From an uncultured cyanobacterium (GTDB taxonomy: Bacteria > Cyanobacteriota > Cyanobacteriia > Phormidesmidales > Phormidesmidaceae): a DNA stretch of 64,000 nt. Under the pieces are notes generated by a model. The model saw only the letters and a list, made by a program, of their open reading frames with translations, had not been told where the DNA came from and did not search any database. How positions within the stretch are numbered: the stretch's first letter is position 1; each line of letters starts with the position of its first letter. Shown piece by piece: positions 1-64,000 of the stretch. The stretch spans positions 512,001 to 576,000 of the forward strand of contig CAWBZI010000006.1 of assembly GCA_963793265.1 (NCBI GenBank). The letters run 5' to 3'. Made by a program: the position numbers and the translations under genes.

Positions 1-2
1 CC

Positions 3-710
3 AAATGCGGATATACCGTTTTTCACGACATTTTTAAAATGTGCCATTACGGTGTTCCTCAGACTCGTCGTCGGTTTGTGTTTGTCGCCTTTCGTGAGAC
101 TCCCCCGCCAGGATACGTTTTACCTCAGCCAGAGGCTCAAGCAACTTCAATTCGTCCTTTCTTGTTTGATCTAGGCAATGAGAAAGATAGTCTTACGCTT
201 CCTAACCATTCACCTTCCTGGGGATTTAGTAGTTCAGTTCATGTCGAAACAGGCGAGCCTTTTGATGATTCTGAAGTTATTTTACCTGTGCGGTTCTCAA
301 GAACGGCATCGGATGGAAACCCGGTAAGAAGCTACGATACCCCTTTTCCGGCTATAGATACTGCAACCGTCTGGGGTTGGGCTCAAGGCAATATTGAAGC
401 TGTGCGCAAAGCAAAGGATCGTGTGAACGGGAAACACATCCGCAATCCAAAGGCAAAGGTTACGCTATGGCGGATATCGGCTTCGCGCCTCCGCGCCTTT
501 ACGCATCGTGAGTATGCGCGCCTGCAAACGTTCCCTGACGACTGGGCGTTTCTAGGCGCTAACAAACGTGATATTCATAAGCAAATAGGCAATGCTGTGC
601 CGGTTGAGTTTGCTAAGCGCCTTGCTGAAAACATATCAGAAGCGCTCAACTGTATTGACACTGGCACTAGCTTTTCAAGCCAGAATCAGCAAATGCTTCT
701 GTTTGCCTGA
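3..710 (+). CDS. DNA (cytosine-5) methyltransferase, C-terminal part (5' end lies outside the window)
   Basis: Motif VIII YGVPQTRRRF and motifs IX/X REYARLQTFPDDW...QIGNAVP; frame is open back to the window edge. Confidence 0.9.
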   Translation, partial: KCGYTVFHDIFKMCHYGVPQTRRRFVFVAFRETPPPGYVLPQPEAQATSIRPFLFDLGNEKDSLTLPNHSPSWGFSSSVHVETGEPFDDSEVILPVRFSRTASDGNPVRSYDTPFPAIDTATVWGWAQGNIEAVRKAKDRVNGKHIRNPKAKVTLWRISASRLRAFTHREYARLQTFPDDWAFLGANKRDIHKQIGNAVPVEFAKRLAENISEALNCIDTGTSFSSQNQQMLLFA

Positions 711-721
711 ATTAATTTTGT

Positions 722-1489
722 CTACGGAGACATATCCATCTGAATTGCCCGGCTGTTCAATTGTTGTAAAGGGCGATTGTTGTGATTAAGTAGCTTCTTA
801 TAGCCGTCAATTTCCGCTGCACTCAGGCTAACTGGCTCGGTCATAACCAACCACGTCACCGATTCTGAGCAGGGTGGGGTCGTCAGCGAACCGCTATAGC
901 GATAAGTTGTTGTTTTATTCGGCAACAGATTTTGCGCATTGATAGTTTGTTGCGTACGAATTCTATCGCCCGCTTTGGTAGGCAGGCTTTGGCTCAGCGA
1001 CGCATATTCAACAGTGCCATTAACATCATCTGTCTGTAGCAAGACAGCAACCACAGCCAAATCACCCTCATCGCTTTGATGAACTAGATGTAGTTCTGCG
1101 TCCCATGGTTTGCCTTCTACGGCATGTTCGCTTGGGCTGTGAAAGTGGAACTGAAGTAGGTTGTAGCGATCGCCTTCGAGGATAATATAGCTACCGGGCG
1201 CGTAAGGCACCTTAACAGTGTGGCCGTTATTTAGGATGTTGAGCGGCACGGGCTCGTAGTGAAAGTCAGGGTTAGTGAGATCTGCGAATTCAGCGGCGGT
1301 GAGATTAATCGGGGATTGGCCTTTGCCGCTGGCGCAGGCTTTAAAGGTGGGGTCTAGCTCGGCCCAATGGTCGGGGCCAGTGGCGGACTGGTAAGTCCAG
1401 GGGGTTTCAGGTGTAGCGATCGCAGGCGAGCTAATACCGAACCATAAGTAGAAGAATAAGACCGCAATACAAGCCTTGATTATGCACAT
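722..1489 (-). CDS. Alpha-class carbonic anhydrase, secreted
   Basis: Signal peptide, QSPIN, QFHFHSPSEH, ELHLVH, YSGSLTTPPCSE. Confidence 0.95.
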   Translation of the reverse strand: MCIIKACIAVLFFYLWFGISSPAIATPETPWTYQSATGPDHWAELDPTFKACASGKGQSPINLTAAEFADLTNPDFHYEPVPLNILNNGHTVKVPYAPGSYIILEGDRYNLLQFHFHSPSEHAVEGKPWDAELHLVHQSDEGDLAVVAVLLQTDDVNGTVEYASLSQSLPTKAGDRIRTQQTINAQNLLPNKTTTYRYSGSLTTPPCSESVTWLVMTEPVSLSAAEIDGYKKLLNHNNRPLQQLNSRAIQMDMSP

Positions 1490-1596
1490 AAACGATAGCG
1501 AAAAACTTGCTGATGCCTGAGAGAATATCCTATCTGGAGATACTTTGGGGGCAATAGAAAACGAACCTTAAAGTTCTAGAATTCTCTCAATCTTCT

Positions 1597-2325
1597 TCAG
1601 AGCACGTTGTTAGAAAGGGCGTAGGCAAGTCCGGCCTGTTGAGCTTGGGTGAGCTGAGTGAAGCCGAAGCTAGCGAGGGCCACAGGCTCAATAGCGCTGT
1701 CGGTGGCAATGATAGTTTCCCCCTCGCTGGTTTGTAAGTGTCCTGTGCCCTTACGACTGCTGACGGTGTAGGGTTCGGCTTTGCCTGCTGCTACGGTGTA
1801 GCCGTCTTCAGTGGCTTTGAGGTCGTAGATGGCGCTGCCGCCAGCACGAGAGAGGGTGGCGTTGCCGTTGTCTTCGCGGCGGAAGGTGAAGAGGGTTTTG
1901 CTGCGCTTGGGGTTTTCGATGTGCCAGGCGTTTTCGCGGCGGGCGATGTAGCCAACGGTTTTGTTGTTGATGTCGTTGAGCTGAATGGAGCCATCGCCTT
2001 TTATGATGAGGCTGGTGATGACTTTGCCGCTGCGGTCGATGAGCTTACCGCCAGTTGGCTTGAACTGAAGCGAAAATTCGGGGGTGCCGTCAGCTTCACG
2101 AAAGATAATTTTGTGAGAGGGGAGGCCCGATTGAAAAGAGGGGGTGGTGCCTTCGCGGGGCTCTTTGGTGGCTGGCTCTTTTGTTTCTGCTTCTGCGTCT
2201 AAGGCTGAAGAAGGTGTGGTGGAGAGGGTGCTTTCTTCGAGCAGTTGGGGTTGGGACTGGCAGGCTGTGAGTAAAAGGGTAGTGGCGAGGCTGATGTAGC
2301 TGAGCGATCGCAATAATTCGGTCAT
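1597..2325 (-). CDS. Hypothetical lipoprotein
   Basis: Lipobox LLLTAC after a hydrophobic N-terminus; ATG at 2325 chosen as start. Confidence 0.7.
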   Translation of the reverse strand: MTELLRSLSYISLATTLLLTACQSQPQLLEESTLSTTPSSALDAEAETKEPATKEPREGTTPSFQSGLPSHKIIFREADGTPEFSLQFKPTGGKLIDRSGKVITSLIIKGDGSIQLNDINNKTVGYIARRENAWHIENPKRSKTLFTFRREDNGNATLSRAGGSAIYDLKATEDGYTVAAGKAEPYTVSSRKGTGHLQTSEGETIIATDSAIEPVALASFGFTQLTQAQQAGLAYALSNNVL

Positions 2326-2429
2326 AATTTTCGGTAATCTACTAACGGCCTGCAAAGCGACTTTTTCATGAGATTTGGCTAAGTACGATTTGCTGTGAAA
2401 CGCTGGTTTTTATACCGAGATCCTATCCT

Positions 2430-3134
2430 ATGGCTTCAGCAAATAGTCAATTTGAAGCGCAGCCGTTCTTGCATACGACGCCTACAGAGGCCGTAGCGCA
2501 GTTAATACATAAGTCTGTGACGATTAGCAACAAAACCTTTGAAATCGCCTATCCGGGCAATGCCGATCGCCTGTTAGATCATCCTAGTACGCACGATGCC
2601 TTTGCAGCAGATGAGTATATGCCTTATTGGGCGGAGCTGTGGCCGTCTTCGCAGATGTTGGGGGAGGTGCTGCTGGGCTCTGAGCAGGATTTGCCGAGCG
2701 GGACGGTGCTGGAAATTGGCTGTGGGGTGGGGCTGGCAGGGGTGGTGGCGCTGTCTTTGGGGCGGCACGTAATTTTTAGCGATTACGATGCGACGGCGGT
2801 GGACTTTGCGGCGAATAATGCTAGGGCTAATGGCTTTGATGATTTTGAAAGGATGCCTATGGACTGGCGGGTGCCGCCGGAGCTGAAGGTGCCGGTTATT
2901 TTGGCGGCGGATGTGATTTATGAGGAGCGGAATGTTGCACCGCTGATTGCATTTGTTCAGGCGGTGTTAGCGCCGGGTGGGGTGTGTCTGCTGAGTGACC
3001 CGGATCGCTCTACGAAGGGCGGATTTCGGTTTGCGCTGAAGCAGGCTGGGATGAGTTTTGCACGGCAGGCGGTGAGTGCGCCGGGGCCGGAGGGGCGGGT
3101 GGTTGAGGGGTCGGTTTATTGGATTAGGGGGTAG
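2430..3134 (+). CDS. Class I SAM-dependent methyltransferase (METTL21/nicotinamide N-methylase-like)
   Basis: PYWAELWPSS, VLEIGCGVG, ADVIYE. Confidence 0.85.
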   Translation: MASANSQFEAQPFLHTTPTEAVAQLIHKSVTISNKTFEIAYPGNADRLLDHPSTHDAFAADEYMPYWAELWPSSQMLGEVLLGSEQDLPSGTVLEIGCGVGLAGVVALSLGRHVIFSDYDATAVDFAANNARANGFDDFERMPMDWRVPPELKVPVILAADVIYEERNVAPLIAFVQAVLAPGGVCLLSDPDRSTKGGFRFALKQAGMSFARQAVSAPGPEGRVVEGSVYWIRG

Positions 3135-3149
3135 GCGTTTGATGATTGA

Positions 3150-4103
3150 TTAGCGCTTGTTTGCTTGAGAGGCGATCGCAGGCTTTTTCAACACTCTGAA
3201 AATGATGAACGAAAAAATTAGCAGCAGCAGGGCAGTGAAAAACAACGCGGCGAAGCTTACACCGACGCTGGCAATGCTGAAGATGGCGGGAGCAGGTAGC
3301 ACGCTGTCGGGGCTGGTGACGAAGAGGAAAATAGCGATGTTATTGGCCGCGTGAACGCCTAGCGCCAGTTCTAGGGTTTTGTCTTTGACGGTGAGCCAGG
3401 CTAAAAAAGCGCCGATGAGAAAGTAGTAGCCCATGAGGCTTAGGGTGCTTTCGAGGTCTGCTTGGGCGGCGACTTCTGGATTGCTGCTGTGGAGGGCGGC
3501 GAAAAGGGTGGCGGTAAGTAGGATGGCTGTCCATTTGCCAAATTTACTGCCGATGCCCTGGAGCAGGTAGCCCCGGCAAAAGAGTTCTTCGGCGGCGATT
3601 TGGATGGGGGTGAGCAGCAGTACCCAGATGAGGAATATAAAGAAGATTCTGGGCTCGAAGATGAGGGTGAAGTCTTGCGGGGCCAGGGCGTAGCTGATGC
3701 CCAGTTCGATTAGCTTGAGGATGAAGAATACGCTGAAGCCCTGACCGATGCGCCGCCAGTTGATGCGATCGCCCGGCGTGATCAGTGAAAGCAGCGATCG
3801 CCCATGCAAAGACCGAACCGACCAGTCAATACCCAGAATAAAAACGAAAAATGCCAGATTGGCAGCGATAAAAAAGAGTGTCGAGCTAACGCCTGTAAAC
3901 GGAAGCTCTCCCGACACAATTTCGTCAGCCGCGAGCAGCCTGGAGGCAGGGTTGCCATCAGCTTGAACGTAAATGAACAGGAACGCCCAGCTAAGAAGCC
4001 CTCCCGGAATAATGAAGGCAAATAGCGACAGCGCCGAGCCTGCTAAGTACCGCCAGCTCTCGTTTTTACCTCGGCGGGCAATCTCAAAAAACGGATTTAT
4101 CAT
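3150..4103 (-). CDS. CPBP (CAAX/Abi) family intramembrane glutamic endopeptidase
   Basis: EELFCRGY, FAALH, HAANN motifs; multiple TM segments. Confidence 0.9.
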   Translation of the reverse strand: MINPFFEIARRGKNESWRYLAGSALSLFAFIIPGGLLSWAFLFIYVQADGNPASRLLAADEIVSGELPFTGVSSTLFFIAANLAFFVFILGIDWSVRSLHGRSLLSLITPGDRINWRRIGQGFSVFFILKLIELGISYALAPQDFTLIFEPRIFFIFLIWVLLLTPIQIAAEELFCRGYLLQGIGSKFGKWTAILLTATLFAALHSSNPEVAAQADLESTLSLMGYYFLIGAFLAWLTVKDKTLELALGVHAANNIAIFLFVTSPDSVLPAPAIFSIASVGVSFAALFFTALLLLIFSFIIFRVLKKPAIASQANKR

Positions 4104-4127
4104 AGGCGCTTGACTTAAACGGTGAAT

Positions 4128-6077
4128 TTAAACGACGGCTCTAATCTGAGCAATTTCGCGCTCGGTTTGTAGCTTTTGAATGCGGCCTACGGTGCCTTCA
4201 GGAATCGCAGCAATCAGCTTTTGCGTATACTCACGGCGCGGGCGACGGTAGATTTCTTCGGCGGGGCCAATTTCTTCAATACGACCTTGGTTCATCACCA
4301 TGATGCGATCGCTCATAAACTTCACCACGCCCAAATCGTGAGAGATAAAGATATAGGTCAGCTTAAACTCAGCCTGCAATTCTTTGAGTAAGTTCAACAC
4401 CTGCGCCTGCACAGATACGTCTAGCGCTGAAACAGACTCATCGCAAATGATGAACTTAGGGTTGAGCGCTAAGGCTCTGGCGATGCAAACCCGCTGCCGC
4501 TGACCACCTGAGAACTCGTGCGGATAGCGGTTAATCGCCCGAGGGTCAAGGCCGACGCGATCAAGTAGGTATTCGATACGCTCTTTGAGGTTGCGTTTGC
4601 CGCGTAGGGTGTTGTGAATTTTGAGCGGTTCTGCGATCGCCGCCCCAATACTCATCCGAGGATTCAACGAACTGTACGGATCTTGGAAAATAATCTGCAT
4701 CTCGCGCCGACGCTTGCGCAGTTGACCGCCGCGAAGCCGGGTCAAATCGCGCCCTTCAAACCACACGCGCCCGTCCATTGGTTTGATCAGTTGGAGGAGC
4801 GATCGCCCCAAAGTCGTCTTACCACAGCCCGACTCGCCTACTAACCCAAAGGTTTCACCCGTATACACCTTAAAAGACACATCATTCACGGCCATCACAT
4901 AGCGATCGACCCCGCCAAACACGCCTTTCACTGGAAAGCCAACCTTTAAATTATCAACTGTGAGCAGCGGGCCTTTATCTTCCAAGGCTTCCAGGCGAAT
5001 CTGCATTTCGCGCGGGCTAATTTCAGTCACCGGGGGCAGGCCGGGGCCGTAGTCGTCTTGAGGCTTGGCGCGGATGATCACATTGCCTTCAGCGTCGGGC
5101 ACTTCTTCCATGTAGTCGGAAACGGTAGAAAGATGCCGAAGCCGACGATCGGGCTGCGGGCGGCAGGCTAAAAGGCCGCGCGTGTAGGGATGGCTAGGAT
5201 CTTCAAATATTTGCAGCACCGAGCCGGTTTCAACCACGTTGCCCTGATACATCACGGCCACCTGATCGGCAATTTCAGCGATGATGCCAAGGTCGTGCGT
5301 GATGAAAATCATCGACATGCCCCGGCGATCGCGCAGCTCCCGCAGCAAATCTAAAATCGTGGCCTGCACCGTCACATCTAAAGCCGTCGTCGGCTCGTCG
5401 GCAATCAGCAGCGAGGGATTTGAGGAAATCGCCATGGCGATCATCAGGCGCTGAAGCTGACCGCCCGAGAGCTGGTGGGGATAGCGGTCTAGGAGCGATC
5501 GCTTACGCCTTTTAGCCTCACGGTTAATCACACTAATATTATCGGTGCCCAGCTCTTCACTAAGCTGCTCGTATAGCTCAGCGTCACTCGGCAGCAGCTT
5601 CACCTCCTGAAGCTGCGACAGGGCCAAATCCCGCGCGGCCCGCTTAGAAATTCTCTGGTGCTGCCTGATCGCCTCAACGAGCTGAAACCCGCAGGTATAC
5701 ACCGGGTTTAGCGAACTCATCGGCTCCTGGAAAATCATCGCGATTTGGCCACCACGATAGCGCCGGAGCTTACGCTTAGGCACTTTTCGCAGGTCAATCG
5801 GCTCTTTGGCATCTCGCTCTGTAAATAGAATTTTTCCGCCTGTGACCTCCCCCGGCGGGCTGGGCACCAGTCCCATTACCGCCAGCGACGTAACCGATTT
5901 ACCCGAGCCTGATTCGCCCACAATGCCGATGGTCTGCCCGCGCTGAAGCGTAAACGACACGTCATCTACGGCCCGAACGCTCTGCTGCGTGCTGTCGCCA
6001 TCGGTGGCAAATTCAACGGTGAGGTTCTGAACCTCTAAAATAATGTCGCTGGGTGTATCGTTGGGAGTGTCATTCAT
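4128..6077 (-). CDS. Peptide/nickel ABC transporter ATP-binding protein with two ATPase domains
   Basis: Two Walker A ([16 protein letters not shown]), two signature motifs (LSGGQ, FSGGQ); start could be 6077 or 6101. Confidence 0.93.
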
Positions 6078-6167
6078 AGTGATGGAGGCAGCAGTGACCA
6101 AAGCTAGAACTCAACCGGTACAATTAGCAAGCATCATATCAGTGTTGAGCAGAATCGCTCACCATTT

Positions 6168-7271
6168 TTGTCCTTACTAATGACTCAACTTGCGATCGCT
6201 GTTTTCATCGTTATCATCGGCTCGGCCCTGTGTTCTGGCATCGAAACAGCGCTCCTCTCCATTCCACTCCTCAAGGCCAGACAGCTCACCCAAACGCAGC
6301 CCAGTCCAGCCGCTACAGCTCTGCTTTCTATTCGCCAGCATGTCAGCCGCCCGATTGCGACCATTGTCATTCTCAACAACATTTTCAACATTGTTGGCAG
6401 TATTGTAGTCGGTCGGCTCGCGGCGACTGTATTTGACAATACCGGCCTTGGTATATTTTCAGCCGGGCTCACCTTTGCCATCATTTTGTTTGCCGAAATT
6501 CTGCCTAAGACGGTAGGCGAACGCTACGCAGAAAACATTGGTCTGATGGTGGCGATTCCCGTTCGCGGGGCGACGTTTTTTTGCACGCCTTTGATCTGGC
6601 TGCTAGAGCGTATTACCGCGCCGTTGACCAAAGGCTCTCGTAAGCCGATTACTGATGAGTCAGAGATTAAGCTGCTGACGGTGCTGGGCTACCAGGAAGG
6701 GCTGATTGAAGATGACGAAGTGGAAATGATCGACCGGGTTTTTCGGCTGAATGACCTGAAGGCGGCTGATATTATGACGCCTCGGGTGGCGATTACCTTC
6801 ATTTCGGCAGAGTCAGTTCTACGCGATATTCAAGACGAGATTATTAAGTCGCAGCACACGCGGATTTTGGTGATTCAAGAAGACTTGGATCATGTGGTGG
6901 GCGTGGCGCTGAAGGCGGAGCTGCTGACGGCGCTGGTGCAAGGGCATGGCGATGTGCAAATTAAGAGCATTATGCGCCGGGTTCACTATGTCCCGGATAC
7001 TGAGCGCACCGATAAGCTGATTAAGACGTTTCAGTCTTTGCGGGAGCACCTGATGGTGGTGGTCGATGAGTATGGCGGCGTTTCGGGGGTGGTGACGCTT
7101 GAAGATACCCTGGAAGTGCTCACGGGCGAGATTGTGGATGAGACGGATCGCAACGTAGATCTTCAGGCGTTTGCGCGGCAAAGGCAGAAGCGGATTTTGC
7201 GGCGGAGTGGGTTTGTGAAAAAGAAGGTTGTGCACGAGCCGCTGTCGCCTGCTAGCTCGGGGATGGAATGA
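6168..7271 (+). CDS. CNNM (DUF21) + CBS domain protein (hemolysin/CorC-like)
   Basis: EILPK TM domain, DIMTPR, VVVDEYGGVSGVVTLED. Confidence 0.9.
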   Translation: MSLLMTQLAIAVFIVIIGSALCSGIETALLSIPLLKARQLTQTQPSPAATALLSIRQHVSRPIATIVILNNIFNIVGSIVVGRLAATVFDNTGLGIFSAGLTFAIILFAEILPKTVGERYAENIGLMVAIPVRGATFFCTPLIWLLERITAPLTKGSRKPITDESEIKLLTVLGYQEGLIEDDEVEMIDRVFRLNDLKAADIMTPRVAITFISAESVLRDIQDEIIKSQHTRILVIQEDLDHVVGVALKAELLTALVQGHGDVQIKSIMRRVHYVPDTERTDKLIKTFQSLREHLMVVVDEYGGVSGVVTLEDTLEVLTGEIVDETDRNVDLQAFARQRQKRILRRSGFVKKKVVHEPLSPASSGME

Positions 7272-8863
7272 GGCCAGGAATGAAGCTTTCTGCGACTAGC
7301 AAGGATGTTCTATTTCTCGTGGGCTGGTCGGGGCTGCTGATTGCAACGACGTTTGTGCAGCCAAGCTTGATGGCACATGACGAGGGGAATTTTGCGGCTG
7401 AGGCGCGGTTTATGGCGGAGTCGGGGCGGTGGGTGGCGCGGCTGTGGTGGGATCGTCCGGTGTATACGCATGGGATTATGCTGAACTGGCTGATGGTGCT
7501 GAGCTATAAGGTGTTTGGCATTTATGACTGGGCGGCGCGGTTGCCGAGTGCGATCGCTTGCGTCACCGCCGTTCTATTCACCTACGACATCAGCAAAATC
7601 ATCACGGGCAAACGCATCCTGGGCCTGCTCTCTGCGGCGCTGCTCATGCTGTTTCACCTGTGGTTCCAATACGGCCACTTGGGAACGCAGGACATGCTGC
7701 TGGTCTGCCTGGAACTGCTGGGCATTTGGAGCTTGCTAAAGGCCGAAGCGCAGCCGTCTAAAAGGATGATTTGGGGCTTTGTGAGCGGCTTGGTAATTGG
7801 GCTGGGCTTTCTCACCAAAAGCTTTATGATTTTGCTGCCTGCTGTGGCGCTGGTGCCGTATTTAGTTTTTCAACATCGCCGTCATCGGCATTTGACGAAT
7901 CCGGGTTTGTATATTGGCCTGGCGACGGGCTTGGGACTGGTGGGGCTGTGGCTGACGCTGAGCATTGCGCAGTATGGCGATGTGGTGATGTCCTCACTGT
8001 TTGGCAAAATTGGTGAGCTAGGCGCGAAGCCGTTTCATGCAGATGCGGGGCGGTTTTATTATTTTTGGAATATCCCGGCGAATGGGTTTCCCTGGCCGCT
8101 ATTTTCTGTGATTGGCGTTTGGTTTTGCTGGGGTGATCGCAAACAAACAAACCCCTATCGATGGCTGCTAATCTACCCGTTCATTTTGTTCGGCCTGCTG
8201 ACTTCGTTCTCAACGCGAACGCCGTATTACACCTTACAGCTCTATCCCTTTCTAGCCTTGTTTGGCGTGATCGCCCTCCACCGCATCGCCACTCAGCCTT
8301 TAAAGTGGCCAAGACGACTGCTTAGCATTGCCTTTGGCACACTAGCCTTTATGCTCGCCGCCGTCGCCCTCTTCGCATTATTAGCACCCGCGAGCGATCT
8401 TACGACAACCATCAGACCCTACGCGCCAATTGCTGTCATCTTAGGCTCAGGCTGGCTGTGCTTACCGTTTGTTGTCAACACACCGCGTAAGTGGCTAGCG
8501 ACCTGGCTATTGCCCGTTTGGCTAACGCTAGGCGCGGCTGGCATTACTGGACTATTTGGTAACTACAGCGCCGAATTTATGACCGACTTAGCGCAGACGC
8601 CTCAAGCAGCCCTCGCTCAGCCTATGGTCTTCATTACAGGTGATGACTGGCCAGATCCTGAAGCCCACAAAACGATGATTCTGTTGAGCTTTTACACGCC
8701 GCTACTGGGCGATCGCAACCCACCTACCCAGAACATCGTGCCGGGAACGTATGCCTGGCTCGCGCCAAACGCAGAGATAGACGCTTTGAAGTCTGAGCGA
8801 CCTTACGACACTATTACAGATGTTGAACAGTGGGAGCTAATTCGCTTTCTTGATTCGGAATGA
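7268..8863 (+). CDS. ArnT/PMT-like GT-C glycosyltransferase (family 39/83)
   Basis: HDEG motif, AARLPSA, GFLTKS, many TM helices. Confidence 0.85.
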   Translation: MRPGMKLSATSKDVLFLVGWSGLLIATTFVQPSLMAHDEGNFAAEARFMAESGRWVARLWWDRPVYTHGIMLNWLMVLSYKVFGIYDWAARLPSAIACVTAVLFTYDISKIITGKRILGLLSAALLMLFHLWFQYGHLGTQDMLLVCLELLGIWSLLKAEAQPSKRMIWGFVSGLVIGLGFLTKSFMILLPAVALVPYLVFQHRRHRHLTNPGLYIGLATGLGLVGLWLTLSIAQYGDVVMSSLFGKIGELGAKPFHADAGRFYYFWNIPANGFPWPLFSVIGVWFCWGDRKQTNPYRWLLIYPFILFGLLTSFSTRTPYYTLQLYPFLALFGVIALHRIATQPLKWPRRLLSIAFGTLAFMLAAVALFALLAPASDLTTTIRPYAPIAVILGSGWLCLPFVVNTPRKWLATWLLPVWLTLGAAGITGLFGNYSAEFMTDLAQTPQAALAQPMVFITGDDWPDPEAHKTMILLSFYTPLLGDRNPPTQNIVPGTYAWLAPNAEIDALKSERPYDTITDVEQWELIRFLDSE

Positions 8864-10353
8864 ACACTCTAAAGCAACCTATAAGTCGCTTTCCTCTGTT
8901 GTTTTTGACAGTGTTAGCGCTGGTGCCCCGGCTGCATAACCTGTACTCTCCTGTGATTGGGGTGCACTCGTGGCGACAGGCAGATACAGCAGCGATCGCC
9001 CGCAATTTCTACGAAGCTCCGCTTGGCCTCTCATCCTTCTTATATCCACAGGTAGACTGGGGCGGCGGTGGCTACGCTGAAACCGAATTCCCACTGTATC
9101 CCGCCTTAGTCAGCCTGCTCTACCGGCTGTTCGGCGCGAACGAAATCTATGCGCGCGGGCTTTCGGTCGTCTTCTCGGTCGCGGGGCTTTACTTTCTCTA
9201 TCGCCTGGTCACGCTCTTTTTTGGTCAGTCAGTAGCGTTCTGGTCGGCGCTGTTTTATGCAATTTTGCCGCTAAGCGTATTCTACGGACGCACGATACAG
9301 CCAGAGTCGCTGGTGGTGATGAGTAGCCTGGGTGGGCTTTACTTTTTTAAGCGGTGGCTGGGGTCTGAGAAGTGGGGAGATTTGGTGTTTTCTTGGGGGT
9401 TGGTTGCGATCGCTATTCTCCTAAAAGTCCTCCCGGTCATCTACCTCGGCCTTCCCCTCTTCTTCCTCGCCTTCATTAAATACAAAGCCAAACTCTTCCT
9501 CCGCTTAGACCTTTGGCTCTACGCCCTCGGTCTGCTCACCATCACCGCCGCCTGGTACATCCACGCCCACCAAATATTTCTAGATACCGGGCTCACCTTT
9601 GGCTTTTGGTCAGACGATACAGACCGCTATGAATGGGGGACGCTCTTATCCTTGCAATACTGGTCAGACATCATCTTTCGAGTAATGGTGCGTCATTTTG
9701 CCGTGTTGGGCTTTGTAACTGCCTTAATTGGCCTAACGTATCGCCGAACGAAAGCAGAAGATTGGTTCTGGGAAGTTGGGATTCTTGGTAGCTTTCTAGC
9801 AGGCGCACTGGCCCCCACTTCTAGCTATGTGCACGAGTACTATCAGCTCCCGGTGATGTTCTTTGGCGTGGTGTTTGTGGGCAAAGTGTTCGCGCGTGTG
9901 TTCGATACAAAACCGCTTCCTAAAAAATGGTATCGCCCGGCGCTCACGGCTGTGCTAGTGCTCACGCTCGTCACCGGCTCAGCAATTTACACCATCGACT
10001 ACATGTGGCCCGAGAATCCGAGCGAGTCTACGGTGTACAAACTGGCCGAGCAGGTGGAAAAGTACACGCCACCAGATGCTAAAGTGCTGACCACATCGGG
10101 CGGCGATCCCACGTTGTTGTATTTGGCGCATCGGCAGGGGTGGATGATTTCGCCAGTGGAGGTGACGCCTGAACGGTTAGAGGCTGCTGCGGGTGATGGT
10201 GCTAGTTTTTTTGTGGGGAGTTATGAGATTGTTCAAAGCTATGCTGAGTTTGCAGATGATAGTCAAAAAGAGACTATTCGCCAGCTCTTGAGTGAAGGGC
10301 CGATGCCGCTTGTAAATAATGATTCTGTTTTCATCGTGCCCTTGAACCGTTAA
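8860..10353 (+). CDS. Second ArnT/PMT-like GT-C glycosyltransferase
   Basis: HSWRQADTAAIARNF, EFPLYP, multi-TM; 4-bp overlap with the upstream gene. Confidence 0.85.
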   Translation: MNTLKQPISRFPLLFLTVLALVPRLHNLYSPVIGVHSWRQADTAAIARNFYEAPLGLSSFLYPQVDWGGGGYAETEFPLYPALVSLLYRLFGANEIYARGLSVVFSVAGLYFLYRLVTLFFGQSVAFWSALFYAILPLSVFYGRTIQPESLVVMSSLGGLYFFKRWLGSEKWGDLVFSWGLVAIAILLKVLPVIYLGLPLFFLAFIKYKAKLFLRLDLWLYALGLLTITAAWYIHAHQIFLDTGLTFGFWSDDTDRYEWGTLLSLQYWSDIIFRVMVRHFAVLGFVTALIGLTYRRTKAEDWFWEVGILGSFLAGALAPTSSYVHEYYQLPVMFFGVVFVGKVFARVFDTKPLPKKWYRPALTAVLVLTLVTGSAIYTIDYMWPENPSESTVYKLAEQVEKYTPPDAKVLTTSGGDPTLLYLAHRQGWMISPVEVTPERLEAAAGDGASFFVGSYEIVQSYAEFADDSQKETIRQLLSEGPMPLVNNDSVFIVPLNR

Positions 10354-10384
10354 ACCGTTTGCTCTTTTTCCTCCTAGCCTTACC

Positions 10385-11989
10385 GTGCCAAAAACCATCA
10401 CACCCCAGATTGTTCATCCTCACGAAACACATAAGCAGGCGATTGCGCACCACTTCAACCACAGCGCCCCTGATTTAGAACACTGGCACAGCATCAACCG
10501 CTACTACTACCGCGATTTGGCCCGCCTGCACCAGTTCCTCATCCCCGTCGGCAGCCGCGTCTTAGAAATCGGCTGCGGCCTTGGCGACTTGCTCAGCGCC
10601 ACCCACCCCAGCGTCGGCGTCGGCATAGACCTCTCGCCTAGCGTCATCAACATCGCCCAAAAGAACTACCCGCACCTCCGCTTTTACTGCGCTGATGCCG
10701 AACACCTCACGCCCGAAAACATCGGCTACCTCAGCCAGCAAGCTTCAGAATCAGGGCCAGTTGAAGGCCCAGTTGATGAGCCTCACACGTTCGACTACAT
10801 TATTTGCGCCAATGCAGCCAGCTACTTCAGCGACATTCAAACTGTCTTTAGTCGGCTTAAGCCCTTTTGCACGCCGAACACCCGGCTAATCATCAGCTTT
10901 CACAACTACTTGTGGGAGCCGATATTGAAGCTAGGTGAAAAGATTGGGCAGCGCCGCCCGCAGCCGCCGCAAAACTGGCTGTCGATGGATGATGTGGCGA
11001 ACTTACTTTCCATTACGGGCTACATTCCACTTAAGCGCGGGCGTCGGCTGCTAGTGCCGCGCTATGTGCCGGGGATCTCGTATTGGATGAATCGGTATTT
11101 GGCACCGCTGCCGGGGATTAAGCATTTGGGGCTGACGAATTATGTGGTGGCGCGGTTGGATTGTCGGAGCCCTCACCCCGGCCCTCTCCCTGGGGGAGAG
11201 GGAGATAGAGTCCGGATCCCTTTCCGGCCCCCTTCTCCCCTCGGGAGAAGGGCTGGGGATGAGGGCCTTCCGAGCGTCAGCGTAATCATTCCAGCCCGCA
11301 ACGAAGCGGGCAACATTGCTGGTGCCATCGCCCGAATGCCCCAACTCGGCAGCCATACAGAAATCATCTTCGTAGAAGGTCATTCTAGCGATGAGACTTG
11401 GGAGGTAATTAAAAAGACCGAGCGCGACTACCGAGGAGACTTTACGCTGAAGGCGTTTCAGCAAACCGGAAAGGGGAAGGCTGACGCGGTGAGGCTGGGC
11501 TTTGCAGAGGCGACGGGTGATATTTTGATGATTTTGGATGCGGATTTGACGGTGCCGCCGGAGGATTTGCCGCACTTTTTTGAGGCGATCGCAACCCGCC
11601 GGGGCGAATTCATCAACGGCTCTAGACTACTGTATCCACGCAGCAAACAGGCGATGCCCTGGCTCAATACCCTGGCGAACAAAACCTTCGCCCTGATGTT
11701 CTCCTTTTTATTAGAACAACCGCTCAAAGACACGCTTTGCGGCACCAAAGTTCTATGGCGAACAGACTACGAGAGAATTACCGCAGGCCGCAGCTACTTT
11801 GGCGACTTCGATCCGTTTGGCGATTTTGATTTATTGTTCGGCGCAGCTAAGCTGAATTTGCATCTAGTAGAAGTGCCAATTCGCTATCAGCCGCGCACGT
11901 ATGGCAGCTCGAATATCGCACATGTGAGAGAAGGGTTGGTGCTAGTGAAGATGTGCGCGTATGCCGCTGGGAAGCTGAAATTTATTTAA
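10385..11989 (+). CDS. Fusion of SAM methyltransferase-like domain and GT2 (DPM1-like) glycosyltransferase
   Basis: VLEIGCGLG; SVIIPARNE, ILDADL, DTLCGTK. Confidence 0.9.
   Translation: MPKTITPQIVHPHETHKQAIAHHFNHSAPDLEHWHSINRYYYRDLARLHQFLIPVGSRVLEIGCGLGDLLSATHPSVGVGIDLSPSVINIAQKNYPHLRFYCADAEHLTPENIGYLSQQASESGPVEGPVDEPHTFDYIICANAASYFSDIQTVFSRLKPFCTPNTRLIISFHNYLWEPILKLGEKIGQRRPQPPQNWLSMDDVANLLSITGYIPLKRGRRLLVPRYVPGISYWMNRYLAPLPGIKHLGLTNYVVARLDCRSPHPGPLPGGEGDRVRIPFRPPSPLGRRAGDEGLPSVSVIIPARNEAGNIAGAIARMPQLGSHTEIIFVEGHSSDETWEVIKKTERDYRGDFTLKAFQQTGKGKADAVRLGFAEATGDILMILDADLTVPPEDLPHFFEAIATRRGEFINGSRLLYPRSKQAMPWLNTLANKTFALMFSFLLEQPLKDTLCGTKVLWRTDYERITAGRSYFGDFDPFGDFDLLFGAAKLNLHLVEVPIRYQPRTYGSSNIAHVREGLVLVKMCAYAAGKLKFI
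11169..11266. repeat. Palindromic REP/MITE-like element inside the GT2 fusion gene
   Basis: gccctcaccccggccctctccc at the left end and gggagaagggctggggatgagggc at the right end are imperfect inverted repeats, each with its own hairpin. Confidence 0.8.
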
Positions 11990-12040
11990 ACTTCAGGTAA
12001 AAGTAGGTTGTCAAAAGCTTGATTGTTGGAGACTCTTTAA

Positions 12041-13087
12041 GTGGAAAAAGCCAAAAAATCGGAAAATGTTCCCAAGGCAATGCAAGAGAAGTTTGAGCGC
12101 ATTGCGGCGATAACGGACGAATTTTCTCAGCAGCATTTGAATGACGAATACGCGCAGCTCATTCGATACGCGATCGCTGCCCTATGTCGAAAAAGACCTT
12201 CTCCGTTAGATAAGGGCCGCGATCGCACCTGGGCCTGCGGCATCACTCACGCCCTCGGCATGGTCAATTTTCTCTTCGACCCGTCTCAAGTTCCGCACAT
12301 CAGTGCCGGGGATCTATACAAAGCGTTTGGCGTGAGTGCAAGCACAGGACAGGCCAAATCCAAGCAGGTGCGCGACATCTTGAGAATGAGTCAGTTCGAC
12401 CCAAACTGGGGGCTGTCAAACAACGTAGGCCGTAACCCTTTGATCTGGTTACTAGAGGTAGACGGTTTCATCATGGATATGCGCTCAGCGCCCCGAGAGC
12501 TTCAGGAAATCGCTCTCGCTAAAGGGCTCATTCCTTACATTCCAGGTGCTGATGGCGAGCTTGAAGTAGAGGCCGCTGCCAGCGAAGAAGTAACTACCGA
12601 AAAGACAGCCACAGCCGGTTCTCCAAAAGCTCTCTACATTCTAGAAGTCAATCTTCTAGCTGGGCCAGTAACGGACGAATTTATCGAAGAAAATCCGGTC
12701 ATCTGTCGCACTATAGAAATTAAGGGCAGTCATACGCTTGCAGATCTCCACGACGCTATTTTTGAGGCTTACGGTCGCGAAGAAGAGCACCTTTACGAAT
12801 TTCAAATTGGCGGTAGTCGGCCAAATGATCCCAAAGCGAGGCGATATGGCCCCAAGCTACCGCTTGATACTTCGGATGAGGTGTCGTGGCTAGATGCGGC
12901 TGAAGCTGCGCTATCGTCCTTGGGCCTAGCGAAAGATTCTATCTTGGGCTACAGATTTGATTTTGGGGATGACTGGTGGCATCAGATAAACGTGCTGGAG
13001 GTAAAAGACAAAGCGCCTAAAGGAAAGTACCCCAAGGTGACGGAGCGTACAGGTGAAAGCCCACCGCAGTATGCAGAATTTGACTAA
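12041..13087 (+). CDS. DUF6398-like N-terminal domain fused to plasmid pRiA4b ORF-3 family domain
   Basis: LCRKRPSPL...NFLFDPSQ; TLADLHDAI...HLYEF...YRFDFGDDWWH. Confidence 0.8.
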   Translation: MEKAKKSENVPKAMQEKFERIAAITDEFSQQHLNDEYAQLIRYAIAALCRKRPSPLDKGRDRTWACGITHALGMVNFLFDPSQVPHISAGDLYKAFGVSASTGQAKSKQVRDILRMSQFDPNWGLSNNVGRNPLIWLLEVDGFIMDMRSAPRELQEIALAKGLIPYIPGADGELEVEAAASEEVTTEKTATAGSPKALYILEVNLLAGPVTDEFIEENPVICRTIEIKGSHTLADLHDAIFEAYGREEEHLYEFQIGGSRPNDPKARRYGPKLPLDTSDEVSWLDAAEAALSSLGLAKDSILGYRFDFGDDWWHQINVLEVKDKAPKGKYPKVTERTGESPPQYAEFD

Positions 13088-13431
13088 CGACAGCCTGCCG
13101 CCCTTTGCCTGCGTCAGCATCTCGTAACAATTTGATGCTTGATTCTACGTAGAAATGCGCCTATCATCAGTGCTAAGGCTTTAGTGCAGGTTGTACGACC
13201 TCATCGCTGCCTTCTCAGAACTCATATATCTTAAGGCACCGTCGATAGGTGTAACAGCACTTATCGACGGCTACACCCAGGATTCCAAAGCAATCCCAGG
13301 TGCTAAGGGTAAAGATAACCCTTAGCCACCCCAATTTGCACGTCATCTTCGGATGTCATTTCTGCGGTCGGCTGAGGATTCGAGAGTTCTGGGTTTCCTT
13401 TACACCAATAAAACGGAACCCCAGAATCACT

Positions 13432-13671
13432 ATGTTTACCCTTGTCCCTCAGGTCGCTTTTGCGTCCACCCTCCCACCTGCCAAGCGCCCGGTTGCAAAA
13501 GCCGAGCCCGTTCGCCATACGCTGCAAGGCAGTCTTGGCGCGATACGTGCGACTATCAAGCTGCTGCACAAGCTCAACTACGCAGAGCCGAATGATTGGA
13601 GTACGCCGCAGCCGACCGGGCGTGATAATGAAGTCATTGTCGTTTTGAAGAAGCGAGTACAGGTGAGCTAG
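13432..13671 (+). CDS. Small cyanobacterial hypothetical protein
   Basis: GSLGAIRATIKLLHKLNYAEPNDWS...NEV resembles a multicopy cyanobacterial small-protein family as I recall it; ATG at 13432. Confidence 0.6.
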   Translation: MFTLVPQVAFASTLPPAKRPVAKAEPVRHTLQGSLGAIRATIKLLHKLNYAEPNDWSTPQPTGRDNEVIVVLKKRVQVS

Positions 13672-13674
13672 CTT

Positions 13675-16600
13675 TTATCTGCTGAGCGATTGCGCCTGAT
13701 TCTTCTTGTAGTTCTCTGCCTGTTCGAGCACTTCTTTATACACCTCGTCGTGCGTGACGGGTGGGTAGCCGTACTCGTCTAGCAGCATAATCAGCCCTAC
13801 TTGCAAATCGGCTTTAATGTCTGCGCGATCGCTCCAGTCAGTATATCTAGCCTTATCTTCTACCACGCCCTTTACAGCTTTCGCCAGCGCGATCATTTTG
13901 TCGTCAGGATAGCGAAAGTCGTATTTGGCAGTGAGCGATTTGAGAATGTCGTAAAAGGCTTTTTCTTCAAAGTCAATGCCTAGCGTGGTAAAGGAGTTTT
14001 TCTCGGTTTTAAGTTCGTCAATTAGCTCAATAATTTCGTTGGAGAAGTCTTCAAGCACGCTGCCGACGAGTATGTTGTCTTCGTCGCGTTCGTTGTAGCG
14101 TTCGACCAGAGCCTGAAATTTTTTAGAAAAATCTACGCCCTTGGCTTTGTTGACCTTCTTAAATTCAGCGATCGCCTTTGCCAACATCTGTTGCAACAGC
14201 TTTATTTTCGTATTTGGAAACTTGATCTTCTCAATTTTCGCCAAATAGTCATCATCAAAAATATCAACTTCTGGCCCTTCGCCCAGTTGAAAAATCTCTT
14301 CTACCCCATCGCTAGCCAGCGCCTCTTTAATCATCTCTCGCACCCGCAAATTCATTTGCGCGGTGTCGGGCGCGTTGCCTTTGGTGAGCTTAAAAATGAT
14401 GGAGCGAACGGCGAGATAAAAGTGAATATAATCTTTGTCAGCCTCAGAGAGTGCTTCGCTGCCGCAGCAGATATCGTAGGCGGCTTTTAATCGCTTTACG
14501 AGCTGCATAAAGCGGCTTTCTAGCTGATGGGTGGCCTGCACAAATTCGGCGGCTTCGTTGAGGCACTGTAGCTGCTGTAGCGGGGTGCCGCTGAAGTAGG
14601 GGGCTGTGTTGAAGGGGTGAAAGATGTTACCGAGCAGGTGGAGGTGGTCGGTGACGGCATCAAGTGATTTGTGAATGCCTTCGATATTTTGGCTGTCGGC
14701 TTTGCTGTAGTGGGCCAGCGCCAGGTTCATTTGTTTTTTGATGCCGATGTAATCGACGATGAGGCCCTTGTCTTTGGTTTTGTACTTACGGTTTACGCGC
14801 GAGATGGTTTGGATGAGGTTGTGGCGGGCGATGGGTTTGTCGAGATAGAGGGTGTCTAAAAAGGGCACGTCGAAGCCGGTGAGCCACATGTCTACAACGA
14901 TGGCAATTTTGAAGTTGGACAGGCTGTTTTTGAACTGGCGATCGCGTTCTTTTCGAGCTTCTTTGCTGCCGAGTAGGGCGTAGAGGTCTTCATCGTCGTC
15001 TTTACTGCGGGTCATGACCAGGTTCAGCTTGGCCATCGGCTTAATCTCTTTTTGCGCTGGGTCGGTGAGCGGGGCGTTTTCTTCGCAGGCTTTTACCTCG
15101 GCCCACTCAGGGCGCAGGGCAACGATGGCCTGGTAGAGCTGGTAGGCGACGGTGCGATCGCTGCACACAAACAGGGCTTTTCCCTTTTGGGTAGCGCCTT
15201 CGGCAACGCGGTTTTCGTAGTGGGTCACAAAGTCTTGAGCGATCACGCGGATGCGGTCGGGATCGCCTAAGATTGCGCCCATTTTAGCGGTGGCGCGTTT
15301 GCTTTCGTCTATTTGGTAGTCGCTGGCTCCGGCGGCGGCGCTTTGCTGGTAGTAGGCTTCAATCGCTTGCAGCTTGCTGTTGTCGAGGATGACTTTAGCG
15401 GCGCGGCCTTCGTACACGATGCGGACGGTGATTTCGTCTTGGACGCTTTCGGTCATGGTGTAGCTGTCTATGACGGGGCCGAATACGTCGAGGGTGGCGT
15501 CTACTGGGGTGCCAGTGAAGCCAACGTAGGTGGCGTTGGGGAGTGAGTCGTGGAGGTATTTGGCGAAGCCGTAGGTGCGTTTGACGGTGGTTTCGGTGAG
15601 CTGGACTTTTTGCTTGAGGTTGATTTGGCTGCGGTGGGCTTCATCGGAGATGCAGATGATGTTGGTGCGATCGGAGAGCAGTTCGGTGTCTTCAGTGAAT
15701 TTGTGAATGGTGGTGAGGAAGACGCCGCCGCTGGTGCGATCTTTCAGCCGGGTGCGGAGGTCGTCGCGGCTTTCTACGCTGATGACGGTGCTGTCGCCAA
15801 TGTAGGTTTTGGCGTTGGTGAACTGGGTCGATAGCTGGTCGTCTAGGTCGGTGCGATCGCTGATCAATACAATCGTGGGGCTCTCGAAGTCTACGCTTTT
15901 CATCAGCAGGCGGGTGAGAAAAAGCATGGTGTAGCTTTTGCCGCAGCCGGTGGCCCCGAAGTAGGTGCCGCCTTTGCCATCTCCTTTCGTATCAGAGATA
16001 ATATTGCCCTGACTGTCAAAGCGTTTGCGGTGCTGCCAAATGTTCTCGTATAGCTTGGTGGCGGCGTAGTACTGGGGATAGCGGCAAACGATTTTTTCGG
16101 CTTTGTGTGATTTGTCAGGGAGGTAGATGAAGTGGCGGATGACTTCTCGGAGGCGATCGCGATCAAACAGTCCCTTAATGAGGGTAAACAGTGAGTCGAT
16201 GCCGTCTTTTTCTACCGATTCGTGGCCGGTGATTTTGCGCCAGGCGTAGAAGAATTCGTAGGGGGCAAAAAAGGAGCCCATTTTGTTGTTGATGCCGTCG
16301 CTGATGATGCAGAAGGCGTTGTATTTAAACAGTTCGGGGATGTCTCTTTGGTAGCGGGTGGTGAGCTGAGTGTAGGCGCTGTGAACGGTGGCTTCTGGGC
16401 GGATGGCGCTTTTGAACTCGAAGACGACTAGCGGCAGGCCGTTGATGTAAAAGATGCCGTCAGGGATGCGGTCTTCTTGGCCTTGGATGGTGAGCTGGGT
16501 GACAAATTTGTAGCGGTTGGCGCTGGTGGGGTAGGTGCCGGGGCGATCGCCTACGCTAATCAGGGTTTCTTTGGCGGGAATTCGCATTTCAGCGAGCCCC

Positions 16601-16935
16601 TGGTAGTCAATAAGCTGAACGTAAAGGTCTTTTTGGCTGCGGTCTTCGCGCTTGAGCAAAAAGCCGTCAGACACCATTTTCATGATGGCTTTGTTACTGT
16701 CGTAAAGGTCGGCGGTGGGTAGCTGCTGTAGCTGGCGGATGATGCTGTTAATTTCGCCGTTAGTGATGTGGTCGGTGGCGTATTGGGCTTTGAGGTATTG
16801 GCGCAGGTCGGCTTGGATTAAGACTTCGTGGGGGGCGCGGCTGAGGGTGTTGCCGAGCACGTGGGGGTAGCCCTGCTGGCTGAGCAGTTCGGTGATGGCG
16901 AGTTCTAGTTTTTCCTCGGTAAATTTGAGGGTCAT
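13675..16935 (-). CDS. hsdR: Type I restriction endonuclease subunit R
   Basis: PDG...VFEFK nuclease motif, GATGCGKS, DEAHR, GFTGTP, MWLTGFD. Confidence 0.95.
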   Translation of the reverse strand: MTLKFTEEKLELAITELLSQQGYPHVLGNTLSRAPHEVLIQADLRQYLKAQYATDHITNGEINSIIRQLQQLPTADLYDSNKAIMKMVSDGFLLKREDRSQKDLYVQLIDYQGLAEMRIPAKETLISVGDRPGTYPTSANRYKFVTQLTIQGQEDRIPDGIFYINGLPLVVFEFKSAIRPEATVHSAYTQLTTRYQRDIPELFKYNAFCIISDGINNKMGSFFAPYEFFYAWRKITGHESVEKDGIDSLFTLIKGLFDRDRLREVIRHFIYLPDKSHKAEKIVCRYPQYYAATKLYENIWQHRKRFDSQGNIISDTKGDGKGGTYFGATGCGKSYTMLFLTRLLMKSVDFESPTIVLISDRTDLDDQLSTQFTNAKTYIGDSTVISVESRDDLRTRLKDRTSGGVFLTTIHKFTEDTELLSDRTNIICISDEAHRSQINLKQKVQLTETTVKRTYGFAKYLHDSLPNATYVGFTGTPVDATLDVFGPVIDSYTMTESVQDEITVRIVYEGRAAKVILDNSKLQAIEAYYQQSAAAGASDYQIDESKRATAKMGAILGDPDRIRVIAQDFVTHYENRVAEGATQKGKALFVCSDRTVAYQLYQAIVALRPEWAEVKACEENAPLTDPAQKEIKPMAKLNLVMTRSKDDDEDLYALLGSKEARKERDRQFKNSLSNFKIAIVVDMWLTGFDVPFLDTLYLDKPIARHNLIQTISRVNRKYKTKDKGLIVDYIGIKKQMNLALAHYSKADSQNIEGIHKSLDAVTDHLHLLGNIFHPFNTAPYFSGTPLQQLQCLNEAAEFVQATHQLESRFMQLVKRLKAAYDICCGSEALSEADKDYIHFYLAVRSIIFKLTKGNAPDTAQMNLRVREMIKEALASDGVEEIFQLGEGPEVDIFDDDYLAKIEKIKFPNTKIKLLQQMLAKAIAEFKKVNKAKGVDFSKKFQALVERYNERDEDNILVGSVLEDFSNEIIELIDELKTEKNSFTTLGIDFEEKAFYDILKSLTAKYDFRYPDDKMIALAKAVKGVVEDKARYTDWSDRADIKADLQVGLIMLLDEYGYPPVTHDEVYKEVLEQAENYKKNQAQSLSR

Positions 16936-17057
16936 CTTATGTGTCGTTCTGTTTTTATACTCGGTGTAAGCCTTGTAATTTCAGGCTTCTAGGGGTGATG
17001 GTAGCGCTTTTGGGAGGGCTTCATCAGGAGTTTAAACAGGGGTGGTGAAAGTAGGAT

Positions 17058-18436
17058 TTATGTGAATTTGGCTACTAGCTTTTCGGCATCGGGGATGCGG
17101 AGTTCGCCGGAGAGGAGTTTGGAGAGGAGGGTATCGCGGAGCGAAGCTAAAGATTGTGATTCTTTGATATTGCTACCTGCTTTTTGAATCCACGGCTTAG
17201 CGTGAAAATCAAACGCATTAACCATGGGCACATCAGCCCCAATGACCATAAACTCTTCTAAAGTTGAACGGTTCCAATTAGGGAAAGTTGATCCAGTAGC
17301 CATTTTAAGGAGGTCGTTTTTGTGGTGCTTGAACGTGTACTCAGCAAGTGCTTGGGAGCCTTTTCCTCTTACGGCACATACTCCTCTTCCGAGACAATAT
17401 TCACCATCACTTATTACGTATCTACCAGTTGTAGAACCACGTACACAAACAATTAGATCACCAAGTTTTGCGACTTTTGTAGGGGATGTAGTCCACTTGG
17501 ACTTTTGCGTAAAGTAAGAACCGAACTCGACTGGCCCATTTACTAAAGGCATACCGTGCCCGTCACTATTGTACGTATCTCCTTTTGGTGACTGGCCCAT
17601 AATTACTGTAGCGATCTCTTGAAACTTAGATGCTCTCCATCCCTGCGGAATCCAGCCTATTTCATCTGTAGAAAGGAATCGGTCAGGGAACTGTTGCCCA
17701 GCAGTGTTTAGTGAAGACTTACGATTACGCTCTATCTCTCTTCTAACTTTGGCCCTAGCCTTTAACGCATCAGGAATCTTATTACCAGCAGACAAGGCAT
17801 TATCAATCACCGGATCGAAGTCTACAAACCAACTTTTGAATAACGCTTGGGCCATGCCTTCTAGCGTTTCGTTCATTTGGCGGTTGAGTTCGATTTTGTC
17901 GTCTAGGGTGCCGAGGATGTGTGCGATCACTTCTTGCTATAGGGGTCGAAGGTAGTCTTAATTCAAAATGCAGTTTTGAGAGAAGTAAGCGGTTGACCTA
18001 TGCCTGGCGTTCCTACTTGAGAAGCGTTTTTTAGTAATTCTATAAACCGAGAGGACTCTTGAAAACGTAACACAAAAACTTGGGTACAGCCTTTGTTAGC
18101 TATCAACAAGAAACGTTGCATACAGCAAGGTAAATCACATGTGCTTATGCTGCCAGATTTAATTCCAACTTCTCCAATAGAACCTCGATGTGGAAAGACA
18201 TGATCGTCTCTAAATACGTTACTAGAACCAAGAGTATCTGCTTTCTCATTCACTGATGTAAACAATTCTCCACTGAAACTAGATCCATCATTTATGTTTG
18301 TACCTCTTATGACTGGAATGCCCTCGTTGACATAACAGTCGCTTTTCATGCGCGACCCAAAAGGCCCAATAGCTATAGATCCTTTCTTATTTTCTTGTAT
18401 GCTCTCAATAGTTACTAGCGACCATTCAGGTTTCAC
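17058..18436 (-). pseudogene. hsdS: Type I R-M specificity subunit, frameshifted in TRD1 and the central region
   Basis: GPFGS...PVIRGTNI in one frame; IAHILGTLDDKIELNRQMNETLE...LFKSWFVDF and LRDTLLSKLLSGELR in another; several indels near 17930-18150. Confidence 0.85.
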
Positions 18437-18592
18437 AGCTTATTCCAAAGATCTCATGTATTACAGAAAGTCGTGATACAGAGAGATTAGACTACCATCC
18501 TCTCACTTCGTCATGACTAGTAATCGCCCCGTGTACTACTTGCGAGACAGCCAGTAGCGACATAGGTTGCCTTGGTTCATCTGCGTAGCAGC

Positions 18593-18877
18593 CTATTTCG
18601 TAAATATATCTACAGCATCTCCTCGCGCATTCTGAAATTCACCTTGATCAGGACGCTCTATAGGCGCATCCTTACTACAGCCATACAAATCAAAGAATCC
18701 CTCCGGCCAGCCATTCTCTCTCGCCAGTTCTTCATTGATATTCAACTTCTCTTGAATCATCAGCTCCTTTTGCAAAAGTTTCTCGACACACTTCGATGCC
18801 GATAAATTCAGATCATCAGCTTTCTGCTGTAGCCGAGCAGCTGTCTCTGCCGAAATATTTACCTGTAGTTGAGCCAT
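18593..18877 (-). CDS. Antitoxin-like protein, paralog of 19324-19617, probably +1 frameshifted at the C-terminus
   Basis: Shares MxQL... and ENGWPEGxFDLxGxxKDxPIERPDQ with the upstream antitoxin. Confidence 0.7.
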   Translation of the reverse strand: MAQLQVNISAETAARLQQKADDLNLSASKCVEKLLQKELMIQEKLNINEELARENGWPEGFFDLYGCSKDAPIERPDQGEFQNARGDAVDIFTK

Positions 18878-18924
18878 AAACACTCCGCCCTTTAGAAGTA
18901 CATTTCTTTATCATAAATAGCGAT

Positions 18925-19323
18925 CTACTCCTGCCAATCCTCCAACTGCAAATTCGCAACGCGACTGAATTCCCTCGTATTGTTTGTCACTAAAACCGCA
19001 TCATGAACGAGAGCAATTGATGCAATCAAAAAATCGTTAGGGCCAATCACATTTCCCTGACGACTCAACTCGCTCCGAACCAAAGAATACTCCTCGGCGC
19101 AGTCATCATCAAAAGGCAAGCTTTTCAAAGGCTCTAGAAATTTCTTGTAAAGTAGTAAATTCTTTTCAACCCGCCGACTGTGCCGCGCTCCGTACAGCAG
19201 TTCCGCTCTTACGATGCTGCATATAGCAACCTCTTTAGCCGGTTGCTTTCTGAAACGTTTAGAAACATTTGCAGAGGTTCCATTAATAAGCTGGATGCAG
19301 ACATTTGAATCTAATAGAAACAT
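18925..19323 (-). CDS. vapC: VapC PIN-domain toxin
   Basis: LLDSNVCI, AELLYG, GPNDFLIASIAL, LVTNNTREFSRV. Confidence 0.93.
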   Translation of the reverse strand: MFLLDSNVCIQLINGTSANVSKRFRKQPAKEVAICSIVRAELLYGARHSRRVEKNLLLYKKFLEPLKSLPFDDDCAEEYSLVRSELSRQGNVIGPNDFLIASIALVHDAVLVTNNTREFSRVANLQLEDWQE

Positions 19324-19617
19324 CTACAGCACTATCTCTTTCAATGGATGTTCCCATTGGTCAGGGCGCTCTATAGGATCGTCCTTGCCGCTCCCTAGTA
19401 AATCGAAATAGCCCTCCGGCCAGCCGTTCTCTTTCTCTAGCTCCCTATCTGTCTTTTCTCTATCTAACTCGGCCTTATCCGCTCCTACCTTTTCTGTCTT
19501 TTTGTCTTGCAGAATCAGCCTAGCAACATACTTAGACACCGATAGATTCATCGCCTCCGCCTTTCGCTGCACCCAAGCAGCCGTCTCATCGGAAACATCA
19601 CACCGTAGCTGAGTCAT
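19324..19617 (-). CDS. VapB-like antitoxin (RHH-like N-terminus)
   Basis: Stop abuts the vapC start (CTG TAG ATG); SVSKYVARLI; acidic C-terminus. Confidence 0.75.
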   Translation of the reverse strand: MTQLRCDVSDETAAWVQRKAEAMNLSVSKYVARLILQDKKTEKVGADKAELDREKTDRELEKENGWPEGYFDLLGSGKDDPIERPDQWEHPLKEIVL

Positions 19618-19840
19618 AAATGCCTCTCCCACTCACTCAAATTATCTACATTCTAGTACGCCTTATTACTTCTCAATCAACATCGCTCTAATCCTCATCC
19701 GTACATAAATAGAGAAATTTGTGCAATGACGCCTTGCACAATTAACTTTCTAGACCATGCTCTAACAAATACCCGCAGATACCTCATGCGAGTACGCTCC
19801 TTCAAGTCGCCAAGAAGAACCTGATAAGCCGCAGAAATCA

Positions 19841-21317
19841 TCACACCTCCTCTTCCCCATAGCCCAACACCTCCAAATTCCGCCGAATCACCGCATCCAG
19901 CCGTTCCCCCTCCCTCATCTGCCCATACAGCCTCTTCGTCAGCCCCTTCATCTTCACCTCAAACGGAATCCCATCATCCTCAATCGGCGCTGCCCCCACA
20001 TAGCGCCCTGGCGTCAGCACAAAATCATTCGCCGCAATCTCCGCCAGCGTCGCCGCCTTACAAAACCCCGGCTCATCAGCATACTCACCCCCCGTAGCCT
20101 CACCGCGCCAGGCATGATACGTCTCAGCAATCGTCTCAATATCCTTATCCGTCAGCGCCTTATGCGTACGATCCACCATGCTCCCCTCATTACGAGCATC
20201 GATAAACAAAGTCTCTCCTGAGCGATCGCGATATCCCCGCTCCCCATCAGCCCCCTTATCCTTCGTCAAAAACCACAGGCACACCGGAATCTGCGTCGTA
20301 TAAAAAAGCTGCCCCGGCAGCGCAATCATGCAGTCCACCAAATCATTCTCAATCAGCTTTTGCCGAATCGCCCCCTCCCCACTCGTATTCGTACTCATCG
20401 AGCCATTCGCCAGCACAAACCCCGCAACCCCGCGCGCCGAAAGCTTACTCACCATATGCAAAATCCAGGCATAGTTCGCATTCCCCGTCGGCGGCACCTC
20501 ATAGCCGCGCCACCTCGGGTCATCCGTCAGCTCATCAGTCGCCCGCCACTTCTTTTGGTTAAACGGCGGATTATCCATTACATAGTCTGCCTTCAAATCA
20601 GGATGCTGATCTTTAAAAAAGGTATCCGCCGCCACCTCTCCTAAGTTCGCCGAAATCCCACGCACCGCCAGATTCATCTTCCCCAGCTTAGCAGCAAGGG
20701 TCATACACCACCCCCTTAAAGGGCTCAATCATCTCAGCAATCAAATTCACCACACACTTCGGCGTATAAAACTTACCGCCACCCTTGCCTTCAGCCGCCG
20801 CAAACTTCCCCAAAAAATACTCATACACCCGGCCCACCACGTCCTCTTCCGGGTTCCCCACCGTATCAATCTTGTCAATCTCATCAATCAACGACGCCAG
20901 CTTTTTCGCATCTAGCCCTAGCCGTGAAAAATAATTATCCGGCAGCGCCCTGGTGAGCGTTTTGTTCTTCTTCTCAATCGTATGCAGCGCCGTGTCCACA
21001 ATCACCGCAATATTCTCTTGCTTCGCATTCTTTTGAATAAAGCGCCAGCGAGACTCTTCCGAGAGGTAAAACACATTGTCTTTGTTGTAAAAAGCAGGAA
21101 TCTCCACATACTTCTGTTGCCCCGCATCTATCAGCGCCTGCCGCTGCATCTCAAACTTATCGCTCACAAACTTCAAAAAGATCAGGCTCAGCACCACATG
21201 CTTATACTCCGAAGACTCCACCGTGCCCCGAAGCTGATTGGCCGTGTCCCACAAAGACTCCTCAAACCGTGACGCATCAACGTCCTGCTTTTGCGTCTTG
21301 CCCTTCTTTTTAGCCAT
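19841..21317 (-). pseudogene. hsdM: Type I R-M methyltransferase subunit with an internal deletion and frameshift at about 20690
   Basis: ...YDPCC* is joined directly to [12 protein letters not shown] in another frame; the GSGG...GQE segment is missing; NPPF is present. Confidence 0.9.
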
Positions 21318-21544
21318 GTTATGTCTTCAAAATCTGATTGCTGAGAGAAAAAGCCAAACACTATCATGCCGACTTATCACCGACCCATATTAGAGGTTCA
21401 AAGCCCTTTAAAGCGCCACAAGCGCCCAGCCACCCCACAAACTGATCCTGCGCTGCTAACGGGCGGTTAAGGCCATTCGCTATACTTTTAAGCTCATATT
21501 TAAAGGCTTTGTGCCTTAAAAAAACTTGTGTAAGAGGGTTGTAA

Positions 21545-22258
21545 ATGGCTAGAGCTTGGACAAAACGACTGCCAGCGGCACTGGCGCGGCTCGGCGAAGT
21601 GCGCCTGATTGTCAGCGCGATCGCCCTTCTCTCTTTCATCACACTATCCGTCCTCACCAAAGCCCAAATCGGCTTCGACTTTGAAACCGATCTGATCGTC
21701 TGGCTACAAACCAACATCACAGGCATCTGGGGCTGGCTGCTCTCACTGGTCTACTACTCGGGCGATACCGAGTCAGCAGGTGTAGTCACCGCAGCCGTGC
21801 TGATCTATCTACTGATCAAAAGGTGGTGGCAAGAAGGACTGTGGTTTGCAGTAGCAACCGCTGGGGCGCTGGTGCTCGTCGGTGAAGTCTTCAAGCCACT
21901 ATTCGACAAAGACCGTCCGCCTTTTGTAGACGATCCCTCCATTCACGGGGCCGCTTTTCCAAGTGGCCACGCTACAGGCAACACCATCCTTTATTTTTTT
22001 ATTGCCTATCTAGTCGCTAGCCGCTTTCCTCAGCTCAGCTACCGCCTTCATCTATTTTTCATCGGCTGGCTCATACTGATGGGCTTTGGCAGTATGCGCG
22101 TAGGGGCTCACTGGCTCACAGATATCTTAGGCGGCTACTGTCTGGGCTTTTTGTGGCTGATGGTGTGCCTCACGCTACTGAACGCCTCGGCGCATATTCC
22201 GGGCGTAAAGCGACTGCCGCATCGTAAGGCTGAGACGCGCCCGGCAGCAAAAATATGA
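21545..22258 (+). CDS. PAP2 family phosphatase
   Basis: KxxxxxxRP, FPSGHA, HWLTDILGG. Confidence 0.9.
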   Translation: MARAWTKRLPAALARLGEVRLIVSAIALLSFITLSVLTKAQIGFDFETDLIVWLQTNITGIWGWLLSLVYYSGDTESAGVVTAAVLIYLLIKRWWQEGLWFAVATAGALVLVGEVFKPLFDKDRPPFVDDPSIHGAAFPSGHATGNTILYFFIAYLVASRFPQLSYRLHLFFIGWLILMGFGSMRVGAHWLTDILGGYCLGFLWLMVCLTLLNASAHIPGVKRLPHRKAETRPAAKI

Positions 22259-22482
22259 GCAAACCAAGAAGATATTCTATAAAAGACCTACACTGAAACT
22301 TTTGCGATCCGCGTGTGTCGTGTGATACAAGTACTTGCAACTAAATACGGGCGCAAACACTATAGATTGCGCTTCTTCTTCATAACAGACTATGCCGGTA
22401 ATTTTTCCGGCTTATTCTCGCTGTTGCTGAAGATGTTTTGTATAGCGGCAAGTTTTACAGCGTTTTTTGGGATAGGTGGGCG

Positions 22483-25400
22483 ATGACGCGTAATCTTTAT
22501 GCGCTTTTGGTAGGTATTAACGAATACGACAGGCGATCGCCTATCTCGCCGCTCAAAGGGTGCGTCAACGATATCCGAGGAGCGCAGGCTTACTTAGAGA
22601 GCCGAGTAAACAAAGATCTCTGCGATCTGCATCTGCATATTCTCACTGATGAGCAGGCTACCCGACAGGGCGTTATCGATGGCTTTCGGCAGCATTTAGC
22701 ACAAGCAGGCCCCGAAGACGTGGTGCTGTTTTACTACGCTGGGCATGGCTCGCAGGCAAAAGTCCCTAAAGCGCTAAAAACCCATGCTACCGATCGCCTC
22801 ATGAGTACGCTTGTGTGCCACGACAGCCGGGTAAACGGCCACAACTGGGACATCGCTGATATAGAGCTAGCGCTTTTAATTGTCGAGGTCGATAGGCGCG
22901 GGGCGCATACAGCAGTCATTTTAGACTGCTGCTACACCGGCTCCGACTGGCCCAGTCAAGGTGTACCAGGTGTCGCTATTCGGCGGGCACCCTCTGATTT
23001 ACGAGACAGACCGCTAGAGAGCTTTATTGTCTCTCCAGCAGATGCCAAGCCAGAGGCTAAGAATATTGTGCTTTCTGCCTGCGCACCGATGGAAGCGGCA
23101 AAGGAGTATTACGGTGGTGGCAGACCGCAGGGCGTGTTTTCTCACTTTTTGCAAAAGTCGCTGGCAGCGGCTAATGGCGACTTGAGCTACCGGCAGCTGC
23201 ACCAGCGAACCAACGCGCTCATGCGAAGCAATGTGGTCGATCAGTCTCCGCAGCTAAACGCAGCCCAAGCATCCGATCTGACTCAGCCTTTTTTAGACGG
23301 TGCGATCGCGCCTGCTCCCGCCTACTTCACTGTCAGCCACCATCCCGAAGACGGCTGGATTATCAACGGCGGTGCGGTACACGGATTGCTTGCGCCAACG
23401 GGCGCTGAAACTACGCGGTTAGCGCTGTTTCCCTACTACAGCCCAACGGCGCAGATGGCCTTAATAGAAGAGGCGATCACGCAGACAGCCATCACGCAGG
23501 TGCACCCCCGCTACAGCAAAATTGACGGCAGCGATCTGATCGCAGCAAGCCCCACCGATCTTTTTAAAGCCGTTGTCATTGAGCAGCCTTTGCCGCTGGT
23601 ATCGGTTTATATCGGCGGCGAAATGTCGGGCGTTCGGGCACTGAAGCGAGCGATCGCAACTGCCCACAACCGTCAGCATTCGCTATACGTACAGGCCACC
23701 ACACACCCCAACGACGCCAGCCTCCGCGTATTGGCAGCTAACAACACCTACACCATCACCGATCCAACAGGGGCAAGATCTTTTGCCGAGGTTGTCTTGG
23801 GCTACGACGCGGCTACAGAAGTAGCTAGCAACCTAGAACACATAGCAAAATGGCAGGCAATCACTCAGTTTCCTAGCGCACTAACAACCCCTATTCAGGG
23901 CTCAGTCAATCTCAAAATCTACACAGGCAAAGAGCCCAAAAAAGAAAACGCGACCGAAATTACCAGCGCTCAGATTAGACTGACCTACCAAAATCGCAGC
24001 GGTCAAAACAGCAGCGCGACGGAAAATCAGATCCCGCCCCGATTCCGAATCAAGCTGCACAATCAGAGCAATCAGCCCCTTTACTGCGCCCTGTTTTATC
24101 TCACAGAGCGGTTTAAAGCCGCCGCGATTAAGCCCGATAGCGTCAGTAGCGTCGTGCGGCTGCTGCCGGATCAAGAAATCTGGTTTGCAGGCGGTTCTCC
24201 GCTCAATGGCAGAGTGCCTGATAGCGTTTGGCAAAAGGGCATCACCGAATGCCAGGACATGCTGAAGCTGGTGGCCTGCGTACGTGAGTTTGACCCGACG
24301 CTGATGAACTTAGGCGAGCTAGGGCGCATAGGGCGAAGTGAGGATGGGGAGCGATCGCGTCCGCCCACACCAGGCGGCAGTCTCAACCGGCTCATGCAGC
24401 GCACAACGCATAGAGAGGTCACCTTCTTCGGTTCGCCGCCAAATTACGACGACTGGGTGACTAGCCAGGTAGCCTTTACCTTTGTACGGCCTCAGCTATG
24501 GGTGCCGCTCAATAGTGACGAGGCGATCGCTATCAGCGCATCAGACGATACCAGCGCAACGGTCAAAATGCATCCCCACTCGCAGCTATCTGCCCGCATT
24601 CGGCTTACCAGCATTCCTCAAGCGACTCAGGCCATAGAGCATCCTTTGCCCGCACTGCTACAGGCTGAAACCATACCCTTTGAACTGACCCAAAGCCACA
24701 TAACCGCTGCGGGCTTGAGCGTACTAGAGCTGACCGATCTGGCTGGTTCTATCTCGTCAGAAACGCCGCTGCAGTTAGAAACAGATATGCCTTTGGACGA
24801 GGGCGAGTACGTTGTGCCAGTTGCTTACAATGGCGAGGCTTACGTGTCACTAGGCTACGGTAAAACGCTGCACGGTAGAACGCAGGTGGTGGTTGAGCGC
24901 TTGGTGAAAGCTGAAAATGTGCGATCGCAAAATTCTGTCTATGTCTTTTTGCAAAAGATCAGCGCTCAAAGGCTGAAACGGGTCATTGAGCAGAAGGTGG
25001 GGTTTGCAGAGGAGCGATCGCTATTCGCGACGCTGATCAACTCTATTAATCGATCGACGACAAGCCCCTCAAGCGCAGCTTCAAACAGGGCTCCAGAGCT
25101 GCCCCCAAACGTGACTCCAATTGCTCCAACGATAGCTGCTAAACCCGTTCCAAACGTTGAACCAAAAGCATCTTTGAAGGTGGGTTCGACAGCACCCTCG
25201 AAGGTAGCAGAAACGATCGCCGCCACCCGCCAGCCCAATAAACCAGCCTACACAGCCAAACCAATTCCGCCTGCAAGAGCTGGTACGATCGGGGCTACAA
25301 CGGTCACTGCACCTACCCCAAAACGTCCCCAAAGACATCCAATCTCACAAACAGTCCCTCTGTCGTCACTCCCATCCCCAACCCAAAGCATGTCTTCTAC

Positions 25401-25860
25401 AGACCCTTCTCAAGACCCTTCTCAGCCGCCCTCAAACGAACAGCCGCTTAATCAGCCAGTCAACCAGCCGCTCAACCAGCCGCTCAACCAGCAATCTAGA
25501 CCGCCGTCTCAGCAACCGATTAATCAACCCACGCGTCAGCCGCCCGTCCATCCCCCAGTGCCACCAGCCGCACAGCGACCAGAAGAAACGCCAGAACCAA
25601 CTGAAGTGTACGCACCTCAATATGAGCCGTCTCCTGAATCTCGTAGCTCACCGCTGATGTGGATTTGGGTCGTGTCTACGGCTGTAATTGCTGCAATTGT
25701 CGCGATCGCCTGGCTGCAATACCTCAGTGGCTCCGACTCACCCGATTTAGAAACGCCCGAAGCCAGCCCGACCGTCGAACCGGCCCTACCGGCTGTACCC
25801 GACTCGCCACCTGTAGCACCCGAAAACGCACCTGCCTCTGATGAGTCCGAAGCTAACTGA
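22483..25860 (+). CDS. Caspase-family (peptidase C14) protein with Pro/Gln-rich linker and C-terminal TM helix
   Basis: LLVGINEY, LKGCVND, YAGHGSQ, ILDCC; QPLN repeats; WIWVVSTAVIAAIVAIAW. Confidence 0.88.
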   Translation: MTRNLYALLVGINEYDRRSPISPLKGCVNDIRGAQAYLESRVNKDLCDLHLHILTDEQATRQGVIDGFRQHLAQAGPEDVVLFYYAGHGSQAKVPKALKTHATDRLMSTLVCHDSRVNGHNWDIADIELALLIVEVDRRGAHTAVILDCCYTGSDWPSQGVPGVAIRRAPSDLRDRPLESFIVSPADAKPEAKNIVLSACAPMEAAKEYYGGGRPQGVFSHFLQKSLAAANGDLSYRQLHQRTNALMRSNVVDQSPQLNAAQASDLTQPFLDGAIAPAPAYFTVSHHPEDGWIINGGAVHGLLAPTGAETTRLALFPYYSPTAQMALIEEAITQTAITQVHPRYSKIDGSDLIAASPTDLFKAVVIEQPLPLVSVYIGGEMSGVRALKRAIATAHNRQHSLYVQATTHPNDASLRVLAANNTYTITDPTGARSFAEVVLGYDAATEVASNLEHIAKWQAITQFPSALTTPIQGSVNLKIYTGKEPKKENATEITSAQIRLTYQNRSGQNSSATENQIPPRFRIKLHNQSNQPLYCALFYLTERFKAAAIKPDSVSSVVRLLPDQEIWFAGGSPLNGRVPDSVWQKGITECQDMLKLVACVREFDPTLMNLGELGRIGRSEDGERSRPPTPGGSLNRLMQRTTHREVTFFGSPPNYDDWVTSQVAFTFVRPQLWVPLNSDEAIAISASDDTSATVKMHPHSQLSARIRLTSIPQATQAIEHPLPALLQAETIPFELTQSHITAAGLSVLELTDLAGSISSETPLQLETDMPLDEGEYVVPVAYNGEAYVSLGYGKTLHGRTQVVVERLVKAENVRSQNSVYVFLQKISAQRLKRVIEQKVGFAEERSLFATLINSINRSTTSPSSAASNRAPELPPNVTPIAPTIAAKPVPNVEPKASLKVGSTAPSKVAETIAATRQPNKPAYTAKPIPPARAGTIGATTVTAPTPKRPQRHPISQTVPLSSLPSPTQSMSSTDPSQDPSQPPSNEQPLNQPVNQPLNQPLNQQSRPPSQQPINQPTRQPPVHPPVPPAAQRPEETPEPTEVYAPQYEPSPESRSSPLMWIWVVSTAVIAAIVAIAWLQYLSGSDSPDLETPEASPTVEPALPAVPDSPPVAPENAPASDESEAN

Positions 25861-25891
25861 AGCCAGTTAGTCTAAGGCTGTGCAAACTCAA

Positions 25892-26635
25892 TTAGTCTGC
25901 ATTAGTGCTGCTGTCAGCAGGTTCAACGTTTGCCTCAACCTCTTTGGCTTTAGCTTTCTCTGCCTTCTCTTGCTCGCGCTTAGCCTGCTTCTTCTTCTCC
26001 GCATCAATCATGTCTTTCATGACCACCTGCGCCTGCGCCATCTTCTCCAAGTTGCCGCGATAAATCTCAATATCCTTCTTCACCAGCTCATCATTCAGAC
26101 CCAGTGTCTCAGCGATCTCGCCCAGCAGCGCCTCTCGCTTTTCCTTGTCTGTAAGCACCTCGGCATCAATCGCCTCAATCACGTTATACAAACCCGTCAC
26201 AAACAACCGGCTGTACTTAAACTTAGGATTGGTAATCACCTTATGGAGGTTGCCCTTAAGCGCATCGCCGCCGCTGGTTTTGGCCTCTTCTAGCATCGTC
26301 TTAAAGGCGTCTACAGAAGGCACGCTCTTAGCTGCCTCTAGCACCTCAATCGCATCGCGACGATACTGCGCCGGGTCGCCTTCTACCGCCTTAATAATGG
26401 CCTCATAGATTGGCTCTCGATCGGCTTCAGGCTCGTAGCCCGCCATAAACCGGTCGAATACGCTAACGACGCCGAGGGCATAAATGGAATCGTAAGAAAA
26501 GTCTACGTTTACGAGGAGCAAATGCATTTCGACCATTAGCTCTTCAACCACACGGCGATAAATCGCGCTGATGGGGCGAGTGTGCGTGCCGTAGAAAGCT
26601 CGCTTTGTATCTGATACCGTGCGGACGTTGTTCAC
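25892..26635 (-). CDS. psb29: Photosystem II biogenesis protein Psb29/THF1
   Basis: RTVSDTKRAFY...IYRRVVEELMVEMHLL, FKYSRLF. Confidence 0.95.
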   Translation of the reverse strand: MNNVRTVSDTKRAFYGTHTRPISAIYRRVVEELMVEMHLLLVNVDFSYDSIYALGVVSVFDRFMAGYEPEADREPIYEAIIKAVEGDPAQYRRDAIEVLEAAKSVPSVDAFKTMLEEAKTSGGDALKGNLHKVITNPKFKYSRLFVTGLYNVIEAIDAEVLTDKEKREALLGEIAETLGLNDELVKKDIEIYRGNLEKMAQAQVVMKDMIDAEKKKQAKREQEKAEKAKAKEVEANVEPADSSTNAD

Positions 26636-26797
26636 AAGTAAACGCTCTTTAGTTGAATACTATTTGTAAACATATTGTTACGCTTCTTATGTCCCTTTGC
26701 CAAGCAGTTTGTTTCAAAAATGCAGTGTATATTACAGCCCATAAAGCGATTTGATGGGCCTTTATACTTAATCTATTCAGTATCTGACACACCGTAT

Positions 26798-27430
26798 ATG
26801 GTCGCTTCTCCCCTGAACACGCTGGTAGATTATTTAACGGGCGAATTTGAAAACAAAGCTCAAGCTGCCGAATCGACTGCCTGGTTCGTTCACTTAAGGC
26901 TGTGGCAGCGGCTCGTCCCGGCGCTTTCTACTGAAAATCTATACACCTTATTTTTAGAGCAGGCCAGCGTCGTAGGCAACAAGCCGCCCTACCGGCAGCG
27001 CATTTTGCAGCTTCGAGCAGAAGGCGCTGAGCTAAGAGGAGAATACTTTGCCCTTGCAGATCCGACTGAGTTCTTAGGCGCAGGGACAAATCCTGAACGG
27101 CTGGTCAAAATGTCTGAGGCTGATTTGATGAGCTTGCCGGGCAGTGAAGCACATATTCAGTATCGAGCAGTAGAGGGCGGCTATCAGTTTAAGTCGGCGC
27201 TACCTGATGGCAAGCTGTGCTCGTTTGAATATGGCGGGCAGCGGCGATATGTGTACCTGGGGTTTGACGTAAAACCGCGTTTCGGTAGTAGTTCAGGCAG
27301 TGATTCGGCTGGCGATTCGACTGGTGATATAGAACTACTGACCTACGACAAAGGAATAGACCCCGACACAGGTCGAGGTCTATGGGGTGCTCTGATGGGG
27401 CCGTTTCGCATGATCAAGTCAGCCAGTTAG
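26798..27430 (+). CDS. CpcT/CpeT family chromophore lyase
   Basis: GEFENKAQA, WFVHLRLWQR, PYRQR, YDKGIDP...WGA. Confidence 0.88.
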   Translation: MVASPLNTLVDYLTGEFENKAQAAESTAWFVHLRLWQRLVPALSTENLYTLFLEQASVVGNKPPYRQRILQLRAEGAELRGEYFALADPTEFLGAGTNPERLVKMSEADLMSLPGSEAHIQYRAVEGGYQFKSALPDGKLCSFEYGGQRRYVYLGFDVKPRFGSSSGSDSAGDSTGDIELLTYDKGIDPDTGRGLWGALMGPFRMIKSAS

Positions 27431-27459
27431 TCGGCCATTTAAACAAACTTTAAACAAAG

Positions 27460-27840
27460 TTAGGCGACAGCCGCGTTGTAAGGACATGCTAACGCCTCTT
27501 CTTCAGTTTCATAAATCTCGAATACTGAGTCCATCATGGTGACCTCAAAAACGAGTTTGGCTTCGGGGTGCACGTTGCAAATGCGAAAGCTGCCTTCGGT
27601 TTTGTCAGCATCGCGCATTCCAGCGACTAAAGACGTAAGGCCCGAGCTGTCGATGAAGTTGACTTCACTAAGGTTGACTAGAATGTGGGGCGTTTCTGTC
27701 GAAATGGTTTCTTGTAGCTTGAGCCGAAACTGCCAGGCCGTTGTAATATCTAGCCGCCCGGTGGGGGCCAAAATCACAACCTGATTACCGTCTGGGGTGG
27801 TGAAATCTCGCTGCTCCATACCGCTGCTGTCACTCTTCAT
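27460..27840 (-). CDS. STAS-domain anti-sigma factor antagonist
   Basis: GRLDITTA, VNFIDSSGLTSL; start uncertain. Confidence 0.9.
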   Translation of the reverse strand: MKSDSSGMEQRDFTTPDGNQVVILAPTGRLDITTAWQFRLKLQETISTETPHILVNLSEVNFIDSSGLTSLVAGMRDADKTEGSFRICNVHPEAKLVFEVTMMDSVFEIYETEEEALACPYNAAVA

Positions 27841-27972
27841 ATAGATCTTCAAAGACGCTTGTAGCGCCTTTCTTGACCTTTAGAGTGCCCACAGCTAATT
27901 ACCGGCTTACCTCCGTAAACAAACGGAATTGATGGGATTTTAAGCCCTGTCACCCGCCCGTCAAACTACCCG

Positions 27973-29040
27973 CTAGGCCGTCATATTTGCCCAGTCTTGA
28001 GGCTGAAGGAATACGTCGTAAAGCTTGGCTTCAGGCGTGCCTGGCTCGGGATGGTAGTTATATTCCCAGCGCACCATCGGCGGCAAAGACATCAAGATAG
28101 ATTCGGTGCGACCGTTAGTTTGCAGGCCAAATAGGGTGCCTCTATCGAACACCAGATTAAATTCTACATAGCGGCCCCGGCGATAGAGCTGAAAGTCGCG
28201 TTCCTTCTCGGTGTATTCGTTGCCAGCATTCCTGTCTACAATCGGAACGTAGGCGGGTAAAAAGGCGTCGCCACAGTCCACAGCAAAGCTAAAGATATCC
28301 TCCCAACTGCGTTTTGGGGCCTTGCCTGCCTGCTTGCTGTAGAGCGCGGCTGGGCCGTCTTGGTTGTGACCGCGATAGAGTTCGCCGCGCTGGCCATTTT
28401 GGTAGTCAAAAAAGATGCCGCCGACGCCTCTAGGTTCGGCGCGGTGCTTGAGAAAAAAGTACTCGTCGCACCAGCGTTTGAAGTTGGGGTAGTAATCAGG
28501 GTTGTGCTTGTCGCAGGCGTCTTTTAGGGTTTTGTGAAAGTGAATGACATCGGCTTCGGTAGTGTAGTAGGGGGTGAGATCGATGCCGCCGCCAAACCAC
28601 CAAACCGGGCCTGCTTCAAAATAGCGGTAGTTGAGGTGGACGGTGGGGATGTAAGGATTGCGTGGGTGCAGCACCATGGAGGTGCCGGTGGCGTAAAACT
28701 GGTGGCCTTCTGCCTCGGGGCGCTTGCTGAGAATAGAAGGCGGAAGCTTATCGCCCCACACTTCCGAAAAGCCGACGCCGCCCTGCTCAAAGATGTCGCC
28801 TTCTTTCATTACTCTAGAGCGACCGCCGCCGCCTTCGGGCCTTTGCCAGGCGTCTTCTTGAAATTTGCCAGTGCCGTCAACGGCTTCTAGCTTTTTACAG
28901 ATGCGATCTTGGAGTCCTTTAAAGGCGTTGCTGACGCGTTCTCGCGAGCCTTCAGGTGGTAGCGTCAGGTTCGGAGCTTCTACAGCAGCGGACTCTGGGT
29001 TTTCCTTGGGGCGAACAGCCTTAGCCGGGGAGATCGTCAT
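27973..29040 (-). CDS. hemF: Oxygen-dependent coproporphyrinogen III oxidase
   Basis: [36 protein letters not shown]. Confidence 0.97.
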
Positions 29041-29252
29041 AGTGTCAATAACTGTCTTTTATTTTAGTCAAACACGATTTAAGAATTTATTGCATTTTTG
29101 AAACAGAGCGTGACAATTTTTGACAGTTTCCGGGTAGCCGAACGAGTGGTTAAACACGCCTTATGAACGGGTTATTGGTAGACGCGATCGCTTAAACTAA
29201 ATAAAGCCTTTTAAGTACATTCGCTGAGCAATCAAGCGATGGAGTAGACGCG

Positions 29253-29906
29253 ATGAGGCGATCGCTTGTGAAGTGGCTTCAGCAAAAGCAAAAGAGTTTG
29301 GGAATTTGGCTAGCTCGGGTAAAAAGCCGACTCGCTTCGGTTTGGCACGACTGGCGCGTAGCTGAAATGAATGCCATGCGATCACAAGGCTTATGGAGCA
29401 GCGGCGAAACCGCTAAGACCTGTGAAAGTAGCCACTACTGGGCGACTAGCAGCGCCTCTGCTGAAACGCTCTGGCAAATGGTCACCGATCTAGCCGATTT
29501 AGCGACGTGGCATCCCCTTATTGCCTCTACTAACGCGCCGCGCGGTCAAAAGGCTAAGCCAGGCTTAATCTACAGAGTCGCCAGCCGTTATTTCCCTATC
29601 TCTACTCAAATATTTGTTGAGCGAGTGCTGCCCGGCGAGCTGCTGAGCATTCGTTTATTCCCGCTGCCGGGGCTACAGGAGCGCGTGACCTATCGAATTA
29701 TCTCGACGCTCTGCGGCACCTGCGTGCTGTATTCGATTACTCTGAGCGGCTGGCTTTCCCCGCTGGCCTGGCCGGTTGTAAAGCCTCATGCGACTAAAGT
29801 GGCAGCGGCTTTGGTTGAGGCGGCTGAGCAGTCTCGGGTAGACGGAGAGCGGGGTGTAGTGGGTGTGCGATCGCGTTCAAAGACAGACATATTCGGCTCT
29901 ACATAG
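29253..29906 (+). CDS. SRPBCC/polyketide cyclase family protein
   Basis: ASAETLWQMVTDLADLATWHP; start uncertain. Confidence 0.7.
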   Translation: MRRSLVKWLQQKQKSLGIWLARVKSRLASVWHDWRVAEMNAMRSQGLWSSGETAKTCESSHYWATSSASAETLWQMVTDLADLATWHPLIASTNAPRGQKAKPGLIYRVASRYFPISTQIFVERVLPGELLSIRLFPLPGLQERVTYRIISTLCGTCVLYSITLSGWLSPLAWPVVKPHATKVAAALVEAAEQSRVDGERGVVGVRSRSKTDIFGST

Positions 29907-29952
29907 ATCGGCTCTACATAGATCGGCTCCACATAGATCGGCTTTACATAGA
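29893..29952 (+). repeat. 4 x 15-bp tandem repeat TCGGCTCTACATAGA covering the stop codon
   Basis: Direct reading; units differ by at most 1 nt and have no spacers. Confidence 0.95.
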
Positions 29953-30045
29953 ACAATACAAATTCGCAGGCTCGCATCGCCTCGCGCTAATATCTTCAAG
30001 TAGCGCCAGCCTTTTCAACTGCCTTTTCAAAATTTCTTCCAATTA

Positions 30046-31116
30046 ATGATTAAAACGCTTGATACCGCCTCCGTTTTAGAAGTCCTTAAGCCCGTTCAAG
30101 ATCCAGAGCTGCAAAAAAGCCTGGTCGCCTTGAACATGATTCGCAACGTGACGGTAGACGGCGGTAATGTGAGCTTTACGCTGGTGCTGACCACGCCCGC
30201 TTGCCCGCTGCGTGAGTTCATCGTCGAAGACTGTGAAAAGGCTGTGCGCACGCTACCCGGTGTTGAGAATGTAGCGGTAGAGGTAACCGCTGAAACGCCT
30301 CAGCAGAAGGCGCTGCCCGATCGCACGGGCATTGCGGGCGTGAAAAATATTTTGGCAGTTACCAGCGGCAAAGGCGGCGTGGGCAAGAGCACGGTCGCCA
30401 TTAATATTGCTGTTGCCTTGGCAAAAACCGGCGCTACGGTTGGCTTGATTGATGCCGACATCTACGGCCCTAATGCGCCGACCATGATGGGCCTCAGTGA
30501 AGCTAATGTGACCGTTCGAGATGACAACGGCGCTCAGGTGCTAGAGCCTGCCTTTAACCACGGCGTAAAAATGGTGTCGATGGGCTTTTTAATCGATAAA
30601 GATCAGCCGGTAGTATGGCGCGGCCCAATGCTAAACGGGGTAATTCGTCAGTTTCTCTATCAGGTGCAGTGGGGCGAGCTGGACTACATGGTGGTGGATA
30701 TGCCACCCGGTACGGGAGACGCACAGCTAACGCTGGCTCAAGCGGTGCCGATGGCCGGGGCGATTATTGTGACCACGCCGCAGAACGTAGCGCTTTCGGA
30801 CGCGCGCCGGGGTCTGAAAATGTTCGAGCAGTTGAATGTGCCAATTTTGGGCCTGGTTGAAAATATGAGCTATTTTGTGCCGCCCGATATGCCCGATAAA
30901 AAATACGCTATTTTTGGTACGGATGGCGGTGAAAAAGCAGCGGAAGAGTTAGGCGTGACGCTATTGGGCAAAGTGCCTTTAGAGATGCCGGTGCGAGAGG
31001 GAGGCGATTCGGGATTGCCGATTGTGCTCTCTGCGCCTGAGTCGGCTTCAGCGATCGCGCTAATGGATATTGCTAAGCAGGCGGCGGCTAAAATCTCTGT
31101 GGCAGCGCTGACTTAG
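30046..31116 (+). CDS. mrp: Mrp/ApbC Fe-S carrier ATPase
   Basis: SGKGGVGKST, DADIYGP, WRGPM, DMPPGTGD, ENMS. Confidence 0.95.
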   Translation: MIKTLDTASVLEVLKPVQDPELQKSLVALNMIRNVTVDGGNVSFTLVLTTPACPLREFIVEDCEKAVRTLPGVENVAVEVTAETPQQKALPDRTGIAGVKNILAVTSGKGGVGKSTVAINIAVALAKTGATVGLIDADIYGPNAPTMMGLSEANVTVRDDNGAQVLEPAFNHGVKMVSMGFLIDKDQPVVWRGPMLNGVIRQFLYQVQWGELDYMVVDMPPGTGDAQLTLAQAVPMAGAIIVTTPQNVALSDARRGLKMFEQLNVPILGLVENMSYFVPPDMPDKKYAIFGTDGGEKAAEELGVTLLGKVPLEMPVREGGDSGLPIVLSAPESASAIALMDIAKQAAAKISVAALT

Positions 31117-31165
31117 AAAAATATGAGCTAAAAAACATTTGACTATTATTGTTTGCACTTAATCT

Positions 31166-32437
31166 ATGTCTTCTTATTCTCCTAGCTCGTCGCAGTTTAA
31201 GAAACGCTGGAAGCGGCTTTTTCACGGCTGGCAGGGCGTGGACTGGCTGCTGTTTATGCTGCCGGTAGGCGTAACCATCTTTGCGAGCATTTTAATTGGC
31301 AGCACGCAAAAGTACACGGGTGAAGGCGGATATGCCATTAACCACGCGATTTTAGGAGCGATTGGCGCGGCGCTGGCCCTGTGGATTGCGCGCAGTCGCT
31401 ACGAGGTGCTGTTGCAGTGGCGATGGATTATTTATGGGGCGACGATTGTGTCGCTGCTAGCCGTTATGTTCATCGGGACAGAGGGCCTGGGGGCGCAGCG
31501 CTGGATTACCATTCTCGGCTTTAACGTACAGCCTTCTGAGTTTGCCAAGCTGGGCGCAATCATTACCCTGGCCGCGACGCTGAAAGACCGCGATGCTTCG
31601 ACGCTCTACGGCATGGTGAAGGCGCTGGCGATTACGGCGGTGCCCTGGGCGCTGGTCTTTTTACAGCCTGACTTAGGCACCTCACTGGTGTTTGGCGCAA
31701 TCACGCTAGGAATGCTGTACTGGAGCGGCACGAATCCAGGCTGGTTGATTTTGATGATTTCGCCGCTGGTGTCGGCAATTGTGTCTCAAATTTGGCCGCC
31801 AGTGTGGATCGTATGGGCCGTGCTGATGGGAATTGTGGCGTTTCGGTCGCTGCCCTGGTGGTCGCTGTATAGTGGAGCGATCGCAGTCATTATCAACCTC
31901 CTCTCAGGCAAGCTTGGTCAGGTGTTGTGGGGCGTACTCAAGGACTACCAAAAAGACCGTCTCATTCTCTTTCTAGATCCTGATAAAGATCCACTAGGCG
32001 GCGGCTATCACCTAATTCAGTCACGAATTGCCATTGGCGCAGGCGAGCTGTGGGGTCGCGGGCTCTTTCACGGCACCCAAACGCAGCTCAGCTTTATTCC
32101 TGAGCAGCACACAGACTTTATTTTCTCAGCAGTCGGTGAAGAACTTGGCTTTGTCGGTGGCATGGCGCTACTGCTCGCCTTCTGGCTCATCTGCCTGCGC
32201 CTGGTCATGATTGCGCAAAACGCAAAAGACAATTTCGGCTCATTGCTAGCCGTCGGCGTACTGTCGATGATTGTCTTTCAGGCCGTCCTCAACATTTGCA
32301 TGACCATTGGCCTTGCCCCCATCACAGGCATTCCGCTGCCCTGGATGAGCTACGGACGCTCGGCGCTACTGACGAATTTTATTGCGATAGGGCTAGTGGA
32401 ATCGGTAGCGAACTATCGATTTAGGCTGAAGTTTTAG
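31166..32437 (+). CDS. rodA: Rod shape-determining SEDS protein
   Basis: QPSEFAK, QPDLGT, IPEQHTDFIF, GIPLPWMSYG. Confidence 0.93.
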   Translation: MSSYSPSSSQFKKRWKRLFHGWQGVDWLLFMLPVGVTIFASILIGSTQKYTGEGGYAINHAILGAIGAALALWIARSRYEVLLQWRWIIYGATIVSLLAVMFIGTEGLGAQRWITILGFNVQPSEFAKLGAIITLAATLKDRDASTLYGMVKALAITAVPWALVFLQPDLGTSLVFGAITLGMLYWSGTNPGWLILMISPLVSAIVSQIWPPVWIVWAVLMGIVAFRSLPWWSLYSGAIAVIINLLSGKLGQVLWGVLKDYQKDRLILFLDPDKDPLGGGYHLIQSRIAIGAGELWGRGLFHGTQTQLSFIPEQHTDFIFSAVGEELGFVGGMALLLAFWLICLRLVMIAQNAKDNFGSLLAVGVLSMIVFQAVLNICMTIGLAPITGIPLPWMSYGRSALLTNFIAIGLVESVANYRFRLKF

Positions 32438-32476
32438 GTATGTCGTTGAAACTTGAAAGGATATCATCCTCGCCAT

Positions 32477-32797
32477 TCATACGAGTATGCCTTCTTCATG
32501 AATAGCTCGAAACAAAGGACTTGCAACTCGAGGACTGTCCTCAAACTGCTCACGTGAATACTCAAGAGTTTGAATGAACAATTCGTGCTCAAACCCCACC
32601 TCCCAAGCCGCGTAGTCGATTATGTTTCTGTGATCTGCGCTCATCTCATCGGCAACGACGCAAATATCAAAATCTGAGTCGGGTTGCGCATCACCACGCG
32701 CCCGCGAACCAAATGCCCAAATTTGAGCGTTGGGTATCTGCTTGCGTACCTTTCTCACAAACTCGCTGAGTATGGCCTGATCGCGCTCGGTCATCAT
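32477..32797 (-). CDS. Minimal nucleotidyltransferase (MNT) antitoxin-like protein
   Basis: FGSRARGDAQPDSDFDI. Confidence 0.88.
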   Translation of the reverse strand: MMTERDQAILSEFVRKVRKQIPNAQIWAFGSRARGDAQPDSDFDICVVADEMSADHRNIIDYAAWEVGFEHELFIQTLEYSREQFEDSPRVASPLFRAIHEEGILV

Positions 32798-32821
32798 GAT
32801 GCTTGTACTTCGCGAAGCTTA

Positions 32822-32975
32822 GGGAGCTGCGCTCAAATAAAGTACCGGCAAATCGACAGATATTGCCTTGGGCATAGCGTGCTATGCCCAAGGCAATATC
32901 TGTCGGGGCTTAGCACTGCTATGCCCGAGGCAATGAACAGCGCTATCAGCGGTACTTTATTTAGACGCATGTCCC
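32822..32975. mobile_element. MITE-like element with about 26-bp TIRs, flanking TTA duplication and an internal perfect palindrome
   Basis: gggagctgcgctcaaataaagtaccg / cggtactttatttagacgcatgtccc; TTA at 32819-32821 and 32976-32978; 25-bp perfect arms spanning 32854-32905. Confidence 0.8.
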
Positions 32976-33062
32976 TTATGCCTGATATTTTAGCGGCAAC
33001 AAGCCTGGGCAGTTTTGCTGTTTCCTGCGCCAGGCTCATCAACTTTGTCTAGAGCGCTAATT

Positions 33063-33326
33063 TTAGTAGCTGTCGTCACCCGTGACGGTTTTGATGCCGA
33101 GGGAGTGGTTGGCTTCGTGAAGGCGTTCAGCGATCGCATCTCTCCAGTTCAAGCTAATTTTAGGATTAGCCAACACCTGCTGCGCCTGCTGGCGACACTG
33201 CGCGCCTTGCTCTATATCCATAGAACCAATCGTCGCCAAATCTTCGTAGAGCTTTTGCAGCGGAACTTTTTGCTGAGGAACTTGCTTAGTCGTATCTGAC
33301 ATTACACCAGCAATAGTTTCAGGCAT
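33063..33326 (-). CDS. Small hypothetical protein
   Basis: ATG with upstream GGAG; plausible helical protein. Confidence 0.6.
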   Translation of the reverse strand: MPETIAGVMSDTTKQVPQQKVPLQKLYEDLATIGSMDIEQGAQCRQQAQQVLANPKISLNWRDAIAERLHEANHSLGIKTVTGDDSY

Positions 33327-33555
33327 GGTTTAATTCTCCAGTTGATAATTTCTATAATCAAAGCCGTCAATTATTTTTGAGAGCCTGCTGTGATTATCAA
33401 AGACTAGGGCAGGCAATTTCGGTGATAGTGATCAGATGGCTAGAAAGGTTTACAGAGCAACACGGTTCGTTGTTATTTCTTAAAAGAAAAAAAGAAGGAA
33501 TAGAGCGAAAATGCAAGGGTGGACGATGCGTTGATGAAAAAACTGCAAGAAAACT

Positions 33556-33861
33556 ATGCTGCTATCGCCTCAAGAAAAAGACAAGCTGCTGATTTTTACG
33601 GCGGCACTGGTTGCCGAACGGCGAAAAGACAGAGGGCTAAAGCTCAACTACCCTGAAGCTGTGGCCTATATTTCGGCGGCGATCATGGAAGGCGCACGTG
33701 ATGGCAAAACGGTGAGCGAGCTGATGAGTGAGGGCACGACGCTGCTAAAGCGGGCTGATGTGATGGAAGGGATTCCTGAGATGGTGCATGAGGTGCAGGT
33801 GGAAGCCACGTTCCCAGATGGGACTAAGCTGGTGACCGTGCACGATCCAATCATGGATTAA
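33556..33861 (+). CDS. ureA: Urease gamma subunit
   Basis: [26 protein letters not shown]. Confidence 0.97.
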
Positions 33862-33889
33862 CAGGATGGATTGATAGAGGATTTACTCA

Positions 33890-34240
33890 ATGTATAAAGA
33901 GAACTCGGTAGCGCAGATTCCTTTGGTGCCAGGGCAGGTTATTCCTGGTGGCTCGGAGCCGATTGAGCTGAATGCGACTCGCGAGGCGATCGCGATGGTG
34001 GTGAGTAACATAGGCGATCGCCCGATTCAGGTGGGCTCTCACTTTCACTTTTATGAGGTGAATGAAGGGCTGCAATTTGATCGCGATCGCGCTAAAAAAA
34101 TGCGGCTAAATATCACCGCTGGCACGGCTGTACGCTTTGAGCCAGGCGACGAAAAGGAGGTAGAGCTAGTGCCATATGGCGGCTCTAAGGAGATCTATGG
34201 CTTCAATGGAAAATATGACGGCGCTGAGCTGAAAGGATAG
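33890..34240 (+). CDS. ureB: Urease beta subunit
   Basis: [27 protein letters not shown]. Confidence 0.97.
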
Positions 34241-34244
34241 GGCT

Positions 34245-34892
34245 ATGCCAAAATCAGCAGCGCGGTTGGGCATTGGTGGGCCGGTGGGCAGTGGTAAAAC
34301 GGCGCTGATAGAAGGCATTGTGCCGATGCTGATGGCTCAAGGGGTTGAGGTGGCGGTGGTGACCAATGACCTGCTGACCACGGAAGATGCCGATCGGCTG
34401 AAGCGGAAGGGGTTTTTGCCTGCCGAGCGAGTGATTGGGGTAGAAACGGGGAGCTGTCCGCATACGGCGATTCGGGAAGATCCGACGATGAATCAGCTCG
34501 CCATACAGGACTTGGAGCTGTTGTTTCCGCAGCTAGATTTGATTTTGATTGAGAGCGGCGGTGATAATTTGGCCTCTACCTTTAGCTACGAGCTGGTGGA
34601 CGCCTATATTTTTGTGATTGACGTGGGCGCGGGGGATGATATTCCGCGTAAAAATGGGCCGGGGTTTGTTCAATCTGATTTGGCAGTGGTTAACAAGATT
34701 GATCTAGCGCCCTATGTGGGTGCCGATTTGGATTTGATGCGACAGCAGTCCGATCAATACCGTCAAGGGAAGCCTGTTATCTATACCAACTGCAAGACTT
34801 CTGAAGGGTTAGATAAGGTGGTTTCATTTATCCAGGAGTCACTGTTGTTTGGTCAGTCAGCACCGAAAGCACTGGTGAATAATGCGCCTTGA
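34245..34892 (+). CDS. ureG: Urease accessory GTPase
   Basis: [29 protein letters not shown]. Confidence 0.95.
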
Positions 34893-35760
34893 TACTGCGG
34901 TTGCTCAAAAGCAGCTTGCATTGAAACTCACCTGTAATTCTGCCGGGAGAACAGTTTCAAGCCATCGCTATATGGCCTATCCGCTGAGCGTTTCGCCTGT
35001 CTTTAGGCTGGAAGAAAATGGCACTGAGATGTCTTCTCAGAGGGCTTACCTATATCGGATGAATACGTCGCCGGGGCTGCTTGCGGGCGATCGCTTAAAA
35101 ACCTCTCTTAATCTAGAGCCCGACAGTCAGCTTTATTTAGCCGATCAGTCTGCCACTAAGGTTCATACGATGCCGGGATCGAACGACCGAGCGACGGTGG
35201 ACTATCAGATCAACGTAGGCGATCGCGCCACCCTGGAGTTTCTTCCTGAACCGTTGATTCTCTTTGCAGATTCAGCGCTCACTCAAAAAACGTGTATCAC
35301 TGTGCATCCTACAGCGGGGCTGAGCCTGGGTGAGATTATTTTGCCGGGGCGGCTAGCGAGAGGGGAAGTGTATAAGTTTCGAGAGTATGTGAGTCGGTTG
35401 GAGGTGCGATCGCCTGAAGGAACGCTGTTGTTTGTTGAAGCGATGAAGCTACTGGGTAAAGAGAATCGGTTTAAGGCTAGTGATTTGTTTTCTAGCGGTG
35501 CGGTGTTAGGGAGTTTGGTTTTGATTTTGCCAGAGGCGATCACAACCCCAGAAAACTTAGCTGCTCTAGGCCACGACATTGATGCACTTGCCGGTAGCTA
35601 TGTAGCCGTTGAGCTAGCAAGTTCTACTTTGCCCCATAGCAAGGGATTGTTTGTTCGGGCGATGGCAGCCAATACGCGCAGTCTTCAATCCTGTTTCAAA
35701 GAGGCTCTAAATTGCGTACGCAAAACCAGGAATGAACTACCGCTACCTTATTCTGTCTAG
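34882..35760 (+). CDS. ureD: Urease accessory protein UreD
   Basis: [31 protein letters not shown]. Confidence 0.9.
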
Positions 35761-35767
35761 CAGAAGT

Positions 35768-36076
35768 CTAATAGATCACTTTAGCGGATTTGAGAATGCT
35801 CTGGCATCGAGCTAGGTTTCGTCCGTTCTCTATGGATTTTTTAGTTAAGATATCAACTTCTCGACCGAATAGTTCTTCTAATTCAAGCTTAATTTGAGCA
35901 AGAGTCAACAGCCCTTTTCGAGCGTCAGGGGCAAAGGTAATCAAAACATCAATATCGCTGCTAGCTTTAAAGTCGTCCCGAAGGGCAGAGCCAAACAAGG
36001 CAAGTTCAGTAACTTGTTTACGCTGACACAGGTCTTTAATTTGAGCCATCGGTAGCGAGATATTTGTGAGGGTCAT
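35768..36076 (-). CDS. MNT (MntA-like) nucleotidyltransferase antitoxin
   Basis: LALFGSALRDDF...SDIDVL, LEELFGREVD. Confidence 0.9.
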   Translation of the reverse strand: MTLTNISLPMAQIKDLCQRKQVTELALFGSALRDDFKASSDIDVLITFAPDARKGLLTLAQIKLELEELFGREVDILTKKSIENGRNLARCQSILKSAKVIY

Positions 36077-36102
36077 GTCAATCTACCTCTTGCACAGAGC
36101 TT

Positions 36103-37266
36103 TTATATAGAAAATCGATCAATCAGCATTTGGTTAATAAGTAGATCAGGTTCGCTAGTAAGATGCTGGGCGTAGCGCTGAGCGACAGGCGGCACGAGGG
36201 CAAAGGGGCCAGTGAAGCCACTGAAGAGGTGAAGGCCGCTGACGCCGGGAACGGGGCCAAGGAGCGGGAGGCCGTCTTGAGTGAAGGTGACCAGGCAGTG
36301 CCGCCAGGTGCCGGGCGCATTTTCTAGACAGGGCACTTGCTGAGAGATTGCCTCTCGCATTGCCAACGCACTTGTACTTGGATCGCAAGGCGGCGTATAT
36401 GCCGTGTGGAACCGGCTAATTTGTCCAAGCCGAGCCGTTTTATTTGCGAACTGAATCACCCCGGCTTCTAACACAGGTGGCATGATCTGAGTGTCTTTTT
36501 GCTGCCAGCGACTGTCTGTAGCCGCTTCGGCTTCTTGTTCAAAGCGAGCGTTGCTAGCAGGCATGATTAGCGATCGCACCACTACATCCAAAGGCGGCGT
36601 TTCAACAATCTCGGCATGGGTAAAGAACAAAGGCACCTGCAAACCAGCCGCTTGAATAAGCTGTTGACTATACGCCCCCGCCGCAACCACAACAGTGCTA
36701 GCTGGATAAGCTTGAGCCGCTGTTGTCACGCCCGTTACCTTTTCTCCTATCTTTACCAGCCCTGTCGCCTCCGCAATACTATGATGTCCGCCTAATCTCC
36801 TAAAGGCTCCGTTATAAGCCGATACAACAGACATCGGATCAACATGGCCATGCTTCGTTGTAAAAGCGCCCTCTATTGCATCCACATTAAGCTGAGGCTC
36901 AATCTCATGCGCTTCTTTTGCAGCAACAAATTCAGGCGGCGTATTAAAAATCTCATAGGCTTTAATAAACGCTTCTACATCCGCGCCCTTATCTACCGTT
37001 AACAGCAGATCCAACTCTCGCAGTTGAGTCTCTGCGCCTAGTTCTTCAGGCAGCTCCCTATGCCGCACCATTCCAGCGGTAAACAGCTTGCTCGTCAGAT
37101 CCGTAGTGCCTGCCCAATAACCAATTCCTCCGTAGCTATAGCGCGTGCCGCTATCAAGATTGCCATCGTCTAAAAGCAGCACAGATTGACCAGCTTTGAC
37201 CAGCTCGTAGCTGAGAGCAGCCCCTGCCAAGCCATTGCCAATCACGATGGTGTCGTAGGTTTGCAT
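36103..37266 (-). CDS. FAD-dependent oxidoreductase (DAO family)
   Basis: VIGNGLAG, VVAAGAYS, DGLPLLG. Confidence 0.88.
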   Translation of the reverse strand: MQTYDTIVIGNGLAGAALSYELVKAGQSVLLLDDGNLDSGTRYSYGGIGYWAGTTDLTSKLFTAGMVRHRELPEELGAETQLRELDLLLTVDKGADVEAFIKAYEIFNTPPEFVAAKEAHEIEPQLNVDAIEGAFTTKHGHVDPMSVVSAYNGAFRRLGGHHSIAEATGLVKIGEKVTGVTTAAQAYPASTVVVAAGAYSQQLIQAAGLQVPLFFTHAEIVETPPLDVVVRSLIMPASNARFEQEAEAATDSRWQQKDTQIMPPVLEAGVIQFANKTARLGQISRFHTAYTPPCDPSTSALAMREAISQQVPCLENAPGTWRHCLVTFTQDGLPLLGPVPGVSGLHLFSGFTGPFALVPPVAQRYAQHLTSEPDLLINQMLIDRFSI

Positions 37267-37269
37267 ACG

Positions 37270-37977
37270 TTAAGGATGAATCTGAGACAAGATCATGCGT
37301 AGCCGGTCGTAATCGTCTTTAAGCAATACGCTCACCATACGCCCCGCTCGTACCAGCCAGTCGCGATCGAGATCGCGCAGATTATAGATTTCACGAATTG
37401 CCGCTGCTACTAAGCTTTCAGTCGGGACACCGCTGACTTGTAACAACGTGCGTAACCAGTCGAGTTCTTCGGTAAAGCTCACCACTTCGGGGATGTCACA
37501 GCGATAAACGGCCTGGTGAACCTGAGGCGGGCGTGGGGGAAGATGCTGATAGATGCGATCGCTCAAAACCATCCCATTTCCGTTAGTAGATCCATTAGAC
37601 CCGCTGACCCTGCCATTCTTCCGCCCGGCCTGCATCGGCACAAAGCCCACAATCGCCACGCTAAACTCAGTTTTAAGCATCGCAAAAATCTGCGGCTGCT
37701 GCTCTCTCAGCTCATCTAATGACATGCCCAGCGCCCGCGCCCGGTGCACCGAATCCATCGGGCTCGTCGTCGCGTGATACACCACGCCGTATATCTGATT
37801 AGCCGACTCCTCGTCATAGGCTTTTACCCAGCTGCCAAACGGCGGCATCGCCGGAAAGCTTAAATCTTCAGGCTCAAGGCACTGCGCCAAAAACTCAGTC
37901 GTTGAGGTTTCAATCACCTCAGCGATATGACTTTTAGATCTTTCTTTGACTGCAAACTGCGGTAGCGGAAGGCGCAT
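37270..37977 (-). CDS. HAS-barrel domain protein (cyanobacterial)
   Basis: AEVIETSTTEFLAQC, PPFGSWV, PPRPPQVH. Confidence 0.8.
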   Translation of the reverse strand: MRLPLPQFAVKERSKSHIAEVIETSTTEFLAQCLEPEDLSFPAMPPFGSWVKAYDEESANQIYGVVYHATTSPMDSVHRARALGMSLDELREQQPQIFAMLKTEFSVAIVGFVPMQAGRKNGRVSGSNGSTNGNGMVLSDRIYQHLPPRPPQVHQAVYRCDIPEVVSFTEELDWLRTLLQVSGVPTESLVAAAIREIYNLRDLDRDWLVRAGRMVSVLLKDDYDRLRMILSQIHP

Positions 37978-37980
37978 CGC

Positions 37981-38172
37981 TTACTTTTTGCCTCGCTTGG
38001 GCTGCACAACTTCAAGGTCGGTCTTTTGAAAGGTCACAAGCTTGTCCCAGTTACCGCCCTCAAAAAGCACGGCAACCTTGCCATCGGTGATGCGCTGCAC
38101 CTGACCTTCAAATCCATAGTAGGTGTCGTCAGCGTTAGTAATGCGAACGGGCGAGCCTGGCAATATCATCAT
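37981..38172 (-). CDS. ndhS: NDH-1 subunit S
   Basis: ILPGSPV...[16 protein letters not shown]. Confidence 0.95.
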
Positions 38173-38221
38173 GAGAGTACGCTATTAAATCTCAACGTTT
38201 TTGTCAGTGTAGAGGATCGTC

Positions 38222-38677
38222 ATGATTATTGAGTATTTGTATAACGGCGCTAATTTGTTTGTGCTGCCGTTTTGGCTGTTGATAGTGATCGTGCCGAACT
38301 GGTCGGTCACCCGGCGGATCATGGCGTCTACGCTGCCGTTTTTACCGCTAGCGCTAGCCTATATCTACTGCTTTGTGAACAGTTTAGATCCTGAGTCGGT
38401 GGAGTCTTTTGCGAATCCTACGTTAAGTGCGATCGCCGCTCTATTTGCCGATGAAAAAGTCATGGCAACCGGCTGGATTCACTTCGTCGTCATGGATCTC
38501 TTTGTAGGTCGCTGGATCTACTGGCAGGGGCAGGAGAAAGGCATTTTTACCCGTCATTCTTTAGCGCTATGCCTGTTTGCCGGGCCAATCGGACTGCTGT
38601 GCCATCTGGCAACCGCGCAATTACAAGAGCGATGGCTGGGCCTAGCGGAGGTCAAAGGCTCTGAGGCGATCGGCTGA
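38222..38677 (+). CDS. ABA4-like (DUF4281) membrane protein
   Basis: VLPFWLL, GWIHFVVMDLFVGRWIY, GPIGLL. Confidence 0.88.
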   Translation: MIIEYLYNGANLFVLPFWLLIVIVPNWSVTRRIMASTLPFLPLALAYIYCFVNSLDPESVESFANPTLSAIAALFADEKVMATGWIHFVVMDLFVGRWIYWQGQEKGIFTRHSLALCLFAGPIGLLCHLATAQLQERWLGLAEVKGSEAIG

Positions 38678-38767
38678 GTGGCACACTCTTTTTCTGCCAA
38701 CCTGCTTTTCTGCTAACCTACTGTCCATCGCTGATAATGTTGCGTTGTAGGTTAGCTGAAGCATCCA

Positions 38768-40411
38768 ATGATTGTGTCCCTCCTTTCTAGACGACGATTT
38801 TTGAGAATAGGTCAATACCTGGGCCTCTTTAGCCTTTGCTTAATGCTTGCCGTAAGCTGCCGCTCAGGTGGCGAATCGGTGGATGCCACCATTGGCCAGG
38901 GCAACCGGGTCGCCATTGGCACTACGCTCAGCGCCGATACGCTAGATCCTGCTGACGCCTACGAAACTTTTCCCGGCATTTTGCTCTACAACCTGGGTGA
39001 TCGCCTCTACACCTACGCCCCCGGCACCACCAATCTCACCCCTCAGCTCGCCACCGAACTTCCCACCATCTCAGAGGACGGGCTCACCTACACCATCCCC
39101 TTACGCGACGATGTGACCCTGCATGACGGCACCCCCTTCAATGCCGAAGTCATGGCCTTTTCCATGCAGCGCTTCATGGAGAACAACGGACGCCCGGCTG
39201 ATCTGCTCGCTAGCAAAGTCGAATCGGTTGAAGCCACCGGCCCTACTGAGCTAACGATCACGCTCGAAGCGCCGGTTGCCTCCTTTACCTCTTTACTCAC
39301 CTTCTCAGGCATTACCCCTGTCTCCCCCGAGCAGTACGAAATCGGCCTAGACACCTTCAAGCCCAATACCTTCATCGGCTCTGGCCCCTACAAGCTCAGC
39401 TCGTACACCAGCAGCGTTATTCGATTAGACGCCAACGAAGACTACTGGGGCGAAAAGCCCGCTAACGATGGCATTGATATTCAGGTCTTTACCAGCGCCG
39501 TTAACTTATACAACGCCTTCCAGTCCGGTAGCTTGGACGTAGCCTATCAGTCTCTAGATCCTGACCAGATCTCCCAGCTCGAAGCAGACGCGGCCAGCAA
39601 TAACTGGAACGTGATTGAAGCGGGCTCTACGGTGATTAACTATCTGGCAATTAACCAGAAAATTGAGCCGTTTGATGATTTGAACGTGCGCAAGGCGATC
39701 GCGGCGATGATTGACCGTTCATTGATTAGCGATCGCGCCTTCAAAGGCCAAGCCGAACCCCTCTACAGCCTCATTCCCAAAGCCTTCGAGGTATATGAGC
39801 CCGTCTTTGAAGAAGCCTACGGCGACGGCAACTTCGATCAGGCCAGAAAATATCTCGCCAGCGCTGGGATTACCGAAGCCAATCCGCTAGAGCTAGAAAT
39901 TTGGTACCCGTCCTCCTCCACCCCCAGAGCCGTTGCTGCCAACACCATGAAGCAGTCTATCGAGCAAGCGCTGCCCGGACTTGTCAACATTAAAGTAGAC
40001 ACCGCCGAAGTGGCGACCCTCTGGCAAAACGTAGAGCAGGGCCTTTACACCAGCGTGCTCTCCGACTGGTACGCCGACTATTTTGATCCTGAAAACTTCG
40101 TCCAGCCTTTCTTGACCTGCGCCGAAGGCTCCGCCGAAACCCTGTGCGAATCAGGCGAAAGTCAGCTCGGCGGCTCCTTCTACTACAGCGACGAAGCCAA
40201 CCAGCTTGTGAGCGACCAAAACGCCGAAACCGATCCTGCTAAACGGGCAGCTATCTTTAGCCAACTGCAAAAGCTCATGGTCGATGAAGTGCCCTACGTG
40301 CCGCTGTGGCAAACCAAAGACTATGTATTTACGACCGCTGACGTTAGCGATGTTGCCATCGAGCCCAATCAGCAGTTCCTATTTTGGCAAATAGACAAAG
40401 CTGAGTCTTAA
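38768..40411 (+). CDS. Peptide ABC transporter substrate-binding lipoprotein (family 5)
   Basis: Lipobox LAVSC, PQLATELP...DGLTYT, GSGPYKL. Confidence 0.92.
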   Translation: MIVSLLSRRRFLRIGQYLGLFSLCLMLAVSCRSGGESVDATIGQGNRVAIGTTLSADTLDPADAYETFPGILLYNLGDRLYTYAPGTTNLTPQLATELPTISEDGLTYTIPLRDDVTLHDGTPFNAEVMAFSMQRFMENNGRPADLLASKVESVEATGPTELTITLEAPVASFTSLLTFSGITPVSPEQYEIGLDTFKPNTFIGSGPYKLSSYTSSVIRLDANEDYWGEKPANDGIDIQVFTSAVNLYNAFQSGSLDVAYQSLDPDQISQLEADAASNNWNVIEAGSTVINYLAINQKIEPFDDLNVRKAIAAMIDRSLISDRAFKGQAEPLYSLIPKAFEVYEPVFEEAYGDGNFDQARKYLASAGITEANPLELEIWYPSSSTPRAVAANTMKQSIEQALPGLVNIKVDTAEVATLWQNVEQGLYTSVLSDWYADYFDPENFVQPFLTCAEGSAETLCESGESQLGGSFYYSDEANQLVSDQNAETDPAKRAAIFSQLQKLMVDEVPYVPLWQTKDYVFTTADVSDVAIEPNQQFLFWQIDKAES

Positions 40412-40486
40412 GCTAAGACAGACGTAGATAGACTTAACGTTTTCCACGCATTCCCAAGGCCCTCACCCCCCAACTACCCAATCCCC

Positions 40487-41515
40487 ATGTCCTCCCGCGC
40501 CAGCGCCCTCCGCATCTACATCACCTCCCGGCTTCTGCTCGCCCCCCTGATGATCTGGCTCGCCACCACCGTCGTCTTCCTCCTGATGCGCGCAGCCCCC
40601 GGCGACGTCGTAGACGTAAAGCTTGGCTCCCGCGCGCCTGAAGCTGTCAAAGAAGCCATGCGCCAGCAGATGGGCCTCGATCAGCCGCTCTACGTTCAAT
40701 ACTTCGCCTATCTCAACAAGCTGCTGCACTTCGATTTGGGCACCTCCGGCTTCAGCCAGGGCCAAACCATTATCAAAGTCATCGGCGACTACTTCCCCGC
40801 CACCGTCGAACTCACCCTTTGCGGAATGCTGATCGCCGCCGCCGTCGGCCTCACTGTCGGCTCTATCGCCGCCTCTCGTCCCAACACCCCTATCGACGCA
40901 GGCGGCAGACTCTTCGGCATCGTCACCTACGCCCTACCGATGTACTGGTTCGGCATGATCTTACAAATCATCTTCGCCGTACAGCTCAAATGGTTTCCGA
41001 TTGGCACCCGCTTTCCGCTCGCTGACTTGCCCCCAGACGGCCCCACCGGACTCTACTTATTAGACAGCTTGCTGCATGGCGATCCCGGCCAGTTTTTCAC
41101 GGCCCTCCACTACCTCACGCTGCCTAGCCTCACGCTCGGCATTCTGATCAGCGGCGTATTCGAGCGCATCGTTCGCGTAAATTTGCGCCAAACGCTCAAA
41201 GCCGACTATGTAGAAGCCGCTCGCGCCCGCGGTATCTCTGAGTTTCGGATTATTACAGCGCACGCGCTTAAAAATGCCATGATTCCAGTGATCACCATTT
41301 TGGGCCTCACCTTTGCGGCCATGCTTGGCGGCGCAGTCCTCACAGAAGTGACGTTTTCCTGGCCAGGACTGGGCAACCGACTGTACGAAGCCATTACCCA
41401 ACGTGACTATGAAATGGTGCAAGGGCTGATGGTGTTCTTCGCTTCAATTGTCGTTGTGGTCAGTATCGCAATTGATGTACTTAATGCCTATGTCGATCCA
41501 CGAATTCGGTACTAA
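40487..41515 (+). CDS. Peptide ABC transporter permease (DppB-like)
   Basis: YVEAARARG, HALKNA, TEVTFSWPGLG, DPRIR. Confidence 0.93.
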   Translation: MSSRASALRIYITSRLLLAPLMIWLATTVVFLLMRAAPGDVVDVKLGSRAPEAVKEAMRQQMGLDQPLYVQYFAYLNKLLHFDLGTSGFSQGQTIIKVIGDYFPATVELTLCGMLIAAAVGLTVGSIAASRPNTPIDAGGRLFGIVTYALPMYWFGMILQIIFAVQLKWFPIGTRFPLADLPPDGPTGLYLLDSLLHGDPGQFFTALHYLTLPSLTLGILISGVFERIVRVNLRQTLKADYVEAARARGISEFRIITAHALKNAMIPVITILGLTFAAMLGGAVLTEVTFSWPGLGNRLYEAITQRDYEMVQGLMVFFASIVVVVSIAIDVLNAYVDPRIRY

Positions 41516-41591
41516 ATAGAAGCGTATAGTTTTTCCAAAAGACACCTTTAAAACCGTCAAGGAGACTTGTTCTATCATTATCTTTTCTGAT

Positions 41592-41609
41592 AATGTAAAC
41601 AAATGTTAC
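41592..41609 (-). promoter_or_regulatory. Possible HLR1 (RpaB-type) direct repeat
   Basis: Minus strand GTAACATT-TG-TTTACATT, one mismatch to (G/T)TTACA(T/A)(T/A)-N2 repeat. Confidence 0.3.
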
Positions 41610-41657
41610 TTATATTGAAGACGGCGACCTCATTACACATATGTAAGCACTAGAGCT

Positions 41658-42089
41658 GTGCGATCGCCTCCACATCGCGCCATGACTATCCCAACTTCCA
41701 CAATCCCAACTTCCACAACTAACGCCTCTTCAACGGCCTGCTTAGCGCTTAAGCGATTCATCAGGGGCACGCTGCGCCAGCTAGGTATTGGCCTTACTGC
41801 ACTCATGATTGTTTTGAACTTAGGGGTTCACACACCCGAGCTAGCGGCCCAGCCTCACTTAGATCATGTAGCCGCACGCACAACAAGTCATGCTCAAACC
41901 GATCAGATTGAAACGGATCGAGATTCATCCGCGCGCCAGCAGACGCATACACTATTGGTCGGCGCTCGTATGACTCATCACCACCTAACCAGCGCCCGGC
42001 TCAGCATTCCAAATACCCCCGAGCAAACGGTAGCCAGCGCCAGTGACAGCGGTGCCTACGAGAATATTGGCGATATTGGGTCGCGGTGA
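41658..42089 (+). CDS. Hypothetical protein with one TM/signal segment
   Basis: ORF overlaps the next gene (GTGA); start uncertain. Confidence 0.45.
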   Translation: MRSPPHRAMTIPTSTIPTSTTNASSTACLALKRFIRGTLRQLGIGLTALMIVLNLGVHTPELAAQPHLDHVAARTTSHAQTDQIETDRDSSARQQTHTLLVGARMTHHHLTSARLSIPNTPEQTVASASDSGAYENIGDIGSR

Positions 42090-42439
42090 AGATACATCGA
42101 TTGCTAAAAATTACGGCTGCGATTTGGCTGGTGCGGGCTACTCCTAGCGAGGCCACCTGTGATTTTTTTGCTGAACCGCAGCGCTACAACACGCAGAATA
42201 GCGGTGATGTGATTGTAATTGGACAGCAGGCAGATAGACGCTACCGTGTGGTTCTCAGCGGTGAAGATGAAAGGGTTTTAGCTGAGATTCAAGCCTGCAT
42301 TCCAGATGCGTTTGCCACCAGCGCTCAGTTCGGGCCATACATTCAAATTGCTAGCTTCAGCAGTCGCGCCGATGCCGAAACAATCCGGCGAATTTTACGT
42401 AAGGAAGGCTATCGCGCACGTGTAATATATGCGCGGTGA
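42086..42439 (+). CDS. Secreted protein with SPOR-like C-terminus
   Basis: YIQIASFSSRADAE...LRKEGYRARV. Confidence 0.65.
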   Translation: MKIHRLLKITAAIWLVRATPSEATCDFFAEPQRYNTQNSGDVIVIGQQADRRYRVVLSGEDERVLAEIQACIPDAFATSAQFGPYIQIASFSSRADAETIRRILRKEGYRARVIYAR

Positions 42440-42592
42440 GCTAGCGCTTTGCCGGTAACTATCTACGAAATTTCAGCAATTATGGCTGAACTTTACAGAA
42501 AAGATGCATTTTAACGGTTTTGAGAACCAGACTACATGCCATATTAAAAAGATTCTCAGTACGAGTACTGATCTTATTTTTGACACCCGACT

Positions 42593-43474
42593 ATGGGAAA
42601 GGTTCGCGGTAGCAGCGTCTCTTTCAGCAGATTTTACGCTGAGAAGAGGCGCAAATTTATCTCTATAGGCATTGCTGTTGGGCTCATGCTGCTCTCGGCT
42701 CGCGCCGTGAGTGCCTTAACTGTACAGAGCGATCGCTGGCTGTCGGTCGATCGCATCAGCGGCAGCGTAGCGCTAGTCACCTATGAGGGCGTTAGCAAGC
42801 AGGCTGCGATTGGCGATCGCCTCACCCGCGCCGGAGATACGCTTACCACCGGGCCTAGATCCTCTGCCCGGCTCACCGTTGATCAGCAGGCCGGGGTGCT
42901 CAGCATGGCCGAAAATAGCCAGCTACAGGTGCGATCGCTTGCCATCACCAACCGCGGTGGCCGCATTACTGAAATGATCGTAAACCGGGGCCAGGTAAGG
43001 CTCAGAGTTCGGCCCCTAACTAATCCTGACACCCGTCTAGAAATTCATACCCCAGCAGGGATTAGCGGCGTCCGCGGCACTGACTTTGGCGTGACCGTTC
43101 AGCCCGGCGGTCAAACTGGCGTCGCCACCCTCGAAGGCAGCGTGATTGCACGCGCTCAAGGCCAGGCCGTGACCGTAGCCGCTGAGCTGCAGTCTACAAT
43201 TACCCCTGGCCAAGCGCCCACCCCCCCAGAGCCCCTACGGGACAATCCCGACTTACAAATCACCCGATTGATTTCAGTTCCGAATAGCTCAGCAGCGCGT
43301 ATTGTGGGATCTACTGATACCGTCAACCTGCTAGAGATAGCCGGTCAGCCGAAACGCCTGAGCCCCAACGGGCGATTTGACGTGGTGGTGTCTATTTCGA
43401 GCGATCGCCGCATTCCAGCTAGGGTAATTACGCCATTAGGCACTGAGCAACAGTACGCATTAGTAGTGCCATGA
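42593..43474 (+). CDS. FecR-domain protein
   Basis: GDTLTTGPRSSARL, IHTPAGISGVRGTDF. Confidence 0.88.
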   Translation: MGKVRGSSVSFSRFYAEKRRKFISIGIAVGLMLLSARAVSALTVQSDRWLSVDRISGSVALVTYEGVSKQAAIGDRLTRAGDTLTTGPRSSARLTVDQQAGVLSMAENSQLQVRSLAITNRGGRITEMIVNRGQVRLRVRPLTNPDTRLEIHTPAGISGVRGTDFGVTVQPGGQTGVATLEGSVIARAQGQAVTVAAELQSTITPGQAPTPPEPLRDNPDLQITRLISVPNSSAARIVGSTDTVNLLEIAGQPKRLSPNGRFDVVVSISSDRRIPARVITPLGTEQQYALVVP

Positions 43475-46428
43475 TCCCCAAAGTCAGACGATTTCGAGGA
43501 CTAAACCGACTGGTACCTGGACTGATTGCTAGCCTGTGCGTCGTCGTACTCCTGAAGCTCAACGCTTGGGTACCGCTAGAGCGAGCCGTCAACAACCAGA
43601 TGATGCTATGGCGCGGTGAGCAGCCCTGGGACAGCCGCATTGTGATGATCAGCGTCGATGACAGAACGCTGAACGCCTACGGCGGAGACTTTCCCATCTC
43701 GCGAGACTACTACAGCGACCTGCTGTGGCTGCTGACCAAAGAGGACGCCAGCGTCGTTGCCTTTAACGTTTTGCTACCTAACAGCACTGCTAGCAGCCCT
43801 AATGCAGCCGCCAGTAGCGCCGCTAACGCTCGCCTTGCCGCTGCTATGGACACACAGGGCAAAGTGGTGATCGGACAAGCGTGGAATTTAAAGGACGAAC
43901 CGATTCAGCCAGTGCCGTTACTGGCTGAAACCGCGATCGCAGTCGGTCATCTTCAGTTTGAAGCCGATCCTGACGGCATCACTCGCCAGGTAGCCGTCAC
44001 CTGGAAAAACCTACCCAGCTTAGGCGTCGCGACCATTCAAGCCTACGGTTTGCAAAAAGAACTCATCAGAATTCCGACCGAGCTACGCGACCTGCAAATC
44101 AACTGGCCCAGCTCCGCCCGCAAACTGGCGACGCTCAGCCTGGTAGATGTTTTAGATGGCAAAACACCGCCCGGCTACCTCAAAGACAAAATCGTCATCG
44201 TGAGCTACGGGGCAACCACTGGCCAAGTCCAAATCAGAACGCCATTCGACCGGCGCGTCGCCATACCGGGCGGCTACCTGCACGCAGCGGTGATCGACAC
44301 GCTGCTCAAGCAGAACTGGCTGCGCCCGGTACCTACAAATGCAGTTGTCGTTTTATTGCTATTGGGCGGCACTGCCTTTGGGGGGTTGCTCTATCGTCAG
44401 CCGACCAGTGTGCAGCTTGCCATCGGCGGTACGCTATTTGGTGGCTGGCTAATGCTGGCGATGGGCGCTTTGTACTTCGGCTTTTTGCTGCCCGTTGTGC
44501 CGCCGCTAATGACGCTGCTGCTAGTCGGCACAGCCGTCACCATCTTGAGCCGCTTGCAGGCCAACGCCTTACTTCAGGTGCGTTCAGCGTTTCTCAACAC
44601 CATGAGCCATGAGATTCGCACGCCGCTCAACGCGATTGTCAACCTTTCAGAAATGCTGCAAGAGACGCCGCTAGACGAGCGTCAAAAGGAGTTTGCCGAA
44701 ACCCTCAACCACAGCAGCCAGGCCCTATTAGCGCTGATCAACGACGTTCTGGACTTCTCTAAAATAGAGTCTGGGCGGCTAATGATAGAAGAGTATCCGG
44801 TATGCCTCAGCGACGCCGTAGAGCGCAGTTTGGAAATGCTGGCTCCTCGCGCGGCTGAAAAAGGCCTAGAGCTGGTCTATTCAATCACACCCGCGACGCC
44901 TGCTGTGATTATGAGTGACCCGGTGCGGCTGCAGCAGATTTTGCTAAACCTGCTGAGCAACGCTGTCAAGTTCACTGAAACCGGGGAAATTTCCGTACAG
45001 GTGCAGGCCAGCATCATTCCTAAGAACGGCAGCTTGTTTTCGCTGCAAAGACTTAATCCTGCCAGATGGAAAAGTCCCCATCTAAGCTCATCAGACTTAG
45101 AGTCTTCCAGGCATTCTGAGCCGTCACAGACTCGGCGCTCACCTACCAGGATGTTTCGAGACGCGCTGACGCCGCTGAATGCCAGCAGCCAACGGTCTAG
45201 GAGTCAACAGACCAATAGTCAACGGTCTAGCAGCCAGCGATCGCAGCACTTATCGCCAGCAGCAGCGCTTTATGAAATTCGCTTTGCCGTACACGATACG
45301 GGCATTGGCATTCCGCCTGAACGGCTCAGTCAACTCTTTCGGCCCTTTAGCCAAGTGAGCGCGGCCACCACGCGTAAATATGGCGGGACGGGGCTAGGGC
45401 TTTCGATTAGTAAGCGGCTGAGCAATCGCATGGGCGGCGATTTGTGGGTCAGAAGCTACCCCGGCGAAGGCAGTACGTTTTACTTCACCGTACAGGCGCG
45501 TTTGGCCGCAGCCACCCAGCCCCCGCCTGCCTATCTGTTGGGACTCAACGGTACCCGTCTGCTGCTGATTGATCGCAATATTACGCGACGCAGCCATTTG
45601 GCCTGGGAGCTTCAGCCGCTGGGCATCAGCTTGGCTCAGGCCACCTCCTTATCAGAGGCCCGATCATTTATGCAAAACGATCCCACCTTCGACGGCATTA
45701 TCTTAGATGAGGCGATCGCAACCAACCTCAAAGAATGCGCGATCGCCATCCACCGCCTCCGCCAAACCGCCCGCAACCAGCATCTACCCGTCATTTTGCT
45801 GCGCACGCTGCAACCTTCATCCCGACAGCCCTCAACGGCTGCGCCCATTCCCGACACCACCACCGTTTGGAAACCGGCTAAGCAAGCAGCCCTTTACCAG
45901 GCACTGCGCTCTATTCATCCGGTGACGTTAGCGCTGCCGCCAACAGCCCTATCAGCGCTGTCTTTTCAAGAAGGCAAGGCGACGATTAAAGCAGCACATC
46001 AGCCTACAAAACCTTTTTTGGCTAAAGCCGCCAGCGATCACGCTAACCTCAGAATTCTGATCGCTGAAGACAACCGAATCAATCAAAAAGTTGCCCTCCG
46101 ACTGCTAGAGCTACTAGGCTATCGCGCCGATGTTGTGAGTTCAGGCATAGAGGTACTATCGGCCATAGAGCGCCAGCAGTACGATGTGATTTTGATGGAT
46201 ATGCGGATGCCCAATTTAGATGGAATAGAAGCCACGCATCAGATTCGTCAGATGCCACAGCATGAGAACATTTGGATCATCGCGATGACCGCAAATGCTA
46301 TGGCTAGAGATCGCCAGCGATGCTTCGAGGCGGGTATGGATGACTATTTGAGCAAGCCTATTAACCGCAAAGCTTTAGAGAGCGCCTTGCAAAGAGATCC
46401 GGTGAAGCCGCGCGATCGCCTAGCCTAA
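43471..46428 (+). CDS. CHASE2 hybrid histidine kinase with receiver domains
   Basis: DPDGITR (CHASE2), SHEIRTPLN, NAVKFT, GGTGLGL, ILMDMRMP. Confidence 0.93.
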   Translation: MIPKVRRFRGLNRLVPGLIASLCVVVLLKLNAWVPLERAVNNQMMLWRGEQPWDSRIVMISVDDRTLNAYGGDFPISRDYYSDLLWLLTKEDASVVAFNVLLPNSTASSPNAAASSAANARLAAAMDTQGKVVIGQAWNLKDEPIQPVPLLAETAIAVGHLQFEADPDGITRQVAVTWKNLPSLGVATIQAYGLQKELIRIPTELRDLQINWPSSARKLATLSLVDVLDGKTPPGYLKDKIVIVSYGATTGQVQIRTPFDRRVAIPGGYLHAAVIDTLLKQNWLRPVPTNAVVVLLLLGGTAFGGLLYRQPTSVQLAIGGTLFGGWLMLAMGALYFGFLLPVVPPLMTLLLVGTAVTILSRLQANALLQVRSAFLNTMSHEIRTPLNAIVNLSEMLQETPLDERQKEFAETLNHSSQALLALINDVLDFSKIESGRLMIEEYPVCLSDAVERSLEMLAPRAAEKGLELVYSITPATPAVIMSDPVRLQQILLNLLSNAVKFTETGEISVQVQASIIPKNGSLFSLQRLNPARWKSPHLSSSDLESSRHSEPSQTRRSPTRMFRDALTPLNASSQRSRSQQTNSQRSSSQRSQHLSPAAALYEIRFAVHDTGIGIPPERLSQLFRPFSQVSAATTRKYGGTGLGLSISKRLSNRMGGDLWVRSYPGEGSTFYFTVQARLAAATQPPPAYLLGLNGTRLLLIDRNITRRSHLAWELQPLGISLAQATSLSEARSFMQNDPTFDGIILDEAIATNLKECAIAIHRLRQTARNQHLPVILLRTLQPSSRQPSTAAPIPDTTTVWKPAKQAALYQALRSIHPVTLALPPTALSALSFQEGKATIKAAHQPTKPFLAKAASDHANLRILIAEDNRINQKVALRLLELLGYRADVVSSGIEVLSAIERQQYDVILMDMRMPNLDGIEATHQIRQMPQHENIWIIAMTANAMARDRQRCFEAGMDDYLSKPINRKALESALQRDPVKPRDRLA

Positions 46429-46488
46429 ACCGGCATTTTGCTAAACTGGCCCCTTGCTAAACTGGCACCCTGCTAAACCGGCACCAGC
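46425..46488. repeat. 4 x 16-bp tandem repeat (CTAAACYGGC...) bridging two convergent stop codons
   Basis: ctaaaccggcattttg / ctaaactggccccttg / ctaaactggcaccctg / ctaaaccggcaccagc. Confidence 0.9.
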
Positions 46489-47294
46489 GTGTGGCCTGCC
46501 GGAACCCACTGCCAGAGTGATCGCAATTCACTTTGCGTAGGCCGCTTCCCCAGCCCTAGCCGTGCCAAAATCAGCCGAATAGTCACCTGATTAAAGCAAT
46601 CTGGAAACCGATACTGCTCTTGAGCGTGATCCAAAAAGAATGACTGATGATATTTTTTCAGCGTTTTCGATAGCCGAGAAATGTCTTGTAATAAAGGCTG
46701 AACCTCACTCAAACGGTGAGCGTGGTGAGCTAATAGCAGCTCGGCAGCATTGCTAAAGTGCATGCCTTCATCTTTTACAAGGTGATGCCCCATGCGTTTA
46801 ATCTCAGCGCCAAAGTGACGATAATACTCTCGCAAATCACGGCGATAAGAATACACAGAGCCAATCTCATCAAACATCATCGCCACGAGAATAGAAAATT
46901 CGTCTTCAAACAGCCTTTCAATCGGCTTGATTTCATGCACACGTGCCGAAAAAAGGCGCGTCATTGTCTGGTAGCTCACGCCTGCAATGCTGTGATAGGT
47001 GCGGCGCAAGCCCTCATAGTGCTTAAGCTCGTCCGCTAGCCACAGATCGAGCATCTTTAAAAAGTCTTCAGACATTTCTGACCTACGCCCCTGCACGTGC
47101 TGATAGAGAGATTGCGCATCGCCTTCAGAGAAAACATCACGACTGAGAAGCTTTTGAAAATTTTCAACAACATCCGGTAGCGCATTATCAAAATAGTGCT
47201 GTGGGATCACATGATCGGCAGAGATAACAGACTCTAAGTCCCAGACATTTTGATTTATTCTCAGGCGATTTGTTCTTTTTAGTACAGCTATCAA
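46473..47294 (-). CDS. Ferritin-like di-iron protein
   Basis: Two DExxH motifs (DELKH, DEGMH) plus upstream Glu residues; helical. Confidence 0.7.
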   Translation of the reverse strand: MIAVLKRTNRLRINQNVWDLESVISADHVIPQHYFDNALPDVVENFQKLLSRDVFSEGDAQSLYQHVQGRRSEMSEDFLKMLDLWLADELKHYEGLRRTYHSIAGVSYQTMTRLFSARVHEIKPIERLFEDEFSILVAMMFDEIGSVYSYRRDLREYYRHFGAEIKRMGHHLVKDEGMHFSNAAELLLAHHAHRLSEVQPLLQDISRLSKTLKKYHQSFFLDHAQEQYRFPDCFNQVTIRLILARLGLGKRPTQSELRSLWQWVPAGHTLVPV

Positions 47295-47336
47295 TCCAAT
47301 ACTCCTTATCTTCTGTTCTCTCTAGCCTTAGAAAAA

Positions 47337-48689
47337 TCAACCGTCTATATCTGGGATATAGAGCCCGTCATTAGAAACAATGTGAGGAATAATCAAACAG
47401 TGCCGCCCCGTCACTCGCGAGGTATCGCCTCGAATCACAACCCCTGCCGCATCGCCATCCACTGCCCAGCTTCCGATCATGTAGTAATAGCCAAACGCCT
47501 GCGCCAGCTCAACGTATTCTTGAATAATAAAGCCTTCGCTGCCGTAGCCATACGTCTCTCTTTTTTCCAACTCACCCACGCCCGTTTCAATAGAAATACC
47601 CACGCCCTCCATGCCTAGCATCGGCTTTTTAACGTGCATACCCACCACAAGCTCAGTAGATTCTATAGAGATATCATTTTCAAAATAAGTCTCTAACAAA
47701 TACTGGCTATAGCGCGATGATTTAAAGCGCCCCCACATCAGCGCCAGCGCCCCTTTATTAGAAAGCACCTGTTTCCACAAAGGCTCAATCACCTTCACCT
47801 CTCCTGTCTCTAGCCTTTGAGCAAACACCTCCGTGCTGCCGCTTGCTGCCATATCGTTTTGCAAATCAGACCAGTCATACATCTTCCACAGCACCGGAAT
47901 GCGCTCGTTCACATGATCAACAAAGTAGCCTTCGCTATCTAGGCCAAGCCCGCGCTGAACCTGCTGCCCCTGCTCATCTACGAGATCTCGCAAATAAACA
48001 ATTTGGGTATAGATGCTAGCATCCACCTCCTCGTGCAGAATTTGGATGAGCTGCATTGCCATCTCCAAATCTTCTTCTAAATTTTCATCTACTAAAAAAG
48101 AGATGCCCGTCTGTTTGAGATTGTAATCTTCAACAATTCCTCGCCACTGCCCGGCCACTCTTTCCCAGTACTCATTAAACTGGCTAGCATCGCTAGGCAA
48201 AGGCGCAGCGCCCTTTTGATAGTTGCGCTTGTAGTCTACAAACCAGTTCCACTGATAAACAGTTTCAGCCCCTAATAGCGGCGTCTCTCCGTTGATTTCA
48301 AGCAGCTTAATCTGCCTGTCTTCAGTGAGCGCAAAGTCAAAGCGCGTACACAAAGATAAGTCTTCAACCGGCTCCTCACGCTCCCAGCTATTTTTTATCG
48401 CTTGCCAGTAGGCAGGCGGGATTTTCAGCCTGGCTAAACGCTTATCCACCTCACCCTCGCTTTCGTCCGTAAAAAACCAGTCCAAGAACTCAACGCACAT
48501 TTCCCAGAGGCTTTCGGTCGCATCAGCGATCGCCTCTTCCTCGCGAGTATCTAGCTGAATAGCAAACGGCTCAGAAAGCGCCTCTACCCAATACTTTTGC
48601 TTGGCGTCGCTCAAAACATCGGCCTGATAGGCATTTTCTTGAACATGCCTTTTCCAGTTAGGCCGACGGCTCACCTTAATCGGTTTCAT
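47337..48689 (-). CDS. Glutathionylspermidine synthase-like ATP-grasp ligase (YgiC/YjfC family)
   Basis: RFDF, LLEINGETP, IEPLWKQVLSNKGAL, VKKPMLGMEG, IIQEY, IGSW. Confidence 0.9.
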   Translation of the reverse strand: MKPIKVSRRPNWKRHVQENAYQADVLSDAKQKYWVEALSEPFAIQLDTREEEAIADATESLWEMCVEFLDWFFTDESEGEVDKRLARLKIPPAYWQAIKNSWEREEPVEDLSLCTRFDFALTEDRQIKLLEINGETPLLGAETVYQWNWFVDYKRNYQKGAAPLPSDASQFNEYWERVAGQWRGIVEDYNLKQTGISFLVDENLEEDLEMAMQLIQILHEEVDASIYTQIVYLRDLVDEQGQQVQRGLGLDSEGYFVDHVNERIPVLWKMYDWSDLQNDMAASGSTEVFAQRLETGEVKVIEPLWKQVLSNKGALALMWGRFKSSRYSQYLLETYFENDISIESTELVVGMHVKKPMLGMEGVGISIETGVGELEKRETYGYGSEGFIIQEYVELAQAFGYYYMIGSWAVDGDAAGVVIRGDTSRVTGRHCLIIPHIVSNDGLYIPDIDG

Positions 48690-48725
48690 AATTTCTTACG
48701 CCTTCACAATTTCTCACGCTATAGC

Positions 48726-49514
48726 CTACTTCCCGCCTCTGCCTGTGCCCTTATAAGTAGAACCAAACCCCTGGCTCCCTCTGCCCGTAATCGTGCCCCT
48801 AGCAGCCGTACCTTTTGGGCGAGCAGGCGGCGTCGCGCGCGTATGTCTTGGGGCTTCAACTACGCCAGTCCCTACGTTATTTACCACCCGACCATTTGGC
48901 GTGACGACCCGCCCTGGCGTTGAGCTTTGGTAAACCGTGCTGGGCTGATAGAGCCGCCGCTGCGAGCCGCCATCGTTGATGTAAACGTATTGCGTTCTAC
49001 TGCCTAAGAAGGGATAGAAAAAGTAGCCGCCGAAGCGGGGCTGATAGTAGCCCGTGTTTTGAGAATTGGTAGCGGGTTCGCATTCGAGCCCTTCGGCCTG
49101 ACAGTCAGATAGAGAAGCGTAGGTGGGCGCGTGCTTTTGGTAGTCTTGCTGAGCGGCTAGCATTTGGGCCTCGCACTCTTCTGCTTTGAGCGGCGGTTCG
49201 GTGGGAGCAGCTTCTAGCTCGCCGCCTTCAAAGGCCGTTTTTAAGACAGCGTATTCTTCCTGCTGCTTTTGCGCATCGGCTTCGCATTCCTCGGTCGTTT
49301 TATAAAATACGGCAGGAATCTTTTCGTTGGCGTTTTGGTCAGTAATGGCGTTTGGATTGGGTTCGCCGCCAGCGCTAAGATCTGGCTGGCTGTATTGGTA
49401 GCAACTGGATGTGAGTAGAGCGATCGCGGCAGCTAAGCCCAAATGCTGCTGTACGCGCCGCCGCTGAATAGAGCGCATCTGTAGCGGTTGCTGTTCAGGA
49501 TTCGTTGAGGTCAT
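48726..49514 (-). CDS. YgiB/DUF1190-like lipoprotein with Gly/Arg-rich tail
   Basis: Lipobox LLTSSC, spaced Cys, HAPTYASLSDCQAE, tail RGSQGFGSTYKGTGRGGK. Confidence 0.75.
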   Translation of the reverse strand: MTSTNPEQQPLQMRSIQRRRVQQHLGLAAAIALLTSSCYQYSQPDLSAGGEPNPNAITDQNANEKIPAVFYKTTEECEADAQKQQEEYAVLKTAFEGGELEAAPTEPPLKAEECEAQMLAAQQDYQKHAPTYASLSDCQAEGLECEPATNSQNTGYYQPRFGGYFFYPFLGSRTQYVYINDGGSQRRLYQPSTVYQSSTPGRVVTPNGRVVNNVGTGVVEAPRHTRATPPARPKGTAARGTITGRGSQGFGSTYKGTGRGGK

Positions 49515-49590
49515 GACCTTCCTTTTGAAAATACTTGCGAGTAAATGACGGGTAGAAGTACGAAACGGTAGATAGTCCTGTAGATCTGAG

Positions 49591-50712
49591 CTAGGCAGTA
49601 ATCATAGGCGCAGCGCCAGACATCACAATAAGGTAATCGCCAGCCTCCACAATCTGAGTGCTGTCTGGATTAGAAATGACGCTGCCTTCGAGTCCTTTCT
49701 GTAGCGCGACGACGATACTCTGATAGTGCTGCTTCATATGCACAAAAACATCTATGAAAGGATGACCGATTTGCGACGATGGCAGCGGTAGCTTGTAGAG
49801 CTGATTGCCCGTCTGCGCACTCAGCAGCTCTGAAATTACCTTTGAAATGCCGTGGTTGAGCGTTGCTTGAGAAATGAGCATACTGCTTAGCTCACTGGTG
49901 ATAATCACCTCGTCGGCCTGGGCGCGGTAGCAGGTAAGGGCGTTGGCCTGATCGACTAGCTCGACAATGGTGTAGGCGTTGGGATTAATGCTTTCGATGG
50001 TTAATGTCGAGAGTACTGCTGTGGCGTCTCTAATAGAAGCGTCTAGCTGATCGTCGCCTAAGATAATGACGGTTTTTGCGCGGTTTAGGTTCGCGCGTCG
50101 CAGGGTTTCATCTGAGATGGGGCCGCGAATGAAGGTCATGTTTGGGTCGTCTATGGGCTTGCGATCGCAATTCGCAATCAGCACAATCGCCATTTCCTCA
50201 GCGGACTGCTCCATTCGCAGCTCTTTAACAATGTTAGCGGCTCTCAGATTCCACCCGCACAAAATCACATGATCTGTAAAGTGAGTGTCACTCAAACCTA
50301 ATTCTTCCTTCATTTTTCGCTCCACTAAAACACTGGCCAAAGCGGCGCTCAAGGCAGCTAATAAGCCGATGCCAACAAACATATTAATCACGGCGATAAT
50401 GCGCCCAACAGACGTAGCCGGGGCAATATCGCCATAGCCAACCGTCGTAAGAGTGACGATACTCCACCAAAAGCTATCGACTAGAGAGATAGATTCCACT
50501 CTAGAAATCACCACGCTGCTGGTGATAATGAGTAGCCCTAAAACAAAAGCGATTCGGTCAATATTTTCGTGCTTGATAAATAGCCAGACGGGATGCCACA
50601 GGCGATAAAGATTACGGCCTAATCCAAAGTCTTTTTTAGCTCTTCGCTTACGCCCTAGCAACGCGGTCTTTCTGCGAGAAGATCGCCTGTTAGCCAGTCT
50701 ATTTTTACTCAT
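49591..50712 (-). CDS. Potassium channel with TrkA/RCK domains
   Basis: Selectivity filter TTVGYGD, HVILCGWN. Confidence 0.92.
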   Translation of the reverse strand: MSKNRLANRRSSRRKTALLGRKRRAKKDFGLGRNLYRLWHPVWLFIKHENIDRIAFVLGLLIITSSVVISRVESISLVDSFWWSIVTLTTVGYGDIAPATSVGRIIAVINMFVGIGLLAALSAALASVLVERKMKEELGLSDTHFTDHVILCGWNLRAANIVKELRMEQSAEEMAIVLIANCDRKPIDDPNMTFIRGPISDETLRRANLNRAKTVIILGDDQLDASIRDATAVLSTLTIESINPNAYTIVELVDQANALTCYRAQADEVIITSELSSMLISQATLNHGISKVISELLSAQTGNQLYKLPLPSSQIGHPFIDVFVHMKQHYQSIVVALQKGLEGSVISNPDSTQIVEAGDYLIVMSGAAPMITA

Positions 50713-50818
50713 TGATTAATCGTAGTACACGCGTCAGCCTATATGAGAAACAGGCTACTACCCCTGTATTCCGCACGTGCGCTTGCACTTGATCAATACA
50801 AGCCTTAGTCTGGCTTGA

Positions 50819-51463
50819 TTACAGCAGTGGGCGACTGTACTTTGCAGCCTCTAAATGCCTTTGGGCTTCCCCGGCAATCCGCCGTGCTCGCTTATCAGCT
50901 AGTCTGGCAAGCCACTGTATCAGAGCCAGCATCGGCACAAAGAAGATAACAATACCCAATAGTAAAGAATGAAAATCGGCCCAAGACCAAACCTCGGGAT
51001 TATCGCCGCTATAGCCGCCCCCAGCAACGATTAAAACGCTCATGCCCAGCAGCATGTAGTAAAAAATATGAAGCGCCCAGGCAAACGCACCCCGAGGAAA
51101 GTATGCTAAAAACATATTTTGTAACAAACTGCGCTGAGCGCGAGCAGTCGTCTTGGTAACGGTTCGCTGCTCTAATGCTGCCAGATTCTCAGCCAGCTCT
51201 TGTTTGAGCTGGTTTAGCTCGCTTGCAATATCTTCTTTAATTGCATGGAGGTGATCGGTGGTACAGTTCTCTTTCACACAGTTCTCTTGGGCTTTTACCC
51301 AATCGTTGAGAAAGTTCACTCTCTTATGAGCAACATCAATTGCTTGATTGCGCTGATCGGCCACGTCCCGTTTTTCTTGCCAATCAAAGAAAGCAGTCAG
51401 TGTAATTGGCAGCAGGCCCAAGACCGCGCCTAAAAGTGCATTGGTTAGTTCAGCCTGAGTCAT
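50819..51463 (-). CDS. Hypothetical membrane protein (TM - coiled coil - 2TM)
   Basis: Hydrophobicity pattern. Confidence 0.65.
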   Translation of the reverse strand: MTQAELTNALLGAVLGLLPITLTAFFDWQEKRDVADQRNQAIDVAHKRVNFLNDWVKAQENCVKENCTTDHLHAIKEDIASELNQLKQELAENLAALEQRTVTKTTARAQRSLLQNMFLAYFPRGAFAWALHIFYYMLLGMSVLIVAGGGYSGDNPEVWSWADFHSLLLGIVIFFVPMLALIQWLARLADKRARRIAGEAQRHLEAAKYSRPLL

Positions 51464-51498
51464 CTTGCTTCCAGTATCTCGACGTTAGGTAGCTGTAT

Positions 51499-51855
51499 CT
51501 ATGTTGTTTCGTGTTTTTTTCTTGGCGACTTATTGTTTGGAGGTCTTTTCTTCGCTGAAGTACCGCTTCTAGGCGGTTGGCTCGGCTGAGCGTGGCCATC
51601 ATCGGTGTAGCGAAAATCTTTCTCTACCGTCAGCGTTCTTTTGCGCCAGGTTCTTCCGTTTAGCCTATCAATAGCATCCTGAATAGAATCACCGTCTTCT
51701 AGTCTCACGTATTCGACGGTTTCTTCTTTTTCTCCATCAAAATCACGCTGATCTTTTATATCGATATTATTAAAACCATACTGGGCAAAAAGCCCGCTCA
51801 GATCACACTTCGGCGTATTGTCGGGAAGGTTGCTTACTCTGATGTCGTAATTCAT
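51499..51855 (-). CDS. Divergent RRM RNA-binding protein
   Basis: IRVSNLP...LFAQYG...AIDRLNGRTWRKRTLTVE; basic tail. Confidence 0.75.
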   Translation of the reverse strand: MNYDIRVSNLPDNTPKCDLSGLFAQYGFNNIDIKDQRDFDGEKEETVEYVRLEDGDSIQDAIDRLNGRTWRKRTLTVEKDFRYTDDGHAQPSQPPRSGTSAKKRPPNNKSPRKKHETT

Positions 51856-52006
51856 TATAAGTTCGCACGTTAACGTGGCAGTACAGCTTTGCAAGCAAAG
51901 AATACTGATGTCTGTCTGTACACACTTAATTACTGCATATCGCTCTTATTTCCCTTCAATCGCTTCAATATTCTTTACAAGGCAGATCAATGAGGCGCTG
52001 TCGTTT

Positions 52007-55000
52007 CTAACGTGTTTTACAGATTTTCCGTAGGCGCTCTAAGTCTTTATCTAAGTCTTCAGAAGCGGTGTTTGCGTAATCTTTTATCTGACTACATCCC
52101 TTTTCTATGAGCCCTGTCAAACTCACAATGTCTTCTATTTCCCAAAGCAATACCTTGCCTTCGAAATCAGTAGAAATTAGCCACTTGCCGTCAGGACTGA
52201 AGTCTATAGCATTCACATCGACTGAATGACCTAGCAGTGAAGTGATGGGCCTGCCGTCGCGATGCCACAGCATAATGGTGTGATCGCTACTCGCAGAGGC
52301 GATCATCTGACCGTCCGGGCTAAAGCTAACGCCTAGCACGCCCGCGCTGTGTCCTGCTAGCGTACTGAAAGTATCTGTTTCAGTATCCCAGAGCGTGATG
52401 GTGCGATCACTACTTGCAGAGGCAATCGTCTGACCATCGGGGCTAAAGCGAACCTGCCGTACCCGATTGCTGTGTCTTCTATGTTCTTTGAGCTTTTTCC
52501 CCTCTGTACTGTAGATCCTAACGGTGGCATCGTCGCCAGCGGTAGCTATCTTTCTCCCATCAGGACTAAACTCAACGCTAAGGACTCTTCCAGCATTTTC
52601 TAATAGGCTCACGCTACGCTTACCATCTAGCGACCACAGCTTTGCCGTACCGTCTTCACTCGCAGAGGCAATTGTTTGATCGTCTGGGCTAAAGCGAAGG
52701 CTGCGAACTCTTTGAGAATGTGGCCTGTACGTTCTGAGCCGCTGTCCATCGGCGCTCCAAAGCTGTACGCTTCCAGCGCCAGCACCCACAGCTATTATGC
52801 TTTCATCGGGATTAAAGCTCACATCGTCAACAGAATTCTGCGGTGACAAGATCCTCACCAGCGTACGATCCGAAGCATTCCAAAGTCTCACCGTTTCATC
52901 ATCTCTACCACCCGTAACGATTGTCTTTTGATCAAGACTGAACTGAACGCTATTAACAGAACCGCGGTGACCTTCAAGAGAATTCAGCCAGGGGCGTTTT
53001 ACCTGCCACAGCTTTGTCATATCATCATTAGAAACGGTGATGAGCGTTTGGCCGTCAGGGCTAAAGTCCAGGCCATTAATTGGGCCAATATGAGCAGCCC
53101 AGTCATCTAGAAAATCTCCTTCGCGGCTCCAAAGGCTGACGTCACCATTTTTGCTGCCAGTCGCAAGCACTGTGCTGGTATTATCAAAGGCAATGCTCCA
53201 GATTTCATTGTAATGCTCAATTTTTGATAAAAACTGACCTTCTGCGTCATAGAGCAGGACATCACCATGCGAGCTAGTGATCGCAAACATCTGCCCATCT
53301 GGGCTAAACTCAGCCATCACCACCCAGGAAACATCAATCGTTTTTATCAAATCGCCACTAACATTCCAAAGCTTGAATAGGCCATCTTCTTCGCTCGCGG
53401 TGAACAACCGGCTACCGTCAGGGCTAAAGCCAGCGGAGCGAACTGAGGCGCTATGGCCCTCAAGCGTTTGGAGAAGCTGGCCGTCTCGACTCCAGACTTC
53501 TGCTAGACCATTTTCTCCGCCGATGATTAGTTTTCGTCCATCTGGGCTAAATTGAGCCGTAAAGACTATTTCATCGTTGGTTGAGATAGTTTGAAATGAT
53601 CCATCTTGAAGGTTCCAAAGCTTCACAGTTCCATCTTGGCTCGCAGAAGCAAGAGATTGCCCGTCGGGACTAAAATGAACGCTCATAACGGGACTTTCGT
53701 GTCCGCTTAAGGTCTTGAACAAGCGACCGTCCGCGTAGCTAATCACAATTGTATGGTCATAGCTGCCGGTTGCAAACAGTCGTCCGTCAGCGCTGTAGTC
53801 TACAGCCTGAACAATATTTTGATGTTGCGCTATTCGATTGCGCTCTCTTGTCCAGAAGACGGCGGCAGCAAGGGTTGTTTTTGTATCCACCTGCGTCTGT
53901 TGCATAAATCGGTTTCCTGGCAGCGATCGCAGGCGATCGGCAGCGATCAAACCGTCTACAAGCGCGTCAAAGTGATACCGGTTACTTGCAAAGTTAGCTG
54001 CTGAGCTGCGTCTGAGCGCGGTTGTGAGGTGAAACTGAGCGGTGACAGCTTGAATAGTAGCGAAAATAGCGATCGCACTCATCGTTGATGTCACCGCAAT
54101 AGCAATGCGTTTGCGACGATGTGTCTGCTGCTGCTTTTGCTGAATACTCTGTTGAATAAAGTCTTGTTCTACACGATTAAATCCATGGTTAGGAGCGCGT
54201 AGCATTTCTGCTAGCACTGCTAGATAAGGACTTGTGTACCAAAGAAAGCTCATAGACTTTTTGGGCGAGCTTACGGCTATCTGCTGCCATTCATTAGCCG
54301 CCTGAGTCAGTCGCCGCTGCAAAGGTAGTTTCTCCTCGGCAGCACTCTTCCAAATCAACAGCTTATCCCATCCTCTCACCAGCGCATCGTGCGTCGGCTC
54401 TAGATAAATCTCTTCATTAACATCTGTACCCGTTGTGATTAGGCGAGCTGCCAAAAACGCATCAACCACAGCTTTTGCACGGCTATCTTCTGGTTCTCTA
54501 TAAACCAGTTCAGCAGCAGAGACTTTCCGCCGTGCCATCTCTCCACCCGTTGCCACCATCCGTAGCATCACATTTTGCACAGTTTGAGCATAGGCCACAT
54601 CTTGATCAATCAAAGTTTGGTACTCGCAGTTTGCTCTTTGCGTCAGAGAATGAACAACTCCGCCTAGTTCTTCATAGTCAAGCCGTGTCAGCGCTCGGTC
54701 TATAATAGTGCCGCCATATTGCGCTACCCGCTGACGCTCTAAGTACTTTGTATACAGCTCGCTGAGGGCAAACGACAGCAGCGGCAGCGCCCCAGGCATA
54801 TTTGCAACTTCATCAATTAGCGTTTCTACTAAATCATGCGGTTCAAAGAACATCACTCGCGCTTCTGCCGGTTTTTCGATAGCCTCTCGCAGTTCTGAAC
54901 GGGTCATTGCAGGCACCATAAACCGTCCTCTTTGCCAACGGCTTTTGAGTTCTGTTTCGCCCTGCTGACGTAGCATCTCAGGCACAAACTTTAGGCCAAT

Positions 55001-56392
55001 ATCTCTCACCTGTGGTTCAAAGTCTGATCTTAGCGTCAGCACTAGCCTGAGCTGCGTTCGGTGATCGTCAATAGCCGTGAGGATCTGTTGAAAAAAGTTG
55101 GCGCGCTCAGTTTGACTAGCGCATAGCGTGATGATTTCTTCGCTTTGGTCTATAAAGATAAAGAGCTGACTGTTAGGCGATCGCCTGGCCCAAGCAGCAA
55201 CACTCTGACTCAGCGTCTTTTTACGATCTAAAGGATTAACGCCGGGCAAATGGGCCTGACTCAAAGCCTGATTTAGTGAGTCAAAAGGATGTTCTCCGGG
55301 GCGAATTGCGGGCAGCAACTGCCAGCTTTCGTTCAAGCTATCTATCAGCGAGGGAATTAGGCCCGCTTTCACCAAACTGGACTTACCAGAGCCAGAAGCC
55401 CCTAGTACAATCGTCAGTGGGCGCGCTGCAACAAACTTTTGAAGCTGTTCAACCAGGCCGTCTCTACCAAAAAAGTCTTTGCTATGCTGCGGCTCAAAGG
55501 GGCGCAAACCGCGATAGGGATTAGTTGATTCATCTAGCTTGGGGGCGTCGGGTAAATTGAGTTCGTGCCCAGGCACCCAGAAGATATATTCTCCTTTGTC
55601 GTGTTTTTTTAGGGGATGGAGCCCTGGTGTTTGGCGGAGGGCGCGTTCTGCGGTGGCAATTTCGACGCGATCGCGCAAATACAGATACAGCTCTGTCGCC
55701 GTAATCACCCCGTCTCCCGCAGGCCGATCTAATCCCGCCGCTGGATAAGCATCCGCCTCTCCTCCAATCGCTTCCATTAGAGCCGCTGCAAAAGGAGAAT
55801 GCTTACCACTTTGTCCCCGCTCACCGCTCAAGCTAAAGGCGTCTAGCGCCTTTTGATCACACGCCGCAGACGTTAGTATCTGCCAGGCAGGATCTCGAAT
55901 AAAGCGGTCGTAGCGCTCCCGGTGAATGACTGCTGGCAAGTGACTAATATCGCGCGTGCTTGACCAGCGAAAGGCACCGGCAAAGCAACAGTCTAAAATG
56001 CCTAAAAAATGCCGACAGGGCAGCTCACATAGCGCCGCCTGTAAAGCGGGCATTGCCAAATAGCTACGGGTATCCCCGGCTCTAGCATCTTGAGGAATCA
56101 GATAGCCTTCTGGGCCATCCTCTCCGTTGAGCGCAATCCCGTGGCCTGCAAAATAAAACAACAGCCGACTGTCGGGCGTTACCTGCTGGGGCAAAACAGT
56201 CGCTAATAGGTGTTGCAAGGCTGATAGCGTAGCCTGCTGATCGATTAAGACCGTGACTTGATAGTGGTGGTCTTGTTGCAGCATTTGTGCGATCGCTTCT
56301 ACATCGCTCACAGCCGTCTGAAGTGAGCTTAATCCGCTGCCATATTGATCAATTCCAATAACAACTGCAAAATCTTGAGAAAACTCAGCCAC
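52007..56392 (-). CDS. Caspase (C14) - STAND NTPase - TM - WD40 repeat protein
   Basis: FAGHG/LDCC, NPYRGL, GASGSGKSS, IDQSEE, PGALPLL, HDAL, many WD40 repeats; GTG start at 56392 assumed. Confidence 0.92.
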   Translation of the reverse strand: MAEFSQDFAVVIGIDQYGSGLSSLQTAVSDVEAIAQMLQQDHHYQVTVLIDQQATLSALQHLLATVLPQQVTPDSRLLFYFAGHGIALNGEDGPEGYLIPQDARAGDTRSYLAMPALQAALCELPCRHFLGILDCCFAGAFRWSSTRDISHLPAVIHRERYDRFIRDPAWQILTSAACDQKALDAFSLSGERGQSGKHSPFAAALMEAIGGEADAYPAAGLDRPAGDGVITATELYLYLRDRVEIATAERALRQTPGLHPLKKHDKGEYIFWVPGHELNLPDAPKLDESTNPYRGLRPFEPQHSKDFFGRDGLVEQLQKFVAARPLTIVLGASGSGKSSLVKAGLIPSLIDSLNESWQLLPAIRPGEHPFDSLNQALSQAHLPGVNPLDRKKTLSQSVAAWARRSPNSQLFIFIDQSEEIITLCASQTERANFFQQILTAIDDHRTQLRLVLTLRSDFEPQVRDIGLKFVPEMLRQQGETELKSRWQRGRFMVPAMTRSELREAIEKPAEARVMFFEPHDLVETLIDEVANMPGALPLLSFALSELYTKYLERQRVAQYGGTIIDRALTRLDYEELGGVVHSLTQRANCEYQTLIDQDVAYAQTVQNVMLRMVATGGEMARRKVSAAELVYREPEDSRAKAVVDAFLAARLITTGTDVNEEIYLEPTHDALVRGWDKLLIWKSAAEEKLPLQRRLTQAANEWQQIAVSSPKKSMSFLWYTSPYLAVLAEMLRAPNHGFNRVEQDFIQQSIQQKQQQTHRRKRIAIAVTSTMSAIAIFATIQAVTAQFHLTTALRRSSAANFASNRYHFDALVDGLIAADRLRSLPGNRFMQQTQVDTKTTLAAAVFWTRERNRIAQHQNIVQAVDYSADGRLFATGSYDHTIVISYADGRLFKTLSGHESPVMSVHFSPDGQSLASASQDGTVKLWNLQDGSFQTISTNDEIVFTAQFSPDGRKLIIGGENGLAEVWSRDGQLLQTLEGHSASVRSAGFSPDGSRLFTASEEDGLFKLWNVSGDLIKTIDVSWVVMAEFSPDGQMFAITSSHGDVLLYDAEGQFLSKIEHYNEIWSIAFDNTSTVLATGSKNGDVSLWSREGDFLDDWAAHIGPINGLDFSPDGQTLITVSNDDMTKLWQVKRPWLNSLEGHRGSVNSVQFSLDQKTIVTGGRDDETVRLWNASDRTLVRILSPQNSVDDVSFNPDESIIAVGAGAGSVQLWSADGQRLRTYRPHSQRVRSLRFSPDDQTIASASEDGTAKLWSLDGKRSVSLLENAGRVLSVEFSPDGRKIATAGDDATVRIYSTEGKKLKEHRRHSNRVRQVRFSPDGQTIASASSDRTITLWDTETDTFSTLAGHSAGVLGVSFSPDGQMIASASSDHTIMLWHRDGRPITSLLGHSVDVNAIDFSPDGKWLISTDFEGKVLLWEIEDIVSLTGLIEKGCSQIKDYANTASEDLDKDLERLRKICKTR

Positions 56393-56452
56393 CCTTTTCC
56401 GTCTCCATGCGATTGTTGTTTTTCTAAACTTGCTGCCGAGCAAGCCTAGCGA

Positions 56453-57646
56453 TCAACAAGGCAACGGCTTTTGGTAGAGGTCGAGAATGACTTCTATAAT
56501 GCCGACAAAGGCGATCGCACCTATTACAAAAACCGGCAGCAGCATAGAGCCAAAAGCTGCGATCGCCAACACCGCCGCCGCCGCTGCTAACCGATGCCGC
56601 GTTCTCGCCTTACAGGCAAAAATCACGCCCGTCCTATGCAAAATGGCCAGCGCCACATAGCAAAGCGCTACCGAACCTGCCATCAACCAGCGCTCATTTC
56701 CAGGCAGCGGCTCATTCGGCGCACTTACAACAATATGCTCTACGCCAATCCCCGCAGCCGCTAAGCCAATCACCAAAGGCAGATGACCATATAGCCAAAC
56801 CTGCAAAATCAAAATTCGCCCCGTACTGCGAACTTTTTCTAACGCTGTACCGAGGGAGTTTTCAAAATAGAGCCACCACAGACTAAAAGCCGCAACAAAG
56901 CCCAGTACCGCTGAGAGGGCACCATTCATACTCCAAGCCATCTCAGAGACACCATTCACTACCCCTAGTACCGCTTCACCCAGCACAATAATTGTGAATA
57001 GCCCGAAGCGCTCGGGTAAATGTTCAGCATGAGGCGGCATCTGCCTTTGACCGCTAGCCGCAACTATCGGCGCAACAAAATCGACTAGCAAACCTACAAA
57101 CCACAGCACGAATCGTAAAGGGGCCGGTACGAACAAAGAGACAATCCATAGCGCTGCGCCAATAGCAAATCCAACGTTCATCGGATAGATGAGCGGCCTG
57201 GCCTGTGGAATGTGTTTAGCAGCTCTTAAGTATTCGATGATCAGCAACACTCGTGAAACAATGTAGCTGAGGGCAAAGCCAATGGACGTGTCGCTCCAGG
57301 CGTGGTGGATGTTGACGGCAAGCGCTGCGATCGCCAGCATTTGCAAACCCATCATGAGCCGCCGAATCGTATCGTCCGAATCAAATCTATTCGCATAGAA
57401 AGTAGTGCCAATCCAAGTCCACCACAGCGGCACAAACAGCCCCGCGTAGCTCAAAAAACCACCAATCGAAACGTCTCCACTGAGCTTATGGGCAAGTTGA
57501 GACACCGCGACCACAAACACCAAGTCGTAGAAAAGCTCTAGCCAGGTAGCATGACGCGGCTCGCCTTTTTCTTCATCGTAAATTCGCAGCCTGGGCGGCG
57601 CAGTAATCACGAGCTTCGAGAAAGGGGTGGGGGCGGGTGGTTGCAT
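56453..57646 (-). CDS. ltrA: Low temperature requirement protein A family
   Basis: ATWLELFYDLVFV, ERFGLFTIIVLGE. Confidence 0.9.
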   Translation of the reverse strand: MQPPAPTPFSKLVITAPPRLRIYDEEKGEPRHATWLELFYDLVFVVAVSQLAHKLSGDVSIGGFLSYAGLFVPLWWTWIGTTFYANRFDSDDTIRRLMMGLQMLAIAALAVNIHHAWSDTSIGFALSYIVSRVLLIIEYLRAAKHIPQARPLIYPMNVGFAIGAALWIVSLFVPAPLRFVLWFVGLLVDFVAPIVAASGQRQMPPHAEHLPERFGLFTIIVLGEAVLGVVNGVSEMAWSMNGALSAVLGFVAAFSLWWLYFENSLGTALEKVRSTGRILILQVWLYGHLPLVIGLAAAGIGVEHIVVSAPNEPLPGNERWLMAGSVALCYVALAILHRTGVIFACKARTRHRLAAAAAVLAIAAFGSMLLPVFVIGAIAFVGIIEVILDLYQKPLPC

Positions 57647-57905
57647 GGCACAAAGGTAGATACAGAGCACAGATGAAATAGTCGCACGATTTAACTACGA
57701 CTTAACTACGCGCGCAATACCCCAAACTTAGCAAAGCTCTCAGCGCTTGGCGTAATTAACCGCATGATTGGCTGACAAAAGTTTAGTCGAGAAGAAACTT
57801 AACGGTGATAGCGTGAAGCTAGTATAAAAGGTTTTAAATTGTGTCAGTGAAGTTACTGAGCTTGATAGTATGTAGGAGTGACCCGTCTGTTCTATCTCGA
57901 TCGTT

Positions 57906-60323
57906 ATGATGCCTGATTCTTTCTCTGACTCCGCTGCTAACGTATCAGAGCCTAAAAGACGATTCCGGCTCAATTCCTTTGGTGTTAGGCTTTTTAGCGT
58001 CATTATGGGCGGCGCAATTTTGAGCATTACTGGCGTTACTTTTCTCTTTAGTGAAACGGTTAAGCTTCAGGCTGAAGAGCAAATTCAAAAAATTATAGAG
58101 AGCAAAGTTGGCAGTACCCGTGAAGTAACAGATCGGGCGGAGGCTTTGGCTAATAGCTTAAGCATTAGCGTCGCTACGCTACACGTCCGCAAAGCAGAAA
58201 CGCCAGAAACCTATAAGGAGCTGACTCGTAAGCTATTCCAGGAACATCCAGACTATATTGTTGGCTTAGGATTTGGGCAGAAGGAGTATGGAATTCTTCC
58301 TAGCCAACAGTGGTTCTATCCCTATTATCAAGCGCAACGAACGAGCCCAGACGAGGCTCGTTCAGCATCGGTTCTTGTGCAGACAGAGGGAGCCCAGGAG
58401 ACGAAGAAAGAGACACAAGCTGCACAAACTTCCAATACTCGCTATATCAATCGAGCGTTGGAACCATATTTTTACCCTGAAACAGAAGCCTATCGAACCT
58501 ACTTTTTGCCTCAAAAGGAGCTTTGGACTTCTCCCTACTCAAACAGTGAGGACGTTTCTACAGAAAATCCTAGTCTCTTACTGACTTACTACTCACAAAT
58601 TTTTGACAATGAAAACAATTGGATAGGGACTGCTGTAGTAGATGTTGATAGTGCCTACTTAAGTGAGATTATTGATGAACCTATCTACAGAGGCCAAGGA
58701 CGCTTGGTTTTGGCTGCAGAGAATGGCGATATCATTGCTAACCCAGCTAACGCGAACAGTATTGAGGGTCAAACCTATGTTGATGTTCCAGGGTTGACCG
58801 AAATCTGGTCAAAAATCAACGCGGAAGCGAATACTCAAGCTGTTGGGTTGATAGAAGGTGAGTCTGGATATTGGTCATATAGCCGGGTGCCTGAACAGTC
58901 TTGGTTAATTGTGGCCTACGTTCCATACCGCGCTGTATTTAAAGAGATCGTTTTGACTGCGCTCACCGCTGTACTACCTGCTGGACTACTAATGGCGGGT
59001 TTAACGGCTTTGGTTGTTCGCTATCTCAACCAGCGACTTCGCCCTGTTATTAATGAGTGTCAACGTCTTTCATCAGCAAGCGGTTTCACTAACACTCAGG
59101 TTAAAGGAAGAGATGAGCTTGAGCAGCTTTCGACTTCTTTTTTTAGTATGCTTGAACAGTTAAAGCTGAATTTAAATCAGCCACACCGCACGGCGCAGCA
59201 GCCGTATCCGCCCCTAGCCCCTGGGCAGATGATCGAACTGCTACCCCCAGAAATCTCCCCTTTAGAAGTCGATCGACAGCTTTCCCCTCAGAAGCTGCAG
59301 CGAGAACTGGTTCGCCTTAATGAAGCCGTTAGTTCCTTGGCAAAAGACTCTCGATTATCTGAGGTTACTTTAAAGCCTTCAGACCCTCAGGGCTTAGAGA
59401 CGTCACTCTCATCATCAGCACGAGCAGAAATCGCTTCTATTCAAGATCGACTGAACCAAATTTTCCCCCAAGTTTTAGCGACGCTGAATCAATTTTCTCA
59501 TCTGCTGAGCGCATTTAATCAAACCCAAAACTGTACGATGCTGATTCAAGAGACCATGCTCAACGCCAACCGGGATGTTGAAATGCAGGCTAGCGTTGTA
59601 AATCAGCTACAGCAGTGTGCAATTCGTTTTCGGCCGTTAGCTGAAGACGGCCATCGGACAAAAAACGGAACCAAAAGTCAAGAAGGTGAGTTGACGACTC
59701 ATCCGGCATTTAACGCCTTACAATCGACTTCAGAGCAAATCGGTGAACAGATAGGCGCACTCTCTGAAGCTGCCGAAGATAATCACCGTAAGGCCAAAGA
59801 ATACCAAAGAATTGCTAGCACAGCCCAAGTTCTGATTATTAATGCTTCAACCCTAGCTATCTCAGCCTCTAGGCCACAAAATCCTGAAACACACGCAGAA
59901 ATTGTCACTCAGCTACGCCAGAAAGAAACAGCGCTAAAAGCACTAGCTGAACATTTAGAAACCGCGCAGCTAGAGCAGCAAAGTAGCGCTTCCGTCAAAG
60001 CGATCGCATTAAAGCTGAAGGCGGTCGTCGGTACGTTAGATCAAGACATGCAGCAGCTTGATCATGCCATGCAGTCTGTGCTGAATGAGTATTCTAGGCG
60101 CTACGGTGAGGAGGTTCAACGGATATCTTCAAAGAGCGGGCCAGAAAGTTCAGATAGCCAATCTCTCATCCAGCAGATAAAGCACCTCCGTCAAAACCTA
60201 CAGCAAATGAAAATGCTGACAGATGATATGAGCGAGCATATTTCCTCGACGCTACAACAGACACAGCAGATCAGTTCAATAAAGGCCAATGTTTCTTTAG
60301 CCATTGAGCTTGGTGAAGTCTAG
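57906..60323 (+). CDS. Cache-sensor/HAMP membrane protein with degenerate MCP-like cytoplasmic domain
   Basis: TM - Cache (WTSPY, GTAVVDV) - TM - HAMP (DELEQL); INASTLAISASR resembles the MCP hairpin. Confidence 0.7.
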   Translation: MMPDSFSDSAANVSEPKRRFRLNSFGVRLFSVIMGGAILSITGVTFLFSETVKLQAEEQIQKIIESKVGSTREVTDRAEALANSLSISVATLHVRKAETPETYKELTRKLFQEHPDYIVGLGFGQKEYGILPSQQWFYPYYQAQRTSPDEARSASVLVQTEGAQETKKETQAAQTSNTRYINRALEPYFYPETEAYRTYFLPQKELWTSPYSNSEDVSTENPSLLLTYYSQIFDNENNWIGTAVVDVDSAYLSEIIDEPIYRGQGRLVLAAENGDIIANPANANSIEGQTYVDVPGLTEIWSKINAEANTQAVGLIEGESGYWSYSRVPEQSWLIVAYVPYRAVFKEIVLTALTAVLPAGLLMAGLTALVVRYLNQRLRPVINECQRLSSASGFTNTQVKGRDELEQLSTSFFSMLEQLKLNLNQPHRTAQQPYPPLAPGQMIELLPPEISPLEVDRQLSPQKLQRELVRLNEAVSSLAKDSRLSEVTLKPSDPQGLETSLSSSARAEIASIQDRLNQIFPQVLATLNQFSHLLSAFNQTQNCTMLIQETMLNANRDVEMQASVVNQLQQCAIRFRPLAEDGHRTKNGTKSQEGELTTHPAFNALQSTSEQIGEQIGALSEAAEDNHRKAKEYQRIASTAQVLIINASTLAISASRPQNPETHAEIVTQLRQKETALKALAEHLETAQLEQQSSASVKAIALKLKAVVGTLDQDMQQLDHAMQSVLNEYSRRYGEEVQRISSKSGPESSDSQSLIQQIKHLRQNLQQMKMLTDDMSEHISSTLQQTQQISSIKANVSLAIELGEV

Positions 60324-60336
60324 AGCCATAGCCTTC

Positions 60337-61077
60337 TTATGCAAACAAATCAGCGGCTTCTTTAATGAGTGAAATGATCCAGGCGAGCACAAGACTTATC
60401 CATATTGCTAGCTCTGCTTGAGGAAGCCCGATCAGCCAATGCCAGCGCTCAGCCCATCCCGTAGGCTGAGCGCGCATCCACCATGCCGAAATCTGCCGGG
60501 GCCATAGCCGAGGGCTATCTTGCGTTCTAATTCGAGTTTGCCACACCGACAGTAGGAGCGGCGCACCGCCCACTTTTGCATTCATTAGCAAATGAAGGGC
60601 GATGACGCTGACCATTACCACCCAAGAAATGACATGGGCGATATACCAAGCGTGATTCAATTCACCTTTCGGCAGCCAGGTTGAGTCCATCATTTTGCCG
60701 CTAAATAGCGCGAACGTGAGAGCAAATAGTGCCAGCGTATTAATGAGACGATTAAGGGTGTACCACCAAATAGGCGATCCTACCTTTGTTCTAGCTTTGC
60801 TTAGGGTAGAGAAAGCATTGGGCTGGATTAAGCGCTTTTGTCCCCGCTGAAAGGAATACCGCAGGAAAACTGGAAAGATTAGCAGCGTATACAGTCCAAA
60901 GGTGCCATGAATGCCCTCAACTGCTTTGTAGTCAGGCAGCGGCAGGCTTAGCCAGCGGCCATCGTAAGTGCTATAGGTCCAAAGGGCACTCAGAATGGCC
61001 AAGATTAAACAGATGCCCGTAAGTCCGTGCAGAAATCGAAATAGAAAGGGTTGATAAGGGGAAGTGTATTTAGACAT
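60337..61077 (-). CDS. Cytochrome b/b6-like membrane protein
   Basis: RFLHG, GIHGTFG, AHVISW...LHLL His pattern. Confidence 0.8.
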   Translation of the reverse strand: MSKYTSPYQPFLFRFLHGLTGICLILAILSALWTYSTYDGRWLSLPLPDYKAVEGIHGTFGLYTLLIFPVFLRYSFQRGQKRLIQPNAFSTLSKARTKVGSPIWWYTLNRLINTLALFALTFALFSGKMMDSTWLPKGELNHAWYIAHVISWVVMVSVIALHLLMNAKVGGAPLLLSVWQTRIRTQDSPRLWPRQISAWWMRAQPTGWAERWHWLIGLPQAELAIWISLVLAWIISLIKEAADLFA

Positions 61078-61099
61078 ATCGCAGTCTTGAACGATTTTA

Positions 61100-61117
61100 A
61101 GGGGGCTGCAGCCCCCT
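61100..61117 (-). terminator. GC-rich hairpin downstream of the phosphatase-like gene
   Basis: Perfect palindrome agggggctgcagccccct; only a weak U-tract. Confidence 0.4.
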
Positions 61118-61175
61118 ATATGCTACCGTTTAATTTCTTCTTCTTAATGCCGTAAGCTTGCTACAAACTCACAAC

Positions 61176-63413
61176 CTATACATAGTCGAAAGAACCGCCA
61201 GTCAACGAGCTTAGCTCCTTGCCATCAATAAGCGCAATGAGTTCAAACTGCCCCCCTTGTGCGAGTAAAAGTGTCTTCTCGTTCTTATCGCTGCCGCTGC
61301 CCAAGGCATACATAGAAGCATCTCCTTTGAGCTGAATAACGTCACCTTTTTTGCCATCAAACTTACTGATATAGGCATAGTCATAAAGACCAGCACTATT
61401 GACGTCACCATCGTCGTAAAAGACCTGATTGGCATCCCCTAAAACATAGCGATCGCCGTCTTTACCTATCAGCTCATCAATCTCACCGCGTCCGGCGAAC
61501 GGCTGCGTAGGATCAACGCCAATGAGGATGTCGTTGCCCTTACCCGCTTTGAGTTCATCTTTACCGGTGCCCCCAACCAGTAAATTGTCGCCTTCTTTTG
61601 CTTCTAGCTTATCGTTGCCTGCGCCGCCATAGAGCCGGTTGTTGCCTTTTTCAGCCTTAAGCTCGTCATTTCCCGCACCGCCGTCCAGCAGATTATTGCC
61701 TTCTTTTGCTTCTAGCTTATCGTTGCCCGCTTCGCCATAGAGAAAGTTGTTGCCCTGATCGTCTTTGAGTTCATCATCGCCATCACCGCCAAAAAGAGAA
61801 TCGTCTCCTTTCTTACCCTCTAACTTGTCTTCACCGCCCCCGCCACGAATAAAATCAGCACCATCCGTTCCCTTCAGCTTATCTTTACCGTCTTGCCCCT
61901 GAATGATTGGCCCTACGTCATAGACTGTAGTGGTTCCACTAATTTCTTGGGCGGCAACTAGCAAGGGCCGTCCCGTTGGACTATCTGCCGCTGAAACAAA
62001 GGTTAATCCCTCTGGGGAAACATCGCCTACTGCCGGATTGACCGAACCATCCGGCAGCATAATCGGCACCTCAAAATTACGGTCATTAATATACTGCTCA
62101 AAATGGGGCTTGCGAGGATTGGTGATGTCGTAAACAACAATTCCGCTGGTGCGCTCTAACCCAATAAAGGCAAACGTTTTACCGCCCACCTGTCCAATCG
62201 CTAAGGCTTCAGGCTCCGGGCCTTTGTCATCGCTGCGATCGTCAAAAGCGTTCTCCTCATCATCGGAGTTAAAGCCACCTGGCACCTGCGCTGCTGTGAT
62301 TTGCTCTAGCGCATCGCCACTGTCAAAAATCAGGTTGCCATCTTCATCCCAAATCGAAAAGGAGCGCCCGCCATAGGCGTAAAGCTCGTCATAGTCACCG
62401 TCGCCATCAGTATCACCTAACGTTGTTGTTACCTTTAATCGACCCAAATTTTCATCTCTTTGAAGCTCGGCGGCGTTGGGGAAAGCAACCGGATCTAGAA
62501 CCAGATCGCCCACTCGCGCTTCTTCACTAAAGCCGCTGTAGTCGCGGGCATCTCCTTCATTTGCGGTGACCAAGTAAGTCTGACCATTGGCGCGGTATGT
62601 GGCAATTGTATCTGGCTGATAAAGGCCAAACACCGGGACAGGGCGAATGTTGATGCCACCGTCTTCATTGCTTGGATCGATTCCATTACCGGGTAGAGAA
62701 TAGTCTTTGAGGCCCAGTGGCAAAAGCTCTACTTGGCCGCTTGCCAAATCGATTTTGGCAAGCGCGTTGTTCTCTTGGAGGGTCACCCAGGCTGTTTTAG
62801 AGTCTGGCGTGATCGCAACAAACTCGGGCTCCAAATCTTGAGAAACGCTAGCACCTGGCCCAAATATACGAATGCCTTGGTCAATGAGCATCTGCTTGTC
62901 AAACTGGTCGAAAGACACCAACAATACATTTTGCTGAGTGAGCTGGCCGACTCCGCCTGAAAGGTCAATAATGCTCACCGAGCCTTCCGCATCAACCGTG
63001 TAGTCATCACTAGGTTCACCCTCATTAGCTACAACCACCCTTTGACCATCGGGGGTAAACGTCAGTGCATCGGGTAGTGCACCGACTTCAACAGAACTTA
63101 TTAAGTTGCCATCTGTATCGAAAAAGACGACCGTTCCAGGGTCTTGCTTTACCTCGGCTTCGACTGCGACGGCAACGATGCCATTTTTGACAGCAACACT
63201 GTTAACACCGCCGCCAAATGCATTGAGCGCAATCGCATTAACTTTGGTCGGATTATTCGGATTAGAAACATCTATCACGTCTATTGTGAAATCTGCTCCG
63301 TTGGTCACAAACAATCGGTCAGAAGTTGGATCAAAAGCAACAATCTCAGCGGCACTTTCAGCGAAGATACCCGTCGCATAAGTACCTAGTTTATTCAGTT
63401 GAGCAGTAGACAT
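61176..63413 (-). CDS. Choice-of-anchor I (alkaline phosphatase-associated) domain protein with RTX Ca-binding repeats
   Basis: VGALPD, ANEGEP, LEPE, QENN, RSDDKGPEPE; GGxGxD nonamers. Confidence 0.85.
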   Translation of the reverse strand: MSTAQLNKLGTYATGIFAESAAEIVAFDPTSDRLFVTNGADFTIDVIDVSNPNNPTKVNAIALNAFGGGVNSVAVKNGIVAVAVEAEVKQDPGTVVFFDTDGNLISSVEVGALPDALTFTPDGQRVVVANEGEPSDDYTVDAEGSVSIIDLSGGVGQLTQQNVLLVSFDQFDKQMLIDQGIRIFGPGASVSQDLEPEFVAITPDSKTAWVTLQENNALAKIDLASGQVELLPLGLKDYSLPGNGIDPSNEDGGINIRPVPVFGLYQPDTIATYRANGQTYLVTANEGDARDYSGFSEEARVGDLVLDPVAFPNAAELQRDENLGRLKVTTTLGDTDGDGDYDELYAYGGRSFSIWDEDGNLIFDSGDALEQITAAQVPGGFNSDDEENAFDDRSDDKGPEPEALAIGQVGGKTFAFIGLERTSGIVVYDITNPRKPHFEQYINDRNFEVPIMLPDGSVNPAVGDVSPEGLTFVSAADSPTGRPLLVAAQEISGTTTVYDVGPIIQGQDGKDKLKGTDGADFIRGGGGEDKLEGKKGDDSLFGGDGDDELKDDQGNNFLYGEAGNDKLEAKEGNNLLDGGAGNDELKAEKGNNRLYGGAGNDKLEAKEGDNLLVGGTGKDELKAGKGNDILIGVDPTQPFAGRGEIDELIGKDGDRYVLGDANQVFYDDGDVNSAGLYDYAYISKFDGKKGDVIQLKGDASMYALGSGSDKNEKTLLLAQGGQFELIALIDGKELSSLTGGSFDYV

Positions 63414-64000
63414 CGATTAGGAACATCCTTTTGTAAGCACGTAAGCAAGCAGCCCAAAGGCTGAGAGATGCCACCCATATATGAAAGACTCAGATTTAGA
63501 CGCTTTTATCTATACATACGAGATATACGTATTAAAAATGTAGGAACCGGAAATAGGAATAATAAACTTATGTGTACCTGAAGTCTTTCGTCCCTAAGAT
63601 TGCTTGCTTGGCATCGAAACGGATGGCCGCTGTCGCGGTTGAAACTGGATATTTTTGTCAGCTTTTAGATAGGTCTATTGTGAAGCAAAGCAGTCTTAGA
63701 GTCAGATTTTATATTTTTTTGAGATGCTAGCACTTTATTTATGCATAAATAAAGCTATATTGACAGAGATCACAATATCCGTGAAAGTAACTACATTAAA
63801 TTAAGGTATTTTTACAGCGCTTCAAACAAAAGGCGTTTTACTCACTACCCGTAGATGCTGTCCTATCCACCGAACAAGTAGAGAAGCTTCTAGTAGCTTC
63901 GATTTATACGACTAATATAAAACCTCCGCGCTGATCACCTTATTTGTCTGCTTTATTTGTCTTTAGTTAAATAAGTTCACGTCACTATTATGTTGCTGCG

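Follow-up and report, generated by a model that had tools for sequence, protein, structure and literature searches.

HIP1, an 8-bp palindrome of cyanobacteria, was described some 30 years ago, and there is still no consensus on its function. Several described systems can be set beside it. Chi is an over-represented octamer tied to recombination, with GT-rich islands in its flanks, the strand that ends 3' at the site being G/T-rich; it is non-palindromic, replication-oriented and needs RecBCD. Replication GC skew changes sign at the origin and the terminus, the usual explanation being asymmetric exposure of single strands. Vsr repair starts at a T:G mismatch in a methylated palindrome and proceeds by one-way resynthesis from a nick. 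To our knowledge, methyl-directed excision in E. coli is bidirectional, and no skew around GATC has been described.

In the flanks resected 5'->3' around human meiotic break hotspots, the single-stranded strand shows C>N and A>N mutations; to the left of the break, this is the forward strand (excerpts of Hinch, Donnelly & Hinch 2023, PMC7615360). Excerpts of Elhai 2015 (PMC4390886) consider short palindromic extensions of HIP1 only, and propose a hypothetical nickase acting at G-methyl-C. Recent work, as given in parts of a preprint (Kamoku & Nielsen 2024) and of Rodriguez-Cruz et al. 2026, links HIP1 to transformation and recombination, the efficiency of both being raised in a methylation-dependent manner. 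Our literature search returned no published description of a strand flip in HIP1 flanks.

HIP1 sites and the strand flip

The window, that is, the whole 64-kb stretch of DNA analyzed here, contains 76 copies of HIP1 (GCGATCGC), compared to 1.98 expected. HIP1 is over-represented in the genome (G000) as well, with 6,888 copies vs 307 of the reversed word. An earlier note on this DNA had claimed, from hand-picked examples, that the top strand turns from G/T-rich to C/A-rich across HIP1. Each site was scored by D, the G-C difference at 10-60 nt upstream of HIP1 minus that at 10-60 nt downstream. In the window, D is positive at 66 of the 76 sites and zero or negative at ten, with mean 8.46±0.88, while 2000 random sets of 76 positions yield mean D of 0.00 (sd 0.85, maximum 3.18). 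The array, the examples cited in the earlier note and one copy of a variant word discussed below are as follows (HIP1 features have no assigned strand).

1166..61456, no strand: HIP1 octamer array, 76 copies, median spacing 622 nt; G-rich (5') to C-rich (3') at each centre, same on both strands
3765..3801, no strand: cited HIP1 pair, 3765 and 3794, 29 nt apart; each weak, D=8 and D=3
7550..7557, no strand: cited HIP1, D=21
8133..8140, + strand: one of 14 window copies of GTGATCGC/GCGATCAC (HIP1 with the second C replaced by T on either strand)
9346..9473, no strand: strongest example in the window, HIP1 9406-9413 with 60-nt flanks, D=35
11585..11592, no strand: cited HIP1, D=11
21617..21624, no strand: cited HIP1, D=15, chiefly from the downstream flank
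24351..24358, no strand: cited HIP1, D=10
31877..31884, no strand: cited HIP1, D=6, upstream flank only
39729..39736, no strand: cited HIP1, D=17; another HIP1 34 nt upstream (39695)
50161..50168, no strand: cited HIP1, D=20, within the - strand ORF 49591-50712
55667..55674, no strand: cited HIP1, D=25, within the - strand ORF 52007-56443

The strongest example lies inside a single + strand ORF (8860-10353), and the count given for it in the earlier note is reproduced, with 21 G and 2 C in the preceding 45 nt and 19 C and 5 G in the following 45 nt. All 11 cited sites have positive D (3 to 35). Two of them, 3794 (D=3) and 31877 (D=6), flip only weakly, and 3765 (D=8) shows no flip with 45-nt flanks (G13/C12 before, G13/C13 after). 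Although these sites were chosen by hand, the complete window and genome sets show the same behaviour. At the 6,888 genomic sites, the top-strand GC skew at 10-60 nt is far from flat, being +0.14 upstream and -0.15 downstream; mean D is 7.83±0.10, with positive values at 82% of sites and a unimodal shift of the whole distribution, compared to mean D of -0.15 and 46% positive at random genome positions. Thus, most HIP1 copies mark a switch from G-rich to C-rich on each strand. The contribution of T and A had been overstated in the earlier note, G vs C being the chief effect: 47 of the 76 window sites lean towards T upstream and A downstream, and the genomic AT skew (-0.04 upstream, +0.065 downstream) is real but small.

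Specificity to the octamer

Palindromes other than HIP1 served as controls, namely copies of the 64 palindromic hexamers more than 150 nt away from HIP1. Every hexamer with n>=100 has |skew|<=0.047, including CGATCG outside HIP1 (n=830, D=-0.13±0.24); two rare ones are positive, AGGCCT (n=43, +3.5±1.1) and CCCGGG (n=5). In the scan of all 8-mers HIP1 has z=89, and the remaining top-40 words either overlap HIP1 or are GCGATCAC. The NCGATCGC variants have no flank skew genome-wide. On the other hand, the deamination variant at the second C of HIP1 retains most of the skew (+0.121/-0.119, n=248; +0.097/-0.134, n=306), and since this class keeps the flank skew, we read GTGATCGC/GCGATCAC copies as decayed HIP1. 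The ratio of deaminated to intact HIP1, considered as a correlate, lies between 1.2 and 24% and is unrelated to the skew amplitude.

Words one mismatch away that could become HIP1 have flat flanks. Among skew-switch peaks lacking both HIP1 and deaminated HIP1, positive vs negative counts at rising cut-offs are 5067/6763, 1436/2005 (|D|>=20), 380/451 and 84/80. Neither a hairpin or REP-like repeat nor a specific flanking motif accounts for the flanks: pairing of the mirrored flanks equals the expectation from composition at d>=4 (|z|<=2.5) and is below it at d=1-3, and no k-mer dominates beyond base composition, apart from GA being mildly more frequent than TC.

Location, base preferences and reach of the skew

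Codon or transcription bias had been dismissed in the earlier note as the cause, and the genomic data agree: with gene strand and amino acids controlled for, the signal is retained and is strongest at fourfold-degenerate sites. There, the skew at 10-30 nt is +0.43 upstream and -0.46 downstream, the same for both gene strands. When the strand 5' of HIP1 is taken as sense vs antisense, the fourfold skew is +0.474 vs +0.478 at 4-30 nt and +0.327 vs +0.324 at 31-60 nt. Codon position 3 has +0.44/-0.37 at 10-30 nt vs a baseline of +0.01, while positions 1 and 2 shift by just about 0.05-0.09; a 3-nt periodicity is seen in the raw metaplot around HIP1. The effect leaks into proteins, with V, E, M and G enriched 5' of HIP1 and T, N, I, H and P enriched 3' of it (log2 ratios up to ±0.42). 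The skew does not depend on gene strand, on which of the three reading frames HIP1 occupies, or on replichore; D is 7.3 vs 8.2 in regions of positive vs negative regional skew, so the amplitude does not follow regional skew, and fork direction does not set the sign of the flip. Such symmetric polarity and equal amplitude are predicted by a DNA-level process at a palindrome, and not by transcription, translation or fork direction. The skew is also found at 371 fully intergenic HIP1 sites; in intergenic DNA it is +0.164 at 4-30 nt, about one third of the fourfold value (+0.47).

Base frequencies at fourfold sites 5' of HIP1 (10-30 nt) change from 0.296 to 0.168 for C, from 0.197 to 0.178 for A and from 0.268 to 0.418 for G, so that G is up by 0.15, T is almost unchanged, and the purine content rises from 0.465 to 0.596. 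On this strand G gains and C loses against both A and T, and twofold sites agree with fourfold ones (odds ratios, twofold vs fourfold: 1.66 vs 1.73 for G/A, 0.47 vs 0.58 for C/T). A fit to the fourfold frequencies yields one additive potential, about +0.5 for G, about -0.5 for C and about 0 for A and T. These preferences fit a drive from biased repair or conversion as well as they fit mutation bias.

The log-odds effect falls from 1.30 at 10-29 nt to 0.56 at 100-159 nt and 0.11 at 1000-1599 nt, a roughly logarithmic decay reaching past 1 kb, which matches the range of resection or excision tracts. Effects of neighbouring HIP1 sites are additive in log-odds; sub-additivity was rejected, as the additive model leaves no systematic residuals, though it is over-dispersed (chi-square 239, 107 degrees of freedom).

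Comparison across genomes

Orthologous positions in G000 and a relative were mapped by blastn (median identity 73%). Where HIP1 is present in G000 only (n=53), D is 8.32±0.94 in G000 and 0.98±0.69 in the relative; where it is present in the relative only (n=44), D is 0.36±0.98 and 5.11±1.02, respectively; where both have it (n=61), D is 9.30 and 6.33. Hence the skew appears and vanishes together with HIP1 at orthologous positions. It is found in all eight tested genomes of the same genus and in metagenomic relatives from various sources. The nearest genomes have about 70-82% DNA identity, so that silent sites are saturated for polarised substitutions.

The earlier note saw in the flip a footprint of HIP1 function. 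The skew does track HIP1 in related genomes; however, four other HIP1-rich families are nearly devoid of it (pooled D 0.53±0.30 vs 7.83 here), one of them having the highest HIP1 density, 284 sites per 100 kb, with D of 0.43±0.43. Further lineages have intermediate values, and overall the flip amplitude spans more than a tenfold range across HIP1-rich cyanobacteria. The skew, then, reports a lineage-variable factor acting on top of HIP1. Conserved HIP1 sites in hemF, pooled from 16 same-genus genomes, have no skew (D 1.27±1.07; n=49, comprising roughly four recurring positions within hemF plus scattered flanking sites). A survey around hemF in named genomes scored at least 23 cyanobacterial loci, at least 21 of them with three or more HIP1 copies (6-34 each), and its per-lineage values are noisy. 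In two HIP1-poor genomes D is -7.1±2.8 (G019) and -4.8±2.9 (G021), with 8 sites each, too few to use.

Metagenome contigs provided further skew samples in twelve related loci with 56-68% protein identity, and seven metagenome runs contain the stretch itself as assembled contigs. Among the 40 listed of 348 variant places, many come from conserved genes of other organisms.

In summary, we observe directly that the skew is polar, confined to the full octamer and located mainly at silent sites, that it extends past 1 kb and adds up between neighbouring sites, and that it co-occurs with HIP1 in orthologous positions.

Gene searches for the machinery

The earlier note had suggested nicking or methyl-directed repair, and our gene searches identified no enzyme of either kind. 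The Vsr endonuclease (PF03852) had no match in any of 31 genomes, with positive controls, and the MutH-type nicking endonuclease (PF02976) none in 5, including G000, with a positive E. coli control. RecC (PF04257) was detected in only one of 31 genomes, the HIP1-poor G019, and not in G000. G000 does have MutS1 (TIGR01070, 31/31 genomes), MutL (TIGR00585, 29/31) and RecJ (all five genomes searched).

Several genes were considered and rejected as tracking the skew: MutS1 and MutL, equally present in lineages without it; the exonuclease VII large subunit (30/31 genomes); UDG (5/5); the SRA domain (0/5); McrC, present only in the skew-negative G022; and endonuclease V, absent from G000 and G023 and present in G027, G026 and G022. 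Vsr, RecC, MutH and RecJ, distributed as given above, do not track it either. There are eight cytosine-5 methylase matches in G000, of which C4:93034-93759 and 93857-94084 look like one split gene, and several ORFs neighbouring cytosine methylase genes have no Pfam match. Two ORFs of contig C6 that adjoin methylases, taken as candidate HIP1 nucleases, match no sequence in Pfam, NCBIfam or PDB, and both have the wrong distribution, one occurring in 6 of 31 genomes and missing from the skew-positive G007 and G013, the other in 1 of 31. No nuclease cutting or nicking HIP1 was found among the candidates searched.

Possible explanations

The flip looks like the mark of a one-directional process of DNA repair or recombination that begins at HIP1. 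Its best reading, which we offer tentatively, is that one strand is removed from HIP1 onwards and that the strand thus exposed is damaged or repaired with a bias. We infer the nick or break, the direction of removal and the chemistry from composition. A nick or double-strand break at HIP1 would provide a preferred start for 5'->3' removal of one strand, likely by RecJ-type resection, since G000 has RecJ, while RecC was not found there. The complementary strand left single-stranded would be the one whose flank lies 5' of HIP1; it would lose C and, to a lesser extent, A (C>T, C>G, A>G) through damage or error-prone refilling. As HIP1 is a palindrome, both its sides would be affected alike, and in the long term every strand would become G-rich and C-poor before HIP1, with the mirror image after it, neighbouring sites being superimposed into a sawtooth skew.

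Strand removal is supported by the mirror-image loss of C and A, at both fourfold and twofold sites, on the very strand that resection in the 5'->3' direction would leave unpaired, by the precedent of the human hotspots, where the polarity is equal and C and A are likewise the bases lost, and by the presence of RecJ in 5/5 genomes searched. Several observations are at odds with it. We know of no Rev1-type route for C>G transversions in bacteria, yet the purine rise requires that transversions such as C>G take part, as plain deamination would raise T, while here G rises and T is almost flat. The weaker intergenic effect is not expected if mutation in neutral DNA is the sole process; the slow, roughly logarithmic decay is unlike that of an exonuclease that runs processively and stops at a constant rate; and, by a rough estimate, for damage to exposed DNA to equal the background mutation rate, each site would have to undergo an event in a considerable fraction of generations. 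The conserved hemF sites lack the skew in 16 same-genus genomes, and the candidates searched include no HIP1-cutting nuclease. Moreover, the four HIP1-rich families nearly without skew have RecJ, MutS and MutL, so HIP1 alone is not sufficient. The part of the earlier note that stands is a strand-asymmetric, DNA-level process centred on HIP1, which may be mutational or a drive from biased repair or conversion.

A serious rival, although a less likely one, is polar mismatch correction, in which MutS/MutL-type repair would use HIP1 to tell the strands apart or to enter, akin to Elhai's methyl-cytosine-directed model, and would excise one way from there, acting on replication errors or on heteroduplex from recombination or transformation. 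If G-mismatches (G·T, G·G, G·A) arise or are detected more easily than C·A, C·C and C·T, this hierarchy would make the strand that is less corrected, or favoured in conversion, drift to G-rich and C-poor composition. One additive base potential, with transitions and transversions alike and twofold sites equal to fourfold ones, points to such a hierarchy; MutS1 (31/31) and MutL (29/31) are available, the 1-2 kb reach and slow decay resemble mismatch-provoked excision or heteroduplex length, and a weaker intergenic effect suits a process that requires homologous pairing. We know of no HIP1-specific nickase; MutH (0/5) and Vsr (0/31) were not found in the genomes searched, and MutS and MutL are equally present where the skew is absent. 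The polarity of excision or strand entry would set the sign of the flip, which is therefore not predicted without an extra assumption, and T should be favoured on the C-rich strand, where A is slightly favoured instead. The methylation-dependent boost to transformation and recombination (parts of Kamoku & Nielsen 2024 and Rodriguez-Cruz et al. 2026) and the hypothetical G-methyl-C nickase (excerpts of Elhai 2015, PMC4390886) are in line with mismatch correction.

The remaining readings are much less probable. Selection might keep G/T-rich 5' flanks that aid a protein acting on the strand ending at HIP1, the model being the GT-rich, RecA-preferred islands around E. coli Chi sites. The polarity is indeed Chi-like in both directions, the strand with the would-be 3' end at HIP1 being G/T-rich; but no oligomer stands out above single-base composition, T is hardly enriched, the search of G000 gave no RecC, the skew is missing from several HIP1-rich lineages, and a smooth fade past 1 kb over a large share of silent sites would be hard to maintain site by site, which makes selection improbable even with the Chi-like role suggested from transformation data (parts of the Kamoku & Nielsen 2024 preprint). 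Slightly more improbable still is reverse causality, with switch points arising otherwise and HIP1 created or retained preferentially there. Correlation alone gives no direction, and non-conserved HIP1 sites are already near full skew (8.32 vs 9.30 at conserved ones). Against this, HIP1-free positive peaks are no commoner than negative ones at lower cut-offs and about equal at the highest (84 vs 80), one-mismatch precursors and orthologous positions without HIP1 are flat, and other HIP1-rich genomes have no skew at equal or higher HIP1 density. Finally, the 3-nt periodicity of the raw metaplot could suggest that the flip is a side effect of coding or transcription, of hairpin-forming repeats or of misassembly. 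Such an origin is refuted, leaving it hardly any probability, by the equality of both gene orientations and three HIP1 frames with fourfold sites strongest, by the effect at 371 fully intergenic sites, by mirrored flanks no more complementary than composition predicts (d>=4), by the unimodal shift over sites, which singles out no subset, and by its presence in 8 genomes of the genus and metagenomic relatives of different sources.

Significance and comparison with known systems

A polar footprint of kilobase range indicates that in some lineages a DNA process sets out from HIP1 and proceeds in a single direction along each strand, and the question of HIP1 function becomes testable: which strand, which direction, which enzyme. 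If HIP1 initiates strand-directional recombination or repair, the flip size would be a genomic read-out of the activity of that pathway in each lineage. Lineage differences in amplitude offer a route to the responsible gene: given the more than tenfold variation, a putative HIP1-directed nickase or loader could be found by correlating amplitude with gene content. Across a large part of the genome the footprint affects which codons, and even which amino acids, are used, and thus confounds analyses of codon bias, selection and GC skew in these organisms.

Replication GC skew likewise favours G over C and T over A on one strand and reverses at a given point. The HIP1 skew differs in its scale of about 0.1-1 kb, its roughly 6,900 repeats per genome and its independence of regional skew. 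Vsr was found in none of the 31 genomes, and its patches span tens of nucleotides, compared to a kilobase here. Dam/MutH repair in E. coli and Elhai's G-methyl-C-directed model share with HIP1 a methylated GATC-containing palindrome, which here would be the strand signal, a tract length of about 1 kb, and the MutS and MutL present here; MutH, in contrast, was not found (0/5 genomes), and the model, in the excerpts of Elhai 2015 (PMC4390886), accounts for the creation of HIP1 and not for polar flank composition.

Human meiotic hotspots, as described in parts of PMC7615360, resemble HIP1 sites in the defined centre, the mirror asymmetry, the loss of C and A, with C>G and A>G among the changes, and the reach of about 1-2 kb. 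The human study, however, deals with de novo mutations around some tens of thousands of eukaryotic PRDM9 hotspots, while HIP1 concerns equilibrium composition around about 6,900 copies of an 8-bp palindrome in a bacterium, with breaks only inferred. The central ±100 bp, exempt in human hotspots, is not exempt here, as the skew is strongest right at HIP1. With Chi, HIP1 shares over-representation of an octamer and a G/T-rich strand ending 3' at the site; unlike Chi, it is a palindrome, has the same amplitude in either regional skew, occurs in a genome where RecC was not found, and is flanked by enriched G rather than GT motifs. HIP1 may be a methylation-marked site from which strand-directional recombination or repair is initiated both ways, a palindromic counterpart of the programmed break or of Chi, used thousands of times per chromosome.

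Strand composition around HIP1 in the window and in the genome

The palindromic octamer HIP1 (GCGATCGC) occurs 76 times in the window, against about 2 copies expected. Its flanks tend to flip from G-rich on the 5' side to C-rich on the 3' side of the top strand, as an earlier note had claimed for 11 sites. The score D of a site is its upstream G-C count less its downstream G-C count, both taken at 10-60 nt. D is positive at all 11 of these sites, though the flip is weak at 3794 and 31877, and at 3765 it is absent from the 45-nt flanks. The base count given for site 9406 was correct (21 G and 2 C before, 19 C and 5 G after, in 45-nt flanks).

In the window the mean D is 8.46±0.88, with positive values at 66 of the 76 sites, and the highest mean among 2000 random sets of 76 positions is 3.18. 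In the whole genome holding the window (G000; 5.68 Mb, 7 contigs, 50.7% G+C), D equals 7.83±0.10 over 6,888 sites, with 6.7-8.3 in each of the 7 contigs. The genome-wide distribution of D is a unimodal shift, positive at 82% of HIP1 sites vs 46% of random positions. The amplitude is similar under either sign of the 50-kb regional skew (D 7.3 for positive, 8.2 for negative). The all-base top-strand GC skew upstream of HIP1 is +0.42 at 1-3 nt, +0.19 at 10-18 nt, +0.13 at 31-45 nt and +0.05 at 91-120 nt, approaching zero by 300-400 nt; the downstream profile is its mirror image. A and T contribute little (AT skew -0.04 upstream, +0.065 downstream).

The flip is apparently undescribed in the literature. 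A full-text search, with subscription-only papers outside its scope, found no description of skew or asymmetry in HIP1 flanks. The flip is not mentioned in the accessible parts of Xu et al. 2018 (PMC5861425), Rodriguez-Cruz et al. 2026 (PMC13756078) and Elhai 2015 (PMC4390886), the last of which, in those parts, examines short palindromic extensions alone.

Specificity for the full octamer

The flip at HIP1 is real and highly specific. Palindromic hexamers, 64 in all and taken only where HIP1 is more than 150 nt away, have flat flanks (absolute skew at most 0.047 where n is at least 100), as does CGATCG outside HIP1 (D = -0.13±0.24, n=830); two rare hexamers are positive, AGGCCT (n=43, +3.5±1.1) and CCCGGG (n=5). 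In a scan of all 8-mers HIP1 comes out on top (z=89), and every other word among the top 40 overlaps HIP1 or is GCGATCAC. Among one-mismatch variants far from HIP1, the skew is kept only in GTGATCGC (+0.12/-0.12) and GCGATCAC (+0.10/-0.13), the two words that deamination of the second C of HIP1 would be expected to produce, and it is absent from variants with the first G replaced by A, C or T. Away from HIP1, peaks of skew switching are no commoner than peaks of the opposite sign. The HIP1 flanks show no mutual complementarity above the composition expectation, and no flanking oligomer is dominant.

Silent sites, gene strand and base preference

ORF-based calling yielded 4,559 genes, which take up 85% of the genome; 6,287 HIP1 sites lie inside these genes, 589 in intergenic DNA and 8 on a boundary. 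Codon analysis used the 4,510 genic sites that have 150 nt of their own gene on either side, the other 1,777 being too close to a gene end. Most of the skew is carried by codon position 3 (+0.44 upstream, -0.37 downstream at 10-30 nt; baseline +0.01), similarly in all three reading frames of HIP1. The claim that the flip occurs in genes of either strand holds, as the fourfold skew is +0.43/-0.46 in plus-strand genes and +0.44/-0.46 in minus-strand genes. For the strand with the flank 5' of HIP1, the skew is equal in sense and antisense orientation out to 100 nt (the first three bins), and the two differ by at most 0.02 farther away.

At twofold sites 5' of HIP1, the C share C/(C+T) drops to 0.310 from a value of 0.489, and the G share G/(A+G) climbs to 0.648 from 0.526; 3' of HIP1 the two shares are 0.611 and 0.380. 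Taken together with the fourfold response, this means that 5' of HIP1 G is favoured and C disfavoured relative to both A and T. The preference acts via transitions and transversions alike, and A and T shift little. Amino acid usage shifts as well, with Val, Glu, Met and Gly more frequent 5' of HIP1 and Thr, Asn, Ile, His and Pro more frequent 3'.

Intergenic bases near HIP1 show about one third of the effect (skew +0.164 vs +0.47 at fourfold sites, 4-30 nt). Spacer constraint, faster turnover and a requirement for homologous pairing are possible reasons.

Distance profile

The skew sets in at the octamer edge and reaches much farther in long gaps between HIP1 sites than in short ones. Fourfold ln(G/C), tabulated in two dimensions by distance to the left and right HIP1, is fitted well by an additive two-site model without systematic residuals, though the fit is over-dispersed (chi-square 239, 107 degrees of freedom). 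The decay is approximately logarithmic, not exponential.

Fitted effect F(d) of one HIP1 site by distance (baseline, the 1600-3999 nt bin)
1-9 nt: 1.69
10-29 nt: 1.30
30-59 nt: 1.00
60-99 nt: 0.76
100-159 nt: 0.56
160-249 nt: 0.41
250-399 nt: 0.32
400-649 nt: 0.28
650-999 nt: 0.18
1000-1599 nt: 0.11

Orthologous positions

We mapped 200 kb of two related genomes (G007 and G013) to G000 by blastn (median identity 73%), excluding 16 sites in alignment gaps. The values of D show that, in the same genes, the skew is gained and lost with the octamer.

D at orthologous positions (G000; relative)
HIP1 in G000 only, n=53: 8.32±0.94; 0.98±0.69
HIP1 in relative only, n=44: 0.36±0.98; 5.11±1.02
HIP1 in both, n=61: 9.30±0.90; 6.33±0.95

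Related genomes

The flip is present in all eight genomes of the genus tested, and 12 metagenomic relatives pooled give D 6.82±0.61 (positive at 126 of 156 sites). In samples of 38-200 kb per genome, other families of the class have D from 3.51 to -0.95, and the four flattest genomes pooled give D 0.53±0.30.

D in related genomes
Same genus: G000, 7.83; G001, 7.07±0.71; G016, 6.51±0.92; G004, 6.44±1.04; G007, 5.10±0.80; G013, 4.24±0.79; G015, 4.16±0.80; G009, 3.36±1.01
Other families: G027, 3.51±0.69 (n=168); G029, 2.45±0.91 (n=49); G020, 2.27±0.60 (n=200); G025, 1.81±0.99 (n=79); G024, 1.36±1.23 (n=77); G026, 0.69±0.83 (n=94); G022, 0.60±0.53 (n=168); G028, 0.56±1.20 (n=43); G023, 0.43±0.43 (n=284); G030, -0.95±1.71 (n=19)

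Among the hemF-region loci listed, with 6-34 HIP1 sites each and hence noisy values, the data suggest a flip in Microcoleus (pooled 3.56±0.84), Oscillatoriales USR001 (6.4±1.7), Floridaenema (6.1±2.1) and Leptolyngbya ULC077 (3.5±1.0), and none is seen in Fischerella, Limnothrix and Alkalinema. Since some lineages bearing HIP1 are flat, the flip is a quantitative lineage trait, not a universal property of HIP1. Across genomes its amplitude tracks neither HIP1 density nor the share of deaminated sites.

In hemF itself (window 27973-29040; loci L093-L109 of 17 same-genus genomes) the same HIP1 positions recur across species, and these recurrent sites have D near zero, unlike typical ones. HIP1 at conserved positions shows no skew here (D 1.27±1.07; n=49 from 16 same-genus genomes, comprising about four recurring positions inside hemF and scattered flanking sites), which counts against a uniform effect.

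Among species of one genus, GTGATCGC counted on both strands amounts to between about 4% and 24% of the HIP1 count (222/5630 in G004, 1241/5107 in G003). In G026, from another family, all GTGATCGC among the matches listed for 310 kb-2.99 Mb of contig C1 (2.7 Mb) lie on the plus strand, against 144 forward and 168 reverse matches in the genome as a whole. The pattern suggests that the orientation of deaminated HIP1 depends on the replichore in G026, or it may be an artefact of list order.

Other features of the window

A gene for a cytosine-5 DNA methylase (377 aa) extends into window positions 1-710. Four nt upstream of it lies a 261-aa ORF, present in only 6 of the 31 related genomes, for which Pfam, NCBIfam and PDB sequences gave no match; the region that includes the 1.2 kb ahead of the window is 510790-512710 of contig C6. 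Given this adjacency and lack of a family match, the two may form a restriction-modification pair. A type I restriction-modification cluster occupies 13675-21317 on the minus strand:
13675-16935, minus strand, HsdR, 1086 aa
19841-20728 and 20688-21317, minus strand, HsdM match split over two overlapping ORFs

The split points to a possible frameshift in the methylase subunit.

At 32673-33339 the contig depth exceeds that of neighbouring bins about 4- to 8-fold in three metagenome runs (81, 80 and 25 vs about 10, 10 and 4), and substitutions and small insertions cluster at 32868-32904. It resembles a segment shared with other organisms, or a multi-copy one.

Possible mechanisms

Two features of the flip are established: it reflects a DNA-level process that is reverse-complement symmetric and has the full octamer as its anchor, and for about 1 kb this process treats the strands 5' and 3' of HIP1 differently. 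None of selection, reverse causality and artefact is a likely cause. As to the mechanism, we infer, with a tentative preference, that HIP1 is nicked or broken and that a strand is then removed in the 5'->3' direction, in which case the exposed strand would be the one losing C and A. Known end resection always runs with 5'->3' polarity. RecJ is present in G000, and RecC was not found there. The weak points of resection are that the base gained is G, not T, that the intergenic effect is three times below that at fourfold sites, that the decay is not exponential, that the skew is missing from lineages whose general repair genes are the same, and that no HIP1 nuclease was identified.

The main rival, polar mismatch correction acting on replication errors or on recombination heteroduplex, is plausible, if less likely. 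MutS discriminates between G-containing and C-containing mismatches, and this contrast would explain the uniform rise of G and fall of C. Such correction also fits the role of HIP1 in transformation reported in the accessible parts of Kamoku & Nielsen 2024 and Rodriguez-Cruz et al. 2026, but it requires an assumed polarity and a hypothetical nickase.

Comparison with known systems

Base pairing between positions ±1-3 nt of HIP1 is depleted genome-wide (at ±1, 0.193 observed vs 0.267 expected, z=-13.9), so longer palindromes are avoided in G000. This is opposite to PCC 6803, for which the accessible part of Elhai 2015 describes a palindromic extension to a 10-mer. For strand removal from HIP1, there is a likeness to human meiotic hotspots, where, according to the accessible part of PMC7615360, resected flanks lose C and A on the exposed strand, the same bases that are lost from the strand taken to be exposed beside HIP1.
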